From: a virus
Length of the DNA: 64,000 nucleotides
Strand: one strand, 5' to 3'
Virus record (IMG/VR): IMGVR_UViG_3300010354_000051
Span: 1 to 64,000 of that record
The position numbers and the translations under genes were made by a program. Positions within the stretch are counted from its first letter, which is position 1; each line of letters opens with the position of its first letter. Below are positions 1-64,000 of this stretch, piece by piece. The notes below the pieces were generated by a model. It had not been told where the DNA came from. It searched no databases and worked only from the letters and a program-made list of their open reading frames with translations.

Positions 1-105
1 AGGAGTTTTTTTTATCCAAAAGATTTTCTCCCGACACCTTCTTTTTTTTGGGAATTGGGGCAGGGGGGGGGGGTTTGAGGGGGGCTTAAAAAAAAAAAAA
101 AAAAA

Positions 106-122
106 GGCTGCGGTTAGCAGCC
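106..122 (-). terminator. Rho-independent terminator after the AAA ATPase gene
   Basis: Stem GGCTGC/GCAGCC with a 5-nt loop, followed on the minus strand by a long T run. It lies 8 nt past the stop at 131. The adjacent homopolymers may be low-quality sequence. Confidence 0.6.
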
Positions 123-130
123 TTGTTGTT

Positions 131-1147
131 TCAAGCAGACACTCCTTGGAGCAAGTCTTGATACTTAGGCCCGAACTGTTTGGTGACAGGATCGCTGACG
201 AGCAGTTCGACAAACTTGCCTCGGAAACCCTTTGCGTTGACAGCGACCAGGGCGTCGGACATGAACACACCGCAGTAGTCTTCAGTCGTGGCGCCGAGAA
301 GCCACTTCAGCGAGTTGAAGAAGTTTTCCGGAGTTTGAGAACGGCTGACCAGAGAACCAGTGATGGCGTACAGGAGGCTGGGCTCTTTCGGTGCTTTGAC
401 GCTCTTGTCACCCTGAAGGATCTTGTCAACATCGGGCAGACGGCTGTAGAGACGCTTGAACGAGTTGAATTCGGAAGCGGCGCCTTCGCCCACAGCAGCT
501 TCGACCCCCAGGCCAATGTCCAGAAGCTCCGATGCCATTTCCCAGGTACGGGGGCTGGGCCAGGCAATAGCGTTCTTGCTGAAGTTGTGGAGGAGGTTCG
601 GCTTGAAGTTCATGAAAGAGATAATCTCTTCCCGAATGCCATTGGTGATGGCATAGCTCTTCCAGGACACGAGGTCGACTTCAACGGTCATGTGGTTGAA
701 GCGGTTGGTCAGAGGAGCGGGCATCTGGTTGACCGCAGCACGGTCCTCGACTCGGTTACCAGCCGAGACAATGAACCAGGAGTCAGGGACAACATAGTCA
801 CCAACCCGTCTGTCCAGGACCAACTGCATTGCGACGTTCTGGATGGCCGGAGCTGCCAGGTTGATCTCGTCCAGGAACAGGATGCCCGAGCCGCTTTGGG
901 GCAGGAAGGAGGGGGGAGCGAAGCGGGCCACACCATTCTCAACAAAGGGCAGACCGCGAATATCTGTCGGAGCGAGCTGGCTCAGGCGAAGGTCGATGAC
1001 CTCCATTTTGTGTTTTTTGGCCACTTGGTTGACAATACTCGACTTGCCAATTCCAGGGGCGCCCCACATCATAAGGCTGCGCTTATTGCCCGAAGCGATG
1101 ATCTTGTCCAGGACTTTTTCGGACTCGGAAACAGAAAGCGTATACAT
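131..1147 (-). CDS. MoxR-like AAA+ ATPase
   Basis: Walker A GAPGIGKS, Walker B ILFLDEIN, and motifs AGNRVED and PLTNRF. The ATG at 1147 (MYTLSV) is preferred to the track start at 1183. Confidence 0.85.
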   Translation of the reverse strand: MYTLSVSESEKVLDKIIASGNKRSLMMWGAPGIGKSSIVNQVAKKHKMEVIDLRLSQLAPTDIRGLPFVENGVARFAPPSFLPQSGSGILFLDEINLAAPAIQNVAMQLVLDRRVGDYVVPDSWFIVSAGNRVEDRAAVNQMPAPLTNRFNHMTVEVDLVSWKSYAITNGIREEIISFMNFKPNLLHNFSKNAIAWPSPRTWEMASELLDIGLGVEAAVGEGAASEFNSFKRLYSRLPDVDKILQGDKSVKAPKEPSLLYAITGSLVSRSQTPENFFNSLKWLLGATTEDYCGVFMSDALVAVNAKGFRGKFVELLVSDPVTKQFGPKYQDLLQGVSA

Positions 1148-1196
1148 GGAGAAGGGTGGTCCGGTTTCGTGGGACAGAACCACCCTAGCACACTGA

Positions 1197-1580
1197 TCAG
1201 TCGATGGCTACCTGAGTCACATCTCGTTTTGTGTCAAGGCGGATGGTCAGCATGCCATTCTCCATCTTAGCAGACGAGACTCGGCTTGTCTGGCCGACCA
1301 CAAACCGCATCCGGAAAGGGGAGACCAGGGCCGAGCTGACCGTGTATTTCCCTTTGTTCGGGGACTCATATTCACTAGATACGGTCATAATCCCGTTCTC
1401 CACCGTAACACTAACGTCGTTTTTGGTAAGTCCGGGTAGACCGATCTCGTAAATCGTTGCCCCTGATTCATCCTTTCTGCTGTTGTATCGAGGAGATCCT
1501 TCGCCTTCAAGGATGACAGGAACTAAAGAGGCTGCTTTCAAGACAGAGTGGACAAAATCGTTTTGGTTAAGTGTGGCCAT
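1197..1580 (-). CDS. hsp20: Small heat-shock protein (Hsp20 / alpha-crystallin domain)
   Basis: IEIGLPGLTKNDVSVTVENGIMTV and SAKMENGMLTIRL match the alpha-crystallin pattern. Likely start is MATLNQ at 1580 (track gives 1607). Confidence 0.85.
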   Translation of the reverse strand: MATLNQNDFVHSVLKAASLVPVILEGEGSPRYNSRKDESGATIYEIGLPGLTKNDVSVTVENGIMTVSSEYESPNKGKYTVSSALVSPFRMRFVVGQTSRVSSAKMENGMLTIRLDTKRDVTQVAID

Positions 1581-1671
1581 GGTAGTGTTGTAATTTCTAC
1601 ACACCATTATTTCAACACGAAAAGTGGATTTTGTCCATGGAGGACCGAACTAGATTTTGCGGATTACCGAA

Positions 1672-2967
1672 TCAGCCCTTGGTGATAATCAGTCCCCAGC
1701 CCGTCTTATCTCCTTCAACCATCCATCTCTTTTCGAAGTTTTTGAAGCTGTACCGGAGTCTGTAGCCGTTCATCGAACCTAGCATGCCCCCGTTAATCAA
1801 GTCGCAATCACCCCAAGGATCGTTGACAATATAATGTCCGGATTCAAGGTCGATGCCCACAATGACCGACCAATGGCCTCCTCCGGTAGGAGAACTGATT
1901 GGGCCTTTATGTAGATAGCCTGCCGGGACCGGAATCTTCTTCTCGAGTTGGGAGATAACGTCTTGACGGTTTAAGTTGTTTCGGAATACGGCCAGTATAC
2001 CTAAGTCCTTAAGCGCTCGGACCTGGGCTGTAGGGTTTACCGTGTCCCCATACTTAAACACGTATTTTTGCATGTATAGGTCGTCCGCCCCCCTGTTTCC
2101 ACCTAGACAACCCGGCTTGAGGAATTCGGCGGTCATTGCACAACTAGAACTGAAGCACATCCGGGCTGAGTTATTGGTTGTTGAATCGAGCTGGGTGTAG
2201 TAGGGTACGTTCAGAAGAATTTTTTCACTTGTTGCAGTCTCAGCCGATCCAGGGTTTACGGTTTTCCAGTGCGGGTTGTATACATACCACGTACCTTGGC
2301 TGTTATCCAGGATGACTTTTGTATGGACTCCGTCGTTTACCGAATCGATAACAGTGTAAGAACGCCCCTTAGGCACTTCCACCTTTTCCTTTTCGCCTAA
2401 CTCAAACGACTGAACCGGTCTTTTCTTCAGAATCGTATCTTGCAACGCGACAAATAGTCTTTTCCCACTTCTGAATTTGTCTAGACCGGAAGACCAAAGC
2501 TTACCTTCGGCCTCTCTCCGCCTCTTTAGCCCGGATTCCACACTCGAACCAGGATTGCGGTAGAGAAGCAGAGCGGCCGGAATTTTTTCCCAGTTCTTGT
2601 CTGTCAAAAACCGGCTTATTGTTGTGAAATCGTTGTTGTTGTAGAAACCCGCCCCAAGGTTGTAGGAGAATGACAACAATGCACCGACTTGCTCGTCGGA
2701 CATTTCGGCAAAGTAGGGGATTTTTGCCACTCCAGGCATGTAAACCAGCTCTAGATCATGTAGCAGGAGCGATTCTGCTTCGGCTAGAGTGATTTTTTCA
2801 CCAGGACTGATCGCTGAACCATCTAGTTTTCTAGTGCTGCCCCAGCCTATTGTCCAGGGCTTACCACCTGTCAGCGGATCGGGGTATGAGGTTAATTCAC
2901 ACCCCTCGAACTGTTTGATTAGAGTTATGGCACAGGCCGGAACTGGCCTATTCTTCGCTGTCGTCAT
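1672..2967 (-). CDS. Endolysin: GH24 lysozyme plus C-terminal peptidase C39-like domain
   Basis: N-terminal LIKQFEGCELTSYPDP..WTIGWGST and GLKRRREAE. C-terminal LNVPYYTQ..MCFSSSCAM, GGGHWSVIVG and IVNDPWG (Cys-His-Asp). Confidence 0.85.
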   Translation of the reverse strand: MTTAKNRPVPACAITLIKQFEGCELTSYPDPLTGGKPWTIGWGSTRKLDGSAISPGEKITLAEAESLLLHDLELVYMPGVAKIPYFAEMSDEQVGALLSFSYNLGAGFYNNNDFTTISRFLTDKNWEKIPAALLLYRNPGSSVESGLKRRREAEGKLWSSGLDKFRSGKRLFVALQDTILKKRPVQSFELGEKEKVEVPKGRSYTVIDSVNDGVHTKVILDNSQGTWYVYNPHWKTVNPGSAETATSEKILLNVPYYTQLDSTTNNSARMCFSSSCAMTAEFLKPGCLGGNRGADDLYMQKYVFKYGDTVNPTAQVRALKDLGILAVFRNNLNRQDVISQLEKKIPVPAGYLHKGPISSPTGGGHWSVIVGIDLESGHYIVNDPWGDCDLINGGMLGSMNGYRLRYSFKNFEKRWMVEGDKTGWGLIITKG

Positions 2968-3268
2968 CGTCTAGTGAGGGTGGATAAGACTGAGCCTTAA
3001 ACAACACCCCGATAACCTCGTCTTTGCCATCTATCTCTGCTACTTCTGGGTGGTCAGGGCTAGATTCCATGAGTTTCCTCAATTCGTCCGGGATTTCGGG
3101 TGTGCTTCGGCTGGATCTTTTCGCCCCTAGCGCACTCTGTAGAGCGGCTTGAGTGGCAGACATTCTAATTCCATGTTCCTGAAGTTTCATTAGCAGGGAG
3201 GAAAATGCGGCGAAAAGGCCTAAGCCCCAGCTACCGAAAGTGAACAGGTAAAGCAGAGTCGTAACCAT
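2948..3268 (-). CDS. Small membrane protein upstream of the endolysin (holin candidate)
   Basis: One N-terminal hydrophobic segment and an acidic tail. It overlaps the endolysin start by 20 nt. Confidence 0.45.
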   Translation of the reverse strand: MVTTLLYLFTFGSWGLGLFAAFSSLLMKLQEHGIRMSATQAALQSALGAKRSSRSTPEIPDELRKLMESSPDHPEVAEIDGKDEVIGVLFKAQSYPPSLDDDDSEE

Positions 3269-3308
3269 GGCGAAAAGAGATTTTCCTTTTTCACTCTAGC
3301 AAGAAAAT

Positions 3309-3596
3309 TTAATCCCGTCTTGAGTGAGTTCCCGAGCATTTCCATTTAGCTCGGGAGAGGCAAAGCGGGGTATTTTTATCTTTTCCGTTACAGTCATAGT
3401 CGTATTGTTTACGCTGTCCTTCTGACCGAGTACAGTATCTATCTCCTTTATCTGTACCGGGGGCGATCGAGTAACCTTTCGCCCCATACCGTACTTTTTT
3501 CTCTCGACCGGTGTCAGGATTAGTAACAGTTTTCACGTATTTCTTTTCGCTGAACTCCGGGTCGACCGACCAGCCTTCTGGAACGATTAAACTCAC
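3309..3596 (-). CDS. Small basic Cys-containing phage protein with an N-terminal VPEGWSV tag
   Basis: GTG start overlapping the stop of the upstream gene. [23 protein letters not shown] resembles a common uncharacterised phage family. Confidence 0.65.
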
Positions 3597-4204
3597 GGGG
3601 CTAGCTCTCCTGCAAGCATGTGGGATTTATCCTGATCGCCAGACCGGTGAGATTTTCTGCTTATCTCCGGACCTACTGTCCAGCCTTCCGGTACTTTCAT
3701 ACCGACTACTTCACTGTGATCAGCCGAGGCTTTTTTCTTGACACAGTTAGGGACTTGTCTACCGGATTTTTCCTTCGTCCCTACCATTTCATACCCTTTC
3801 CAGCAAGGATCAGGACCTTCCATGTGTTCGGCGAACATGGCATCTTTGTCCGAACCGGGGTGTTGAAGGTATTCGGCAATGGTGTTCAGATAATCTGAAG
3901 CCAGGGTTAGCTTGCCCTGAACCCACTCAGGCAAGTCGGATGATTCGTTAATGAGAGAGTCGATAAGTAGGGCGTTTCTAGCGGCCGAGCGAAGGTCGCC
4001 CTGAGACATTGCTCCCTCTTCCTCCTCCTCTTCTTCGCAATGGCAACTAGTTTCTTCTTCTTCCTCTTCCGAGTCATCATAATCAGACTTGCCGGCTTCT
4101 TTTAAAGCAATTGCAATTGCTTGTTTTTGAGGATGGCCTTCATCGATTAGTTTGCTGATGTTGTCGGAAATAGTTTCATCCGAGCTTCCTTGTTTCAGTG
4201 GCAT
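3593..4204 (-). CDS. Mosaic hypothetical phage protein (possible head-associated protein)
   Basis: Modules [31 protein letters not shown] and [16 protein letters not shown], separated by poly-Glu runs. Contains VPEGWTV. Confidence 0.7.
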
Positions 4205-6177
4205 GAGATTTTAGAGCGGATAGATTGGGCGAATTCGCCATAGGATAGTCCGGCAAACTCAGATGAGTTTGAGACTTTTTTGGGCGCGAAAGAGTTTGAG
4301 CCAAACCCTTTACCTGTTCGAGGCTGGTATTTGGGGTTATCGGGATTTCTCTCCTTGCGGAAAAGACTGCCGCTCGGAGCTTCGGTCCTAGGTGTTTCTT
4401 CAATTGGCTTTCCCCGAAACTTCTCATACTGATCTGGTTTTTCCTCCAGAGGGTTGTCGCTTTGGCCTGTTCTAAACCCTGTTTTGCCAAACAGCGATCT
4501 TTGAACCATCTCAACCGCTTCCTGCGGGCTCGATGCTTGTTTTATTTGATTGGTCAGGTCTTGTACTTGTTTAGGGCCGGGGGTGAAACCCTCTACGTCT
4601 TGTCTTTTAGGCTGGGCGGGAATGTTCAAACCACTTCTGCTTTTTCTCTTAGTAGGAGTAGGCTTTTCAGTTTGAATTTGCTCTATTAGCTGGGGCAGGA
4701 GATTCTCCTCAATGAATTTCTGCTTTTGCTCATCCTCTTTAGCCCAGGGAGAATTAGCCATTCTCTTGAGCATATTGTTTACTTTTTGGGTCGCTTCCAG
4801 CTCTCTTTCGCCTCTTACTTTGGTGGCCCGGTCTCTAGAAGCCTGACTGCCATATTTTTTAGGCGGGGCTGCCGGCTGGTCAGGTTGTTCGGGCTGAGCC
4901 TGTTCGGGCTGAGATTGCTCCTCTGGTTGCTCGGGCTGGGCCTGTTCTTCTGGCTGTTCGGGCTGGGCCTGTTCTTCTGGCTGCTCAGGCTGGGCTTTTT
5001 CTTCAGGTTCGGGCCGAGTAGAAAGGGGAATATTCAGGCCAAACTTCTTGTTAATTATGGACTTTGCCGTGTCTCTGTCCAAGTCAAATTGCTCGGACAA
5101 CTCGTCGATAGTTTCATCTGCAATAAACGCAATATCGTCTGGGCTCAGATTAACATTTGTAGGTGTTATTTTACCGGCTTTTCTGGCAGCGTCCTGGGCT
5201 CTGTCCAGAGCTGCTTTTTTCTCCTGGTTGAATTTAACTCGGAAAGAGTTAGTAATCTCTTCCGGAGAAGCCTTTTCTTTACCAGTATCCTTACTCACTT
5301 CTTCCTCCTCTTCCTGTTGCGGCTCAGGTTCAGGAGCAGCAGGCTTCTGGCCTGGAGCAGCGGGTTTTTCGACCGGAGCAGCAGGTTTCTGAGCCGGAGC
5401 AGTTTCAGTTTTTCTAGCCTCCTGTTCAGCTTTTCTTCTTTCTATACCCTCATCTCGACTAGCTGCAGCAGCAGATCCGGGCAAAGGCAATGCCTGGCTG
5501 GTCTTCCCTTTCTCCAGCCTCTCCTTTAGCTTAGACGCCAAATCATCCTTGCTTAGCTTACCTCTCTTGTAATCGTCCAGGGTCTGCTGTAGATCGGTTT
5601 TAGGGGCTGGTTTGGGCTTTACATCCTTTTGATTTTTTCCAGTCCCTGGCATTTGTGTCCCGCCACCTCTGCCACCAGGCTCTTTTCTCTGCTGATTTAC
5701 GGATTTACCGGCGGATCCGGTGCTTTTAACCCTGTCTTTTTTACTACTACCCTTACCCGATCCAGGGTTATCATAACCCATTTTACCCATTACTGCATTA
5801 GTAATGGCTGCTGCTTGACTCTGGGTATATCTTCTACCTGGGTTTTCGCTATCAAGATAGGCTCCTACATACCCTAATCTTCTATTCATTAGGCCATTTA
5901 CAGCAGCCCAGAACGCATCTTTAGGAGTAGATCCCTGACTTAATTTTTCAGATATAAATTGCCGTAAGGTTTGCCTACCAGCTACACTTCTTTGATAAAC
6001 TTTTTTACAAGCAGGATCTACCGTACCATCACTAAGTATGCAAGGGTTCTGTGTACGAGTCTGACCTCCGGGAGTAGGCCTACCTTTTCTATTGCCCTTA
6101 CCTCCACCCTGTTTTAGCTTAAAGTCTCCCGCCCCTTCACCTGGCTTGAGCTTTGTTATTTTGGGTTCGGTGGCCAT
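4195..6177 (-). CDS. Large low-complexity charged protein (Lys/Glu/Pro/Gln-rich)
   Basis: 660-aa ORF, translationally coupled to the next gene and preceded by the promoter motif. Carries internal tandem repeats. Confidence 0.75.
4876..4995 (-). repeat. In-frame 27-bp tandem repeat encoding (PEQPEEQAQ)x3 plus degenerate units
   Basis: Repeat is visible in both DNA and translation. Confidence 0.9.
5333..5398 (-). repeat. In-frame ~21-bp repeat encoding (xxKPAAP)x3
   Basis: [21 protein letters not shown] in the translation. Confidence 0.8.
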
Positions 6178-6196
6178 TACTCTTAACTATTCCTAC

Positions 6197-6352
6197 TTAC
6201 CTTTCAACGCTCCAGCCTTCAGGCACTTCGATATTAAGCTTGCGCTCTTGGCTAGAAAATACCGGTTCGGTAAGGTCGCTAACTTCTTTCTCCTGCTTCA
6301 AGGGTTGAATAATTCCCTCTCCGCCTGCTCTGGCCTGGTCAATGTTCATCAT
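6197..6352 (-). CDS. 51-aa microprotein ending in IEVPEGWSVER (below the ORF-track cut-off)
   Basis: Hand translation: MMNIDQARAGGEGIIQPLKQEKEVSDLTEPVFSSQERKLNIEVPEGWSVER*. It starts 4 nt after the upstream stop and fills the gap. Confidence 0.7.
   Translation of the reverse strand: MMNIDQARAGGEGIIQPLKQEKEVSDLTEPVFSSQERKLNIEVPEGWSVER
6201..6208 (-). promoter_or_regulatory. Candidate late promoter GTTGAAAG-N6-AG
   Basis: 23 nt upstream of the ATG at 6177. Confidence 0.75.
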
Positions 6353-6356
6353 GGTG

Positions 6357-6791
6357 TTAAAGTCCGAGTACGTCATTAATCAGCTCGTCGCTGATTTCTT
6401 TGCCCAGTCCCTCATTGAGCTTGGCAATTGTTCTCTTCTGCTCATTATGGCAGACTTTTGTTATATCGGCCAGCAGTCCTATGACCGATGACCGATCCCA
6501 TTCAGCAATCTCTGCCTTGTCAGACAAAACTTGGAACCGTTCCAGAATCTCCTCAAGAATAACCAGGCTTGTTTCCCTAATCGCTATCCAATCTTCTCTG
6601 GCCTCTTCATCATCTTCCACCTCTTCCTGAAACTTGTGACTTTGTTCTACTACCCGTATTAAATTCTTACCAACATTTGCTATAGACCTCGGGCCTATTT
6701 TCTCTAGCTCTATAGCCTGAAGCTGGGTAATTATCATACCTCGGGTATCTTTCCCAAACTGGCTGAAATCTCGGACGGTGGAAAGCTTCAT
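6357..6791 (-). CDS. Hypothetical helical protein
   Basis: 144-aa ORF co-oriented with its neighbours, with the promoter motif upstream. Confidence 0.7.
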   Translation of the reverse strand: MKLSTVRDFSQFGKDTRGMIITQLQAIELEKIGPRSIANVGKNLIRVVEQSHKFQEEVEDDEEAREDWIAIRETSLVILEEILERFQVLSDKAEIAEWDRSSVIGLLADITKVCHNEQKRTIAKLNEGLGKEISDELINDVLGL

Positions 6792-6800
6792 GATTTAAGG

Positions 6801-6808
6801 CTTTCAAC
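6801..6808 (-). promoter_or_regulatory. Candidate late promoter GTTGAAAG
   Basis: 9 nt upstream of the ATG at 6791. It has A at +7 but not G at +8. Confidence 0.6.
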
Positions 6809-7325
6809 GGAAACTGTACGAAACAAGGACGTTTTCACCACCTTCTACAGAATAAGTCGCGTAGATATAGCATGTCCCGTCTTCTCCCAGGCGAAGAGAT
6901 ACAGCTAAACGGTCTGTGGATAGGTATGGTATGGCAGTCAACAGTTGCCGTTTTATCGACTGGGCTTCGGCATCTTCACTTATCGTCTCAAACAGCAACT
7001 CTTTTACACCAAAGAAAGGCTGACCGACCCTTTCCCCTATCCTTGTCTCAAACACTTCCTTTATGGCTTGTCCTATTCTGTCATACCCTGATGACGTTTT
7101 TAAACCACCTTGTCCGTCAAGCTCAATCGGATAAGATAACCCTCTTAACGTGCTCGATCCAAGAGAAGACGGAGTAGACAGCTTATCAAAGGCAATTTTT
7201 GGAGCGGTTCTGTTACGGTTCAATTGTTCGCTATTGGCCCGATCCCTCAGGGCGAAATTATTCTTGATGCGGGATAGTTCGACCGAGTCGATTCGGTTAG
7301 GATAGTCCAGGTTATCTAGTGACAT
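6804..7325 (-). CDS. Baseplate wedge subunit, gp25/GPW family
   Basis: GLSYPIEL..RIGQAIKEVFETRIGERV.QPFFG..LLFE pattern; lies next to the tape measure gene. Confidence 0.8.
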   Translation of the reverse strand: MSLDNLDYPNRIDSVELSRIKNNFALRDRANSEQLNRNRTAPKIAFDKLSTPSSLGSSTLRGLSYPIELDGQGGLKTSSGYDRIGQAIKEVFETRIGERVGQPFFGVKELLFETISEDAEAQSIKRQLLTAIPYLSTDRLAVSLRLGEDGTCYIYATYSVEGGENVLVSYSFR

Positions 7326-7327
7326 GA

Positions 7328-10300
7328 TTAGGCGTTCTTAGGTCGTAGGATCTTGGCTGACTGGCTTTCTTTCCAAGCCTGGTCAATGATTTGAATGACG
7401 GGTTGTTTGAGTGCTTTGACTATTTCATCCGGGTTGCTGGTCAGAGCTTGGTAATTGAGGTTTAGGTAAAAGGAGATCTGGGCTGGCGCCGTCCCTTGTG
7501 CTGGTTGAGAATTTTTTATGTTCTGGCTGACCAAGGTTGACAAAGTTGCAAACCCGTTGCTCGGGATGACGAATTCGCCATCGTTTACCACCATAGGCCT
7601 TCTTCCGCTCATTCTGGCTTCTAGGCCCAGGGCCGGTCCGGCGAAGTTCTTACCTTCGTTAAAGTGGGGGAGCTGGAATTTGGACAGGGATGATAGCAGG
7701 CCGGATATTCCGTTTACTCCGGGAATTGACCGAATTGTGTTTATCGTTCCTTCTATTAGACCTCTGAACAATCCGACTATTCCTTTTCCGAAAGATTCTG
7801 CGGTTCTTGCAAATCCTGAGCCAAGGTCGGACAGAAACTTACCTATCGAATCTCGGATACCTTTATCCATCAAGAGCGTTGCTGCGCTGAAAACTGCACC
7901 AATTCCCGCCCCAATTAAAGCTCCTTGCGGGCCAAAAGCCATACCCATGCCCGCACCTTGCAACGCTCCGTTCGCCAGTGATCCGAGCGCTCCCATTCCC
8001 CCGCCACTTTCTTGTGCGGCGTCAGACGCTTGAGATAGTGAGTTTATAGCAAACGTCGAGGCTATAGACCCGGCTGCCCAACGTCCTGCTCCTGGGCGTC
8101 TTATCGCACGACTCAACCTCCCCATTAGACCGTATCTTCTTCTATACCTTTCTAATACCTTGGAGTATCTGGAAGAAGCAACTCTATCGGCTACGGAAAA
8201 TCCGTGAATTTCATTATCTGGGAAGTTTATTTCATTTGCATTATTCACTAAGTCTAAGTAACTCTTTTGACCGCCTCTTTGTTGATATAACTTATCTCCG
8301 AATCCTTTGATCAGAGATCTATTTCTTTGCCTAATGGCTCTATCTGCTGTAATTCTTCTTTGGTTATTCTCCATTTCTTTTTTCGCATTTATTTTATCCA
8401 TGGCTTCTTTTGCATACAGATCAAACAACTCAGAGTCAGTTAAAGGCTTAAACATGGTTGTTTGACGGTTGATAACACTTGATCCCCTATACCCCGAAAG
8501 ATTAAACATTGAGGTTTGTTGATTTATAGGCCCGTATCTGTTCTGGAATAGAGTAGAGCTAGGGGCAGTATATGGCCCGATACCTGCCAATACTGAGGAC
8601 CTGGCGTTAATAACACCTAGGCGTGTATGGGGTGCTATAGGAGGATCTGTAGGCATTGTATACCCGGTGAAGGTTGGAGCAGCAGGTCTTCTTTCGCGTT
8701 CTCTGCTCAAATATTGTCTAAACCGGCCTACAAAATTAGTTACGGGAGAGAAATCGTCGTCCAGAAATAAGTCCCTTCCAATCCTTTCCTCTGCACCAGC
8801 CACTCTACGCATCGCCCCTCTATAAGTTTGAGACCGTCCTCTGCTCGTTCCAAACCTCGCCCCTAGTTTGGCAATACCGAACAACGCTGCCGGGCCTAGT
8901 AATGACCCAGCACCCATAGCTAACGCACTAAACATATTCCCTCCTCCACCAGTCACATCACCTACCGCACTAGCTCTGGCAAGCGGACCGATTCCGGGGA
9001 CAAAGCCGAGTATGAATTTGACAACTTTACCCCCTACCGTGCCAAACGCCTCGGTCAATATGCTGTTTATCCCTTTGTTAACCTCAGGCAAAATTGCTGT
9101 GACAATTGTCGGTACTTTGTCAATCAGAGTCATCAACAACTCTTTAATCACAACAACAGTCGTCTTGCCTACTTCCGTGGCTAGCGTGCCTATAATTCCG
9201 GCAGAGAAATCCGTGGCTTCAGTCTCATCCCAATCTCTGATCTTTTCACCAAACGATTTAATGTATTGGCGAACAGACTCGCCCACACTCACAATATCCT
9301 CTTTGATCTGGGCCGAGCTGAACCCTCCCGATACTACTTCGTTAATCGCCTTAGAAAAAGTTTCGAATATATTCTTGCCAATATTGACCACTCTATCAAA
9401 AACATCCTTCACCCCGCCTAGAAAAGACAAGAATCCTTCACTTCTGAAGAATTTGGCCAACTCACCAAACTTTTTAGTTACAAACTGAACCGCATCGATG
9501 AATGGCCTTAGCGGATCTCCTACCTTAAAAACTTCAGATATGCTCTTGAATAGGGCTCGGAAAGCCCCATTAGGCCCAAACACTTTATCAGTTAGTTTAT
9601 ATACCTCGTCAAAAATAGTCGTTGACTTACCAGTCCGGTCAATAACTTTTCTTAAAGCTCCAAATACACCTTTTTCCGTATTGAATAACTGAGTGTTCAG
9701 ATCTTCGAGGATAATCCGGTATCCGTAAGTCTGCTTAGCCATATCTCTAAGCTGCTTCTGGACTTCCTTATCTCCTACAATCTGGGCCAGGATCTCACTA
9801 CGGGCTTTAGGATCGTAGATCGTGGTCTGACCACCAGACCTTTTCATGATCTCTGAGCCTAAGAACTGAGCAAGCGGATTATCCGAATTGATCATGTCCC
9901 GGCCCATAGCCTGGCCGGACAAGAATTGTCGAGCTATACCAGCAAAATTATCGCCAAGGCCGGCCCTTCTCGCATCGCGTTGAAACGCCATCATACCCTT
10001 GGTCAACTGATCCTTAAGATCGGTACTTATTCTCGTGCTGATGAATGGCGTGGCCGAGATGACTTTTTGCACATCTTTCATTGTCCCGCCAGCTCTTACT
10101 GCCAGAGAGTTCAATGCAGTGCCTATATCCCTGTTGATGGCCAGGGCAGATTCGGCTGCAAACCCTTTGAAGGTTTGGGTTAGAAGCGAAGCTTGGTTTT
10201 GAGCAGATCGCAGCGATGCCGCGCTGGCTAGTCCCTGCTCGCCAATCGACTTTTGAAATTCCCGGTTAATTTGGCCCAGGGCATTCCGAACCACATCAAG

Positions 10301-10408
10301 TTTCAACCCCGAGACCAGGAATTTATTATCAAGCGTCGATGAGAACTTCTTGAAGTCTGATAGCGCTCTGGCTGTATTAGCTGTTACGTTAAGTTGTAGA
10401 TTAGCCAT
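7328..10408 (-). CDS. Tail tape measure protein
   Basis: 1026 aa, Ala/Gly-rich and helical, with hydrophobic GAGMGMAFGPQGALIGAGIGA segments and a C-terminal VVNDGEFVIP. It sits between the tube-initiator and gp25 genes. Confidence 0.7.
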   Translation of the reverse strand: MANLQLNVTANTARALSDFKKFSSTLDNKFLVSGLKLDVVRNALGQINREFQKSIGEQGLASAASLRSAQNQASLLTQTFKGFAAESALAINRDIGTALNSLAVRAGGTMKDVQKVISATPFISTRISTDLKDQLTKGMMAFQRDARRAGLGDNFAGIARQFLSGQAMGRDMINSDNPLAQFLGSEIMKRSGGQTTIYDPKARSEILAQIVGDKEVQKQLRDMAKQTYGYRIILEDLNTQLFNTEKGVFGALRKVIDRTGKSTTIFDEVYKLTDKVFGPNGAFRALFKSISEVFKVGDPLRPFIDAVQFVTKKFGELAKFFRSEGFLSFLGGVKDVFDRVVNIGKNIFETFSKAINEVVSGGFSSAQIKEDIVSVGESVRQYIKSFGEKIRDWDETEATDFSAGIIGTLATEVGKTTVVVIKELLMTLIDKVPTIVTAILPEVNKGINSILTEAFGTVGGKVVKFILGFVPGIGPLARASAVGDVTGGGGNMFSALAMGAGSLLGPAALFGIAKLGARFGTSRGRSQTYRGAMRRVAGAEERIGRDLFLDDDFSPVTNFVGRFRQYLSRERERRPAAPTFTGYTMPTDPPIAPHTRLGVINARSSVLAGIGPYTAPSSTLFQNRYGPINQQTSMFNLSGYRGSSVINRQTTMFKPLTDSELFDLYAKEAMDKINAKKEMENNQRRITADRAIRQRNRSLIKGFGDKLYQQRGGQKSYLDLVNNANEINFPDNEIHGFSVADRVASSRYSKVLERYRRRYGLMGRLSRAIRRPGAGRWAAGSIASTFAINSLSQASDAAQESGGGMGALGSLANGALQGAGMGMAFGPQGALIGAGIGAVFSAATLLMDKGIRDSIGKFLSDLGSGFARTAESFGKGIVGLFRGLIEGTINTIRSIPGVNGISGLLSSLSKFQLPHFNEGKNFAGPALGLEARMSGRRPMVVNDGEFVIPSNGFATLSTLVSQNIKNSQPAQGTAPAQISFYLNLNYQALTSNPDEIVKALKQPVIQIIDQAWKESQSAKILRPKNA

Positions 10409-12246
10409 TAGTTCGCCTCCCTGAACTTACCATCCTTTTCACAAATAAGGACTTTATTCGTGCATGGGTTTTTCCAACGGTCTTGATTTTTGAGCTTTAC
10501 CCCAGACAAGCTGCACAAACTCCCGGCTTTTATCGCGCAGAGCTTTTGTCTTTTCTTCTTGGTCGTATATTCTTTCTCGTTCTGCTGGGACTGTTTGCAC
10601 TTCTGCGAGTCTTGAATGTTTTTACAGGCTGCTATGGCTTTGAATGTCGCCTCTATTAGGTCAGAATATGCTTGTTTGACCCCGTCTAATGAGAACACTT
10701 GAAGTCGAGCACTTATACGTTTCTCCATATCTGCTACGCTCCACCCAGCCAACCTGTCAGTAAACTCCTTCCCAAACAACTCTGAACCTTTTATGTAGTA
10801 TTCTTTATACATTTTGAGCCTTAAGCCTATAGCGGATTTAAAGTACCTCGTATAATCATAAATACCCCCCAAATTTATAAACAAAATACCGTTTTTATCA
10901 CCCTCTAGGGTTTTAGATAGCTTCTCAAAGTTCTTTCTAATCAACCCCATTTCTTTGCACTTAACATACATCTCTGTACGGTTAAAGGATGGTTTACCCC
11001 CTCCACCTCCTTCTTCATTACCCTTAGAATTTTCTCCCTCCTCCACTTTTCTTTGTTCGGGAGTTGTGCTTCTGGCAGGCAGAGCCGGGTCATTCACAAC
11101 CGGTTGCCTACCCGGTCTAGTAATATCTGCAAACCCGTCATTAATTGTCCACTCAGGAACTTGTTCTAATTCAAATGATACCTCGGCATTTACTAATACG
11201 CCGTGGTCCCATGACTGCTCTCTGACCCGGATATTTTGTATAACACAAGGGCCAAATACCCTTTTCCCCCATACGAATTCGAGAACGGGCGGGCCATCGG
11301 CACCATTCTCCCCGTCCCTGGCCATAAACAAATCCTGTAAGCCTTTTTCCAAACTTTCCACACGCTTGCCAAACGTATAGCCATGCAATAGCACTTTGCC
11401 AAAGACCAGTTTTCTGTTCTTATTGCTACGCCAGGATAAAGGCTGACCGCTGTTGGCCGGATCGGATACGCCCCAGGTCTCAGCCCGGTTATAATCCGGG
11501 CCGGATTCTAGCTGAAGTTCCTCAGGGTTGAATAGAAATTGCCAGGCCGCATCGGTTATGGGGGCGGTAGGAGTAGCTGATTCGACTAGGCCGGACGGAT
11601 TAGCAGAGAAAACCGCACCGCCTAGCAGTTTTTCAAAAAAGTTCTGTGGCCGAGAAGGCTGGGCAGAGGGCGAAGGTGCAAGAGCTGGCTTGGTAATATA
11701 AGTATTGGTAGGTACGGAAGTAGCCCCTTTAGGAGGAGGATTGAGTTGTTGTGTAGTACTGACTGTAGCAATACTCCAGTCTACATTACTATCCCATTTA
11801 ATCTTATCTGGCTCCCAAGTCGTGTCATATTTCCCAGCCGCTACACCGCTCCGTATCTGATCCAGCTCTACAACCACACCTTTTCCGTACAGCTCTTCTG
11901 ATATAGAGTCGAATTGGGAGCGAGGGACGGCTTGTTCTGAAGCCTTCTGCTCGACTTTTACTCTTTGCTCGACACCGTTCCTACTCCAGTATCGTATATA
12001 AGCTGTGGTTGCTGACATGCCTCCAACTGTCCCGTCTACGAACGAGATGTTGTCCAGCTTGTCCAGAACGCTAAAGGTAGCACCGCGCACATGCGGCGTG
12101 TAAACTGGCGAATCGGAGTTGCCTGGGGCGGTGGATTGGGCCGGTTTATTCTGCTGAGTAGGTTGTTGCTTAGCTATAGGTGTAGTGGCTGGCCTAGAAA
12201 CTGCCCCGGTCTTGTCTATAAGATCGCTACGTTGAAAGCCAGCCAC
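10408..12246 (-). CDS. Baseplate / tail-tube initiator (CIS-tube, gpU/gp48-like domain)
   Basis: Central WQFLFNPEEL..GPPVLEFVWG..GPCVIQNIRVRE..AEVSFELEQ pattern. Confidence 0.65.
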   Translation of the reverse strand: MAGFQRSDLIDKTGAVSRPATTPIAKQQPTQQNKPAQSTAPGNSDSPVYTPHVRGATFSVLDKLDNISFVDGTVGGMSATTAYIRYWSRNGVEQRVKVEQKASEQAVPRSQFDSISEELYGKGVVVELDQIRSGVAAGKYDTTWEPDKIKWDSNVDWSIATVSTTQQLNPPPKGATSVPTNTYITKPALAPSPSAQPSRPQNFFEKLLGGAVFSANPSGLVESATPTAPITDAAWQFLFNPEELQLESGPDYNRAETWGVSDPANSGQPLSWRSNKNRKLVFGKVLLHGYTFGKRVESLEKGLQDLFMARDGENGADGPPVLEFVWGKRVFGPCVIQNIRVREQSWDHGVLVNAEVSFELEQVPEWTINDGFADITRPGRQPVVNDPALPARSTTPEQRKVEEGENSKGNEEGGGGGKPSFNRTEMYVKCKEMGLIRKNFEKLSKTLEGDKNGILFINLGGIYDYTRYFKSAIGLRLKMYKEYYIKGSELFGKEFTDRLAGWSVADMEKRISARLQVFSLDGVKQAYSDLIEATFKAIAACKNIQDSQKCKQSQQNEKEYTTKKKRQKLCAIKAGSLCSLSGVKLKNQDRWKNPCTNKVLICEKDGKFREAN

Positions 12247-12270
12247 TACACTTAATTACTATCTAACCTG

Positions 12271-12278
12271 CTTTCAAC
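12271..12278 (-). promoter_or_regulatory. Candidate late promoter GTTGAAAG-N6-AG
   Basis: 24 nt upstream of the GTG at 12246. Confidence 0.75.
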
Positions 12279-12283
12279 TCGAT

Positions 12284-13267
12284 TTAGACAGGCGGCTCGG
12301 AATGCTCGAAGCTCCAAGCTATGGCATTAGAGACAACCTCTTCGGCATTTTTATCCCAGTCAGCGAAGTGCGGATTGTTGTTAATCCGCTCCAGCACCCA
12401 TTTCTTTACCACGTTCCCTACTGTCTCCGGCATTCTTGCTATTCTGCTGGTCTTTCTCCAGACACACTCATACCTGCTACCTCCTTTCGAGCCATCGAAA
12501 GACTCAATCTCCCTCAATATCCCCAATATCTTCCTCTTTACAAACTCTCTCTTGCCCGGAGTAAGCTTGAGCCAGATCTTTCTCTGATCCTCTATCGACC
12601 CCCAATCCGGATCGTGTTCGCGTGGGACAGATTCTCTCGTCACAATGTACTTCTCCGCTTGTATCGAATCAGAAATCTTCTGAAGCGTGGCCAGCTCAGT
12701 CAGGCAATTCGAGTCGAATCGAATCACCGACTCTTTGGTCGAGCCGAAATACAACCTGGCCACATCGACACAGGCCGTATCAGCCTGCAAGGCGTGAGTC
12801 ACTGCCACCGAATACAGTTTTGCCAAATTTAAATTATTTAAATTATTTTCTAGAAATAAAATTCCTCGGAATTTGGGAAAGGACTCAGTGCTGGAGAAAG
12901 AGTGGTGGAGGATGTTGAAGTTTAGGCCGATCGAGGCAGCTCTGGCTACAATCTCATCCGCCGGCTCCCCGTTGTCAAAATCAATTCCGAGGACTTGGCA
13001 GCTCTCAAATAACGCCTCGATTCGGCGTCTCCTGCGCCAATCCGGGCAAGTATTGAAGACGTAAGGGGACCATGTCCGTCCAGATGTAATAATCCGGGCT
13101 AGACTTTTCGGTGTGACTTCTTGAATATCGGTGCCTAATCTGGCCCCGAGAACTCGAACTTCTGTCCGAGGCACACCATACTTATCAACAAGATTGCCGT
13201 ACTGAAGCTTGCTGCTAGGTTTACGGTCCCAGCATTCGTGATCGAGAGTAATGGTCGCGGTAGGCAT
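12284..13267 (-). CDS. AEP-superfamily primase (stand-alone)
   Basis: GIDFDNG (DxD), HHSFSS..PKFRGIL and DTACVDVARLYFG; adjacent to the helicase. Confidence 0.6.
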   Translation of the reverse strand: MPTATITLDHECWDRKPSSKLQYGNLVDKYGVPRTEVRVLGARLGTDIQEVTPKSLARIITSGRTWSPYVFNTCPDWRRRRRIEALFESCQVLGIDFDNGEPADEIVARAASIGLNFNILHHSFSSTESFPKFRGILFLENNLNNLNLAKLYSVAVTHALQADTACVDVARLYFGSTKESVIRFDSNCLTELATLQKISDSIQAEKYIVTRESVPREHDPDWGSIEDQRKIWLKLTPGKREFVKRKILGILREIESFDGSKGGSRYECVWRKTSRIARMPETVGNVVKKWVLERINNNPHFADWDKNAEEVVSNAIAWSFEHSEPPV

Positions 13268-13281
13268 TGTCAGTTCTCCGT

Positions 13282-15114
13282 TCAGAGTTTTTGAGGGTCG
13301 TAAGATGCGTCGTAGAGATATTCCGGTTTGCAGCGATTAGACTTGTCGAACAGGTAGTCTTTTTCCTCCTGATCGGTGATAGTAGCTAGCAGTTCGTTAG
13401 CAAGCTTATAGATTTTATTCTTCTCACCTTTTACCATTTCCCATGTTCGGACAATGTGCGAGGTCTTTTTAGACATGGAGAAGCCGTCTCTGAGCGTAAG
13501 AGCTGTGAAGACGTTCTCTGTAGCTAGGGACAAGTCTTTGTCCGTCTTGTAGTTGTTAAAGATTTCATAGGCTTTGTCCACACTGGTAATGAGCATTTTC
13601 CTCTGAGCCCAGTAAGGGTGAGACTGGTCTCTTTTAGATTGCTCCCAATGAGCTTTCATATTCCGCCTAAGGTTATTCGCCTTCATGTCAATCATCAGGA
13701 ACCGGGTCGATTCAAGGATCGTACCGAGCGAACCCAGAGTCATTTCTGGCAGGTAGTTCCCTGTTCCTTTCTGGTCTCTGATGGCATAGGCCAGGAAACA
13801 GAACCGGATGAAGCATTCAAGGGCGTTTTTGTGAATCTGGATGCGAAGGTAGGGTAGTAATTGTTCGCTATAGAAGTGTACATCGGTGCCCGAGTTGACT
13901 TTGTCCAGGAAGAAATCAGTACAGTCTCTCAGGACTTTCATGAACAGAGTGATCTCATCTACCCCGAGCTTGTTGCACAGGTAACGAATGTTGGCGACAG
14001 GGTGAATGTCTCTCCCCTCTTGTTCAGACATTTCCTCCTGTTCAAACACCCGGTAGGTTGAGATTAGGGCCAGACGACTAATCGCACCTGAGTCCAGACT
14101 ATAGGAGATCTCCGATCGTATCTCGTTACAGTTAGCGATAATTACTGTATTGCTGACGACTTCAATCGAGTCTGTCCCCTTATTCTCTACTTTTTCCGTG
14201 CCCCCGGTCACTACCGACTTAAAGCTGTGGGCCTTGAGCATTTTCTCCAACGAATCCAAAGTAAGATCGTCGTTATATGCTAAGTGTGAACTTATCACTG
14301 GCCCCTGATTAAAACGGGTCCCAAAGTCACCCATGCTGACCACATCATAGCCACAGTATTGCATGGCTTTCATCACACCATTGAGTATGGTCGATTTGCC
14401 AACTCCCGGCTCACCAACAACTACCCCGGCTTTCCTAAAGCCGTGATTGATTACCTTCTCACTCCCCGGATGGATTGAGCCAGTTCGGCCTACACAAGCC
14501 CGGCCGATGATAAGTTTGAACATTTCCGACTCGGCCGGAGGGAATATGGTCACTATGTCTTCAAACTTAAGATCTCTTACTTTCTCGTCAAACCAGGCAT
14601 TTTCCGGCACATAGGCATACACATCGTTGACAGACTTTGCCCGCATATTCGCTTCGATTGAGGCGGGGGAATGGGCTATGCCTAGCCGGTATTCTCCCGA
14701 ACCCATCTTTTTATGCCTAAGCGCTTTCAGATTCTCCACACCGAGTATGTAATCGGTGATTTCGCTAGAGCGACCTGAGCGATAGATGAATAGCGGTATG
14801 GCAAATTCCCGACAATCCGCACTGAGGCTCAGGTCTCCGTCCGGGTCAAGAATGTCATTCTGGGCTTGCTCTAACTGTTCTTCAGAAGCAGGGATTAAGA
14901 ACTCAAACCAGTCCGGGTATACTATCCCCTTCGGGATTTTGGTACAGCCGTTAGCCGGATTGAACCTTTCATAAAGGTCGTGATAGGATGTGATCCTCGA
15001 GTCAAGGTTTATACGGAGGTAATATCCGTTCCCTTCCAGGGAGGAGATAATCTCTCCGTATTTGCTTGCCGGGCCTTTCGATTTGAGTTCGGAATCAGAA
15101 CTGTTCGTTGACAT
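13282..15114 (-). CDS. SF3 / D5-like helicase
   Basis: Walker A GEPGVGKST, Walker B LAYNDD, motif C IIANCN. Confidence 0.7.
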   Translation of the reverse strand: MSTNSSDSELKSKGPASKYGEIISSLEGNGYYLRINLDSRITSYHDLYERFNPANGCTKIPKGIVYPDWFEFLIPASEEQLEQAQNDILDPDGDLSLSADCREFAIPLFIYRSGRSSEITDYILGVENLKALRHKKMGSGEYRLGIAHSPASIEANMRAKSVNDVYAYVPENAWFDEKVRDLKFEDIVTIFPPAESEMFKLIIGRACVGRTGSIHPGSEKVINHGFRKAGVVVGEPGVGKSTILNGVMKAMQYCGYDVVSMGDFGTRFNQGPVISSHLAYNDDLTLDSLEKMLKAHSFKSVVTGGTEKVENKGTDSIEVVSNTVIIANCNEIRSEISYSLDSGAISRLALISTYRVFEQEEMSEQEGRDIHPVANIRYLCNKLGVDEITLFMKVLRDCTDFFLDKVNSGTDVHFYSEQLLPYLRIQIHKNALECFIRFCFLAYAIRDQKGTGNYLPEMTLGSLGTILESTRFLMIDMKANNLRRNMKAHWEQSKRDQSHPYWAQRKMLITSVDKAYEIFNNYKTDKDLSLATENVFTALTLRDGFSMSKKTSHIVRTWEMVKGEKNKIYKLANELLATITDQEEKDYLFDKSNRCKPEYLYDASYDPQKL

Positions 15115-16346
15115 TAATGGGCAAGTCCCAGAGTCTTCATTTTAGCATCGAAGCGGAGAAGGGTCGCCTTGTAGTCTTTACGAGATTGCTTCAGAGTTTT
15201 CAGCAGCCCTTTATCCCCTTCTGAGAAATTTGCCGGATCGGATTTTTTCTTTTCCTCAAGCAGTTTGATTTTCTCAAGAGCCTTCAGGTCGTCTATGGCA
15301 ACTCTGCTGCATTTTACAAAGTCGTTGTCGTCAGGTAACGCTATGCAGTATTTTTTGGACAGACCTTTCAGATCAGGGGCCAGAGCCTCTCGGCGTTCTT
15401 TGCGAGATCGTTCAGCATACAAAGCTATGTCAACTTCAGCCGGAGCGGGTATTTCCGGCAAGAACATACCTATTGCAGTTAAAAATTTCCTTGCATTGGT
15501 TAAATGATCCGGTCTGTTGGATTGAGACTGGTCGGAAAGAATATCAGACAGCAGTGTCTCTTCTTCTTCAGTCCAGCCCCATTCCTCATCTTCCTCATAC
15601 AGGTCGAAGAATCGGAGCGGGGTATTGGGTAGGAGATTGTCCCCTCTGTCCCCCACCTCAACTTTTACAGTATAGGTTTCTCTGGCCGATCCTATTTTCA
15701 GTTTTTCCTTCCTGAGGTAGTAGTCACACACATCCTCTTCTGTTCGGATACGGGGCAGCCACGGGCCGGTATTACACCAGACAATTTTATGCTGATCGGA
15801 GACCAGTCCTTGCCAATCTCCGTCCAGCGTGCTCAGTAAGATGTAGCGATCAGGCGATGGCAGACTTCTCTGAATCCGGGCTATTTTACCCGCCACATCA
15901 TCCGCTTCATATAACTCTTTGCTGAAGAAACGAAAAGAAGATCCGGGAGATTTGATGTACTTATACCCTTCCTCAAGTATTATCGGAAAAAGGGAGGGCT
16001 TAGGTGGACGACCGCCTTTATACTCGGGCAAACCTAACTTATGCGCTTCGAGATGGCGCCAATATCCCTGCCCGAGCCCTTCAATCTCTCCCTTAAAGTC
16101 ATCGACAACTATCGCTGTGAAGTTTCTAGCTGGCAGAGAGTCAATACCTCTGTTCAATCTGTAGGCCCAGAGCGCTCTGACAACCGCTCTAAGCTTTGAT
16201 TCATCTTCACCGACAATATCAACAGCAGATTCGGTAAAATTATGAATTTGATGAGCATAGACTTTATAGTCTATGACAATAAGGGGCAGAGTCTCCTCCT
16301 GGTCAAGAGTCTGCTCTAGCCATTTTTCCTTCAGTTCGAAATTCAT
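15114..16346 (-). CDS. 5'-3' exonuclease (FEN / T4 RNase H-like)
   Basis: LIVIDYK, YWRH..EYKGGR, YEADDVAG and STLDGDWQGL acidic motifs. Confidence 0.75.
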   Translation of the reverse strand: MNFELKEKWLEQTLDQEETLPLIVIDYKVYAHQIHNFTESAVDIVGEDESKLRAVVRALWAYRLNRGIDSLPARNFTAIVVDDFKGEIEGLGQGYWRHLEAHKLGLPEYKGGRPPKPSLFPIILEEGYKYIKSPGSSFRFFSKELYEADDVAGKIARIQRSLPSPDRYILLSTLDGDWQGLVSDQHKIVWCNTGPWLPRIRTEEDVCDYYLRKEKLKIGSARETYTVKVEVGDRGDNLLPNTPLRFFDLYEEDEEWGWTEEEETLLSDILSDQSQSNRPDHLTNARKFLTAIGMFLPEIPAPAEVDIALYAERSRKERREALAPDLKGLSKKYCIALPDDNDFVKCSRVAIDDLKALEKIKLLEEKKKSDPANFSEGDKGLLKTLKQSRKDYKATLLRFDAKMKTLGLAH

Positions 16347-16370
16347 TTCAGGGCGGTATTTGCCCTTATT

Positions 16371-16613
16371 TTAACGCATTCCGAAGAACTTGGCGCTTAG
16401 GACTCGCTGAGCCCGGACGAATTTCGTCAAGGGGTAGTTGTTGAGCATGGCCCATTCCAGCAGCGGTTTGGGTTTCATTTCAACCAAAGGTTTGTCGATT
16501 TCCGTCAAAACAGTGTTAGAATCGGCCACGTAGAACTTTTCACCGTCCCGCGCAACAACCAAAACATCTACGTCTTTGTCAAAACGAATAGGTTTTAGAA
16601 CTTTTTCAATCAT
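16371..16613 (-). CDS. Hypothetical protein
   Basis: 80-aa ORF coupled to the upstream gene by a 4-nt overlap. Confidence 0.6.
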   Translation of the reverse strand: MIEKVLKPIRFDKDVDVLVVARDGEKFYVADSNTVLTEIDKPLVEMKPKPLLEWAMLNNYPLTKFVRAQRVLSAKFFGMR

Positions 16614-17062
16614 TGGCCTATGCGAGATTTAACACCTTCTTTGGTAAGTTTCCGGACCTGGGTCAGATCTTGTTTAGCTTTGGGCAGCTCTCGTTTCAAG
16701 CTGTCTCTCTGGCGCTCCATGGGGGATTTTACCTTGCTCTCCCACTGTTGACCATTGCGGGTTGAAGCTGCGACTCTGGATTCGACACTAGCTTCGGATT
16801 TAGGATTAGGGGTGCAGATCCCGTTCTCATTGGAGGTTCCGGCCGGGCATTGATTGACCTGCCTGCCCCTAAACAGGGCGGTCTCGGGGGAATCCGGCTC
16901 TTCCTTCACCCCCTCGTCTGCAAAGGACATTTTCGATGAGGCTTTAAGGTGAAAGTCCGGATCGCCTAGTTTAGGCATGACAGCCTCTGACTCTCCTATA
17001 ACTTTACCCGAAACCCACTCTGATTTGGGGGCAATACCCCAGTCTTTAGGCTTATCAAACAT
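16610..17062 (-). CDS. Hypothetical charged protein with an N-terminal KPKDWGI tag variant
   Basis: 150-aa ORF with the promoter motif 19 nt upstream. Confidence 0.7.
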   Translation of the reverse strand: MFDKPKDWGIAPKSEWVSGKVIGESEAVMPKLGDPDFHLKASSKMSFADEGVKEEPDSPETALFRGRQVNQCPAGTSNENGICTPNPKSEASVESRVAASTRNGQQWESKVKSPMERQRDSLKRELPKAKQDLTQVRKLTKEGVKSRIGQ

Positions 17063-17073
17063 GGCTAGATGTG

Positions 17074-17598
17074 CTACTTAGCTTTCAACCCTTTTGCGAC
17101 TGCTGATGCTATGTGGTAAAGGGGGAGGTTGGTAGAGAGTTGCGGGGATACTTTTTCAACAAATTCGGGGATTTTCTCCGGCTCGGGCTTTACTTTATCG
17201 AATACTTTCAGGCTACGGGCAACCCGGTCCTCCAAATCTACACTCAGCTTACCACTCAGCTCGATCTCTTTAGACTGTGCAATTTCTGGCGACCACTTAG
17301 TGGTTATGTAACGGCTCAGAACTTTGACTTCAGCCGCACTCAGCTTATTGTCCCTAACAGATTGGAGTATGACTCCAATAATCACCCTAATCTGCGACTC
17401 ATTGTACCATCTGGACTGACCATGCTTGAGCCAGAAGGCATCTATTGCATTAAATGCGTCGTAGACTAGTTCGGTGTTAAGAAGAGTGTTTCGGTTTAGC
17501 AAATGCTTGTTGATGAGATTTGCAATGGCGATATAGGCTTTTTCTGTCAGAGTTCTTCTTGCCAAAAGCCCGAATGTGAAATTGAATGGAGTGGCCAT
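17074..17598 (-). CDS. Hypothetical helical protein
   Basis: 174-aa ORF with the promoter motif 19 nt upstream. Confidence 0.7.
   Translation of the reverse strand: MATPFNFTFGLLARRTLTEKAYIAIANLINKHLLNRNTLLNTELVYDAFNAIDAFWLKHGQSRWYNESQIRVIIGVILQSVRDNKLSAAEVKVLSRYITTKWSPEIAQSKEIELSGKLSVDLEDRVARSLKVFDKVKPEPEKIPEFVEKVSPQLSTNLPLYHIASAVAKGLKAK
17082..17089 (-). promoter_or_regulatory. Candidate late promoter GTTGAAAG-N6-AG
   Basis: 19 nt upstream of the ATG at 17062. Confidence 0.7.
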
Positions 17599-17609
17599 AA
17601 TTACCCTTT

Positions 17610-17777
17610 CTAGCCGGCTTTCAACTTCTCCCCTAAACCCGCACAGAATTTACATTCGACTACTTCGTCAGGGTGAACAATTCCTGTTCCCGGTTTTTGC
17701 TGGATAAGGAAAAAACCCCTACCGTTACAGTAGGGGCATTTATTATCCTTATAGTCGGCTATAAGGACTTGCTTCAT
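17610..17777 (-). CDS. 55-aa DnaJ-type zinc-finger microprotein (missed by the ORF track)
   Basis: Hand translation: MKQVLIADYKDNKCPYCNGRGFFLIQQKPGTGIVHPDEVVECKFCAGLGEKLKAG*. Contains two CxxCxGxG repeats and starts 3 nt after the dUTPase stop. Confidence 0.8.
   Translation of the reverse strand: MKQVLIADYKDNKCPYCNGRGFFLIQQKPGTGIVHPDEVVECKFCAGLGEKLKAG
17618..17625 (-). promoter_or_regulatory. Candidate late promoter GTTGAAAG-N6-AG
   Basis: 19 nt upstream of the ATG at 17598. Confidence 0.75.
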
Positions 17778-17780
17778 TGG

Positions 17781-18419
17781 CTATTTGCCTCCGGTCGAAC
17801 CAAACCCGTTTGCCGAACGTTGAGACAGATCGAAAACCGATTCGTTTGTTACAACCTGTCTCTTGGTTTGATTGATTACCAATTCGCACAACCCCTGAGC
17901 TATTCTAGAGCCGTGGGTAAAGACGTGATAGTCATAGCCATCATTAGTCAGCGATACTTTAACCCAGCCTCGATACCCGCGATCAATAATCCCAGGAGAA
18001 TTGGTCACTTTAATACCGTGATTGTTGGCTAGTCCGCTCCTAGGCACAATTTTATACACGGAGATCAGGCTGCTCCAGGGGAATTGGAGTTGGGACAGGT
18101 TGGGGAGAATGACCTTGAACCCACTGTTAACAAGAACTTTCTCCCCCGGTTTGAGAAAGACCGCACCGCCAGACTGGCTAATTTTTGCCAGGAATTCGGC
18201 TTCGCTGAAAGACTCATCAGCGACCCCGTCAACATACAGACCGGTGCCGTACTTCTGGTTGTCAACCTCATACTCTCGCCAGAATTTCACAGCGGAAGCT
18301 TCGTTGTACAAACCCTCCACATGGGCTCGAATATCCGCCCCGGCATCTTCGTCGGAGTGTTGAACTGTCGGGGCGAAATTTTCATCGCCAGGCTTGGTGT
18401 AAAAAATTGGGCAGAGCAT
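17781..18419 (-). CDS. dut: Trimeric dUTPase
   Basis: Motifs AGADIRA, IVPRSGL, GIIDRGYRG, RIAQG and RSANGFGSTG. Confidence 0.92.
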   Translation of the reverse strand: MLCPIFYTKPGDENFAPTVQHSDEDAGADIRAHVEGLYNEASAVKFWREYEVDNQKYGTGLYVDGVADESFSEAEFLAKISQSGGAVFLKPGEKVLVNSGFKVILPNLSQLQFPWSSLISVYKIVPRSGLANNHGIKVTNSPGIIDRGYRGWVKVSLTNDGYDYHVFTHGSRIAQGLCELVINQTKRQVVTNESVFDLSQRSANGFGSTGGK

Positions 18420-18455
18420 GGTCGTTCTGTAGCAGTTCTAGCCTAGCAAAAACGG

Positions 18456-21428
18456 TCAGCCTTGGCACGCCAAGCACTCTTCGTATTCCGAGCTTTCACT
18501 CTGCTCGAATAACTTAGCCAGGCCGGTATAACCGCCCTCGACATGAGTACCGTTCAGCCAGATCTGGGGCACGGTGGTGTAAGGCCAGGACTGATCTTCG
18601 ATCTCGCTCCGATCTTTCTCCGTAATGACATACCCGTGTTCCTTTAGCAGTTCTTTTGCCTTCACGCACCAGGGACAAGTAGAAGTGGTGACAATCATTG
18701 CTGACTGCTTGTATACCGGGCTGGCTTTTTTCTTTGTGACTTGCAACGAACTAGATTTCAAGTAATAGAGGGACTTCAGACCGTGTTTCCAAGCGCTGAG
18801 GTGTAGTCTAAGCAAATACTCCGCACTTGATTCCGGGTCGACAAAGAGGTTGAGAGATTGGCCTTGGCAGACAAAAGGTTGCCTGTCCGCTGCTTGCTTG
18901 ACCAGTTCAAACTGGTCAATTTCTCTAGCTGTTTTGAAAACTTCTTTGACCGTATCAGGGAGGAAGTTAAGATGCTGTACGCTACCTCGTTCGTCAAGAA
19001 TGCTATCCCAGACATCTTGAGTATTTTTACCTATAGATTCGAGATGGTTCTCCAAATAAGGATTCCGTCTCACAAACACTCCTTTTGCGTTCTCAGCCAC
19101 GTACAGGTTGGCTATGACCGGCTCGATTCCTTCACTACCCGCATTGCAAATAACCGAGTTAGTTTTGGTCGGTGCAATGGCGATACGAGTTGCATGTCTG
19201 ACTCCGTTGCCCTGGCACCACTCCGGTTCGCCATATTCCTTAGCCATGTCTTGAGAGGCTTTGAGAGTTAGTCTGTCTATCAACGAGTGGATCTCTATGT
19301 TCAGATCTCGGCTCGCTCGGGAAGCAAAGGGTAGACCACGAGACTGGTACAAAGAGTGCAGGCCCATTACCCCCAAACCTAACGATCGGGATTTCTTAGC
19401 AAAGCGTACTGCTCGGCCCATAGAGGTCAATCTTTCCGCTTTGTGAATGAACTCTTCCAGCACAGCATCTAGGAAATAAATTCCGAGCTCGGGTAGAGTT
19501 TTCCCTGTCACGCTACCACGCCAATCTTTCCATTCATCATACTTGGCCAGGTTGAGAGAGGAAAGAACGCAGACAAAGGTGTGATTTTCGTCTGTAGGGA
19601 GGAAGATCTCAGAACAGTTGTGTACTAGCACACCAGAATTAAGATTTCCGTCTTGCTTGGTGACGATGTAGAAGTTGTGGTTATCTTCTACAGTGAGATC
19701 ATAGACTTTTTCCACACCTAGCTTTCTAACACTGACTACTTTCAAGCCATTGCTACGAATAGAGGCAGTTTTTTCCTGCTCGGCATTAAAAATCTCTTTC
19801 TTAAGATTTACCGGAGCCTGTTTTAGCTCTTCCCATTTGCCATCATACTCAGCTTCACCTACCACATAAGACTTATACAAGTCGAAGCTCTTGCCAAATC
19901 TATAGTTCGAGAAAGAGAGTGGGATATTGTACCCCTTATCTCTCAAGGACAAGTAGGCTTTTTTATCAAAGTATCCTAGCTCAGAGTAGATTGTCTTGCC
20001 CAAAGCAATTAACTCGTAATTATCAATTCCCGAGAAACAAGGGTTGCCTTTTCCAGTACAGGTGGCAGATATATAAGCAGAGTGATAATCCTCATCTACC
20101 TTAAAGATTGGGTTATTAGACCCTTTTCTTTCTTCAGAAGTTTTAGTCCAGTGTTGTTCTCGGGTGAGAATTTGCAGGTTCTGGATATTGTCTCCACCAC
20201 GGCTGACAATATGGTCAACATGGTGGCCTTCTGGTACTTCCCCGTTCCAATATTCCCATATCATCTTACCTTGTTTTCTAGTACCTGAGTTGCAGCATAT
20301 TTCTCTATGGCCAGAGTAATTGACTCTGCTTGTGAAAGGCTCAAGTACTTTGCCTACGGAATGCTGAGCTTCTACCCACTCAGTGTCTCTCAGTGCAAGC
20401 TGATGGTCTGGGGTACAGCGGAAAGTACTACCATCCTCCAGCTCAACCTCTACCACTTCTCTTTCCCCAGTACAAAAAGCAGTTGCATTTTTGATCTCAG
20501 GAACCCACTTCTTCATTTTCTCCCCATTTGATTTGACTCGGGGGCGAGCGGAATAAACAGGGAATTTAGTGTCGACTAAGTCTGAAATAGGTACTACATT
20601 TCTTCCGTCTGCCACGGCAACTAAAGTATCGCCGGTAAAACACAGGTTTGAGGTGTAGATTCTAAGGTTTCTTAGTTTGAATGGGTCAGGACGCTGGTTG
20701 TTGGCATTATCAATATAGATAATGTAAGGCGATCCGGATACCAGTCTGCATTTCAGTACTTCAGAAAAGATCTTGAGTTTTTCTTGATCGCCGGCCATTA
20801 GCTGCTTAACCCAGTCGTCCGTTATTGTCACTGCGATATTGCTATCAATGAACTTTCTCGGGTCGCCCTGGCTATGGTCTTTAGATCTAAGAACGTCTGC
20901 CAGATCAGGGTGGTCGATTGGCAAATAAAATGCAAATGATCCGCGTCTGATACCTCCTTGGCTTACAATTTGTGATGTAATGTCATACAACCTCATCCAA
21001 TCCACCACAGTATTGGCTTTCCCGCCGTCTTTGATTGGCGATCCGCTAGGTTGCAAGTCGCCAAAGTACGTGCCTACCCCTCCACCATACTTAGACAATG
21101 CGGCCGATTCCTTATTATGGCTGTAGATACTCGATACAGAGTTTGAAATATGGTTAGAATAGCAGCTAATGGGCAGGCCTCTGTTCGTCGTGCCCATATT
21201 GCTCAAGACCGGACTCGCTCCGCCAAAAAACCCCCGCCAATACATCTCCATAAAGTCTTTGGAGATCCCAGGTATTTTTAGATATTTTTCCGCACTGATA
21301 GCGTTCCTTTTCCACATGTCCCGAGGGGTTTCTCCGGGAACGAGGTAGCCTTTGCTCAGAGTGTCCAGGGCTTCCTGAGTAATCCAAGAGGGGTGATTGG
21401 GCAGATTGTCAGTATCAAACTCGGTCAT
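18456..21428 (-). CDS. nrdA: Class I ribonucleotide reductase alpha subunit with an intein and a C-terminal glutaredoxin domain
   Basis: ISC, NL-[intein]-CSEI, IAIAPT and CQGQSLNLF motifs. A Grx-like CPWC..TVPQIW segment precedes the C-terminal CLACQG. No N-terminal ATP cone. Confidence 0.93.
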   Translation of the reverse strand: MTEFDTDNLPNHPSWITQEALDTLSKGYLVPGETPRDMWKRNAISAEKYLKIPGISKDFMEMYWRGFFGGASPVLSNMGTTNRGLPISCYSNHISNSVSSIYSHNKESAALSKYGGGVGTYFGDLQPSGSPIKDGGKANTVVDWMRLYDITSQIVSQGGIRRGSFAFYLPIDHPDLADVLRSKDHSQGDPRKFIDSNIAVTITDDWVKQLMAGDQEKLKIFSEVLKCRLVSGSPYIIYIDNANNQRPDPFKLRNLRIYTSNLCFTGDTLVAVADGRNVVPISDLVDTKFPVYSARPRVKSNGEKMKKWVPEIKNATAFCTGEREVVEVELEDGSTFRCTPDHQLALRDTEWVEAQHSVGKVLEPFTSRVNYSGHREICCNSGTRKQGKMIWEYWNGEVPEGHHVDHIVSRGGDNIQNLQILTREQHWTKTSEERKGSNNPIFKVDEDYHSAYISATCTGKGNPCFSGIDNYELIALGKTIYSELGYFDKKAYLSLRDKGYNIPLSFSNYRFGKSFDLYKSYVVGEAEYDGKWEELKQAPVNLKKEIFNAEQEKTASIRSNGLKVVSVRKLGVEKVYDLTVEDNHNFYIVTKQDGNLNSGVLVHNCSEIFLPTDENHTFVCVLSSLNLAKYDEWKDWRGSVTGKTLPELGIYFLDAVLEEFIHKAERLTSMGRAVRFAKKSRSLGLGVMGLHSLYQSRGLPFASRASRDLNIEIHSLIDRLTLKASQDMAKEYGEPEWCQGNGVRHATRIAIAPTKTNSVICNAGSEGIEPVIANLYVAENAKGVFVRRNPYLENHLESIGKNTQDVWDSILDERGSVQHLNFLPDTVKEVFKTAREIDQFELVKQAADRQPFVCQGQSLNLFVDPESSAEYLLRLHLSAWKHGLKSLYYLKSSSLQVTKKKASPVYKQSAMIVTTSTCPWCVKAKELLKEHGYVITEKDRSEIEDQSWPYTTVPQIWLNGTHVEGGYTGLAKLFEQSESSEYEECLACQG
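19617..20642 (-). mobile_element. Intein (342 aa) containing an HNH homing endonuclease
   Basis: Starts CFTGDT, has block B FRCTPDH, ends VYDLTVEDNHNF..VHN followed by the Cys extein. Internal HVDH..DNIQNLQ..H and two G.NNP-like repeats. Confidence 0.92.
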
Positions 21429-21480
21429 TTTGAAGAGGGGATGTAAGGGTCAGTTTAGCGAGAAATTCCGGGCTAGTTTT

Positions 21481-21972
21481 TTATTTTTTCCATTTTGCTC
21501 CGGTGTCCATCAGGCCGTCATCCCAAGCATCTTCTACATTCCTACTTCGGTCGCACCAGTACAGATTGCTGAGACGATTGTCCGGCTTTCCGTCTTGACC
21601 TGTGGGTTTTTTATGGCACACGACTATGTGCTGCCCGGCCGGTTTTTCTGGCCCGAACAGGGCCATTACAGCCTGATGGACAAAGAACTCTTCACGATAA
21701 GGTGAACCGTTCCTCATCCAGGTTACGTTCATACGGAACTTGCCCCGGTCATCTGACCTGGGCTTCCTCATTTTTACCGACCCGTCTTCTCTAATACGCC
21801 TAACTCTGCCCATATTACTTACTTGATACGGGGAGTCTTTCCAATCTCTCCACTCTTCCCTAGCTTCATCATTCGGATCTAGGACAGGAACTTCCTCCAT
21901 TGATACGGTATCATCGTCGTCCTCTGTCGGTTCGGTTGACCAGCCCTCCGGTATGTTAATATTGACTTCCAT
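21481..21972 (-). CDS. Free-standing NUMOD4-HNH endonuclease with an acidic N-terminal extension
   Basis: EEWRDW..YQVSNMGRVR (NUMOD4) and VHQAV..VCH..DNRLSNLYW..N (HNH). Located between nrdB and nrdA. Confidence 0.8.
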   Translation of the reverse strand: MEVNINIPEGWSTEPTEDDDDTVSMEEVPVLDPNDEAREEWRDWKDSPYQVSNMGRVRRIREDGSVKMRKPRSDDRGKFRMNVTWMRNGSPYREEFFVHQAVMALFGPEKPAGQHIVVCHKKPTGQDGKPDNRLSNLYWCDRSRNVEDAWDDGLMDTGAKWKK

Positions 21973-21973
21973 T

Positions 21974-22144
21974 TCAAATATCCCAAGAATCGGTAGGTTG
22001 TTTGGCCAGAATCAGTTTGGCAATACGTGCCTTATGGGCCTGGTCGAGGAGTTTATCGGCCCGGCCCGCCTCACTAATTAGGCAAGTCGTCCCATAACTC
22101 TCCCTCATAATCTTCACATTTTTGTCCACTTTGTTGATGGCCAT
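21974..22144 (-). CDS. Possible 56-aa protein overlapping the upstream ORF
   Basis: Hand translation MAINKVDKNVKIMRESYGTTCLISEAGRADKLLDQAHKARIAKLILAKQPTDSWDI*; its stop is 1 nt before the HNH start. Confidence 0.45.
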   Translation of the reverse strand: MAINKVDKNVKIMRESYGTTCLISEAGRADKLLDQAHKARIAKLILAKQPTDSWDI

Positions 22145-22289
22145 GACGTTCGTAGTTAAGTTTGGCGAAATAGTAAGCGCTCCAGGCTAACTCCGGATCG
22201 GAAAAGATTTTCTCTCCTGAGACAGTTTGGACTATCCACCCCTGCCGATCGGGTATTTTAATCGGCTTAGGGTAGGGATAGTCGGTCAT
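22074..22289 (-). CDS. Hypothetical protein
   Basis: 71-aa ORF with an ATGA overlap with the nrdB stop. Confidence 0.55.
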   Translation of the reverse strand: MTDYPYPKPIKIPDRQGWIVQTVSGEKIFSDPELAWSAYYFAKLNYERHGHQQSGQKCEDYEGELWDDLPN

Positions 22290-23296
22290 ACCAGATCTAG
22301 ACTCATCGATTGTAGGTCGACGGACATGAAGTCTTGCCCAGGCTTAGCAATATAGTTACTGCCGGATTTAGACCGGGCGAAGAAGTCATGATTGGTCTGA
22401 CCTCTTACCATAGGGTAGAACCACGACCCTAGTTTGTCGGCCAGAGCCTTCTCTTCCTCAGTCATTTCAATTTGGAAATGCTGATTTAGGTCAAGGCATT
22501 TAATTCGGTCGTTAGATCTGGCCTTTAAGTTAGCTTTTAGTTCGGCTAGTGTTACAGGAATTGCTTCGTTGTCAATAGTTGAGTAAATATCCTCGAGAAA
22601 TCCGAACTCGTTGGCCAGAATAGCCTCGAATCCGCCCTTGATCTGTTCGATTTCTTCCTTGGTTATGCCCTGCTCTTTTACCAGCTCTCGGAATAGTTCA
22701 CACCCCGCTTCACTATGCTGAGCTTCGTCCAGGCAAGACCACGAAATGATCTGGGCTAAGCCTTTGAATCGGCCATCTAGGCTGAAAGAGAGCAGAATGG
22801 CGAACGAGCTGAATAGCGATACGCCTTCCCCTGCTCCGCTAAACACAGCTAGCGATACTTTATCGTTCTGGCAATCCTCAAAAAATTTAGATACTTTGTT
22901 TTTGGCTGCCGGATTGCCCAGAAACTCCTCGAACTCCTTCAGGCCAAGCTGGTCGGATAAGTGGTTATAGGCCTGGGCGTGAATCTGCTCAAATGCGCTG
23001 AACATCCGTGCCATGGCATGGATCTCAGGCTTGGGGAATATACTGCAGACTTTGTCTCCCCAGTAACACCCAATACCCATTTCCGCAGCGGTAAAGCCTC
23101 TCAGCACACCCGCAATAAGCTTTCTCTCATTTTCTGTCGTGCTGTGCTTCCAGTCGGATTCATCCGGGCCAAGCTGGACTTCTTTAACACGCCAAACAGA
23201 CCCAAGAGCTTTCTCAAAATACTCAAAGAACTGCGGATAGTCAAATCCATGGTCTTTTTTATAGACCATGGCCGGGTGCTCAAGGATAGACGGCAT
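22286..23296 (-). CDS. nrdB: Class I ribonucleotide reductase beta subunit
   Basis: Ferritin-like metal ligands in AAE, EQIH..AY, GEGVSLFSSF and DEAQH. Confidence 0.9.
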   Translation of the reverse strand: MPSILEHPAMVYKKDHGFDYPQFFEYFEKALGSVWRVKEVQLGPDESDWKHSTTENERKLIAGVLRGFTAAEMGIGCYWGDKVCSIFPKPEIHAMARMFSAFEQIHAQAYNHLSDQLGLKEFEEFLGNPAAKNKVSKFFEDCQNDKVSLAVFSGAGEGVSLFSSFAILLSFSLDGRFKGLAQIISWSCLDEAQHSEAGCELFRELVKEQGITKEEIEQIKGGFEAILANEFGFLEDIYSTIDNEAIPVTLAELKANLKARSNDRIKCLDLNQHFQIEMTEEEKALADKLGSWFYPMVRGQTNHDFFARSKSGSNYIAKPGQDFMSVDLQSMSLDLV

Positions 23297-23335
23297 GATA
23301 AAATCGATCTAGGTAAATAGTAGCAAGGATTTTTA

Positions 23336-23881
23336 TCAGTCGTAGACGTTTTTGACAGCAGGGGTTTCTGGGAAACGCTGGCGGAGTTGTGCCAGAGCGT
23401 CATCAGGCAACGCAGCAGAAATAACCCGATACGCCTCACCCAGAGCCGAGGTACGATCGGGCTTTAGAGGAGATTTATACTGTTCGCCTTCTTTGAAGTT
23501 AGGCACGACAGTATAGTATTTTTTCGAATCAATCTCCTGAACCAAGTAGTAATTTCTACCGGCCTGATTACCGCTTTCAATAACAATATGGCCAGGGGGT
23601 AGATCGAGCGACCCGGTATCTCCTACATCACGCTTCGCCGCCTCCGGCTTGTACTCGTCCGTGCCACCAAAAGAACTCTTTGCGCCACCTTCGACATTCG
23701 CCGCACCGAATTCACCATCCGGATCGACATGTCTGAGGTGAGAATCGACTTCAGAATTCCCTTCGCCGACCGGATTGGACGGAATGTCTTCCGGACCTGT
23801 GCCATACTTTGCTTCACCAAACTCATAAGTGGGGTTTTCTAAAGCAGACCACCCGTGAGGTGGGGTAAACTCATCAGACAT
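23336..23881 (-). CDS. Hypothetical acidic protein with an N-terminal PPHGWSA tag variant
   Basis: Start reassigned to the ATG at 23881 (MSDEF), because the track's upstream extension runs across a hairpin and the promoter motif. Confidence 0.7.
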   Translation of the reverse strand: MSDEFTPPHGWSALENPTYEFGEAKYGTGPEDIPSNPVGEGNSEVDSHLRHVDPDGEFGAANVEGGAKSSFGGTDEYKPEAAKRDVGDTGSLDLPPGHIVIESGNQAGRNYYLVQEIDSKKYYTVVPNFKEGEQYKSPLKPDRTSALGEAYRVISAALPDDALAQLRQRFPETPAVKNVYD

Positions 23882-23904
23882 AACGACTAAATTACTCTGA
23901 TCAG

Positions 23905-23912
23905 CTTTCAAC
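23905..23912 (-). promoter_or_regulatory. Candidate late promoter GTTGAAAG-N6-AG
   Basis: 23 nt upstream of the ATG at 23881. Confidence 0.75.
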
Positions 23913-23916
23913 GAGA

Positions 23917-23946
23917 AAAGGGGGAGGGGAGTAAGCCTCCCCCTCA
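23917..23946 (-). terminator. Probable terminator after the 24907-23954 gene
   Basis: GGGGAG-GCTTA-CTCCCC stem-loop followed by CCCCTTTT on the minus strand, directly before the next promoter motif. Confidence 0.5.
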
Positions 23947-23953
23947 ACTCCTA

Positions 23954-24907
23954 TCAGAAGTCCAGATTCAGGTCGTCCTCATTCACTTCCTCTTGGCGAG
24001 AAAGGATCAGAGCACAGCGAATCCGAGTCTTGCCGTCAGTGGTGACTGTACGGTCCTTGATAGTCAGAACTGCAGGCTTTTCTTCACTGATCTCAGGCTG
24101 AGTAGCAAAGATAGAGCGGAGGGTGCTGTGGCACCAGCCTTCAGCAGTCAGACCGTCATCAGGATAGTTCCTGATAGTCATACGGAACGTTTGACCGTAT
24201 GTGGTGTTGACGGGGCGATAGGAAATCACCTCGTAGTTGACATCAACAGCCAGGTCTTTGAAGTCAAACTCACCATCGGCGTTAGAGCGGGAGTTACCAG
24301 AACCTTTCGGCTTGGCTTCCTGCACCAGAGGAGCGAGATCCTCCGGCTTTTTCTTCAGCATGCCGTTCAGGACTTTGACTTCAGGAACGTTCTTGTAGTC
24401 AGCGAACCGAACGGCGACGGGGAGAATAACCTGGCCAGATTCATCCTCCTCGTCTACGCTCACCATGAGCGAAACATCACCACCTCTGCCCGAGAAGTTG
24501 TACTGAGCGAACTCAGCTTCCAGGGTGATAGGCTGGCCATTGACCGTGACAGTCATGCCTTCCTTGGACAGGGAAATGGGGATGTAACGAGGACCCCATT
24601 GGATGTAAAGAGAACCGGGTGAAGTACCCTCCACATCTTCAGCCCCGGCTTTGACAACCGGACCGAAAAGTCGGTTGTAGATGCCGTCTTCAGCCTTAAT
24701 AAGGAAAGTGTTTTCCTCAAGGGGGAGATCTTCACCGGTCAGAGCCATGAAGACTTTGTCCAGGTTCTGTCTCATAGCGCGAGGAAGATTCGCGTTAGGC
24801 AGAGCAGTGTACTGGGAGTCGTAGGTCCGGCCGGCGAGAGAAGCCAGGTCGGGGCTAGCCGTACCCACTTCAATAGTGGTTACGGTATAGGCGGTTGTTG
24901 CAGGCAT
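23954..24907 (-). CDS. Hypothetical protein, candidate single-stranded DNA-binding protein
   Basis: 317 aa, beta-rich, with an acidic C-terminal tail ending EEVNEDDLNLDF; next to the nrd genes. Confidence 0.45.
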   Translation of the reverse strand: MPATTAYTVTTIEVGTASPDLASLAGRTYDSQYTALPNANLPRAMRQNLDKVFMALTGEDLPLEENTFLIKAEDGIYNRLFGPVVKAGAEDVEGTSPGSLYIQWGPRYIPISLSKEGMTVTVNGQPITLEAEFAQYNFSGRGGDVSLMVSVDEEDESGQVILPVAVRFADYKNVPEVKVLNGMLKKKPEDLAPLVQEAKPKGSGNSRSNADGEFDFKDLAVDVNYEVISYRPVNTTYGQTFRMTIRNYPDDGLTAEGWCHSTLRSIFATQPEISEEKPAVLTIKDRTVTTDGKTRIRCALILSRQEEVNEDDLNLDF

Positions 24908-24968
24908 TAAGTTAGTCTCACTAGTTGGGTGGGAAAGGGAGTTTCAGGGTCCCGTTCGCCTCTGAAGC

Positions 24969-25253
24969 TTAGCAAGATTTTTCCGAGTGGAGAAAGGCCT
25001 GAGCTTCAATCCGGATCGAGTAAAGTTGCGTGCTTATGGGATTTAGAGGGCAGAGTGGCGGAATGTACAAAATTAGGAGATTTCCCACCCACAGCTCTTT
25101 TTCGAACGGGCATTTTGCCGGGATGAAGTTTATCCAAGCCTGGGCTAGTTCGGGTGTCCAGCGAGTCGGCTTTAGCCAAGGTACACTGAACTGAGGCAAT
25201 TTCGCAATAAAATTTAACCAGCGAGCGGGCGGGCGAGCTTTTTTGCGCGTCAT
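24969..25253 (-). CDS. Mo-dependent nitrogenase C-terminal domain-like protein (cyanobacterial family)
   Basis: FIPAKCPFEKEL..ILYIPPLCPLNPI..QLYSIRIEA matches the IPxxCPFER..HIPPLCKLNP signature. Confidence 0.75.
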   Translation of the reverse strand: MTRKKARPPARWLNFIAKLPQFSVPWLKPTRWTPELAQAWINFIPAKCPFEKELWVGNLLILYIPPLCPLNPISTQLYSIRIEAQAFLHSEKSC

Positions 25254-25258
25254 GCCTG

Positions 25259-28200
25259 TTATGAAATTCTCATTATATAGGCCAGGGCGTAGTATGGCGG
25301 GCGATTTTCCACCGGATCGGTGTTTAGTTGATTACCGGCAGAGTCAATCGGGGTGCCGCTAGTACCCACGTTAGGCTCTCCAGTAGCTCTTTCCAACACA
25401 TAATCACGTCTGGTTTGCTCATCTCCTGAACCGCCAGTTCCGTTGGCAGAAATGTGTTGGGTAGGAGCTTGACCCAACTCCGCTTTAGCAGTTTCATTAC
25501 CCTGATAACCATTCGTAGAGGCCAGGAAGTGTCTGTGGTCGGGGAGTTGATTCGGAGACAAGGTGACCGAATCGGCACCACCCAGATCGCCCAAGTCGTA
25601 CAGATTACCAGCACCGACGATAAATCTGTCAAGAAGGTTAGGGGTATTGTTGCTTCCGTTACAAAGAGCCCAACCATTAGGTACATTTACCCCAGACCAC
25701 ATGATAATACCGCCAATTGGTATCGCTGCATTTACATAGTTAGCTATGGCTTTTTCTGTGGGCAGTTTAGAATCAGACGGGGATTGAGAATTTATCGAAG
25801 TGACAATGGCCTCTGCAGCTTGGCCATTCAAACTCCCCAACTTGAGCGAGGAGAAAGCTACCGGATCGTTGTTGAGTGGTAAGCCGGTACTAATCTCAAA
25901 CTGGGTTACGTTGTCGGTAGGGTCATTAGGATCGCCACCTGGCAACTCAACAGAAGTAGTAGTTACTGCTATACCGTTACCGCCAGAAATACTGCTGTCA
26001 AACCTCACATCGAGTTCTTCAGCCAGATCGAGGGCAGTTACCACGGCCTTATCAGCTACGCCAGAGGCCGAGCCATTCTTCGCCCCTCTGATGATTGACT
26101 TATCGGCTAGCTGAACCAAACCTGCTCGAGTTTTGGTAGAGTAAGACGCTGGGGGATTGTTGCTAGCAACAATATCGCCAGTGGTTAAAGACTTGAACTG
26201 GGTGTCATTGCTGAAGAAGATAGTGGTGTCGTTGCCGAACACAACCCTGGAACCGTCATCGAGCAACAGTGTGTTCCGAATAATAACATTGTTCAGAACT
26301 TGGTTGGTTAGACCTTCTTGCTCGCCTTGGGCGCTAAGAGGTATCGAGTACTGTTCGCCAGATCTCAGGTCGAATACAGTCGTACCGAGGTAGAAATTAC
26401 CCTCTTCGTTCATGCCCGTGGCATAAATACGGCCACCGCTTTCCTCAACCAAGATCTTGCTAAGGGCAAAATCCCTCTCAAGAGGCTCGCCTTGGTACTG
26501 GGGGAGTGCGGTGTCGTAATTCAAATACCCGCTCCATTCCCAGGTATGGCCCGAGGCTCGGATTACGGACGGTCGACGTAGACCGACACGGATGCCAGTA
26601 GATTGTACGCTGCTGGAGGTTTTTAGTGAGATCGGGCTTACGGAAGGAGCTAAGGCCGCGCTTAGCCATACACCAGGGCGGCTTCTGAACTGCTCTAGAG
26701 CGACTTTGGTGATGCTGCTGGTTGGGTCTTCACTAGACTCGGGGTAGTCGTAGTCGGAAGCAGGAGCTAGCTGGCCATTGAACACAGTTCGAGCAGCCGA
26801 GCCTAGAGTTAAATAGGTTACATACGCACCATCTTTGTTGACATTGAAAACGTCTCGGTATGTCTGGACGGAAGTCAGGGTGAACGGGTCGGAGTTATTG
26901 GGGTTGAGTGGGTAACCAGCCACACCCTCCTGTTTCTCCAGAATATAGAATGGCTGGGGTTTTCTCAACCCTTTGGTCTTTGTAAAACCTTCCAGCACTA
27001 CCCGATAAACTTTTTCTTCAGCTTTACGCTTATCCGTCGCACGAACAATCTTAATCGAAGACTGATCGAACATCAGGTCTAGCGCGGCATAGACCGCATT
27101 GCTGCCTGTCGGGTTGGTTAGAAGTTTATAACGGAACGCATAATCAAACCGCTTCAGCAGATAACCATCATTGTCGGCATCGGTCGATTCTTCAATAATA
27201 CCACCAGTTGTTACAGGGATGTACCAGCTACCCGAGCCGGTAACCAGATTGCCCTGGTCGTCATACTGTTGGGGGGTTGGATCCCACACGAAGATCTTCG
27301 AGCTATCGTCCAGATTGGCAAAGCCGGTGGTAGTTGGGTCGGGAGCTTTTAGGTTGCCTGTGTACAGGATGCTATTGCCCAGTTCATCAAATCCGCCGAC
27401 AAAGATCCTCTTTCTGTTGACTTGGTTCGGGCCGCCAGAAAGCTCCCAAGTCGTGCTGTTGATCTTCCTGGTGTAGGTGAATTGGCCAAAAGCAGCATCT
27501 TGAGCCGAGGGCGGATTGGTTAGAGAGAACTGCGAAGTGATGTTCGAGTTACGGACGTAAATTCGCAGAGTTTCAGGAGCGGTATTGTTGACAGTTTTGT
27601 TGACAACGGTATAGGCCAGAGTCTTGCTATAGTCAAGTGCCAGACCGGTATTGATCTGAGAGTCTTCCAGGGTGGCAGCATGGCCATTGGACAAAGCGGT
27701 ATAGCTCAGGGGCAGGGGTGGAATAATCTCGGTGATTCTCGTGCCGTCATAGCCTGAGCTGGTAGTGCGCTCGTCTTGACTGAATGACTTTGACTTATAC
27801 CCAATACTGCGAAGAGAAATATCGCCGAAGTCCGAACAGGAGTTGGTGATGGAAAGGTCGGCACCATTCTCAGATACGAAGTGATCGCTGTTGCCGATAC
27901 AGAAGACAGAGACGATTTGAATAGTCGAATCGTTAGAACCTCTGATGCCGAAGTGACGATATTTGAACAGGTCGTTAGCGCAGGACTTGTAAACCTTACC
28001 TTCACCGGTGTCTTTGTCCGTTGGAGGGTCGAGGGAATACGTGCCGGGGTTAAAGCATTCCGGGTCGGTCTGCAGAGATACTTGGGTGAAGTTGGCAGTA
28101 ACCATTGACTTGAATCCGCCAACCCGAGACCCGTCTGCCCACAAACCGTTTAGACCGAAGATTGAGCGGACGGTACAGTTAAGGACGTAGGGGGAGGAGG

Positions 28201-30487
28201 ATCGCGTGCTGTTTACGTCGGGCAGCGGCCAGCGAGCAGCGCCGGGGTAAGTGATGGGGGAGTTTGGCCTACCGTCACCACCAGCAACTAGCAACCCGGT
28301 CAGGTTCTCTTCAATATCCTGGGCTCGGTTCGAGCCGGTAGGAGCTACTATGGTCGTTTCTGCAGGGATGGCTTCCAGGGCTTCCGAGCCCCAGTTATCC
28401 ACATCTTTGAGTAGGCTGGTTAGTTTGGCATAGTATGAGATTTCAGACTGGTCACCAGCTATTTCCGCTTGAGAAGCGAAATCTACGCTAGTCACAGTGT
28501 TGTGAGAGCGGAGGTATTGCGGGTTGTCAGTGAAGGTCAGCAGGGACAGATACGTGCCGCCAGTAACTTTAAAGATTGCGGTGCGTTCAGTCTGAGCTGC
28601 GTCCTGGCCCGGAGTTAGGGCAGGAACGTACATCGGCCTGATCCGTACTTTTCTTAAGTCGGTTCCGTCTACGGAGATTCCTCGGGGGATGATAATACCG
28701 CCGGTTACCGGGTTTACTGCAGACAATCTGTCGTAGTACAGGTCGTCTCCCGATGCAAAAGTGCCCTGGACATATTCCAGAGTCAAGACCCAGTTTGGGC
28801 TAGACAGGGAGATTTTTTCAAGACGGGTGATGTTGCCCACACCACCCGACTCGCTATACAGAACTCGACCTAGGTTGATCGGATGAGGAGGCTGGGTAGA
28901 AGTCGCGTTATTGCTATTAATTGTGATGTGGGTATATCTCGACCCTTGGCTGACTGACAGAATGCTAAACCCGGCGCTCAGCCTTTGGAAAAGACCAGTG
29001 CTGGTTGTCGGGCTTAGGGTGGAGGAGTTGCCCGGAGAGTTGTCGACATAATAGTCGCCAGGAGCCAACTCAATCATCACTTTGTCGTAACGATCGTTGT
29101 TAGAGCCGGCTCTGAACGACTCACGATCACCTTCAATCAGGGCTCGTTCCAGGGTACGGAAGGGACGCTTATCATCAAAACCGTTATTCTCAATCGAGTC
29201 GTCACCGATCGTGCAATCGACGTAGATTACATTTCTGGTGGTGATTGACGGGCTGGTGTTATAGTCCCGGTTGCAGCGAGCCGCCCCGCCTACATAAATC
29301 AGGCTACCGTCACCAGTTGCGTAAAGTGCTACTTTTTCATTGTAGTTTTTGTAGCATTTGCCTACGGTCGGATTGGTAGTAGACGGCTCGAAATCGTAAA
29401 CGCCGGGGGACGAGTCGGGGTATTGGAAGGGCAGGGCGGCACCGTCCGGGCATTCCAGAGCTGTCTTATCACCGATGAATTCACGGCCACCGCAAGACAA
29501 GAACGTGCCCAGGACCGGATTGCAGTCGGAACCGGGGGCTTCCTCAAACTTCCATTGACCGCTAGCGGCATGGTAAAAGATCTGAATGTGCGCGTCTCTG
29601 ATGTTGACGATCCAATCGTCGGCAGACCCGTTTAGGTTTTCTTCGCTTACCGGGTTGATTCGGAGAATCAGCGGATAGCTGTTGAAGCTACCGCTAATGT
29701 CAACAATAGCAAATCGGTCTGAATCGGATGGGGATTCAGGTAGAGTGACAACAATGCTACCGCTGCTCGTATCGGCAATTACCCTATCCCATACTTTAGC
29801 CGTATAGCTCGAGCTTTTGACGCTGGTATTGACTAGGTTTTTCGGATAGGTATTTAAATTACCGATAAATACGTTGGGCCTCAGGTCGACATAACCAGCT
29901 CCGACTACGTCATTAGTGAGCGAGTCGGTTGCCAGACCGTCAGCAGTCGTATTCAGGGTGAGTTTGGCTAGGGGAATATGGGCAGTGGTTACACTCGGCA
30001 AAGAGTTGCCAATAGATAGAGCGACAGGCTCGGACGCAGAGATATTATCCAGAGCGCTGGCCTCATCCAAATAGATGTAGGACGTTGCGCCTGAGACCGG
30101 ATTCAGGATCTGGATGGTTTGTCTAGCCCAGGAGATCGGAGTACCGGCTCGGCTAATAACAGAGCCGGCTTCAACTGTAACCCCGATTCCGCTATTTACT
30201 GGCCGGACTGCCGGTGTGCCAGGAACCTGCACCGAGCTAGTTAGGCTGTCCCAACCTAAAACAATACCGTCATGGGCTAAGCGGCCAATACCAGTTTCTC
30301 TTTCTTCCCTAGGGTCGGAGATTTCCCAGTCCTTAATCTTATCTCTTTCGGCTATATCCCAACCGGCCTGATCAGGCTCGGAGTAAAAATCGGAACGGGC
30401 GGGTGCGGTAAACTTGTCGCCTTTCTGGACTTCGTTTAAATACGCACTACTAACGCTCTTACCGTTCTGAAAATCAATCTTATTCAT
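25259..30487 (-). CDS. Long tail fibre / receptor-binding protein with a C-terminal tail-collar domain
   Basis: 1742 aa. Cyanophage-type GDDSIENNG..RPFRTLERAL and a beta-helix-like centre; IPIGGIIMWSG..GWALCNG..TPNL.DRF (tail collar). Confidence 0.8.
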   Translation of the reverse strand: MNKIDFQNGKSVSSAYLNEVQKGDKFTAPARSDFYSEPDQAGWDIAERDKIKDWEISDPREERETGIGRLAHDGIVLGWDSLTSSVQVPGTPAVRPVNSGIGVTVEAGSVISRAGTPISWARQTIQILNPVSGATSYIYLDEASALDNISASEPVALSIGNSLPSVTTAHIPLAKLTLNTTADGLATDSLTNDVVGAGYVDLRPNVFIGNLNTYPKNLVNTSVKSSSYTAKVWDRVIADTSSGSIVVTLPESPSDSDRFAIVDISGSFNSYPLILRINPVSEENLNGSADDWIVNIRDAHIQIFYHAASGQWKFEEAPGSDCNPVLGTFLSCGGREFIGDKTALECPDGAALPFQYPDSSPGVYDFEPSTTNPTVGKCYKNYNEKVALYATGDGSLIYVGGAARCNRDYNTSPSITTRNVIYVDCTIGDDSIENNGFDDKRPFRTLERALIEGDRESFRAGSNNDRYDKVMIELAPGDYYVDNSPGNSSTLSPTTSTGLFQRLSAGFSILSVSQGSRYTHITINSNNATSTQPPHPINLGRVLYSESGGVGNITRLEKISLSSPNWVLTLEYVQGTFASGDDLYYDRLSAVNPVTGGIIIPRGISVDGTDLRKVRIRPMYVPALTPGQDAAQTERTAIFKVTGGTYLSLLTFTDNPQYLRSHNTVTSVDFASQAEIAGDQSEISYYAKLTSLLKDVDNWGSEALEAIPAETTIVAPTGSNRAQDIEENLTGLLVAGGDGRPNSPITYPGAARWPLPDVNSTRSSSPYVLNCTVRSIFGLNGLWADGSRVGGFKSMVTANFTQVSLQTDPECFNPGTYSLDPPTDKDTGEGKVYKSCANDLFKYRHFGIRGSNDSTIQIVSVFCIGNSDHFVSENGADLSITNSCSDFGDISLRSIGYKSKSFSQDERTTSSGYDGTRITEIIPPLPLSYTALSNGHAATLEDSQINTGLALDYSKTLAYTVVNKTVNNTAPETLRIYVRNSNITSQFSLTNPPSAQDAAFGQFTYTRKINSTTWELSGGPNQVNRKRIFVGGFDELGNSILYTGNLKAPDPTTTGFANLDDSSKIFVWDPTPQQYDDQGNLVTGSGSWYIPVTTGGIIEESTDADNDGYLLKRFDYAFRYKLLTNPTGSNAVYAALDLMFDQSSIKIVRATDKRKAEEKVYRVVLEGFTKTKGLRKPQPFYILEKQEGVAGYPLNPNNSDPFTLTSVQTYRDVFNVNKDGAYVTYLTLGSAARTVFNGQLAPASDYDYPESSEDPTSSITKVALEQFRSRPGVWLSAALAPSVSPISLKTSSSVQSTGIRVGLRRPSVIRASGHTWEWSGYLNYDTALPQYQGEPLERDFALSKILVEESGGRIYATGMNEEGNFYLGTTVFDLRSGEQYSIPLSAQGEQEGLTNQVLNNVIIRNTLLLDDGSRVVFGNDTTIFFSNDTQFKSLTTGDIVASNNPPASYSTKTRAGLVQLADKSIIRGAKNGSASGVADKAVVTALDLAEELDVRFDSSISGGNGIAVTTTSVELPGGDPNDPTDNVTQFEISTGLPLNNDPVAFSSLKLGSLNGQAAEAIVTSINSQSPSDSKLPTEKAIANYVNAAIPIGGIIMWSGVNVPNGWALCNGSNNTPNLLDRFIVGAGNLYDLGDLGGADSVTLSPNQLPDHRHFLASTNGYQGNETAKAELGQAPTQHISANGTGGSGDEQTRRDYVLERATGEPNVGTSGTPIDSAGNQLNTDPVENRPPYYALAYIMRIS

Positions 30488-30510
30488 GGAAAGCAGACTA
30501 TGCTATTCTG

Positions 30511-30518
30511 CTTTCAAC
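30511..30518 (-). promoter_or_regulatory. Candidate late promoter GTTGAAAG-N6-AG
   Basis: 23 nt upstream of the tail-fibre ATG at 30487. Confidence 0.75.
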
Positions 30519-31028
30519 TCATTCCGCCCAAATGACCCGACCCAACCACTTCGGCATCGGACCATAAGAAGTCATTTCAACCAGTACAGAAGAGCCGAGA
30601 GAGGCATAGAGATCAATCGGATTGTCCACATTGGGGGTGTTGTCCGGGTTCCACAGGGACGGATTCCCCCAGTCCACTTCATAGTCGAAATATGAAGCGA
30701 ATGAGGTCAAGGGTTGCTGGACAAATCTCATTAGAATTCGGAAAGTCCTCACCGTGCGGTCTGGGGTGCTGAGAGGATTCGGTACGGGAATCGGCAGGTT
30801 TTCCGGATTGGTTACGTCCAGGTCGAGGTGATTGGAGGCGTACAGATTGCTGCCTAGTGGAATGCGAACACATGCCCCGCCTAATTCTACCGGTTCTGTC
30901 GACTCATCAAAAACCCAAACTCTGCCGTCAGCCTGATTGGTTGCAATCTCTCCGCTATCCCCATCGCCAATGAACGGCTCCTCATTGGGTAGGTTGGTTG
31001 TCAGAGACTGAATCGTAGCTTCGGGCAT
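30519..31028 (-). CDS. Tail-fibre-associated protein
   Basis: GEIATNQADGRVWV resembles the GEIAINxxDGK N-terminal motif of fibre proteins. Start reassigned to the ATG at 31028 (MPEATI). Confidence 0.6.
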   Translation of the reverse strand: MPEATIQSLTTNLPNEEPFIGDGDSGEIATNQADGRVWVFDESTEPVELGGACVRIPLGSNLYASNHLDLDVTNPENLPIPVPNPLSTPDRTVRTFRILMRFVQQPLTSFASYFDYEVDWGNPSLWNPDNTPNVDNPIDLYASLGSSVLVEMTSYGPMPKWLGRVIWAE

Positions 31029-31053
31029 GATGGCGAATTGACCTTCTGGAGGG

Positions 31054-31061
31054 CTTTCAAC
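31054..31061 (-). promoter_or_regulatory. Candidate late promoter GTTGAAAG-N6-AG
   Basis: 25 nt upstream of the ATG at 31028. Confidence 0.7.
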
Positions 31062-31288
31062 GCATAATTCCGCGCACGCCCCTACCCCTTGCTGTATTTT
31101 TAAAATAAAAAATAAAAGGAATATAGGCATTTAGGCTCTTAGGGGTAAATGACATGGAATTGGTCGCTTTCGGCCGAAAAATCGCCCAAAACCCTAGTAA
31201 AACCGTAGCGGTTTTTTGGGTCTGGTCTGTCTCACCCTGAAACCGCCGATACCCTAGCTGCTTTTTGACCCCCCTAAGTGCTTTTTAG

Positions 31289-31372
31289 GGGGGGCCTAAG
31301 TGTATTTTGAAAAAGCAGCTAGGCCCCCGGTAAAAGCATGGTAGGATGGTAGAAAATACACTTAGGCCCCCC
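31289..31372. repeat. Perfect 20-bp inverted repeat with a 44-nt spacer
   Basis: GGGGGGCCTAAGTGTATTTT (31289-31308) and AAAATACACTTAGGCCCCCC (31353-31372). Confidence 0.9.
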
Positions 31373-32494
31373 TTGAATCTGTCCCTCAGCCCTCTTGAAG
31401 ATCAGATAAATTATGCCGAAGAGGCCAGATCTCTGGATTTAGATAGTCTGGACCGGTACGAACTACTGAAAGTTGCCAATAGCTTCCGGGTTGTTATTAT
31501 ACTTTATTCGGAAAGGTTATCTAATTTGGCCACTAGACTGAGCGAAAAGGATAGCGAAATAGAAAGATTAAAAGAGGAGAATAAAAATCTGAGAGACAGA
31601 ATAAGCAAACTTGAAATACCCGACTTCATACCTAAAGAGCAGAAGATACAGGAGTGGCTAAAGGGCAGAGAGATAGAGTACGAGAGGGAGAGGATTAATA
31701 TGGAGAACAGTAAAATATTGGCTAGCGGAGATGTAGCAGTTAGACTGGGTGAAGTGCTAAAAGATAACAAATACGCTCCGCATGCTATTAATAGCGTGTT
31801 GAAAAAAACTCTCGTCGCTGCGGGCGAAGAGGTTAAGTCGGCAGTCAATACTGTACTTGAAGATCGTATTTCATCGGCTTACCAGCTTGGGTTTACATGG
31901 CAAACCCGCTCTTCTAAAAGGCCTTCTAGAGAGGCTACTTGTGTCAAGTTGTTGAGCAAGTGGGAGGCTGAGTATCAGATCGGCAAAGAGTACAACATTA
32001 ATTTCTTACCCGATCCGTCTGCTATCGCAGAAAGCGGGGATGGGGCAGTCTGTGCAGTGATAAATATGATTGTTGAGGCTCTGGGGGGCGAATTGGACCT
32101 GGGCATAGGGAAAAATAACTTCAACCGGCTGCAAAAAGCAATCCGAATTTACAAATCTTCACCGGTTAAGGTTCTTTCTCCTGCTCAGCCAGTGGGGGAT
32201 ACTCCCGTCGAGCTGTGCAACAAAGTATTCGGTCCGGGTCTCCCCGAGGAGGAGAAGGTGAAAGTCATCGCGACATTTGCAGAGAGACTGAGCAGGTATA
32301 AGTCGGCTAGTGAAATACCACCCGAGCTGATTAGAAAATCCTGCACTTTGTCCCGTCTGCCCGTCTTTTTCACTTGGGACCAGGCCCACAAGGACGCTCA
32401 CTCCCGCCTAAAAGCCCTGAAAAACGGCCATTACGACCATGAGTACAAGCGGTTGCTGGAAACCCTGGTCGTTGAAAGTAAAACAGAGGGGTAA
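31346..32494 (+). CDS. Hypothetical protein with an N-terminal coiled coil
   Basis: 382-aa ORF; heptad-like LSEKDSEIERLKEENKNLRDRISKLE. First gene of the plus-strand block. Confidence 0.75.
   Translation: MVENTLRPPLNLSLSPLEDQINYAEEARSLDLDSLDRYELLKVANSFRVVIILYSERLSNLATRLSEKDSEIERLKEENKNLRDRISKLEIPDFIPKEQKIQEWLKGREIEYERERINMENSKILASGDVAVRLGEVLKDNKYAPHAINSVLKKTLVAAGEEVKSAVNTVLEDRISSAYQLGFTWQTRSSKRPSREATCVKLLSKWEAEYQIGKEYNINFLPDPSAIAESGDGAVCAVINMIVEALGGELDLGIGKNNFNRLQKAIRIYKSSPVKVLSPAQPVGDTPVELCNKVFGPGLPEEEKVKVIATFAERLSRYKSASEIPPELIRKSCTLSRLPVFFTWDQAHKDAHSRLKALKNGHYDHEYKRLLETLVVESKTEG
32471..32478 (+). promoter_or_regulatory. Candidate late promoter GTTGAAAG-N6-AG
   Basis: 22 nt upstream of the GTG at 32501; heads the baseplate cluster. 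Confidence 0.75.
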
Positions 32495-32500
32495 TTTTGA

Positions 32501-33505
32501 GTGAGTAGCACGTATCTTACTGACTCCTGGTCTAGTATTTCTGGCCTGGCCGCTGTTGCTTACGGCTCGCCCAGCCTGTACCCAGAAGTGGCTAATCAGG
32601 TCCGGTCTCAGTCGCCTACAAGTTTTGTCGACATGTTGCCGCCTTCTGAAGTCTTAAGACATGCGCTCCCCGCTGAAGTTTTCCAAGACTCGGTACAGGA
32701 TGAGTACGACAAAGGTGGAGATTTTGCAGACTATGTAGATTCGGGTAAGAGAACAGTCGGGCAGGAGGCTGACAGCATATACGACAATCTGCTGTCTTTT
32801 TCCGACCAAGTCACTTCATACAACAAGAGATTCTCTGACCTGCTCGGTTATGTGACTTCTGGCAAGGGGCTGGATGTGGTAAGCGTAACCAGAAACCTGG
32901 AAAGCAAATTGCCAGACCTGTCTCTGTTCACATCAATAGCTACTAGCATCGCTTCTAGAAAGCTGGATAAACTTCCTGCTGACACTCAGGTCAGCATTTC
33001 AGACACTGCTCCGTTAGGCAAAGATGTGAGAGGGGTGGACATAGCTGCTGGCTATTTGACACCCGGACAGTATTTTTCTGACGTAGCTTATCCCGGTGTC
33101 GGCACGACCTTTGACAATCTGCCCGCATCTATCATGACTTCACTAGAGCAGGGCTATGCCGGATATGGTTCGCTAGAACCTCTAGCCGGCCCACTATCGC
33201 TGGTATCTGTAGAAGATGTTGCCGGCTTGTCTAGCATACCACGGTCGTTGTTCGGAATAGGCACATTGAATACGATTAGAGATTTGACCGGGCTCGGTCT
33301 AATGTCCGAAGCTGACCAGGCCATGTATTCAGTAGACCTGTCCGAACTAATTCTGGCCAGAAACGGCTATACAACTTATAACCCTCTGACCGACAGTAAT
33401 GGGGATTTCCTCGATCCGGCTCTTGTAACCGATCCTGCCCTTAAAAATATCGACCCTGGTCAAGGTCTTCCTTCTTCTCAAAGATCTAAATCTACCGCAT
33501 TCTAA
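32501..33505 (+). CDS. Baseplate protein with an N-terminal LysM / gpX-like domain
   Basis: SISGLAAVAYGSPSLYPEVANQ resembles the LysM/tail-X pattern; directly upstream of baseplate J. Confidence 0.5.
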   Translation: MSSTYLTDSWSSISGLAAVAYGSPSLYPEVANQVRSQSPTSFVDMLPPSEVLRHALPAEVFQDSVQDEYDKGGDFADYVDSGKRTVGQEADSIYDNLLSFSDQVTSYNKRFSDLLGYVTSGKGLDVVSVTRNLESKLPDLSLFTSIATSIASRKLDKLPADTQVSISDTAPLGKDVRGVDIAAGYLTPGQYFSDVAYPGVGTTFDNLPASIMTSLEQGYAGYGSLEPLAGPLSLVSVEDVAGLSSIPRSLFGIGTLNTIRDLTGLGLMSEADQAMYSVDLSELILARNGYTTYNPLTDSNGDFLDPALVTDPALKNIDPGQGLPSSQRSKSTAF

Positions 33506-33510
33506 TCTCC

Positions 33511-34797
33511 ATGGCTACTGAAATTTTTGGGCCTATATTGCCGCTACTTCTAGACAGTAGAAATGTTGACGATGTGGTTAGAGGTATACAGTCTCGGATG
33601 TTTATTGAGTCGGGCGGGGCTCTGACAGATTTTACCCCGGCTTCACCCCTTGCAGCAATTAGCGAAGGTCAGGGTTATGCTCAGGCCGAACTGCTATACT
33701 ACCTAAATAGCTTGCCAGAAGCTGTAACTTTGCAATGGCTGAGGACTCTAGGCATTCAAAGAAAACTAGGAGCTAGGGCAGAAGTTGAGATTACTTTGTA
33801 CAAAGTTCCTGGCTATCAAAGAGCAGTTAATATACCGGCCGGGTCTAAGGTTTACGCGAACGGAGGACAAGTTTACATAACTTTGACCCAAGTCTCAATC
33901 ACTTCCGACTCAGCAACTGTCCTGGCGCAGTCTGAGAGATGGGGGACGATTTACAATGTTGGCCAGGGTCAGATTAACCGAATCGATAAAAATTACCTCG
34001 GCCTCGACTACATAACCAATCTTCAGCCAGCTACCGGAGGGGAAGACCTAGAGTCTGCTGAAGATATGAAGTTCAGAGCATTTGAACTCTTCGGGCGCAG
34101 AAATCTTACCTCAAAAGCAGATTTTGAAGCAGAAATCGCCCAGGTAGCTCCCGAGGCAGAGATTGTAAAAGTTCTATCGTATGAAGAGCGGTTTGGTCAG
34201 GATAGTCGAGGAATTTTTATAGTTGCTGGCGGGTCTAACGGTTCGCCCTTATCCACATCGACTCAAACCTCACTAATAACCTCAATTCGGGACAAAGTCC
34301 CGCTTGATTGCAGAATTTACCTGGCCCAACCTACAATCCTGCCAGTAGAAGTAGTGGTTAACATAACCTGGGACCCACTCACTACTTCAGTATTTACTGA
34401 TACTATGGCATCTGAAATTAATCAGTTGCTGCTAGACCTGATCGACCCGGCAATACTCGGCCTGGGGAATAGTCTATCCCATACCGAAATATATAGAAGA
34501 GTGCTAGCTCTGGGCTATGTAGTGGAAGTTCCTGTGTTGGATATTAAGGAGAGGATTGTCGACTTGGACACTTCCGGTACGGATACGTCCTGTGGAAGAT
34601 TTGTTGGTGAGGATGTAGGGGACGATACTTGTCTCTATACCTACAACGCTATGGTAACCAACTCAGACCCTGGGAGTCTGACTACTTCCGATCCGACTTC
34701 CGCTTTTAAACTCTACAAATCCGTAGTCTCTCTAACCTCTACAATTGACTACAGCACCTTAACTTACACTTACGACAATCTATATGAACTTGTCTAA
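33511..34797 (+). CDS. Baseplate J/gp47-family wedge protein
   Basis: TDFTPASPLAAI.E, ITNLQPATGGEDLES.EDMK.RA, DFEAEIAQV and IRDKVPL. Confidence 0.85.
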   Translation: MATEIFGPILPLLLDSRNVDDVVRGIQSRMFIESGGALTDFTPASPLAAISEGQGYAQAELLYYLNSLPEAVTLQWLRTLGIQRKLGARAEVEITLYKVPGYQRAVNIPAGSKVYANGGQVYITLTQVSITSDSATVLAQSERWGTIYNVGQGQINRIDKNYLGLDYITNLQPATGGEDLESAEDMKFRAFELFGRRNLTSKADFEAEIAQVAPEAEIVKVLSYEERFGQDSRGIFIVAGGSNGSPLSTSTQTSLITSIRDKVPLDCRIYLAQPTILPVEVVVNITWDPLTTSVFTDTMASEINQLLLDLIDPAILGLGNSLSHTEIYRRVLALGYVVEVPVLDIKERIVDLDTSGTDTSCGRFVGEDVGDDTCLYTYNAMVTNSDPGSLTTSDPTSAFKLYKSVVSLTSTIDYSTLTYTYDNLYELV

Positions 34798-36673
34798 TTC
34801 AGTCTGGGACCGGACACGGTCTACAACCCACCGATCGACAGCATTTTCTCTAGTTCCTCCTCGTGTAACTTTTGAATTTGAGAACAGGGGTAGAAGAAGT
34901 AGTCCGGCCTTTCGGTCAGGCAGAGTAACCTTTGTAAGCGGTCAGCAGCTAAATAAGTCAAGAGACGAGGTAATTAACCAGAACTACGACTCGAACTCCT
35001 TTCACTCAATCTCCAATACATATACCCCGGCTACGTTACTTCCAGAGACCGGAGATGTGTACTTTCACGGAGTTAGAACAGAGTCCGGGTTAGAAAACTG
35101 CGCATTGATGAACTCGACCTGTATCGGCACAGGTTCGGATTCTCAATGTGAGAGAGGGAAATGTAAAATAGGTACTGTTACTGCTACGACTAAAAAGAAT
35201 AAGTGGAGATTCGATTCGGCCACGGTTCCTGGACTGTACTACTATGTATTTGGGACGGATTCAATTACTCTGAAGTCGGTGGTTCGGGGCAGTTTTGTTC
35301 TGCCGGCCGGCCAATCGGCCATAGCAGTAACAAACATAGCTAGCATCCCTACAACTATCTACCTCCCGCCTAACTCTTATTCTGAGGAGACATTTGTAAG
35401 GCGGGTTATTACTGTTGTTTCAGGGTCTGAGCTGAGGGGGATTAAGGACAGTGCTAATGATTTTGTCAGAGAGTTACTGCAGAACAATTTGGCCAGTGTA
35501 GCAGTTGAAGACGAGGTAAGAAATAGAGTAGAAAATGCAATAGTGTCTTCTTTAGATAAAATTTGGGCGGATTTTGTTCTATCCACAATCGCAACTATCT
35601 GGTCGGAATCCGGTCTGACTAACCGGGACTTTTTGTTAAGGGTTTACGAGGAAATGTCCGTCCTGTACCGCAGCTATTTGCAGGTCGGAATGAGTTCTGT
35701 GCGATTCGGTCGATTGAACACCGATCCTGACCAGGCTAGACCAGTCTACAATCGCCTGCCCGGCATATCAGGAGCGTATAATTCTGAGGACAATCCGGAC
35801 AACCCCTCCAAATGGCTTGTTTCAGGAGTTGACTCCTACCTCTCATTCTATAAAAACCATCTTCTGGACCGGTTTTATAGTTTATACCTGGATTATCAAA
35901 CTTGCTATCCGGGTTGTTTAGATTGGATAGGGCAGCACCTTGGGTACAGTTCGGAATTTTGGAAGCTGAGTTGGGATTCGTCCATTAAAAGAGCATTGAT
36001 AGCTAATGCCCATGTCAACAGAATTCAGGGGCAGATGTGGCAGACTTCGGACACGTTAAAGAAAATAGATTTGTCAGTCATAGAGACAATAAATGCCAAT
36101 TCGTTTACCGGAGTTGTAACCACTCAAGCTAGACATTTTAAGAGGCAGTATTATAGCTCTTACCAGGCAACCTATCTCACTCAAGAGTTGAACCTGACTG
36201 TCAGTTTAGCAAACTGGAATGGTATTTTGCCCGGAAAAGGTTCATTGACTACTTTAATGGTCTTGTTCTCGATATTTAATATCAAGGCGGTTTCCGGAGA
36301 AGAGCTTAAGTACAACTCTGACGGGACATACTCTGTCAAAAGCGGGCTTAGGCAGTATGAAGTCTCCGCCCCGATAAACACCCCGTACATGGTTGATAAT
36401 CTGCGTGTCGGGACTGAAACAGATTCAGAGGTGGGGAACTTCCCTAATCAGCTTGTGGCTGATCTTAGCAGATTTTATGACGATACCGCAGCTAATACGG
36501 TAGTCATTCGCATGCCTTTCTACTATAATAGAAATGGCAGAACTTGGAATTCTGTCCAGTCTATCGTTGATAACTTCGTGCCGACTAGTTCTGTTAGCCG
36601 AGTTCAATACGCTTACTCTGCGGCCGATTTGATGGTCGCCGGAGACTACTTCTTCGAGCCTATTATCGACTAA
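34784..36673 (+). CDS. Baseplate wedge protein (P2 gpI / phage tail protein-like)
   Basis: RLPG.., YLDYQTC.PGCLDWIGQHLG..W..KRALI..A and GKGSLTTL; follows baseplate J. Confidence 0.65.
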   Translation: MNLSNSVWDRTRSTTHRSTAFSLVPPRVTFEFENRGRRSSPAFRSGRVTFVSGQQLNKSRDEVINQNYDSNSFHSISNTYTPATLLPETGDVYFHGVRTESGLENCALMNSTCIGTGSDSQCERGKCKIGTVTATTKKNKWRFDSATVPGLYYYVFGTDSITLKSVVRGSFVLPAGQSAIAVTNIASIPTTIYLPPNSYSEETFVRRVITVVSGSELRGIKDSANDFVRELLQNNLASVAVEDEVRNRVENAIVSSLDKIWADFVLSTIATIWSESGLTNRDFLLRVYEEMSVLYRSYLQVGMSSVRFGRLNTDPDQARPVYNRLPGISGAYNSEDNPDNPSKWLVSGVDSYLSFYKNHLLDRFYSLYLDYQTCYPGCLDWIGQHLGYSSEFWKLSWDSSIKRALIANAHVNRIQGQMWQTSDTLKKIDLSVIETINANSFTGVVTTQARHFKRQYYSSYQATYLTQELNLTVSLANWNGILPGKGSLTTLMVLFSIFNIKAVSGEELKYNSDGTYSVKSGLRQYEVSAPINTPYMVDNLRVGTETDSEVGNFPNQLVADLSRFYDDTAANTVVIRMPFYYNRNGRTWNSVQSIVDNFVPTSSVSRVQYAYSAADLMVAGDYFFEPIID

Positions 36674-39612
36674 TGTCCTCTTTTTTCAGCCAGTTAAATG
36701 CTATCAGCGAGTCTGTAGATCGTACTTTAGAAGTACTCGGTGTGCCTTTTGCCGACCCGTTTAACGAAGAGGGGGTAATTTGTGACGTATCCGATCCTAA
36801 GTACTTGGGCAGAGTTAAAGTAACTACGAAGGACGGACTTATCTCGCCCTGGGTTCCCGTGGCAGGCTCAAGTAGGGGGAGACTAAGTGCTAAGTATATT
36901 GGCACGAGAGTAATGGTATCTAAAATAGGTGGCAGATCTGAGAGGTTGTATATTACGGGTATATTGAGTGGGGATAAAGATATTGGTGTGATAGGTACTC
37001 CTGTTCAGCTACCAATAATCGATGAGAGTGTAGCAGTTTGGTCCGGATCTAGTGATACCGGGATGAAGTGTAATGAGGGTAATGAGGCCAGGGTCTACGT
37101 TCTCAGTAATGAGATGGGACAGGATGCAGTTATTTGTCTCCGCAGGAATAATTTGCAAGACGGCGGGGGTTCTGTCTGGGCGTGGAAATCTCTGACTAAC
37201 GGCTTATGGGTAGAAAAAGGGTTTAATCCTGGCAACGCTGATACCATGTCTGTTACCCAAGCTCAGGAGAATAATCCTGGCATACCGAAATGCGATCAGT
37301 CCATGCTAGGGGAAAGGCATGACTTTACAGAGGATAGGGGGTTCCGAACCATATCCATGCAATGCAGGAGAGATGAGAACGGCGATTATTCGTGGATACC
37401 TGACGGTTCTAGCCCGGTGTTTTTCCGAACCACTCTACCATCTTGTACGGAGAAAATACATGGCATGTCTGCTACTGTAGACGACGGAAATAATTCTGAA
37501 TATATGATATGCCAGAGATACCAAGGTAAAATGAAATGGGTGCGTCAGGGGAGAAGAATACCACATAAATTTTACTCGAAAGAAAAACCACTAAACCGGA
37601 TTGAGTTTCTGAGCAAGTTTAATCCGATCCCCGAATTACAGACTGAAGTAAGTGTTTCAGGGTATGATTGGGTAGCCGATCCGGCTGTTAGCCAGGCCGT
37701 CTTTGACGAACTTTATAAAAATGTGCCGATTACTGGTACGGATCCTGAGTTAAAAATTCTACTGAAAGCGGCTAACTTAATACCCGATTCTGCTTTTGAC
37801 GAGGCCAGCGCCTTAAAACGAATTGCTAATGCGGCTATTGAGGCTAAGACAGGATTGCCCGTACAGGAAATATTTGATACGGTCAGGGCCGAACTCGACC
37901 AGTCAAACAGTTTGACTCCGGCCACTTCAAAACTTCTGACAGGTGTTGGTAAAGCAGCAGATGTTTTGATTAACGGCGAAGGCGAAGATGCCCTGATTGA
38001 GGTAGGCAGAGAAGCCCTGGTCGGGTCTATATCCTCTCTGAGCCCTCAAGCCGGATCGGTAATGACAGGTTTAATGACCGGAGGTGTTTGGGGGGCGGTA
38101 GATAGCGCGGTTGCAATCGGACTGGATAAATTGCCAGACGAGGTGAACAGATATGTCGCCCCGGTAGTAGATATTGCCAAAGACCTGCTGAAAGGCCAAT
38201 CGATAGGATTTTCTAACATAGTTAGTGCGGCGGTTAATGGTGGCTTGTCAAACAAAGTCTCATCGTTAGTTAACTCGGCTATAGGGGCGAATGTGGTTTC
38301 TCCTTCTACAGTTACTTCTGTACTGGAAGGTCTGGGCTCGGGGTCTTACGGAGATGTGTCAAAACTGTTCTCTGGACTTAGCAACTTGTCCGCTATAGAT
38401 AAACTTCCTGCTCCGGCCAATTCTCTGGCCAAATCAGCTACTTCTGCCCTAGGCCTAATAGGTCAAGCCGGCTCCGGAGTTAATTTCTTTGGCAATGCTG
38501 GACTAGGCTTGGATTCTGTTCAGAGCTTGCTCGGTAGTAATTCTAATCCTGCTGCGATCATAGCTTCGGGAGTGTCCGGATTGTCCGGGTTGCTTAGAGG
38601 TGGGCTGGGCGGAGACGATTGCCCTTGTGGTGAGAAATGTAGAAAGACTTCCCATGGTAAGAGTAAAGACGGGACAGATTTACTAGGTCCGTGCGGGTCG
38701 ATGAGTTCTAATACGGCTAACAGCACTACACCTAAAGGTATCCCCACACCTAATAACACTGGCCCGATTGCCAAAGAACTCGGCCTAAAGGATACTAAAC
38801 TCGGAGAGAGCTTATTGCCAGCCAATAATCTTGACCTATCGGATATAATAAACAAAGTTCCGAGAGTTAAGGACATGGCAGAGACAATCTACCAGAGTCG
38901 TTTTGCCGATCAGACAGAGAGAGAACTCGAACTAGCATCTAGCTTTGAGGCTGTAGAAAAGTCACTAAAAATAGCCGATAATAACATAACCAGAGTCGAG
39001 TCAATTGAACGCAAGTTAATAGACTCGTTGTATAATTTGCTGACTTCAATTGTTTACAATAAGAAAGTCGGCTCGGTGTCTGTAATGACAGAGGTCTTGG
39101 ATGCAGTCCGCACCAATTCCCGAGCTATAAAAGACCTGTATGAGTTTACCAAGGCATTAAATGCTGTTAAGAGAGGAGGTGACGCTGGGGTCAGGGTCAC
39201 TGAAGCCCTAGACAGCGCATTTAACAATATCCCAGCTCTGCTTAACCTGTCAAAAATCAACAGAGAAAACGCTCTTAAGATACTTAATGGCGGGATTATT
39301 CCGGCCGATAGAGAGTGGAGGGGGTTGAATCCAGACTTGTCAAGGGGAATTAAGCTAGGCAGTTATTCCCCCACTCTCCCTACTCCGTTTGATAACGAGC
39401 AGACTTTATTCAATCAGACCAGGGTCCTGTCCGAGTCATTAGAGTCCAAGCTAACCGACAACGACCCTGAGCAACAAAGCATATTCGACTTGTCTCTTTC
39501 TTCAAATCAAGTTGAAAGTCTTAAAGAATCGAGTGATTTTCTATACGGGTCGGACAAATCTCTCTACGACGTAGTTTCTGACCGAAACAAGAAAACTAAT
39601 TGCAATGAATAA
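36673..39612 (+). CDS. Central spike protein (gpV/gp5 OB-fold) with a long C-terminal extension
   Basis: GVICDVSDPKYLGRVKV..SPWVPV..G.RV.V OB-fold signature at the N-terminus. Confidence 0.7.
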   Translation: MSSFFSQLNAISESVDRTLEVLGVPFADPFNEEGVICDVSDPKYLGRVKVTTKDGLISPWVPVAGSSRGRLSAKYIGTRVMVSKIGGRSERLYITGILSGDKDIGVIGTPVQLPIIDESVAVWSGSSDTGMKCNEGNEARVYVLSNEMGQDAVICLRRNNLQDGGGSVWAWKSLTNGLWVEKGFNPGNADTMSVTQAQENNPGIPKCDQSMLGERHDFTEDRGFRTISMQCRRDENGDYSWIPDGSSPVFFRTTLPSCTEKIHGMSATVDDGNNSEYMICQRYQGKMKWVRQGRRIPHKFYSKEKPLNRIEFLSKFNPIPELQTEVSVSGYDWVADPAVSQAVFDELYKNVPITGTDPELKILLKAANLIPDSAFDEASALKRIANAAIEAKTGLPVQEIFDTVRAELDQSNSLTPATSKLLTGVGKAADVLINGEGEDALIEVGREALVGSISSLSPQAGSVMTGLMTGGVWGAVDSAVAIGLDKLPDEVNRYVAPVVDIAKDLLKGQSIGFSNIVSAAVNGGLSNKVSSLVNSAIGANVVSPSTVTSVLEGLGSGSYGDVSKLFSGLSNLSAIDKLPAPANSLAKSATSALGLIGQAGSGVNFFGNAGLGLDSVQSLLGSNSNPAAIIASGVSGLSGLLRGGLGGDDCPCGEKCRKTSHGKSKDGTDLLGPCGSMSSNTANSTTPKGIPTPNNTGPIAKELGLKDTKLGESLLPANNLDLSDIINKVPRVKDMAETIYQSRFADQTERELELASSFEAVEKSLKIADNNITRVESIERKLIDSLYNLLTSIVYNKKVGSVSVMTEVLDAVRTNSRAIKDLYEFTKALNAVKRGGDAGVRVTEALDSAFNNIPALLNLSKINRENALKILNGGIIPADREWRGLNPDLSRGIKLGSYSPTLPTPFDNEQTLFNQTRVLSESLESKLTDNDPEQQSIFDLSLSSNQVESLKESSDFLYGSDKSLYDVVSDRNKKTNCNE
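39511..39518 (+). promoter_or_regulatory. Candidate late promoter GTTGAAAG-N6-AG for terL
   Basis: Full extended motif inside the 3' end of the spike gene, 86 nt upstream of terL. Confidence 0.55.
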
Positions 39613-41185
39613 ATCTGAGCTGGTTAAAGAAAAAGCGCTGGTAAAAGAGATGATGGCCAGGGCAGATAATTTGTCCTTTGAAGAAAAACGAGAGTTGCTG
39701 AGGTTAAGGTGTCGGACCGAATTCATCACCTATGCAAAGTACATAACACGGCAAGTGGGGACTAGCGGAATCTTTAACCCGTTTCCAGTTCACGAGCTGA
39801 TATGTAGTTATGTGCAGGAGATTTGCGACGGTAATAAAGACTTCAGAAGAACAACTATATCGCTCCCTCCCCGTACAGGCAAGAGTATGCTGATCTCTAA
39901 ACTTCTGCCCAGTTGGCAATTAGGTAGAAGCCCATCTTCACAGTTTATTCTGGCCTCCTACGCCCTAAAACTCACCCATGAGAACTCTAGGGCGATTATG
40001 GATTTTGTCACCAGCGAAGCGTTTAAGTGGATATTCCCTGAGTGTACGATCAACAAAAAAGATTGTAACCTGAAGACAATAAGATCGGGACAAGCCGGTA
40101 TCATTATGTCAGCATCTGCCGGAGCTGGTGTTACCGGTTTCGGCTTTGGGGTCATATCCGAGGAAGATTTGCCCGGTATTGGTATATTGGATGACTTGCT
40201 TGAAGATGGTAATTCCCCCCAAGTACTCGATTCGACTTTTATGTGGACAGCCACTCAGTTTTTAACTCGTGGCCTGCCAAATAACTGTGTAATGAGCATA
40301 GGTACTCGTTTCCATAAAGAAGATGTGATAGGTAGGTTGTTGGCTTCAGACCCGACCGGTTGGCGTGAATTAAACGTACCGGCTCTGTGCCTGGATGAGG
40401 ATAGCGATCCGCTCAGCAGAAGGTTGGGTGAATCACACTGGCCAGAATTTTTCCCTGTAACCGAACTCGAGTCTATTAAAAAACAGGACGAGAAGACATT
40501 CAATACTTTGTATCTGGGTCGTCCTCAGGGTGAAAGTGGTTCGATATTCAAAGATATGTGGTTTGAACAGCACGATAAAAACCTAGAAAAATACGAATAT
40601 GTTTTTGCTACGGGTGACACTGCATTGAAAAAAGAAGAAGTTAATGACCCGTCCGCTGTTTGTATATTCGGAGTGGTTAAAAAGACTAGAAAACTCCACC
40701 TTCTGCATGTTTATAAGGAGCGGATGGAGTTCCCAGAATTGTTAAAAGCTTTGCCGGTATGGCTAAAGACCTGGAAAGTTCGGGCGTTGTATTTAGAGAG
40801 TAGGGCAAGCGGTCTCCCCCTCATTCAAATGTTGAGGAGAGAGTTGCAGATTCCGATAAAAGAAGTCGTACCGACTAAAGACAAGGTTTTCCGGGCAAAC
40901 GAGGTTGCTCCTATAGCGGAGGACGGCCGAGTATCCATCTATGCCAATATCCCAGCTCTGGGCGAACTACTGGCAGAACTCTGCGCTTTCCCGTACACAA
41001 AGCACAATGACTTCGTTGATAGCTTCTGCATGGGATTAAAGGTCTACCGGGACGAGATTATGGGTAGTGCCAAGACTGCCCACGGCGGGAGCAGGATACC
41101 CTTACCCCAGCTCAATCATTCCGGGTCTGCCCAAAGAATCACAGCTAGGCATGTTAGGGGTAAAATCTCAACCCGCTACATTTAG
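39605..41185 (+). CDS. terL: Terminase large subunit
   Basis: Walker A LPPRTGKS, Walker B GILDDL, and nuclease motifs TGDTA..DPSA, LYLES and HNDFVDS. Confidence 0.9.
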   Translation: MNKSELVKEKALVKEMMARADNLSFEEKRELLRLRCRTEFITYAKYITRQVGTSGIFNPFPVHELICSYVQEICDGNKDFRRTTISLPPRTGKSMLISKLLPSWQLGRSPSSQFILASYALKLTHENSRAIMDFVTSEAFKWIFPECTINKKDCNLKTIRSGQAGIIMSASAGAGVTGFGFGVISEEDLPGIGILDDLLEDGNSPQVLDSTFMWTATQFLTRGLPNNCVMSIGTRFHKEDVIGRLLASDPTGWRELNVPALCLDEDSDPLSRRLGESHWPEFFPVTELESIKKQDEKTFNTLYLGRPQGESGSIFKDMWFEQHDKNLEKYEYVFATGDTALKKEEVNDPSAVCIFGVVKKTRKLHLLHVYKERMEFPELLKALPVWLKTWKVRALYLESRASGLPLIQMLRRELQIPIKEVVPTKDKVFRANEVAPIAEDGRVSIYANIPALGELLAELCAFPYTKHNDFVDSFCMGLKVYRDEIMGSAKTAHGGSRIPLPQLNHSGSAQRITARHVRGKISTRYI

Positions 41186-41193
41186 CCCTTTTC

Positions 41194-41550
41194 TTGCTAT
41201 ATTTATATTGCTTACTTAAGGCAATTATGTCCTCAGAGGAAAATCAATTTAAGTACCGGGCGGTAATTTTTACCACGCCGGGTTGCTCGGCCTGTGCAGC
41301 TATGAAACCAATCTGGGCGCAGGTTGCAGGGGAAATGGCCGAAGAATACCCTCAGCACAGGGTTGGTTGGGGGGAATACAACGTTCTGGAGGATGACTGG
41401 GAGTTCCTGGAGTCGTTAACTCCTGAGTCCGGTCAAGGCACTCCTGAAATTGCCATTTTTGATGAAGATGGCCAGCTTGTCGGCTTCAATGGGGACGGGA
41501 TTATGCCTGCCTCTCAATTAAAAGACTTCATTCTAACATCAATAGGTTGA
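41194..41550 (+). CDS. Thioredoxin-fold protein (CSAC)
   Basis: IFTTPGCSACAAMKPIW and GTP (cis-Pro) motif. True start may be MSSEE. Confidence 0.75.
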   Translation: MLYLYCLLKAIMSSEENQFKYRAVIFTTPGCSACAAMKPIWAQVAGEMAEEYPQHRVGWGEYNVLEDDWEFLESLTPESGQGTPEIAIFDEDGQLVGFNGDGIMPASQLKDFILTSIG

Positions 41551-42233
41551 GCATGATTAAAAACAAAAACCGGAGAAAATCCGAGTACGAGATTACTAGG
41601 GACAAGCACATCAAAGAGTGTATGTGGAAGGCTACCCATGCCGCACGCAAAGTCTCATCTTTCTCCGGAGTACCTTTTGACGAGCTGAGATCGGTGGCTT
41701 TGGAGGCCATGGTCAAATTGTATGACAAATGGGATCCGGAAAAGGCCAACTTCAGCACTTGGCTTAACCGCTCCCTCACCTTTCAACTCCTGAACTATTT
41801 GAGAGATTCCTCTCGAATGGTAAAAATGCCTCGGATATATGCCGATACATATATGCGGATTAGGAAAGTGATTTCTCGAACTCCTGAAATCAGCAACAAA
41901 GAGTTGTCAGAAATGACCGGTATTGACGAACTGGTTATTCAAGAGACCCGGAGTGCGTTTCAAGTTGTCTATCAGGAAATCAATGAGGATACGGAAATAC
42001 CGGCCAATCCCGAGTCTACTGAAGAAGACTCTTTGTCGGCCATGTTTGAGGACTACAAAGATGTCTTGGACAGGCTATCTTCTCTGCCCACTGAAGATTA
42101 CAATTTCCTCACTGATGTTTACATACACCATCGGGCTCAGTCCACTCTGTTTCGAAAGTATGCCGGGATTAATAAACCTGAGCATATACAGGAAAGAGCA
42201 GACAGGTTGATACAGGCAGTGTTAAATGGCTAA
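41547..42233 (+). CDS. Phage RNA polymerase sigma factor (SigF/SigB-like, group 3)
   Basis: Region 2: DELRSVALEAMVKLYDKWDPEKANFSTW..LLNYLRDSSRMVKMPR. Region 3 HTH: ELSEMTGI. Confidence 0.85.
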   Translation: MSMIKNKNRRKSEYEITRDKHIKECMWKATHAARKVSSFSGVPFDELRSVALEAMVKLYDKWDPEKANFSTWLNRSLTFQLLNYLRDSSRMVKMPRIYADTYMRIRKVISRTPEISNKELSEMTGIDELVIQETRSAFQVVYQEINEDTEIPANPESTEEDSLSAMFEDYKDVLDRLSSLPTEDYNFLTDVYIHHRAQSTLFRKYAGINKPEHIQERADRLIQAVLNG

Positions 42234-42912
42234 GTTTGTAGAGCTGAACGGAACTCGGTTTAACAAGACCGGGTTTGGCAAAAAATGGTCGGGCATTGTG
42301 ACTTCGTATGAGGTTGGAGTGACGTTGAGTGGGGAGGATAAAGAGTTTATCCAAGCGGTGTGCAGCAAGATAAGTAGGTTAAAGGAGTTATCTGAAAGAA
42401 GCGGGGTGGAGTTTTTGGTAACTAATAAGGTGTTTAATGGTAAGAGAGTAAAGGGGATTGTTTTGGTTACTCCTAACTCTAAACACCATGTCTGGGTTAG
42501 TAAAAGTTACGCTACCAGTGTGCTGTTCCCCAAACTATTTCTGCCCGACCCGGCCAAAACCAATAGAAAAAATGTTATTCGGGCTTTGAGAGACATAGTA
42601 GAGCCTCAGATAAAGCAGTATAGGCTATCTTTGAAAGGCAATTTGGTAATCAAGTCGGCAGCGACAGGCCAGCCTATACTCGGTGCTTATCATGTAGACC
42701 ATGTCTACCCGTTTATCCGACTTGTTGAGGAATGGTGCAGGGAGAATGAGCACGATTTGGAGAAGTTGGAAGTAGTGTGCAGAGGTACGTCTTGCAGGTT
42801 AAAAGATACAAGTATTGCCGAGAGCTGGTTTGACTATCACTTGCTAAATGCCAAGCTTCAAGTTTTAGACGCGGCTGAGAATGTTAAAAAAGGATCTAAG
42901 TATTTTGGTTAG
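42226..42912 (+). CDS. DUF3223 / DCL-like protein with a C-terminal HNH-like motif
   Basis: N-terminal V.LNG.RF..Y..G..LSGEDKEF pattern; C-terminal HVDHVYPF..WFDYH..LQVL..ENVKK. Confidence 0.55.
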   Translation: MAKFVELNGTRFNKTGFGKKWSGIVTSYEVGVTLSGEDKEFIQAVCSKISRLKELSERSGVEFLVTNKVFNGKRVKGIVLVTPNSKHHVWVSKSYATSVLFPKLFLPDPAKTNRKNVIRALRDIVEPQIKQYRLSLKGNLVIKSAATGQPILGAYHVDHVYPFIRLVEEWCRENEHDLEKLEVVCRGTSCRLKDTSIAESWFDYHLLNAKLQVLDAAENVKKGSKYFG

Positions 42913-43414
42913 AGGATAGCAGATCTTCTAATAGGCGGTTTGCTTCTAAGGCCAGGTAGTCCTCTATGCTTTTTTGTGGCGCGGAGATTCGGCTGAGCCA
43001 CGGGCGGTTTTCATCTACTTTCGGACTGGTATATAGGCTGTAGACAGGTTTGGCCTCAAGGCCGACTAAAGTACTCTCTTTTCCCGCCCCATACTTGTTT
43101 TTCAAGTATTGTAGGATTGGGGAATTTTCTCCGCCTTTTTCTAGTTGAGACTCCAGGCCTTTCAAAGACCGTTGAAGTTTCAGGAATAACTTGTCGCCTT
43201 CATTATTCGAGTCGACTTCAGCCGTCATCGACCCTATTGAGTTAACGTAATTAGACAGGTTATGGCTTATTTCTTTTGTAAACCCGTCTGTTACCGTTCT
43301 TAGGAACTCAACACGTACAGCCTCCTGAGCCTGCCCTATAACGGCAGACTTTATAATCTGTTTTAATGACTGCTCGACTACGTCAATGACCAGGGTTGAT
43401 AAGAGCGGGTTCAT
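42896..43414 (-). CDS. Hypothetical protein
   Basis: 172-aa ORF co-oriented with and abutting the hub-lysin gene. Confidence 0.7.
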   Translation of the reverse strand: MNPLLSTLVIDVVEQSLKQIIKSAVIGQAQEAVRVEFLRTVTDGFTKEISHNLSNYVNSIGSMTAEVDSNNEGDKLFLKLQRSLKGLESQLEKGGENSPILQYLKNKYGAGKESTLVGLEAKPVYSLYTSPKVDENRPWLSRISAPQKSIEDYLALEANRLLEDLLSSNQNT

Positions 43415-43415
43415 G

Positions 43416-46400
43416 TTACTTTACCCTTGAGCACTTCAACCCTTTATATATGCGTTCCGCCGCTGCTTTTCTCTTAATATTAGTACTTGAACCAGGATCC
43501 TTGTATCCGTCGCTTCTTTCAAAATACCTATTCCAGATCAGAGCTGCTTCTGACGGAGTTTTTGCTGAATTGATTTCGCCCACTAACTCCCCGCCCACAT
43601 CTCTCTTGGTTTTTATCTCATTAGCCATAAACCTCAATTCGCAATCCAGCCCTGGCTCATTTTTGCACTTAGCAATTATGCTGGTTTGTCTAGATCCACA
43701 CCATTGTGCTATGCCATAGGCTGGTGAACCGCTACAGCCAGCTCCGTCATTTCTACCCGCAATAAGCCCTGACTCCACTTCAAAATTGCCTAGTACGCCA
43801 GCGTATGCCACATTACTAGTTATGCCGACAGACTTCAAAGCGGACATTACCTTCTCTATAGTAACTTTCCTATCCTTAAGATAGCCATCTTCTGGCAAAT
43901 ACTTGCAATCAGAATCTGCAAACCCAGGAGTGTCTAGCGAGCTTGGGCTATACGCAGCTAGGAATTGTCTTAACTCTTCCGCTTCACTACAAATCAACTC
44001 GCAAGAAGACTTGTCACCAATCTTCCAGCATAAATCTCCTGCAGATCGGATATAGCCATAGTAGTCATTAGTCTTGTCAAAATCTCCTGAGATTTTATAA
44101 TCGGACAGATATTTCTCAAATGACGGGGACGGTACTTTTGCCGATGCGTTGCCCCAGTCACTAACTCCGGTCAGTGCCACTCTTAAATCTCCGCCAGTCC
44201 AGGTATATCTAACCGACCGTATAAACCACTTTGAAAACCTTTGCGGTATCCATATTCCAGGATCGATGTTACTCGGCCTGCCATTCTCAACCCAGTCATC
44301 ATATTTTGTTATGAGGGATAGGACGGTTCGGCCTGGGACAATTCTGAGGGCGCGAGGTATGCCCTTGAATTCCGTCTCTATCTCCGCCCCAGCGGCTGCT
44401 GGAGCGCTTTGAACACCTGCCCCGTACCTGGACCCTGCTGCGATGGAATCGGCCCCTCCCTGGACCCCAGAGGTCGAGTCTAGGTGGGCTATGCGGAACA
44501 CACCTTCAGGCGTGCTGATCAGAACCGAGTTACCGAATCCGCCACCACACGATTTGTTCCCCTCAATACAACCCGTAGTCTCAACTTTTTTAACAGTCGC
44601 CCCGTTTTTTAGATATATGGGAGTTCCTTTATCGGCGGGGTAGTCTATTGCCCCGTCGTAGTTATGGTGGCTACTCTTGCCGCTGGACAAATACCCCCTT
44701 CCTCTAACCACTCCGGAGACAGTTACATATCTGTAAAATATCTGGTTAAGTTTTTCTTCTTCGGATATGGCAGATCGGGGTACACATTCAAAGTGTATAT
44801 GCGAGCCGTAAGAATTACCAGTATTGCCTACTCTACCTGCGAAAGTACCACCGACTTGGTTGCCTGGCGAGGATACAGGATTCTTCACCCCTATTTTGTC
44901 TTGCTCGGCAGGAGTCAGATCTTCTAACGGCACGGCATAGTTCCAGACCAGATTAGGGGAGATTGTGATGTTTTGAAAAGCGTTTGACCCCTGAACCATA
45001 AACCGTGTAAACACTGTTTTTGATGTACCCAGCTTATCGTTTTTCTCCACCCTAGCTCCGACTTTAATTGAGCTTTCCATATTCTTCAGACCTCTTGTCT
45101 CTTGAAATATGGTTTTTTTGATGCAGTCTGATTGCTTGTCTTTTTTGCAAATTTGTAGGAAGTATTTTGTGCGAATTGTAACAGATCCGGCGTCAACTGA
45201 CGAAGTCACCACATTGCCTTCGAGCAAAGCCGTACCGGTCTCCCCGGTCACATTAAGCCCGAAGAAATTAACCTTATCCAGCTTCTGATTTGATACAGAA
45301 GGCCCGGCCGTATTCCAAACATAGCCAGAAGACCCCTGGATTGTGGAATACCGGTTTGACAGAGCTTCAAATTGTGAGGGGAAACTTGTCAGGTTTGTTT
45401 TTGCACCGGACAATTTTTGTTTACGTTTGTTAGGTAAGAGATCTTGCAAGATATAGTTCTTTTCTTCGAGACTGGTTGTATCTGTTTCAAATCCTATGCC
45501 CGAGTCATAACCATTGTACTCCAGGTTAAGGTTAAGAATGTCAGGAGGCACGTTTCCACTGATCGAATAGCCTTCAAACAACCCCTTGCCTAGATAGAAT
45601 ACAGAACAGCCCTGGTTTAAATTAGCCCTGGTGCAAATGGATATTTTCTTGGCATATTCCTTGAACGGCAATTTGGAATAACTGCCATTTACACTTCTCA
45701 GGTATTTTTTAATAACTTCCTCGGCTGTTACTGCTGTCTCTCTAAACGTCTCCGGAAATACTAACTTCTGGCTATAGTCAACGTCCGGGCTATTGCAGAA
45801 AGAAACCTTATGGCCGTGTTTTTCAACAATACTTTTCAAACCTTCCTCGATGGTGGTATTTTCAGCGAGCTGATAATTACCGAGGGTTTGGTTGAAGGCG
45901 ATTGTCTGAGAGTCTACTCCTTGCAGCGTTACTTGTGGATATTCTTTACCTTGCTTTACGTCAAATCTTTGAAGGCGGAAATAAGTCTCGAGTGAAAACT
46001 TTTGCCCGCTTATCTCATACCAGAACTTAACAAGGATATGGGCAAAATTGCCCAGGTAAGTCTTAGCTAGATTAGGGTCGGCTATGTCCTGGTATTTCCT
46101 AGTACATTTGTGCTTGCCAGGGTCTTGTCCTGGCAAACACTCCGGTAACAAAATATTGCTGTAAGCAGCTAGTGCCGGGTTGGTATAAGCTGCTGCCGAG
46201 TCAAACAGTGCGGCCCAAGCCACTCCAGTCATATACGGATCGGACAAAGTCACGTTGACTGTCGAGCCGGATAACGAGTTGACGAATTGACCAAGTTCTG
46301 TTCGACTATCCTGGTTCTGGGTGATTGGGTCGGGAACCCAATTCAGATCCATTCTAACCGATACGACTTGTCTCTCGTCAAACGGGATTATCTTGTCCGA

Positions 46401-46451
46401 TCCGTAAGGTCTATACCCTACAACGCACTTGCAGCGGTACAGAGATGACAC
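43416..46451 (-). CDS. Baseplate hub / tail lysin: hub-like N-terminus, permuted M23 peptidase and phage tail lysozyme
   Basis: M23 motifs GNTGNSYGSHIHFE and AIDY..GTPIY..FGNSV..AHL. C-terminal GVLGNFEVESG..YGIAQW..RYFERS matches the phage tail lysozyme. Confidence 0.8.
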   Translation of the reverse strand: MSSLYRCKCVVGYRPYGSDKIIPFDERQVVSVRMDLNWVPDPITQNQDSRTELGQFVNSLSGSTVNVTLSDPYMTGVAWAALFDSAAAYTNPALAAYSNILLPECLPGQDPGKHKCTRKYQDIADPNLAKTYLGNFAHILVKFWYEISGQKFSLETYFRLQRFDVKQGKEYPQVTLQGVDSQTIAFNQTLGNYQLAENTTIEEGLKSIVEKHGHKVSFCNSPDVDYSQKLVFPETFRETAVTAEEVIKKYLRSVNGSYSKLPFKEYAKKISICTRANLNQGCSVFYLGKGLFEGYSISGNVPPDILNLNLEYNGYDSGIGFETDTTSLEEKNYILQDLLPNKRKQKLSGAKTNLTSFPSQFEALSNRYSTIQGSSGYVWNTAGPSVSNQKLDKVNFFGLNVTGETGTALLEGNVVTSSVDAGSVTIRTKYFLQICKKDKQSDCIKKTIFQETRGLKNMESSIKVGARVEKNDKLGTSKTVFTRFMVQGSNAFQNITISPNLVWNYAVPLEDLTPAEQDKIGVKNPVSSPGNQVGGTFAGRVGNTGNSYGSHIHFECVPRSAISEEEKLNQIFYRYVTVSGVVRGRGYLSSGKSSHHNYDGAIDYPADKGTPIYLKNGATVKKVETTGCIEGNKSCGGGFGNSVLISTPEGVFRIAHLDSTSGVQGGADSIAAGSRYGAGVQSAPAAAGAEIETEFKGIPRALRIVPGRTVLSLITKYDDWVENGRPSNIDPGIWIPQRFSKWFIRSVRYTWTGGDLRVALTGVSDWGNASAKVPSPSFEKYLSDYKISGDFDKTNDYYGYIRSAGDLCWKIGDKSSCELICSEAEELRQFLAAYSPSSLDTPGFADSDCKYLPEDGYLKDRKVTIEKVMSALKSVGITSNVAYAGVLGNFEVESGLIAGRNDGAGCSGSPAYGIAQWCGSRQTSIIAKCKNEPGLDCELRFMANEIKTKRDVGGELVGEINSAKTPSEAALIWNRYFERSDGYKDPGSSTNIKRKAAAERIYKGLKCSRVK

Positions 46452-46456
46452 TAGTA

Positions 46457-47179
46457 TTAGCCGATAGCAGTTACAGTAGCTGTAGCGCCGCTACCCGTGC
46501 CGTTGCTTTGGCCAGCATGAGTAGTGTCGATTGTCAGGCTAGCTATGCTACCGACAGCGAAGCCATTACCAGCAGAGCTGATAGAGGTGATGTTGGTAAC
46601 CAGGCCCGAGCTAATGTCGCCAACCACTTTAGCTGCGACATACTGAGCCGGATCAATTTGATCACCGACAGCCAGGGTAGCATTGAACACCACGCCGGTA
46701 GAAGTGCCTGTACCCGCACCATTTTTAGAATAGCCAGAACCCTGGGCGGTACGAGTGATAGTCACAATCGGGCCGACAGGGATTACATAGTCTACAATGG
46801 CGGACAGGACCACACTTAGCTTATAGACCGCTACCATGAAATGGTAATCACCTTCGCCGGCAATACCTACAAAGCGGCTTACATTGACCAGATTGTCATT
46901 AAGGCTATTTTTATAGGGATTGGTAGGAACGTCAGGGTTGTTGACCAGAGCTTCGATAATAAGTTCGAGAAGTCCGTATGCGTATTGCTTTGAGGAAAAC
47001 CCCATACTCGGACCGCACTCGACAAACTTGTTGTAGAGGGATGTGCGGATGGCCGGAGTATTGCCGTTTTGGTTATAGTCCAGAACTAGCTTATCAGCCA
47101 GAACCGTGCTGAAAAAATCCTGCAGTTCGAGTTTATAGTTGAACTCAAGACCGACTAGTCGTCTCAGGGTAGTTGACAT
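46457..47179 (-). CDS. Virion structural protein (cyanophage-like beta motif)
   Basis: C-terminal ITSISSAGNGFAVG..GSGATATV. Confidence 0.6.
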   Translation of the reverse strand: MSTTLRRLVGLEFNYKLELQDFFSTVLADKLVLDYNQNGNTPAIRTSLYNKFVECGPSMGFSSKQYAYGLLELIIEALVNNPDVPTNPYKNSLNDNLVNVSRFVGIAGEGDYHFMVAVYKLSVVLSAIVDYVIPVGPIVTITRTAQGSGYSKNGAGTGTSTGVVFNATLAVGDQIDPAQYVAAKVVGDISSGLVTNITSISSAGNGFAVGSIASLTIDTTHAGQSNGTGSGATATVTAIG

Positions 47180-47223
47180 TTTACTACGAGTGGGAATTAC
47201 CCAGATTCTAAATCTTCAATTAG

Positions 47224-47231
47224 CTTTCAAC
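47224..47231 (-). promoter_or_regulatory. Possible late promoter GTTGAAAG
   Basis: 44 nt upstream of the ATG at 47179; lacks the +7/+8 AG. Confidence 0.4.
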
Positions 47232-47236
47232 ACTGT

Positions 47237-47569
47237 TTAGACTTGCCGGATTCTTAAAACACCCTGGTAGTGATACAATCCGCCTATGGCAACAGGGGGA
47301 GTTGCCGCTGCTGCTAGTGTATCGCTAGCAAACTCCCTCAGTCCAGTAAAATCTATTGTGGAAAATGGGACAGGTTTACCTTCTCCTAGCTCTTTGACTA
47401 CACCCTCAGAGTCAACGTAAAGTATCTCTGAGTGAACTTCGTTTAAGAACAGTTCTCCTCTTTTTACATTTTGGCTATCTTCGTCATATAAATCTTGAAC
47501 GAATTGTTTTCTTTTATTAGGATCTGAGGTAAATCTAACCCCCCAGCGTCCTTTAGGCTCTGCTGTCAT
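47237..47569 (-). CDS. Hypothetical protein
   Basis: 110-aa ORF with the promoter motif 24 nt upstream. Confidence 0.7.
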   Translation of the reverse strand: MTAEPKGRWGVRFTSDPNKRKQFVQDLYDEDSQNVKRGELFLNEVHSEILYVDSEGVVKELGEGKPVPFSTIDFTGLREFASDTLAAAATPPVAIGGLYHYQGVLRIRQV

Positions 47570-47593
47570 CGGTTTACACTGTTCTCTTCTCAG

Positions 47594-47601
47594 CTTTCAA
47601 C
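47594..47601 (-). promoter_or_regulatory. Candidate late promoter GTTGAAAG-N6-AG
   Basis: 24 nt upstream of the ATG at 47569. Confidence 0.75.
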
Positions 47602-47638
47602 TTTTGCTAGAATAGACCTGTCTCTCCTCCTACCCTCT

Positions 47639-48205
47639 GTGGAAATTATTGTTGTTCTGGGCGCAGATCGAGTGGGTAAATCTACCCTTATCAGAAAAAC
47701 AGAAGCTTTGTGTAAAAGTGCCGCAGTCAGTTCTCACATTTGGCATTTTTCAGAAGTCAAGCCCTGGCACCATTCTCCAATCGACCAGTTTTTGAAAAAA
47801 TTCGATGAGATGAAAGCAATTAGACAAGATTTACAACCGCAGTATTTGCTTATCGATCGCTTTGTCTCTGATACACTTTTCTACGAACCTTATAGAAACA
47901 GATTTGAGAAAGTAGATCCCTCCTGGGCCAGGTCAGTTGAGTCTGGATTGCTAGAGCTGAGTAGTTCTGTTGAGTATGTACTTCTCGAGCACGGTTGGGA
48001 CGAGGAGATGGTAAAGAGGCATACTGAGGAGATAAAGCGAGAAGGTAAGAATGCGGTTAGCAAATACTGGATAGACCTGAATCTAGAGGTAAGGAAAAAA
48101 GAGCATTTTGAATACTACAAACACACTGGCTGGTATCTGTCGAAGTCGACAAATATCCCCTGCCGGTATATCGGACCGGATAGTTCAACCCTGTTGAAAG
48201 TTTAG
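47639..48205 (+). CDS. P-loop nucleotide kinase (thymidylate/dNMP kinase-like)
   Basis: IIVVLGADRVGKST Walker A and LLIDRF..S..FY motif. Confidence 0.7.
   Translation: MEIIVVLGADRVGKSTLIRKTEALCKSAAVSSHIWHFSEVKPWHHSPIDQFLKKFDEMKAIRQDLQPQYLLIDRFVSDTLFYEPYRNRFEKVDPSWARSVESGLLELSSSVEYVLLEHGWDEEMVKRHTEEIKREGKNAVSKYWIDLNLEVRKKEHFEYYKHTGWYLSKSTNIPCRYIGPDSSTLLKV
48193..48200 (+). promoter_or_regulatory. Candidate late promoter GTTGAAAG-N6-AG heading the phoH leader
   Basis: Full motif, 19 nt upstream of a uORF ATG at 48220. Confidence 0.65.
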
Positions 48206-48219
48206 TAGGTGAAACTTTT

Positions 48220-48246
48220 ATGACCGAGCTACGCTCGAAACCATAA
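48220..48246 (+). other. 8-codon upstream ORF (MTELRSKP*) in the phoH leader
   Basis: ATG ACC GAG CTA CGC TCG AAA CCA TAA, between the promoter motif and the terminator. Confidence 0.45.
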
Positions 48247-48252
48247 TCACTC

Positions 48253-48280
48253 GCGGGGCGAACTATCGTCCCGCTTTTTT
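48253..48280 (+). terminator. Rho-independent terminator / attenuator 14 nt before phoH
   Basis: GCGGGGCGA-ACTA-TCGTCCCGC (9 bp, one G-U pair) followed by TTTTTT. Confidence 0.75.
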
Positions 48281-48294
48281 GTACTTACATTCTG

Positions 48295-49038
48295 ATGGCT
48301 AAAGGCAGAACCAGGAAACAGAAGATCGTCGTACCCGGTTATGACGAGATGGCTTATGGGCTACCTCACCGCTCCAGTGAAGCAGAGGTACGCCGGATTC
48401 ACCCTATGAATGAGAATCAGTCCGCTGCTCTGGACTATCTCCGTTCTAAAACGTTGACTATTTTGACTGGACCTCCCGGCACAGCAAAAACTCTTCTGTC
48501 GGTTTACGTTGCCTGCGAAAAGCTTCAAAAAAGAGAGATAGACAAGATCTATTATGTTAAGCCTATTGTCGATGTGCCTGGAGAGAAGGGTATCGGGTTT
48601 TTGCCTGGAGACAAGTCAGAGAAACTCGATCCGCATTTCGCTTCGTTAAAAGATGCGTTGTGTGTGTTTATGGCCAAGGGTAAATGTGATTATCTTATTG
48701 ATAAGAAAATCATCGAGTTTATACCTATTGGCGACTTGAGGGGGCGGTCTCTAGACCGATGTTTTATTATCGCTGACGAGATGCAGAATGCTTCGACCCA
48801 TAGCGTTCTGACAATACTTACCCGACTGGGCGAAAATAGCTACATCTCGCTGATGGGAGACACTGTACAAAGAGACTTATCTCTTCGATACGGTGAGGAC
48901 GGGTTATCCGATGCTCTGAACAGGCTAGGCAAATTCAAAGAAGATGTTGGCCACGTTCAGTTTAGCATTGACGATATTGTCCGGTCCGGGTTTGTGAAGA
49001 ATGTTATACTTTCTTATTCTGACCTGTACCAGAAATAG
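48295..49038 (+). CDS. phoH: PhoH-family ATPase
   Basis: NENQ, GPPGTAKTLL, GFLPGD..EKLDP, LRGRSL, IIADEMQN and LTRLGE..GD..QRD; ends DIVRSG.V. Confidence 0.92.
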   Translation: MAKGRTRKQKIVVPGYDEMAYGLPHRSSEAEVRRIHPMNENQSAALDYLRSKTLTILTGPPGTAKTLLSVYVACEKLQKREIDKIYYVKPIVDVPGEKGIGFLPGDKSEKLDPHFASLKDALCVFMAKGKCDYLIDKKIIEFIPIGDLRGRSLDRCFIIADEMQNASTHSVLTILTRLGENSYISLMGDTVQRDLSLRYGEDGLSDALNRLGKFKEDVGHVQFSIDDIVRSGFVKNVILSYSDLYQK

Positions 49039-49237
49039 ATTTATTTCTTAGGACGGCCTCAGCTCCGGAGGGGAAAAACACTCCTCCGGTAAACATCCAA
49101 CGCTCTAGACAAGCGTTGGGGTTTTTATCTCCCCAGGCCCAGTTAGGTATTTCACACATTGAGAGGAAAGCCAGGCAGAAAATTAACTGACCGGCCAGAA
49201 ATACATACGACTCTATCGTGTTGAGTTTTTTCTCCAT
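49004..49237 (-). CDS. Small membrane protein
   Basis: 77 aa with hydrophobic segments. The promoter motif is placed so that its +7 A is the A of the ATG. Confidence 0.6.
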   Translation of the reverse strand: MEKKLNTIESYVFLAGQLIFCLAFLSMCEIPNWAWGDKNPNACLERWMFTGGVFFPSGAEAVLRNKSISGTGQNKKV

Positions 49238-49243
49238 ACCCGG

Positions 49244-49251
49244 CTTTCAAC
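49244..49251 (-). promoter_or_regulatory. Candidate late promoter GTTGAAAG (leaderless transcript predicted)
   Basis: 6 nt upstream of the ATG at 49237. Confidence 0.65.
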
Positions 49252-49260
49252 TTTTGCCAA

Positions 49261-49268
49261 GTTGAAGG
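49261..49268 (+). promoter_or_regulatory. Candidate late promoter variant GTTGAAGG-N6-AG
   Basis: 20 nt upstream of the ATG at 49289; back-to-back with the 49244 site. Confidence 0.65.
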
Positions 49269-49288
49269 CTTATTAGCTCTGGGTTGGT

Positions 49289-52200
49289 ATGGCAACTAAG
49301 TTTGATACCGGTTTAACTCTCTCCGGTCAGACGTTAATAGAATCTCTAACGAAAAAGATTAACAAGAGGGAAATAGACAAAAAGTATATAGGTTTGCAGA
49401 GATCGCTAGCTCTGTCCGACCTGACCAATCGTAGCCAAGCTCTGAATAATATACTGAGCGGAATCAGCAATCTTGAGACCTCGGAGAGAAATCAATATGG
49501 GAGTATTTTTAACTCGTCAGATTGGAATGTTACTGGTGATTTTATACAACAGGGAATTAACAAAAACTTCCTCAGCCAGTTAAATTTCAGTAGCAGTTTG
49601 CAGGGGCAGGTCTCGGTCACTCCGCGAATTAGGATACAAGATCAGATCACTTCCCTTAATTCTTTCTATGGCGAAGGTAGTTTTCCTGGTTACCATAACG
49701 GACTCGATGCTCAGTTTTACAAACCGCCCCAGCCCGCCCACAAGGGGTTTATTAAGTTTGACTTTAATGACCTGACTGGTAGTGTAACTGTAAGCGAGCT
49801 GATTGGTACAGACGGAGTAACAACACTCTCACCCTCCAGTTTGCTAAATGGCAAGTCTCAAATAGTTGTTATTTTAGATAGTTATACAGCTAGTTCGGGG
49901 GAGAAGATTTCTCTAACGGGGGTGGAAGTGAACCTCAAGTTGGTCTCTCCTACTACATGGTCAGTGAGTCAAGGTCTGAGTAAGCTTATTGCTGTAAAAA
50001 ACTCTTTGATCGGGTCTGATGTGTTCTCAGGTCTGGCTTTTAGGTTTTCTCAGGAGTACACGCTACTAAACCCGCCTCCTTGGTTTGCCCAATCTCCCGC
50101 AAACGCTGCGGTTGAAGCAGGTGCTGATGATTTAAATCCGGCCACATCCCACAGGCTATTGGTTGAGTCAAATGGGTCGTATGTGCCGGTAAAAAATAAG
50201 GGGTACTGGTATACTAAATCGGCTATTTTTGACCGCTGGTCGGCTAATGAGCAGGGGTCTATAACACTTGTACAAACAGATTATAATAAAGTTTTTGTTC
50301 TAGACTCCAATATGGAGTGGAAAGAACCCCCTACCGAACTCAAGTCAGAAGTTGGTAATTGGGGAGTGAGATGGGACGGTTATATTAAAATTGTTCCGGA
50401 TAACTATTTGTTCCAAGTGCAGACAAATGTCTTGGTGAAGATAGATATGGCTATAGGGGCTAATAGCTCCTGGGTGAATGTATTTGACAGCACTTCCGAC
50501 CCGGTTTTGTCTGATGTGGAGAGCGGCTATGTCTCCTCTCAATCTTTTGATGGCTCGACTATATCCGAACAGTTTAAATACTATACCTCGGCTGTTGATT
50601 GGAGCGCGTATGTACCTATAACAATACGGATGTATTACGGGCAGGCTGACAGAGCATTCCCTAACATACTATCCCCCCAACAACCTAATCTTTTTATAAA
50701 AACTACCACCCTTACCACACCTGTTGCGTATTCCGATGCGAATTATGAAATAACAATAGCTGGTTCGGACGTTAGCGGCTGGACTATTACCAGTCCGGCC
50801 CTTGCTGATATAATCTCAGCTCTGCAAAATACTCAAATCTCCGTAACTTATACAATAACTGGTACGGCTTCTGGGAGCGTTCTGCCCGTGCCCGTGCTAA
50901 TTAATATGACCACGGATGGGACAACCGTTTCCAGTATTAGCCAGTTAGGTCTAGATCCGGGGAGCTATGTGCTAAAGTTGACCCCGTATCGGTCTGACTC
51001 TTATATTAGAAATGCTAAGCCGTTATGGAGGGGTAGGTTAGCTTCCCCGTCACCCGACCATCAGAACTATAGCGATATGACAGACGGGAGCTTCTCTCCC
51101 GATTTGCTCAAAACCAGTTTTGACATGAGGCCGGAGTGGTGGAAGATAACTCGCGGCCACCCGTATAACATCGCTCTGCCCCCATCACGTACCAACACTC
51201 CTCTGGACGGTTTTCTTACAAATAAGTTTAAGCCTGTATTAAGTTCTGAGGCTACTGGAGTCGGGCTTTATGGATCGGGTGACGGGGTAACATTCTCATC
51301 TCGACCAAACATTATATGCGGTGAAGCCAGGTATAGCACTTCAGACCCCTTGGGATCAAACTATACCGGAATCAGGCTTTTGTCCAATAGTTTCGGCGAG
51401 GGAGGTAGGCTAATTGTTAACGCACTACCTTTAAATAACTCTCTGTACAACAGCCCTGATTTGCTAGGTCAGAATGACCTGGGCGGTTCTCCCAATCATT
51501 TAACAGCCGGATCAACTAATCTAATCAGCTATATAGCCAGGTTATATTTGAGAGAGACTGCTTCTCCAGCAGATTTGTACAATAAGTACTATTTAATAGC
51601 TAATCCTACTCTGGCTACGGCTAGTGATGATCCGACTGCCTGGGGGCTGCCACCTTTCTCAAGCCCTTTGTGGTTGTCTCCAATCACCGTTTTTGTGGTC
51701 AGTGTAGCGGACGATCTACTTTTTACAACCAATGTAAAGAGTTTAGTCTCTCCGTTAACACTATCCGTGGAGAAGAAGACAGTGTCAGGGTTTGATCTGC
51801 TGTGTTTCACTACTACACAGAGCTCGATATTAGTTGGCGGGTCGGAGAAAGTAGACTTTGCTTCTAAGTATGTAAATTTCTACACCGAGTCGAATATAGC
51901 CTTTCAGTACGGCAGAGTAGATACTGGAGACTCGTTGTCATTTGCTGATTGCTTAAAAATTACCTATGTAAATAACGAACTACAGCCCTTGGATAGTGAA
52001 GTACCCCGCCCTCCTTCAGATAGGGTGACGCCGTTCGGATTTGACAGACCGCAGTTTACTAAGGACTTGTGCTACCCACCTTATGTAATTAACAATCCGT
52101 TACTATCTGACATAGCCGTCGAAGATACAGCCCTTTATTCAGCTCCTGCTGGGAACTACGACGTTTTCTGGGGAGATAATACTAAAGCAGCTTTGGGGGG

Positions 52201-52423
52201 CAATACCCTAACCCTGCTGCAGAAGTTAGAATTTCAGTCATACGATAAGACCTCCGTTCAAACTGTCTCTAATGTAACCCTGCAAACATCATTCTATACA
52301 CATAAAATGAAGATTGAATTGCCTATTGATACGGACGTATACGATCAAGACGTTACTGAGTTTTTCGGCAATGGGGAATCAGTTAAGGACTCGTTTTACC
52401 TATTTGTTAGCTTAAATGGCTAG
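49289..52423 (+). CDS. Large virion structural protein with a PA14-like domain
   Basis: 1044 aa; LSDLTNRSQALNNIL N-terminal motif and WGVRWDGYI..YLFQVQT (PA14-like). Confidence 0.6.
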   Translation: MATKFDTGLTLSGQTLIESLTKKINKREIDKKYIGLQRSLALSDLTNRSQALNNILSGISNLETSERNQYGSIFNSSDWNVTGDFIQQGINKNFLSQLNFSSSLQGQVSVTPRIRIQDQITSLNSFYGEGSFPGYHNGLDAQFYKPPQPAHKGFIKFDFNDLTGSVTVSELIGTDGVTTLSPSSLLNGKSQIVVILDSYTASSGEKISLTGVEVNLKLVSPTTWSVSQGLSKLIAVKNSLIGSDVFSGLAFRFSQEYTLLNPPPWFAQSPANAAVEAGADDLNPATSHRLLVESNGSYVPVKNKGYWYTKSAIFDRWSANEQGSITLVQTDYNKVFVLDSNMEWKEPPTELKSEVGNWGVRWDGYIKIVPDNYLFQVQTNVLVKIDMAIGANSSWVNVFDSTSDPVLSDVESGYVSSQSFDGSTISEQFKYYTSAVDWSAYVPITIRMYYGQADRAFPNILSPQQPNLFIKTTTLTTPVAYSDANYEITIAGSDVSGWTITSPALADIISALQNTQISVTYTITGTASGSVLPVPVLINMTTDGTTVSSISQLGLDPGSYVLKLTPYRSDSYIRNAKPLWRGRLASPSPDHQNYSDMTDGSFSPDLLKTSFDMRPEWWKITRGHPYNIALPPSRTNTPLDGFLTNKFKPVLSSEATGVGLYGSGDGVTFSSRPNIICGEARYSTSDPLGSNYTGIRLLSNSFGEGGRLIVNALPLNNSLYNSPDLLGQNDLGGSPNHLTAGSTNLISYIARLYLRETASPADLYNKYYLIANPTLATASDDPTAWGLPPFSSPLWLSPITVFVVSVADDLLFTTNVKSLVSPLTLSVEKKTVSGFDLLCFTTTQSSILVGGSEKVDFASKYVNFYTESNIAFQYGRVDTGDSLSFADCLKITYVNNELQPLDSEVPRPPSDRVTPFGFDRPQFTKDLCYPPYVINNPLLSDIAVEDTALYSAPAGNYDVFWGDNTKAALGGNTLTLLQKLEFQSYDKTSVQTVSNVTLQTSFYTHKMKIELPIDTDVYDQDVTEFFGNGESVKDSFYLFVSLNG

Positions 52424-54043
52424 AATTTTAATATCCTTTATGGTGTTGTTTTCTTTGTAGGAGAATAACGGCCACGCTTTAACATTCGAGCCGTTGAACA
52501 GAGTAGGGGTTAATGTGCGGTAGTATACAAATCCTCCGGAGGCCGGATTAGTGCCAGATATATTTTGTACTAGGGTGGAGATTTGAGTATCAAACCCTCT
52601 TATCACGCTTGTGCCGGGTTTTAAATATCCCGTGCTTATGCTGTATTTAAATTCTCCAGAAGAAGCTACTTGAGTTCCATCAAGTTTGTATATAGCCGGG
52701 CTTAGAAAGTTCTTGTCCACAAGGCTTATGAACGGTTTATCGCTAGAGCTGAAGGCTCTCTGATACTTTTCACCTGTCCACAGCCATATACCCGGAACTC
52801 TTTTCCCATCTACTGTAGTTTGTCCGGGCTGATTTAGCGTACTTAGTGTGTTAAAGGTTACACTGCTTGAATCTAAGACTCCGTCCGGATCTCTGAATAT
52901 CACCCGATACGAAGAGCTTATATTTTTGCCTTCGATAATATTATACTTGATGCCCAAAGTGTTATTCGTACCTGATTCTTCAGCCTGATCCTTTGTGTTC
53001 TGGATAAATAGTGAGAATTCGGTCTGAAGACTCTCTATTTTAGACAACAGATCTCTTAACTCCTGATACAAAGAACCGGAGACACCGTAACTATTAGAAT
53101 AGTCCCAGGATAACGATCTGCCGTCAAGATTGTATAGCTGGAGTATATTAGACGAAGTTATTGTGTCTTTTCTCTTAACAACCATCAACGGGCTATCTGC
53201 AGCAGGAATAGTGGATACCGTATTGTAAAATGAGCCTAGATAGACATATTTATTGACGTATTCATCGAACAGGAAAAATCCATTCCTCGATGAGAATTTT
53301 ACCCGGTACTTATACAAGCCGTTTTTTATATATGCCTTGGAGGAGATTTTGTTAGCGAAGAAGACTTCTTGAGTTAGGAAATTAGTAGTATAGCGGATAC
53401 ACTTGCTATCCGCAGCTACTTCATCACCTACACACCCCAGTATAAGTTCAAGTTCTTCTCCGGCTATATACCCGGACCCAGGGTTAATTACACTAACACC
53501 CGATCCTCTACTAATTTCTCCTGCTGTATTTATAGTTAGTACAACTTGTGCATTTTTTGCTCCGGATGACTTGCCTAGTACATTGACAGTGACAGAAGCA
53601 GGCAAGGTCACTGTTGCTTCAGCCGGGGTTAACACTTTATATCTCTCCCCCAGCCCCAATAACTCCACACTAGTAATAGACCCGTTGACCGATACTTTAA
53701 TCGGAGCGCCTATTAGAACTTCTGACCCGGTTCTTTTATCGAAGCTGGATAGAAATGATTCGAACCAAACCAGATTCTCATTGGTAAAAGTTATTCCATT
53801 TGTTAGAAATTTAGTCCGCAAGGTTACATTTCCGGCAGAGTCGGAAATTGGCGAATTAAATATGCCGGAGATCTGGTTAGCATTGCTAAGATCCGCCGAA
53901 GAGATTTTTGATTCTAGCCTGCTAGCAAAGGAGAAAAGAAGTATGTCTTCCTGGACCTGAGGTCCGTACAACTTCTGAACGGCTTCTTTGGAGTTAATAC
54001 CACCTTCAGACAGGTTATTTTTAGTGTAAAGTCCGGTTGCCAT
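52412..54043 (-). CDS. Virion structural protein
   Basis: 543 aa; N-terminal GLYTKNNLSE and cyanophage-type VINPGSGY motif. Confidence 0.65.
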   Translation of the reverse strand: MATGLYTKNNLSEGGINSKEAVQKLYGPQVQEDILLFSFASRLESKISSADLSNANQISGIFNSPISDSAGNVTLRTKFLTNGITFTNENLVWFESFLSSFDKRTGSEVLIGAPIKVSVNGSITSVELLGLGERYKVLTPAEATVTLPASVTVNVLGKSSGAKNAQVVLTINTAGEISRGSGVSVINPGSGYIAGEELELILGCVGDEVAADSKCIRYTTNFLTQEVFFANKISSKAYIKNGLYKYRVKFSSRNGFFLFDEYVNKYVYLGSFYNTVSTIPAADSPLMVVKRKDTITSSNILQLYNLDGRSLSWDYSNSYGVSGSLYQELRDLLSKIESLQTEFSLFIQNTKDQAEESGTNNTLGIKYNIIEGKNISSSYRVIFRDPDGVLDSSSVTFNTLSTLNQPGQTTVDGKRVPGIWLWTGEKYQRAFSSSDKPFISLVDKNFLSPAIYKLDGTQVASSGEFKYSISTGYLKPGTSVIRGFDTQISTLVQNISGTNPASGGFVYYRTLTPTLFNGSNVKAWPLFSYKENNTIKDIKILAI

Positions 54044-54051
54044 TGTTCTTA

Positions 54052-57000
54052 CTAAGCTAGTTTTAGAATTTGGTTAGACTGGTTTCTCCAGCATGTTCCA
54101 GCTCCTACCGTACCTGGACATGAAGGCAAGAGTTGCCAGCCTAGTTCTGTAATCGAAGCGTTGCGGGTTGTTACGTTGGTGTAAGTTATATTCACCGAAG
54201 AAGATGTTGTACTTGGAGTGACATAAGTGAAGCCAAAAGTGATAGAAATCCCGAACAAGTTTTTATAGCTCACCCCTAGCGGGTCTTCGCTAATAGATTG
54301 AGTTTGCTTAATTTGTGTTTTGTAATATGTCCCCGAGACCAGCGATCCGGCAACTTGATAAGTTTGCGGCCCGATTAAAGTATAAGTAAATGTAGTAGCG
54401 CCAGTTATTTGATTAGTTGTCTGCCTCTCAGAGTAGACTTGGAAATTCTCATTCCGGAACAGGGATATGGTTTCCTGTCTACCTGCAGTGATTACGGTTG
54501 GGAAAATATCCTGCTGGGTATAATTGGAGTACCGGTCGGCCGATGTTAAGTTATTGCCATTTAGTCTGACCTGGCAATTTCTATACACCCTGAGCTTATC
54601 AATCTCGACAATCTCTTGAACAATTGTCCTTATTGTTGATACCGATAAGGCGTTATTAGTCAAATCGACTACAATCCTTCTATTACTCCCCTTAAAGATT
54701 CTGGCAAAAGTACCAGTGGCATAAGAAGATATTGCGTTTTGCTTAAGATTTATTAAAGTTATAAGGTTGAGGTTAGTTCTTATACTAAAAGTACCGGATA
54801 GCCTACAATTCTCTGCACTGAACGAGGTTAGTTTAGTGTAGCCAAGGCGGAACCAGTTCGATATGTCAATTGACGATCTGGTAAAGTACAAAGTTGATGG
54901 TAAAGTGCCAGGTATATCCGCACTTATAATAATCTCCGTGCTGGTTACTGACATTACTTTGGCTAATTCTGGGCCAGTCTCACTCGCTCTTACCGAATCA
55001 TAAACCATCACTTTTTGGTTAAGGGCGGTAGGCCCGGTTAGAGAGTATACGGCATCGTCGGGTGAAGAGGCCGGTACTTTTCTGGTGATTGAGAGACCGG
55101 TTAAGGCAGTGCTGGGTTGTCTGCTAAGAACGCAAGCTCCTCTTAGCGATTGGACTCCCCAATCAGACCGGTAAACACTAGGCAAAGAGTTATCTAACTT
55201 TACAGAAACTACAGGGGTCTCTGTAACACCTTCGAAAGAGGGCAATAATGCTCCGCCTCCACTCGGATTACAGTTATCTGCAGTTATCCTAGTTATATCT
55301 CTAGAGAAATACTGGTTAGATGTTGTAATGGACAGCGGGCTAATATCATAAAATCCTGACGAGTTTATGGTTATCGCCACATCTTTTCTCTCGGTATCTG
55401 GGAAATACCGAGAAGGGAAAGTTGGGAAACGGCCGGTGAAGTTAGATTGCCTGACATCTATCGTATCTAAATAATGTAAGTTAATAAGGTCATTTTTTCT
55501 AAACCGGTAAGGGTTTGAAGAGAACCCAAGTGATAGGGTTTTTAAGTTGTGTTGGTTAACTGGGCCTCGGGCCGGAGCAAAAGTCACCGGTAGGAAGAAG
55601 TCTACTCCGTTGTCAGTTACGGGGAGTAGGTTGTCGCAAGCTCCCAAGTCTAATGTAACTAAACTACCAGTTTCAGTTGCCGGATCTGTACCTAAAGACG
55701 GAACTTTACCTTCTGTAAAAGAGCTGCCAAGGGATAGAGTTGTTAACTTAGGTGCTTTTATGGAGGACGATAACAGGTCGAACTTCACCCCTCCTCTTGA
55801 GGCCGGTGCTTCAAGTGTGACAAGAGAATCCCATTGGCCGTTTTGCAGATTTACAAAAACAGAAGTTCGGGTGAGTGAAATGCTGACCGAGCTGCTTCTC
55901 CATGCTGACCAGTCTTCACCTACCGGGTTGTTTATGTATCCGGTCGATTCAAAAAGTGAAGCACCGCTTCTTGTAGTGCCTATGTTAAAAGACACTATAC
56001 GGTATTTTGATATATGGCCGAAGTTTGTCGGGTCTGTCGAAGTACCTATTTGTGTAATATCTCCTTTGCCGCCTGAGTTATAAATATCGTAACTTATAAG
56101 AGACCCGTTATTGTTAATTTTGGGTAGATTTCCATACAAGAAGCGGGAAAACGGACGGGTCAAGTCTCTATTAGACCATGTCAACACTCTAAGGTTAGGA
56201 AATACATCATCGAGTCGTGGAGAATACCCTTTAAACCTGTCCCCTAGTACCAGCTCTTCCATCGAGCTAAATTGTCTATAATCGACATTAGCTACCCGAC
56301 CAGACTCATTTAAGACATACTTTCTAAACAGTGCGTCAGACCAGTCGTTACCTGCCTCGTTTACAAAAATTCCTTTTCTGGGTACGGTTAGATAGCTGAC
56401 CGCAGTGCATTGAGGGGTAGAGGCAGAGGGTAAAAGAGTTGGGTCTCTGTAGTCAAACCAGCCCATAACTCCCGACTTCCAGACATCCCCTGACTTGCTC
56501 AAGTCTAGCCTTCTAAGTTTATTTTTTAAAGTCTTGAGCCAGAGGGGTAGTATAGTCATCGACCCGCCGACCATTGTAAAACTTTCTAGGTTATCATATC
56601 CAATCAGGCCCAGGTCTTTTCTATCCTGAGTCTCCCTTATATCTATACCTGAAAACTCAATAGCTTTTACTTTTACCGGATTGACATAGAGGTAGAGGTA
56701 TAGGTCATAGATTGTTTGATAACCTGTTGCTGTAATGTCAATATTTACCGTGTACTGTAAAGATCCGGAAGCCTGAGCTACGGACACCACAGGGAGAAAG
56801 TCGACTGCGGGTGAATTGGGTCTTTTTTGCAGAGGTTGGATCTGGAACCCGTAGAAATACGGGCTGTTCGAGTCGGTGAAAGTGAACTTAATTGTCCCGG
56901 TGGACATTCTGCAAAGCACTTTCAGCGGTGTATTTTTAGTCGAAAGTAGCTTGAGCGGAGTACTAGTCCCGGAGTTGTTGTCGATGTACATGTCCAGAGA

Positions 57001-57639
57001 ATGGCTAGGACTTTCCACTATCTCCGGACGCGGCAATACACTGTTTAGAGGTAGAAAGATTCTATTTACATGAGATCTTCTGCGAACTCTAACACTTCCA
57101 GCATAACTTGCATTCTTAAAATAGCCCAGGTTGACCGGATCTCCTTCCGAGTTAAACAGGCTGTTTCTAGAGGTCGATACCGCTACTAGTTTTCTAACCG
57201 GGTTGCTAAATATCGTGTCCCCTATAGTATTAGTCAGATACTGAGCACCTTCGCACTGAATGGACCCATTGAAAATAATGACGTTTGGGTAGTTTACATA
57301 CGGAGAACCTTCGCCGCCTAGTGGCAGAGACGGGGAATAATAATCCTTTGAATCGTATAAACTAGTCGGAATCTGATACACATATATTTCACTTAACTGC
57401 TGAAGAGCGGGTAGCAGAGTTTTTTCTAACCCAGAACAGAATCGAAAATCCTCTCTATCACTTAACTGCCCACTAAGACCGTACAGCGAGTCCAGAACCT
57501 CCGGGCTCAGCCCCATATTCCTAAGTGCTGTCCTTTTGTCCGACTCAAAAATCTCTGACAGGTTCTGGAACCCGTCTGAAACCAGTCCAATATCCGGACG
57601 AGCTGCTTCTCTAAAAGTAAAAAAGGACTGTTCGGCCAT
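54052..57639 (-). CDS. Leucine-rich-repeat-containing virion/tail protein
   Basis: Many LxxLxLxxN-type units (LRRLDLSKS, LVTLDLGAC, LDTIDVRQSNFTG, LITLINLKQNAI). ATG at 57639 preferred to TTG at 57645. Confidence 0.7.
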   Translation of the reverse strand: MAEQSFFTFREAARPDIGLVSDGFQNLSEIFESDKRTALRNMGLSPEVLDSLYGLSGQLSDREDFRFCSGLEKTLLPALQQLSEIYVYQIPTSLYDSKDYYSPSLPLGGEGSPYVNYPNVIIFNGSIQCEGAQYLTNTIGDTIFSNPVRKLVAVSTSRNSLFNSEGDPVNLGYFKNASYAGSVRVRRRSHVNRIFLPLNSVLPRPEIVESPSHSLDMYIDNNSGTSTPLKLLSTKNTPLKVLCRMSTGTIKFTFTDSNSPYFYGFQIQPLQKRPNSPAVDFLPVVSVAQASGSLQYTVNIDITATGYQTIYDLYLYLYVNPVKVKAIEFSGIDIRETQDRKDLGLIGYDNLESFTMVGGSMTILPLWLKTLKNKLRRLDLSKSGDVWKSGVMGWFDYRDPTLLPSASTPQCTAVSYLTVPRKGIFVNEAGNDWSDALFRKYVLNESGRVANVDYRQFSSMEELVLGDRFKGYSPRLDDVFPNLRVLTWSNRDLTRPFSRFLYGNLPKINNNGSLISYDIYNSGGKGDITQIGTSTDPTNFGHISKYRIVSFNIGTTRSGASLFESTGYINNPVGEDWSAWRSSSVSISLTRTSVFVNLQNGQWDSLVTLEAPASRGGVKFDLLSSSIKAPKLTTLSLGSSFTEGKVPSLGTDPATETGSLVTLDLGACDNLLPVTDNGVDFFLPVTFAPARGPVNQHNLKTLSLGFSSNPYRFRKNDLINLHYLDTIDVRQSNFTGRFPTFPSRYFPDTERKDVAITINSSGFYDISPLSITTSNQYFSRDITRITADNCNPSGGGALLPSFEGVTETPVVSVKLDNSLPSVYRSDWGVQSLRGACVLSRQPSTALTGLSITRKVPASSPDDAVYSLTGPTALNQKVMVYDSVRASETGPELAKVMSVTSTEIIISADIPGTLPSTLYFTRSSIDISNWFRLGYTKLTSFSAENCRLSGTFSIRTNLNLITLINLKQNAISSYATGTFARIFKGSNRRIVVDLTNNALSVSTIRTIVQEIVEIDKLRVYRNCQVRLNGNNLTSADRYSNYTQQDIFPTVITAGRQETISLFRNENFQVYSERQTTNQITGATTFTYTLIGPQTYQVAGSLVSGTYYKTQIKQTQSISEDPLGVSYKNLFGISITFGFTYVTPSTTSSSVNITYTNVTTRNASITELGWQLLPSCPGTVGAGTCWRNQSNQILKLA

Positions 57640-57658
57640 GAGCAACGAATCTATATAG

Positions 57659-57666
57659 CTTTTAAC
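57659..57666 (-). promoter_or_regulatory. Candidate late promoter variant GTTAAAAG-N6-AG
   Basis: 19 nt upstream of the ATG at 57639. Confidence 0.6.
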
Positions 57667-57673
57667 GCTCTGA

Positions 57674-60600
57674 TTACTGTTCTGTGTAATTCAGTGAGAG
57701 GTAGATCTCATTGTCTGACCCGGAATGGTTAGTTAAAGATCGAGCTATGAAGAATGTCGCCAGATTGCCCTCGTCATCATTTATGATGCTCTCTGCAGAG
57801 ATGTTAAAAATATCTTGTAAGTTGATTTCGGTAGAGGTATTGGCTGAGACGTAGTAGGTGGCTAGAGAGTCTCCTGAATCAGAAGTCAGCCAACGAATCG
57901 GGTACTCAGAAGGGGTGAATATGCCAGCCGAATTGGCTCCGCCCGAAGTTAAAAAACTTCCACATTTTTTAGGGGAGTTGTGGATAGATTTGCGCGTGTT
58001 CAGGCTGTCCTCTTGCGGGTCTATAGTAGGGGCGGTAGACAGACCGAATTTGTCCTGGGCTGTGTAAGTTCGGATTGCTTTTACCACGCCATCTGTTTCA
58101 GGAACAGAGGCCCATTCACCGTGAGAATCAACACCGGTATCGGAGATAGACAGCGTGCAGCGGTGGGGGGTAAACGGCTCTACTTTTATCCCTTCTGAGG
58201 TCTTTTGACCGATCCAAACCCCGCCCAGACTAGCTCCTTGCCTACCCTGCAGAAACACTCGGACAAAGGGCAATGAGCCCGGAGCTATCTTTGATGTAAT
58301 GATGCTGGTGACATTCAGATCTCTATTTATGTGACCTATGTATATTGTTCGGTAAGACACACTGACTAGTGAACTGGTGGTTATGTTTGCCGGTAATGTG
58401 GTTCCTATGGGCAGTAAGAATTGGGTGACATCTCCCACCACTCTAACAACACCACCAGTAGTTGTGACATTGCGTACAAATGAGCCCTGGGTTATAGTAA
58501 CCACATAAGTTTGTGACCCGAGGTTGGGCCAGGGTGTCGCATTATCACTCAGGTAGTAGGTTGTTACAGAGGTGGCCGGATTGACTTCGGAAATAATGCT
58601 GATGTTGTCCCTGATTTCCCTACCTGCTCTGCAATACAATCCTCTGCAAGTACCTCCATCCACACCAGGAACTGATGGATAGGTTCTATCCAGCTCCGTG
58701 TCAAAATTATACCCGGAAAGCTCTCTAGTCTCGAAATTGAAAGTGTTGCGCAGTAGGTATATAGAAGTCTCGTAGTAAATTGAGTTATTGCTGTAGTCGA
58801 AGGCGAAGTCATAAGGTAAGCCCTCGTAGTAAGTTGACTGCTGGTCGTAAGTTGGTGAACTTTCAATTCCCCAGCTATTGGACAGGGTAGTAGCATACAG
58901 CGGGCTGGATACGTCTGTACTCGGCCAAGCCAAACCAATCCTCAGCGATGAAGAGTGAGCTGGTACGACAGTAGTATCCATGTCACCCCCGGTCCAGAAA
59001 ATATAAAACTCACTACTAACCACATCTATCGTACTGAGCAAGATTTGATCTCGTCTGAAATAGTCAAATTCTATATCGTAACCGTCAGAGTAGTTGTCAA
59101 CTAAGGGGAAAGTGAACGGCAGATAGACTCCATCCGGGCTGGGTAGTTGCTTACTGCTGGACAAATTTAATATCCCGCTTTTATCTCTGGTCAGTTTAAC
59201 AGTTACGTTGTCTTGGCCGAAATCTTTTTGATTATCAGCACACAAGACAAACATATCTTTGCCCAGCGCTCTGACGGACTGCCCGCCTATACTCGTCCAG
59301 TTATTACTATCAAACGGGCTCCTGAAATTACCAGCGGAAGGACCGTTGTAAGTAGCTATTGCCGTATGAGTTCTGCCGTCATCGGATGCAATACCTAGTT
59401 CGGGATAGTCCAAGGTATAAAACGGAGTGATTGCAAACTTACCCCTCATACGTCTTTCTTCGGGCAAAGCATCCCAAATATACCCTTCCTGGTGAGAGAA
59501 AGCCCACTCCGGACAACCTCTTTGCCGAACGATTTTAATCTCACAGTCCTGTTGGCTCCTGACCATGAGCTTGTCGGGGAAAATCTCCTTCTTATTGAAG
59601 AACTGGTTTCCAAACCGGTTAATAATGTATTGCTTGGGTTTTATACCCAATACGGTAACCCAGTCAATAGCGTTTATGTTGGTTTTTATTTCGCTAAACT
59701 CAGGGCTGGGCAAATAACGAACACGAGACTGAGCATTTAAACTATATAAAGTCCCCTTGTCATAGCCGTCGATGTAGTAAGACGCACCGTACTTAGACAG
59801 GTTTTGATTTACCCTGATCGTGGATGAATCACTTACCTTCAGTCGATATTTGAAGTAGAAGAAGGGGTCGGCTAGACACGGTCTGCCTAATTGGTTCTCT
59901 ATAACCAAAGTGTGCATAGTTACCCATCTACAATCTCCGCTTCCAGTGGGCACATACGCATAGAATCTCGCCCCGATAGCACCGTACCAGCCGAATTCAA
60001 TCTTGTACATGGTAACCGTATCCGGGTTCAGGAAATAACCACTTTTCCCCTCTCCACTAAGGGGATCACCGTTCATATACTTTTGCTCGATTACAGTCTC
60101 GTACTGAGTCAGACCGTTTACCGTCACAGCCTTGGTATTAGCCGCATAGTTTGCATTAGCTAAGAACTCTGTACTTTCCAGGGGCACGGTAGACCGTCTG
60201 ACGATAGAGAACAGTGAACCGTTTGTCAGCCTGAACATGTAAGAATCGGTAAGATTCTCCACACCGAATTCGAGCACAGTTCCTGGCCCAGCCCCTATCT
60301 CACTAACCTTTACGCCATAAGTAAATCCGCTTATGCGCCCTGGCTGGTATCTAAAAGCCCTGATTGATTTTATAGTCACCTCACTGCTTATACCCTCTAT
60401 CCCGCCTATTTTGTTGTTGTTAGTAGGCAGGTTGATTTGCTGACCGAAGGCTTGAGAAGGCCAGAAGTTGGTGAATGTGTTGTTGATTTTGTCCGGGACT
60501 AGGGGGGTGTCCAGAACAAAATACGGTAGTTTCAGGTCTTTCTCTACCTGGGTTATGGTAGACTCGTTGGCATGGACGGTAAATTCCCAATCCTTTAGAT

Positions 60601-61702
60601 CAGATCTAATTTGAGACCATCTCAGGCCGTGATAAGACGACCACAGATCTGGTGTCGGGTTTGTCTTAATCTTAAAATGACCTGTGTTCTCTGCTAAGTT
60701 TTCAGGAAAATACGTCCGGGTCGTGCTGAAAAAGAAACTGTCCCAGGATACATTGAGATCGACAGGCAGTTTGTTGGTGGACTGGTTGATAATTACTGTA
60801 CTGCTGCCCCAGAGGGCTGGATTAGCTCTCCAGTTAGGTATAGTAACGTTTTTGAAGTTATAAGCTCTGCCGCTGGGTATAATGGGGTAGTCCTCGGACG
60901 ATCTACCAAAACGTGACTGTTTAATGTCTAGCCAAATACTATCCCAGTAGACCCGATTGAAGACTTTTGTACCATTAGGCCCTGGTATAGTCGGGTATTT
61001 AGCCAGCAGCGGGATTAGATTGTAGTTCAGTAGCTGCTTCTGGTCAAAGTTATTTACCATATACTCGATTAAGTACATGGCTACCAGAGTGTTTAAATAC
61101 TGACCCCAGTCGTTATTAGACAGGTCTGTAGTAGATCCAGTTAGCTGATCTTGAAGAGCAGGTCTGGTCGGCTCTAGAAAAGGTGTCGGGTATGTCAGAA
61201 TAACAAGGGCGGAATTTTTCTCGTCCTCAGTGTACTTTTCAGGGAAGTAGTTGCCACCAGCCGCAGGCCTTCTAGTCCACCATAAATTTGCTCGGTCGTC
61301 ACGCCCAAAAAATTCAATCTTCCAATCCTTAGAGTCTAAGCCGTAAGAAGAAACATTACTGAACAAGCTTTGCTGGGTAGTCCGTCTGTCGATACCTAGC
61401 AAAGACCGGGACGTTTCAGACTGCTCAGGAAACTGCTCGACTATAGGTAGAGCAGCCGGGCTACCTTTACTGAAAACGTTTAAGGTGCTTTTTGCTGTGA
61501 GCAGATACGATTCGGGGTCGACTGTAACACTCAAAGCGGATTTTGAAGAGTATTCGGACGACAAGTACGAATCTTTTTCCGTCACCAGAGGCGAACCTTG
61601 CTCGGTGGACAGGGGGAAACCCTTAACGTCCACCATCTGCTCTGTAACCTTAGTTGTTCTCGGAGATACTTTCTCCGCCCTTAGACTCTTATCGCTGGAC
61701 AT
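57674..61702 (-). CDS. Large virion structural protein
   Basis: 1342 aa; RAFRYQPGRISGFTYG and VTMYKIEFGWYGAIGA motifs typical of cyanophage structural proteins. Confidence 0.7.
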   Translation of the reverse strand: MSSDKSLRAEKVSPRTTKVTEQMVDVKGFPLSTEQGSPLVTEKDSYLSSEYSSKSALSVTVDPESYLLTAKSTLNVFSKGSPAALPIVEQFPEQSETSRSLLGIDRRTTQQSLFSNVSSYGLDSKDWKIEFFGRDDRANLWWTRRPAAGGNYFPEKYTEDEKNSALVILTYPTPFLEPTRPALQDQLTGSTTDLSNNDWGQYLNTLVAMYLIEYMVNNFDQKQLLNYNLIPLLAKYPTIPGPNGTKVFNRVYWDSIWLDIKQSRFGRSSEDYPIIPSGRAYNFKNVTIPNWRANPALWGSSTVIINQSTNKLPVDLNVSWDSFFFSTTRTYFPENLAENTGHFKIKTNPTPDLWSSYHGLRWSQIRSDLKDWEFTVHANESTITQVEKDLKLPYFVLDTPLVPDKINNTFTNFWPSQAFGQQINLPTNNNKIGGIEGISSEVTIKSIRAFRYQPGRISGFTYGVKVSEIGAGPGTVLEFGVENLTDSYMFRLTNGSLFSIVRRSTVPLESTEFLANANYAANTKAVTVNGLTQYETVIEQKYMNGDPLSGEGKSGYFLNPDTVTMYKIEFGWYGAIGARFYAYVPTGSGDCRWVTMHTLVIENQLGRPCLADPFFYFKYRLKVSDSSTIRVNQNLSKYGASYYIDGYDKGTLYSLNAQSRVRYLPSPEFSEIKTNINAIDWVTVLGIKPKQYIINRFGNQFFNKKEIFPDKLMVRSQQDCEIKIVRQRGCPEWAFSHQEGYIWDALPEERRMRGKFAITPFYTLDYPELGIASDDGRTHTAIATYNGPSAGNFRSPFDSNNWTSIGGQSVRALGKDMFVLCADNQKDFGQDNVTVKLTRDKSGILNLSSSKQLPSPDGVYLPFTFPLVDNYSDGYDIEFDYFRRDQILLSTIDVVSSEFYIFWTGGDMDTTVVPAHSSSLRIGLAWPSTDVSSPLYATTLSNSWGIESSPTYDQQSTYYEGLPYDFAFDYSNNSIYYETSIYLLRNTFNFETRELSGYNFDTELDRTYPSVPGVDGGTCRGLYCRAGREIRDNISIISEVNPATSVTTYYLSDNATPWPNLGSQTYVVTITQGSFVRNVTTTGGVVRVVGDVTQFLLPIGTTLPANITTSSLVSVSYRTIYIGHINRDLNVTSIITSKIAPGSLPFVRVFLQGRQGASLGGVWIGQKTSEGIKVEPFTPHRCTLSISDTGVDSHGEWASVPETDGVVKAIRTYTAQDKFGLSTAPTIDPQEDSLNTRKSIHNSPKKCGSFLTSGGANSAGIFTPSEYPIRWLTSDSGDSLATYYVSANTSTEINLQDIFNISAESIINDDEGNLATFFIARSLTNHSGSDNEIYLSLNYTEQ

Positions 61703-61705
61703 GGA

Positions 61706-64000
61706 TCACTGCTCCTCCCAGGTTAGGGAATTTACAACAGAGAGCTGAGACGAAGGTTGGATAGTGGAAGATGTAGACTCCCACATTGCGTATACACAAA
61801 GTATATCTACCTCGTTTGTTAGCGGGTAGGAAATATACTCTTTGTTGTAGGAGAAGTAATCAGTCAGGTCAAATTGAGAACCTCCGTTGTTGCAGTACAG
61901 GGAGAAGATAGTATTGCCCGTATTGGCCACTGGAGACAGCCTGAAGTCCTGAGAAACCGAAGCCCCGGATAGCTGAGCTACGGATTCAAAACTACCTACT
62001 CGATCAGACTCGTTCCACTTTTTCTGGTCCTCGTACTGGCTATGGGTAAACTGACCAGTGAATAGGGTTGACAGACCGGCATTACTAAATGTGTACATTC
62101 TGACCGGCATTAGGTTACCATACACATTATATGGTTCTACTTGAGGTTGGTAGTTTTGGATGTAGATCTTAGTGCCTTTTTTGAAGAATCTGACCAGAGC
62201 GGGGACTTCTAGTGCATCGGGGACAGAACCAAACCCGCCCGAAGGGACGGATTTTGTAGGTAGACTTCTCATATAGCAGAAGAAGTAAGACCCGGAGTTC
62301 GGCAACAAAGCACTTAGCGAGGCGTAGTTGCCACTGGTGATGTTAGTTCCGGAGACAATTTCTTTCGGAGCTGTCCCCGAACCGAGATTGAACCCTAGCC
62401 CTTGGTTAGAGCTGAGGGTGTAGATAGGATAGGAGTAGGTCTGGGACAGAGTACTATTGTCTAGGTTATTAGTAATAAGCAGAGGATTTTTAATGAAGTT
62501 TATGGTAAGGATATTGCTATATGATGTCGAATCTACCACGCCGATGCCAAACTTAATCGGATATAGCTGGATCCGGTTTCTGATCGGGGTGCCGGAAGAA
62601 TTGCTTACTTCGTCTTTAGCCCTGAGAGACATTACCGACCTTTGTTTCCTGGGAACAATCAGGTCTATAGAATCGCCATTAGAAAAGCCGCTAATCGCCC
62701 CGTTGAAGTACAGCCGGATTTTGTCCGTACTTTCATTCTCGGCCCAGATAACTTTTAGTGTAACGTTATTCTTCAAATAAGACCCAATAAGTAGATCTTT
62801 CTCGGCCTGAGTAATGCCACTGGAAGTGGAAATGCAGAAGTAGTTGGACAAAAGCGGAGTTGTTACAGTGGTTTTTATACCACTGAAAGCCACATTCTTT
62901 GAATAGTCTGAAGACTTGGACAGCAGTTTAACCGTGCCTTTATCCCCACCATCAATATAATAAGATGCACCGTACTTAACCAGAATACTCTTCTGGCTAG
63001 GCAAACCGTTACTCAGGCCGGAGTGAGTTAGATAAGTAATTGGCAGTGTAGCATTACCCAACGAGGCCACATCGTGCTGGTTAGAAGATCGCATGTGGTG
63101 TACTCTGACCCACCTCGCTTCTCCACTAGATACAGGGACATAACAAAGGAATAACGCACCTACCGCACCATACCAGCTAAACTCGATCTTCCACATTGTC
63201 ACTTTAGAAAAGTCAATGTTATAGACAGAAGTATCGGTCAGAACTTGGTTGTCGATTGTTACCGGATCTCCAGGTCTCTTAATGCCAGTATCTGCCGGGT
63301 CTACGTTTGCAGTGGATACGTCGCTCCAGCGTAGAGTGTTTACTTCACCATTGAGCTGGTCGCCGCTGAACATAGCACGAACCGGACGCCACTCGTACAC
63401 CATTCTGTACTGCGGAGGGACGCAGATCTTGAACCACTCCTTCAAGGTGATGTTTTTTACGCCAGGAGTGGTGCTGGAGGGGTTATAAGCTACGGTTCGG
63501 TGGGCGGTTGGGAAAGCAGCATTATACTGAGCGCTGGTAACTTGGCTACTACCCTGGACCGATACTAGCAAGTTCCAAACTTTCACTCCACTATAAGTTT
63601 CACTAGGAGAGCTGTCATAACCAAATCTGGAATTAGTATCGTCTACATCCAGAATTGTCAGATCGCTGCTGGTAACCACATTGATTTCCGAACTGAAGCC
63701 CGTTCCGCCGCCTCTGCTTAAGTTGGTCACAAGATGCTCCCATTTACAGTGAGCATCAAGTCTAATATATTCAGATTCGGGCTTGAGGAAAGAGTCGTTG
63801 GCTTTCCAAGTATTATAATCGCTTAGGTTATAGGTTTCCTTTTGATCGAAAGGGAATTCGTATTGGCGATTCAGCAAGTGCTCTATCGAGTTGCCAGCAG
63901 AGTCTATATAAGCTAGTCTTACAGCATAGCCCTCATTAAAGGTATACTCTGACAAAGTGCTTGGAGACGCTTCTATATTCCGCACGTCATCAGGGCTGTA
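61706..64000 (-). CDS. Large virion structural protein, paralogue of the downstream gene, 5'-truncated by the window edge
   Basis: Shares VTM(W/Y)KIEF.WYGA.GA and KYGASYYIDG.DKG with 57674-61702. The frame stays open from the track's GTG (63985) to position 64000. Confidence 0.7.
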   Translation of the reverse strand, partial: YSPDDVRNIEASPSTLSEYTFNEGYAVRLAYIDSAGNSIEHLLNRQYEFPFDQKETYNLSDYNTWKANDSFLKPESEYIRLDAHCKWEHLVTNLSRGGGTGFSSEINVVTSSDLTILDVDDTNSRFGYDSSPSETYSGVKVWNLLVSVQGSSQVTSAQYNAAFPTAHRTVAYNPSSTTPGVKNITLKEWFKICVPPQYRMVYEWRPVRAMFSGDQLNGEVNTLRWSDVSTANVDPADTGIKRPGDPVTIDNQVLTDTSVYNIDFSKVTMWKIEFSWYGAVGALFLCYVPVSSGEARWVRVHHMRSSNQHDVASLGNATLPITYLTHSGLSNGLPSQKSILVKYGASYYIDGGDKGTVKLLSKSSDYSKNVAFSGIKTTVTTPLLSNYFCISTSSGITQAEKDLLIGSYLKNNVTLKVIWAENESTDKIRLYFNGAISGFSNGDSIDLIVPRKQRSVMSLRAKDEVSNSSGTPIRNRIQLYPIKFGIGVVDSTSYSNILTINFIKNPLLITNNLDNSTLSQTYSYPIYTLSSNQGLGFNLGSGTAPKEIVSGTNITSGNYASLSALLPNSGSYFFCYMRSLPTKSVPSGGFGSVPDALEVPALVRFFKKGTKIYIQNYQPQVEPYNVYGNLMPVRMYTFSNAGLSTLFTGQFTHSQYEDQKKWNESDRVGSFESVAQLSGASVSQDFRLSPVANTGNTIFSLYCNNGGSQFDLTDYFSYNKEYISYPLTNEVDILCVYAMWESTSSTIQPSSQLSVVNSLTWEEQ

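Follow-up and report, generated by a model that had tools for sequence, protein, structure and literature searches.

The 64,000-nt stretch of phage DNA analysed here (the window) carries the octamer GTTGAAAG again and again in front of its genes, which raises the question of what this word does and which protein reads it. The phage is uncultured and related to cyanophage S-TIM5; the window is part of a 118,719-bp contig with an estimated completeness of about 74%. There are 16 copies of GTTGAAAG in the window, against a chance expectation of 2.74 ± 1.6 from dinucleotide shuffles, none of which reached 16 in 100 trials. The whole contig contains 28 sites versus 5.8 expected under a third-order Markov model, and GTTGAAAG is the commonest of its enriched 8-mers. 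A first-pass annotation made from the letters alone had listed 15 octamers; all are real, with the coordinates and strands it gave, and it overlooked a sixteenth on the minus strand at 41780. No description of the motif was found in the searchable literature.

The conserved word consists of GTTGAAAGC, a five-base gap and then TAG, and it lies just 5' of particle-building genes in both the contig and its relatives. Information is limited to the octamer and, counted from its end, C at +1, T at +6, a purine at +7, G at +8 and A at +9, so that the fuller element reads c-GTTGAAAG-C-N4-T-A/G-G-A. The earlier definition, the octamer followed by N6-AG, holds for the octamer and the AG spacing, and the element extends beyond it through the near-invariant C at +1 and T at +6. 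Recounting of the 15 listed sites again gave A at +7 in 14 and AG at +7/+8 in 11. The +7 position is a purine, preceded by T, in 28/28 sites of the contig and in 70/70 sites of relatives, and C at +1 is present in 69 of the 70. Two one-mismatch variants, GTTGAAGG at 49261 and GTTAAAAG at 57659, both retain C at +1 and TAG at +6 to +8. Upstream of the octamer there is no conserved box and hence no -35, and at +10 to +20 no box is conserved in either the 28 own sites or the 70 sites of relatives. A TAnnnT -10 reading of the element was rejected, with T at +11 in only 3 of 70 sites; a sigma70-type -10 is absent from the element.

A site was then scored as placed when an ORF of 45 or more codons had its first start codon on the same strand, 5-35 nt downstream of the site. 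The first-pass annotation had proposed an exact count and positional enrichment on the whole genome, and across the contig 20 of the 28 sites were placed in this way, compared with 7.1% of random positions (p = 2e-17); the window alone gave 10/16 (p = 1e-8). The S-TIM5 genome uses the variant GTTTAAAG, and 21 of its 36 sites were placed (p = 4e-15), whereas the non-cognate variant showed no such placement in the contig or in S-TIM5. The distance from octamer to start codon has a median of 25 nt and a range of 19-28 nt, and the earlier tally of 11 listed sites at 6-25 nt, nine of them at 19-25 nt, was reproduced. Intrinsic terminators adjoin the sites at 23905 and 96586, and a third is found some 90 nt before 17618; S-TIM5 shows this arrangement too, at 41609 and 130598. 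Between divergent gene pairs the octamers stand back to back, 0-24 nt apart, and form palindromes.

Most sites in the window lie on the minus strand. The octamer at 6201-6208, with AG at +7/+8, is 23 nt upstream of the ATG of a 660-aa ORF (4195-6177), and that at 6801-6808 contains the TGA stop of the upstream gene, 9 nt before the ATG of ORF 6357-6791. The site at 12271-12278 lies 24 nt 5' of the GTG of a virion-protein orthologue (10408-12246), and the orthologous gene start in S-TIM5 has GTTTAAAG (146462). The sites at 17082-17089 and 17618-17625 each lie 19 nt 5' of an ORF, 16610-17062 (150 aa, no Pfam match) and 17074-17598, respectively; the terminator-like hairpin preceding the latter site (17737-17715) follows dut. 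A few bases past a 10-bp GC-rich terminator hairpin (23945-23918) and its T-run, the site at 23905-23912 precedes by 23 nt the ATG at 23881 of a 181-aa ORF. Further along the same strand, 30511-30518 is 23 nt 5' of the 1742-aa tail-fibre gene (25259-30487), and 31054-31061 is 25 nt 5' of the ATG at 31028 of a 169-aa ORF, the S-TIM5 orthologue of which has GTTTAAAG at its start (122802). The sites at 47224-47231 and 47594-47601 lie 44 and 24 nt 5' of virion-protein orthologues (46457-47179 and 47237-47569; S-TIM5 counterparts 105196 and 104583). At 49244-49251 the +7 A opens an ATG, as had been observed before; the ATG is that of a 77-aa ORF (49004-49237), and a leaderless transcript is possible there. 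The variant at 57659-57666 is 19 nt 5' of the ATG at 57639 of a 1197-aa virion-protein orthologue. On the plus strand, 32471-32478 precedes by 22 nt a baseplate-module gene (32501-33505), whose S-TIM5 orthologue also starts with GTTTAAAG (122783). The site at 39511-39518 heads the terL-thioredoxin-sigma run, 86 nt 5' of terL (39605), compared with 24 nt in relatives. The site at 48193-48200 is 94 nt 5' of phoH (48295), and S-TIM5 has its own variant 82 nt 5' of its phoH. The variant at 49261-49268, back to back with 49244 at a distance of 9 nt, is 20 nt 5' of a 1044-aa virion-protein orthologue (49289-52423; S-TIM5 counterpart 103116). Two exact octamers are probably chance copies: 12231-12238 (plus) is antisense in the first codons of gene 10408-12246 and not conserved in S-TIM5, and 41780-41787 (minus) is antisense within the sigma gene and lacks C at +1 and TAG.

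The element stands preferentially in front of genes for particle building. A site lies directly upstream of 15/31 genes with virion orthologues and of 0/8 genes for replication and nucleotide metabolism (Fisher p = 0.015); in agreement with the earlier reading, primase, nrdA, nrdB and dut all lack one, and so does the flap endonuclease gene. Of the 26 placed sites in S-TIM5, 17 stand before virion genes defined by proteomics, compared with a background of 23% (p = 4e-6). A late class is probable, since it appears to serve chiefly genes for the virion and for packaging. The sites at 23905, 17618 and 17082, however, precede small ORFs of unknown function within a co-oriented nrd-dut-primase run, and there are sites at phoH and a speD-like gene as well, so the class may not be strictly late.

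The element is conserved in relatives. GTTTAAAG occurs at no fewer than 13 S-TIM5 gene starts orthologous to motif-bearing ones here, although the proteins of the two phages are only 25-60% identical, and five related contigs have 12-40 sites each versus 2-4 for a reversed control word. A candidate reader is encoded at 41547-42233 (plus), a 228-aa sigma factor in the conserved run TerL - thioredoxin-like - sigma - 228-aa protein. It scores 31 bits with Pfam Sigma70_r2 (cut-off 24), matches cyanobacterial SigA regions 2-3.1 in a PDB profile search, and its AF2 model (pLDDT 78) is aligned by Foldseek over its full length to SigD, SigB, sigma28 and WhiG. The orthologue is named 'SigF' in GenBank S-TIM5 records (41% identity), and the first-pass annotation called the protein SigF-like; it is a sigma factor, and the SigF label is loose, with 33.5 bits against a cut-off of 234 in the SigB/F/G model. 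It is the only sigma found in the contig, in which neither a T7-like nor a beta-subunit RNA polymerase domain was detected, nor does the complete annotation of S-TIM5 include an RNA polymerase.

Whether motif and sigma co-vary, a check that had also been proposed, was examined by counting placed sites in 83 related contigs (GC 32-57%). Base 4 of the octamer tracks the region 2.3-2.4 helix of the sigma. With WLNRS(L/M)T(F/Y)Q (32 loci; e.g. WLNRSLTFQ) it is G in 71/79 sites (A 6, T 1, C 1), and with WVNR(C/N)LQFH (51 loci; e.g. WVNRCLQFH) it is T in 54/61 (G 5, A 1, C 1). Genomes with a GC content from the low 40s up to about 56% occur in both sigma groups. The residues that differ between the clades, 73, 76 and 80, align in the PDB profile search with sigma70 431, 434 and 438, in the sigma70 helix that reads -12/-11. 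This co-variation is in effect one evolutionary split between two clades, and a clade-specific factor or host differences would covary alike.

The explanation that we consider likely from these patterns is an extended -10-like single-box promoter, read by host RNA polymerase with the group-3-like phage sigma and starting at the purine 7 nt downstream. Every computational test able to contradict the first-pass proposal of a single-box promoter tied to this sigma came out in its favour: spacing and orientation, no upstream box, terminators, back-to-back octamers, the virion-gene link, conservation and base-4 co-variation. The T followed by a purine at +7 fits a start site 7 nt past a -10-like box. 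Host core polymerase would carry the phage sigma, with its sigma2, sigma3 and sigma4 domains, and the holoenzyme would read the octamer as a box at about -14 to -7 with a -35 box unneeded. The DNA would be melted and transcription would start at the +7 purine, making T-A-G -1, +1 and +2, with leaders of 12-21 nt and one leaderless transcript. The sequence c-GTTGAAAG-C-N4-T-A-G-A would thus be the core promoter of a phage-specific transcription class in this TIM5-like cyanophage. The motif also heads the terL-sigma operon itself, and its membership of the class would imply positive feedback.

A close parallel is the T4 late promoter (TATAAATA): it too consists of one 8-bp box in the -10 region without a -35, is present in many copies just 5' of virion genes and depends on a sigma70-family protein that the phage encodes and that works with the host core polymerase, namely gp55, alongside gp33 and the gp45 clamp (PMC2988020). 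However, TATAAATA is unrelated to GTTGAAAGC...TAG, gp55 is sigma-like in domain 2 only whereas the protein here has sigma2, sigma3 and a sigma4-like part, and the lineage is TIM5-like (Aurunvirus), not T4-like. The sigma70 extended -10 (TGnTATAAT) likewise needs no -35 box, and if the +7 purine is the start, the octamer's G at -14, T at -12 and A at -9/-8 match it. Region 3.0 is kept in the phage sigma, with acidic D100 at the position of sigma70 E458. Transcription start sites favour a pyrimidine followed by a purine, and the core enzyme has a G+2 pocket; T-A-G at -1/+1/+2 fits both. As counterpoints, no -35 box accompanies the octamer although the phage sigma possesses a sigma4-like domain; the bases equivalent to those flipped by sigma70, A-11 and T-7, are here G or T, and G, while nearly all characterised sigma70-family -10 elements known to us have A at -11 and T at -7. 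The near-invariant C at -6 is also unlike the sigma70 extended -10. SigF, the cellular cyanobacterial group-3 factor, is likewise a small sigma with regions 2-4; its promoters (Synechocystis pilA1) combine a TAGGC box at -32 with a GGTAA box at -12, and SigF autoregulates (PMC2532724). The motif-headed operon of the phage sigma parallels that autoregulation, and the single box differs from the two-box promoters. Phage sigmas such as SPO1 gp28 and gp33/34 and phiEco32 gp36 redirect host polymerase to phage-specific middle or late consensus sequences, but their words and architectures differ from the element here.

It is unlikely, though less so than the other alternatives, that the promoter is real and has another reader, either one of the host's alternative sigmas or an unrecognised phage protein that binds RNA polymerase or acts as an activator, with the phage sigma serving other genes. 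The sigma link consists of clade-level co-variation and the absence of other candidates, the sigma4-like domain has no -35 box to suit it, and numerous phage ORFs have no known function. Nevertheless, the clade-differing residues fall in the very sigma helix that reads -12/-11, and each motif variant persists over genomes of 32-57% GC, presumably from several host genera, which argues against a host sigma. For host SigF in particular, the cellular promoters are TAGGC/GGTAA (PMC2532724). Were the octamer an activator site, a core promoter would have to fit into the 19-28 nt before the start codon, where nothing resembles one.

An improbable reading is that the octamer acts in RNA, as a processing site or translation signal in the 5' region of polycistronic mRNAs. 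Strict co-orientation and the fairly fixed 19-28 nt spacing would also be expected then, and the purine-rich stretch past TAG is Shine-Dalgarno-like at some sites. However, sites come straight after intrinsic terminators with no promoter-like signal upstream, octamers 0-9 nt apart would put each gene's promoter inside the opposite gene, and the start codon at 49244 begins at +7; Rfam gave no match for the motif, and inspection by eye revealed no conserved RNA pairing partner. Most improbable is a -35 box read by the phage sigma4 in a SigB-type (GTTTAA-N12-15-GGGTAT) or ECF-type (TGAAAC-N16-CGT) promoter: GTTTAA does occur inside S-TIM5 GTTTAAAG, GTTGAAAG is similar to TGAAAC, the S. aureus SigB holoenzyme is among Foldseek's top matches and GGGTAA lies 11-12 nt downstream of two window sites (17618, 32471), but a second box is not conserved at +10 to +20, the conserved TAG comes just 5 nt past the octamer, and, given the median of 25 nt to the start codon, a start about 26 nt past the octamer would be too late, at or past the start codon of most genes.

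To our knowledge, no phage sigma with its own promoter word has been described for cyanophages of the TIM5-like lineage. If the single-box promoter reading is true, the motif is a phage-sigma switch for particle-building genes, one base of which changes together with the sigma.

The stretch analyzed here comprises the first 64 kb of one virus contig of 118,719 bp (IMG/VR record), whose completeness is estimated by CheckV at 74%. The large terminase shares 57% identity and the sigma factor (228 aa, window 41547..42233, plus strand) 41% identity with the counterparts in S-TIM5 (Aurunvirus), the genes surrounding the sigma gene are ordered as in S-TIM5, and 31 of the 127 called ORFs match genes marked as virion structural or packaging genes in the S-TIM5 record. 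These sequence comparisons together identify the phage as an uncultured TIM5-like cyanomyovirus. TIM5-like cyanophages are widespread in the oceans. No cultured relative closer than S-TIM5 was found in the phage collection, and a megablast search against phage records with 10 kb of the window as query returned no close relative. The nrdA gene (window 18456-21428, minus strand, 990 aa) encodes a C-terminal glutaredoxin domain and an intein with an HNH endonuclease, visible as the Pfam domains Intein_splicing and HNH_3 between segments of the RNR barrel.

In the window, where 2.74 copies of the octamer GTTGAAAG are expected, there are 16, a number reached in none of the shuffles; the whole contig has 28, against 5.8 expected under a third-order model, and among its enriched 8-mers this one is the most numerous. 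The first-pass annotation had listed 15 of the window copies, all of which are correct, and a 16th lies at 41780, antisense within the sigma gene. Counting +1 as the first nucleotide downstream of the octamer and -1 as the one just upstream, the earlier figures for A at +7, AG at +7/+8 and the distances to start codons were reproduced on recount. The positional bias noticed in the window holds genome-wide: 20 of the 28 sites are followed on the same strand, 5-35 nt downstream, by the first start codon of an ORF of 45 or more codons, compared with 7.1% of random positions (p = 2e-17). Two sites only, 12231 and 41780, oppose the local gene direction; in both, either the extended signature is incomplete or conservation is missing, and we take them to be chance copies. 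One-mismatch octamers keeping the downstream signature are present at 49261 and 57659 in the window and at 69450, 72772, 72788, 89286, 93726 and 118523 beyond it. The sites at contig positions 98356 (plus strand; locus L027:14356) and 104820 (minus strand; locus L028:820) flank the DNA polymerase region, and a 16-nt string, ATATTTTAACAAAAAA, found in these two copies only, stands just 5' of GTTGAAAG at both. Words of the form GG(G)ATATT(G) are also over-represented 4-5 fold in the whole contig (16-18 copies of the 8-mers; e.g. window 9293, 12516 and 28313). All but one of the listed copies are inside called ORFs, on both strands and without a common context, and we take the word to be compositional or coding.

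When the 28 sites were aligned, information was confined to the octamer and the bases just downstream, with C at +1 in 22, T at +6 in 14, G at +8 in 17 and a purine at +7 in every site (A in 22); the stretches -30 to -1 and +10 to +40 showed no conservation. The same pattern was found among 70 non-identical promoter-placed sites from relatives, in which C is present at +1 in 69, T at +6 in 61, G at +8 in 43 and A at +9 in 47, and +7 is A in 52 and G in 18 but never a pyrimidine. Their start codon lies a median of 25 nt downstream, mostly 19-28. A -35 box was not detected in either set, since the region from -30 to -1 is unconserved except for C at -1 in 48 of the 70 related sites. A possible second box, GGGTAA(T), was noticed 11-12 nt past the octamer at 17618 and 32471 and resembled the SigF/SigB -10; it was ruled out because neither the 28 own nor the 70 related sites carry a signal at +10 to +20. 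We likewise rejected the idea that the motif reflects a conserved peptide or stop codon. The TGA of the octamer or the TAG at +6 to +8 does act as stop of the upstream gene in some cases (6801, 88124, 17082), but reading frames vary and the majority of sites lie between genes. We also considered whether GTTGAAAG, which seems to resemble the tail or tag of a CRISPR repeat, could be connected with it; an mRNA would either have the tag in sense or be without the octamer altogether, and no link was seen.

In the own genome, a site stands directly upstream of 15 of 31 virion-orthologue genes but of none of the 8 genes for replication or nucleotide metabolism (Fisher p = 0.015); among the remaining ORFs 16 of 88 have one, and those scanned have no Pfam domain. 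S-TIM5 contains 36 copies of an octamer, GTTTAAAG, that differs from GTTGAAAG at base 4, and 26 of these are located at most 50 nt upstream of an annotated gene. Taking virion proteins as those marked in its record, 17 of the 26 placed copies have a virion gene immediately downstream, whereas such genes make up 47 of about 207 in the background (p = 4e-6). At least 13 sites are at orthologous gene starts in both phages, including those of portal, sheath, several baseplate and virion proteins, phoH, and the gene after the capsid gene, where a terminator is conserved too. The class is centred on morphogenesis genes, and from this gene class we infer late timing. The class may be broader than morphogenesis, because sites are also found ahead of phoH, of a speD-like gene and, inside the nrd-dut-primase run, of three small ORFs. 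At phoH the motif (window 48193-48295) is separated from the gene by 94 nt, in which a short ORF and a hairpin intervene; S-TIM5 keeps a variant motif 82 nt upstream of its phoH, indicating that the long phoH leader is conserved. Two divergent structural operons are separated by an intergenic gap of about 285 nt (window 31062-31345) with an A/T-rich tract (tgtatttttaaaataaaaaataaaagg) and a GC-rich hairpin (CCCCCCTAAGTGCTTTTTAGGGGGGG), which may hold early promoters or an origin.

The proposed reader of the octamer belongs to the sigma70 family by its region 2 (Pfam PF04542, 31.1 bits; cut-off 24), and a six-frame search of the contig found this single copy only. A sigma-family profile aligns to regions 2 to 3.1 of cyanobacterial SigA; a Pfam match for region 4 was not obtained. 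The AF2 model aligns about 225 of its 228 residues to SigD, SigB, sigma28 and WhiG with TM-scores of 0.27-0.39, low values that we attribute to flexible domain placement, and the predicted fold is multi-domain (sigma2, sigma3, sigma4) as in group 3. The name SigF-like, given to it earlier, is apt as a description but not as membership: the protein scores 33.5 bits against a cut-off of 234 for the SigB/SigF/SigG subfamily (TIGR02980) and 26-28 bits against cut-offs of 372 and 261 for the SigF models NF005514 and NF005644. No RNA polymerase beta-subunit domain was found in the contig, nor PF00940 (T7-like RNA polymerase), a negative to be read with control genomes that lack that family and a contig about 74% complete; the complete S-TIM5 record annotates no RNA polymerase. 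The sigma gene is part of a run of thioredoxin-like protein, sigma and a conserved protein of about 230 aa (window 39605-42912), kept in the window and in the loci L018, L021 and L025 (32 to 57% GC), with terL at its head in three of the four contigs (window, L018, L021). The neighbor of about 230 aa, which has a weak DUF6390 match, is a candidate partner of sigma. In L021, a 63.7-kb contig of 57% GC from Logan SRR25160674, a tyrosine integrase (PF00589; L021:19602-20465) is encoded a few kb from the sigma/terminase module, which hints that some TIM5-like phages may be temperate. In six proteins of 480-620 aa (P0080, P0095, P0102, P0103, P0106 and P0110) there are 6-9 matches per protein to the sigma profile, and each of them covers about positions 100-165 of the profile (region 3 and linker).

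To relate sigma to octamer, 83 further loci encoding a sigma orthologue were collected, with up to 10 kb on each side. In the 32 loci whose sigma carries the helix WLNRS(L/M)T(F/Y)Q, the placed octamers are GTTGAAAG in 71 cases, the A-variant in 6, and the T- and C-variants in one each. In the 51 loci with the helix WVNR(C/N)LQFH, they are GTTTAAAG in 54 cases, the G form in 5, and A and C once each. Base composition does not explain this difference, since both groups include genomes ranging from the low 40s up to about 56% GC, and among the T-type contigs one is as low as 32%. The consistently differing residues are 73, 76 and 80 (L/S/Q versus V/C/H), which align to sigma70 residues 431, 434 and 438, in the helix that presumably reads -12/-11. 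Two more distant sigma clades, with 2-3 candidate sites each, have seeming variants CTTTAAAG, GTCTAAAG and TCTAAAG. Such co-variation would be expected if sigma reads the box. It represents essentially one evolutionary split, and another clade-specific factor may for that reason lie behind it.

A sigma factor could still use the octamer as the -35 box of a two-box promoter, and GTTTAA does resemble the SigB -35 word. In that case transcription would begin about 26 nt after the octamer, where most genes have already reached their start codon or passed it, and a -10 box is not seen in that region. Were the octamer an activator site beside a separate core promoter, that promoter would need to fit the remaining 19-28 nt, where only TAG-purines are conserved; a TAnnnT -10 beginning at TAG was ruled out as a sigma70 -10, its sixth base being T in 3 of 70 sites. 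The sites also depart from the housekeeping sigma70 pattern (TTGACA-N17-TATAAT, in which -11 is A and -7 is T), and sigma70-like matches between 12000 and 31500 number 18 against 17.8 in shuffles. An element acting in RNA is also unlikely, as terminators end just before octamers, back-to-back octamers would put each gene's promoter inside the opposite gene, and no Rfam family matches in the window. The octamers at 23905 and 96586 come a few bases after the end of a strong intrinsic terminator, a third terminator lies about 90 nt before 17618, directly after dut, and S-TIM5 has the same arrangement at 41609 and 130598. The back-to-back octamers of divergent genes are 9 nt apart at 49244/49261, 24 nt at 67779/67811 and 0 nt in relatives, where a palindrome of GCTTTCAAC joined directly to GTTGAAAGC results. 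All sites fit a geometry in which a -10-region box ends 7 nt ahead of the start. The T-A-G would then occupy -1, +1 and +2 relative to the start, and at 49244, where the ATG begins exactly at octamer position +7, the message would be leaderless. Bacterial RNA polymerase prefers a pyrimidine at -1 and a purine at +1, 7 nt from the -10 element, and its core enzyme has a G+2 pocket; the predicted T-A-G matches both.

T4 late promoters are short -10-region boxes served by a phage sigma-family protein, with many copies before virion genes (PMC2988020). The TIM5-like element, too, is one box in the -10 region that precedes virion genes and has no -35 element, but its consensus is GTTGAAAGC-N4-TAG rather than TATAAATA, and its sigma is full length whereas T4 gp55 consists of domain 2 only and works with gp33 and the sliding clamp. 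For the TIM5-like sigma, no partner resembling gp33 or the clamp has so far come to light. Cellular SigF promoters have two boxes, TAGGC near -32 and GGTAA near -12 (PMC2532724), in contrast to the TIM5-like element, which has no conserved second box up- or downstream. In form it is close to extended -10 promoters, but in place of the A-11 and T-7 that sigma70 requires it has G or T and G, respectively. The searchable literature, which does not cover the original S-TIM5 paper (PNAS 2012), mentions neither octamer nor promoters of TIM5-like phages and has nothing on gene regulation of TIM5-like cyanophages.

Placement, geometry, virion genes and sigma co-variation make a single-box late promoter starting at the +7 A and read by the phage sigma, as the first-pass annotation proposed, the best-supported reading. 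We consider the whole chain, from candidate promoter and phage sigma to a start at +7 and mainly late genes, reasonably probable. A tentative and rather doubtful possibility is that TIM5-like sigmas form a natural pair of orthogonal sigma/promoter systems, in which residues 73, 76 and 80 of the region 2.3-2.4 helix would set the -11-equivalent base as G or T; to our knowledge, A is near-universal at the position equivalent to the flipped-out -11. Should this hold, a full-length sigma would recognize the -10 element in a compact manner not described before, and would do so without a -35 box. Compact sigma/promoter pairs of this -35-independent kind might be put to use in cyanobacteria as orthogonal expression parts, and the one-base switch tracking three helix residues is a natural experiment in how region 2 picks the bases that are melted. 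The chief interest is in the clean co-variation of sigma and promoter, for which S-TIM5 on Synechococcus WH8102 offers a cultured system where the model is testable. For the lineage, a defined promoter word would give a transcription-unit map across isolates and metagenomic contigs, and a way of sorting unknown genes by expression class.
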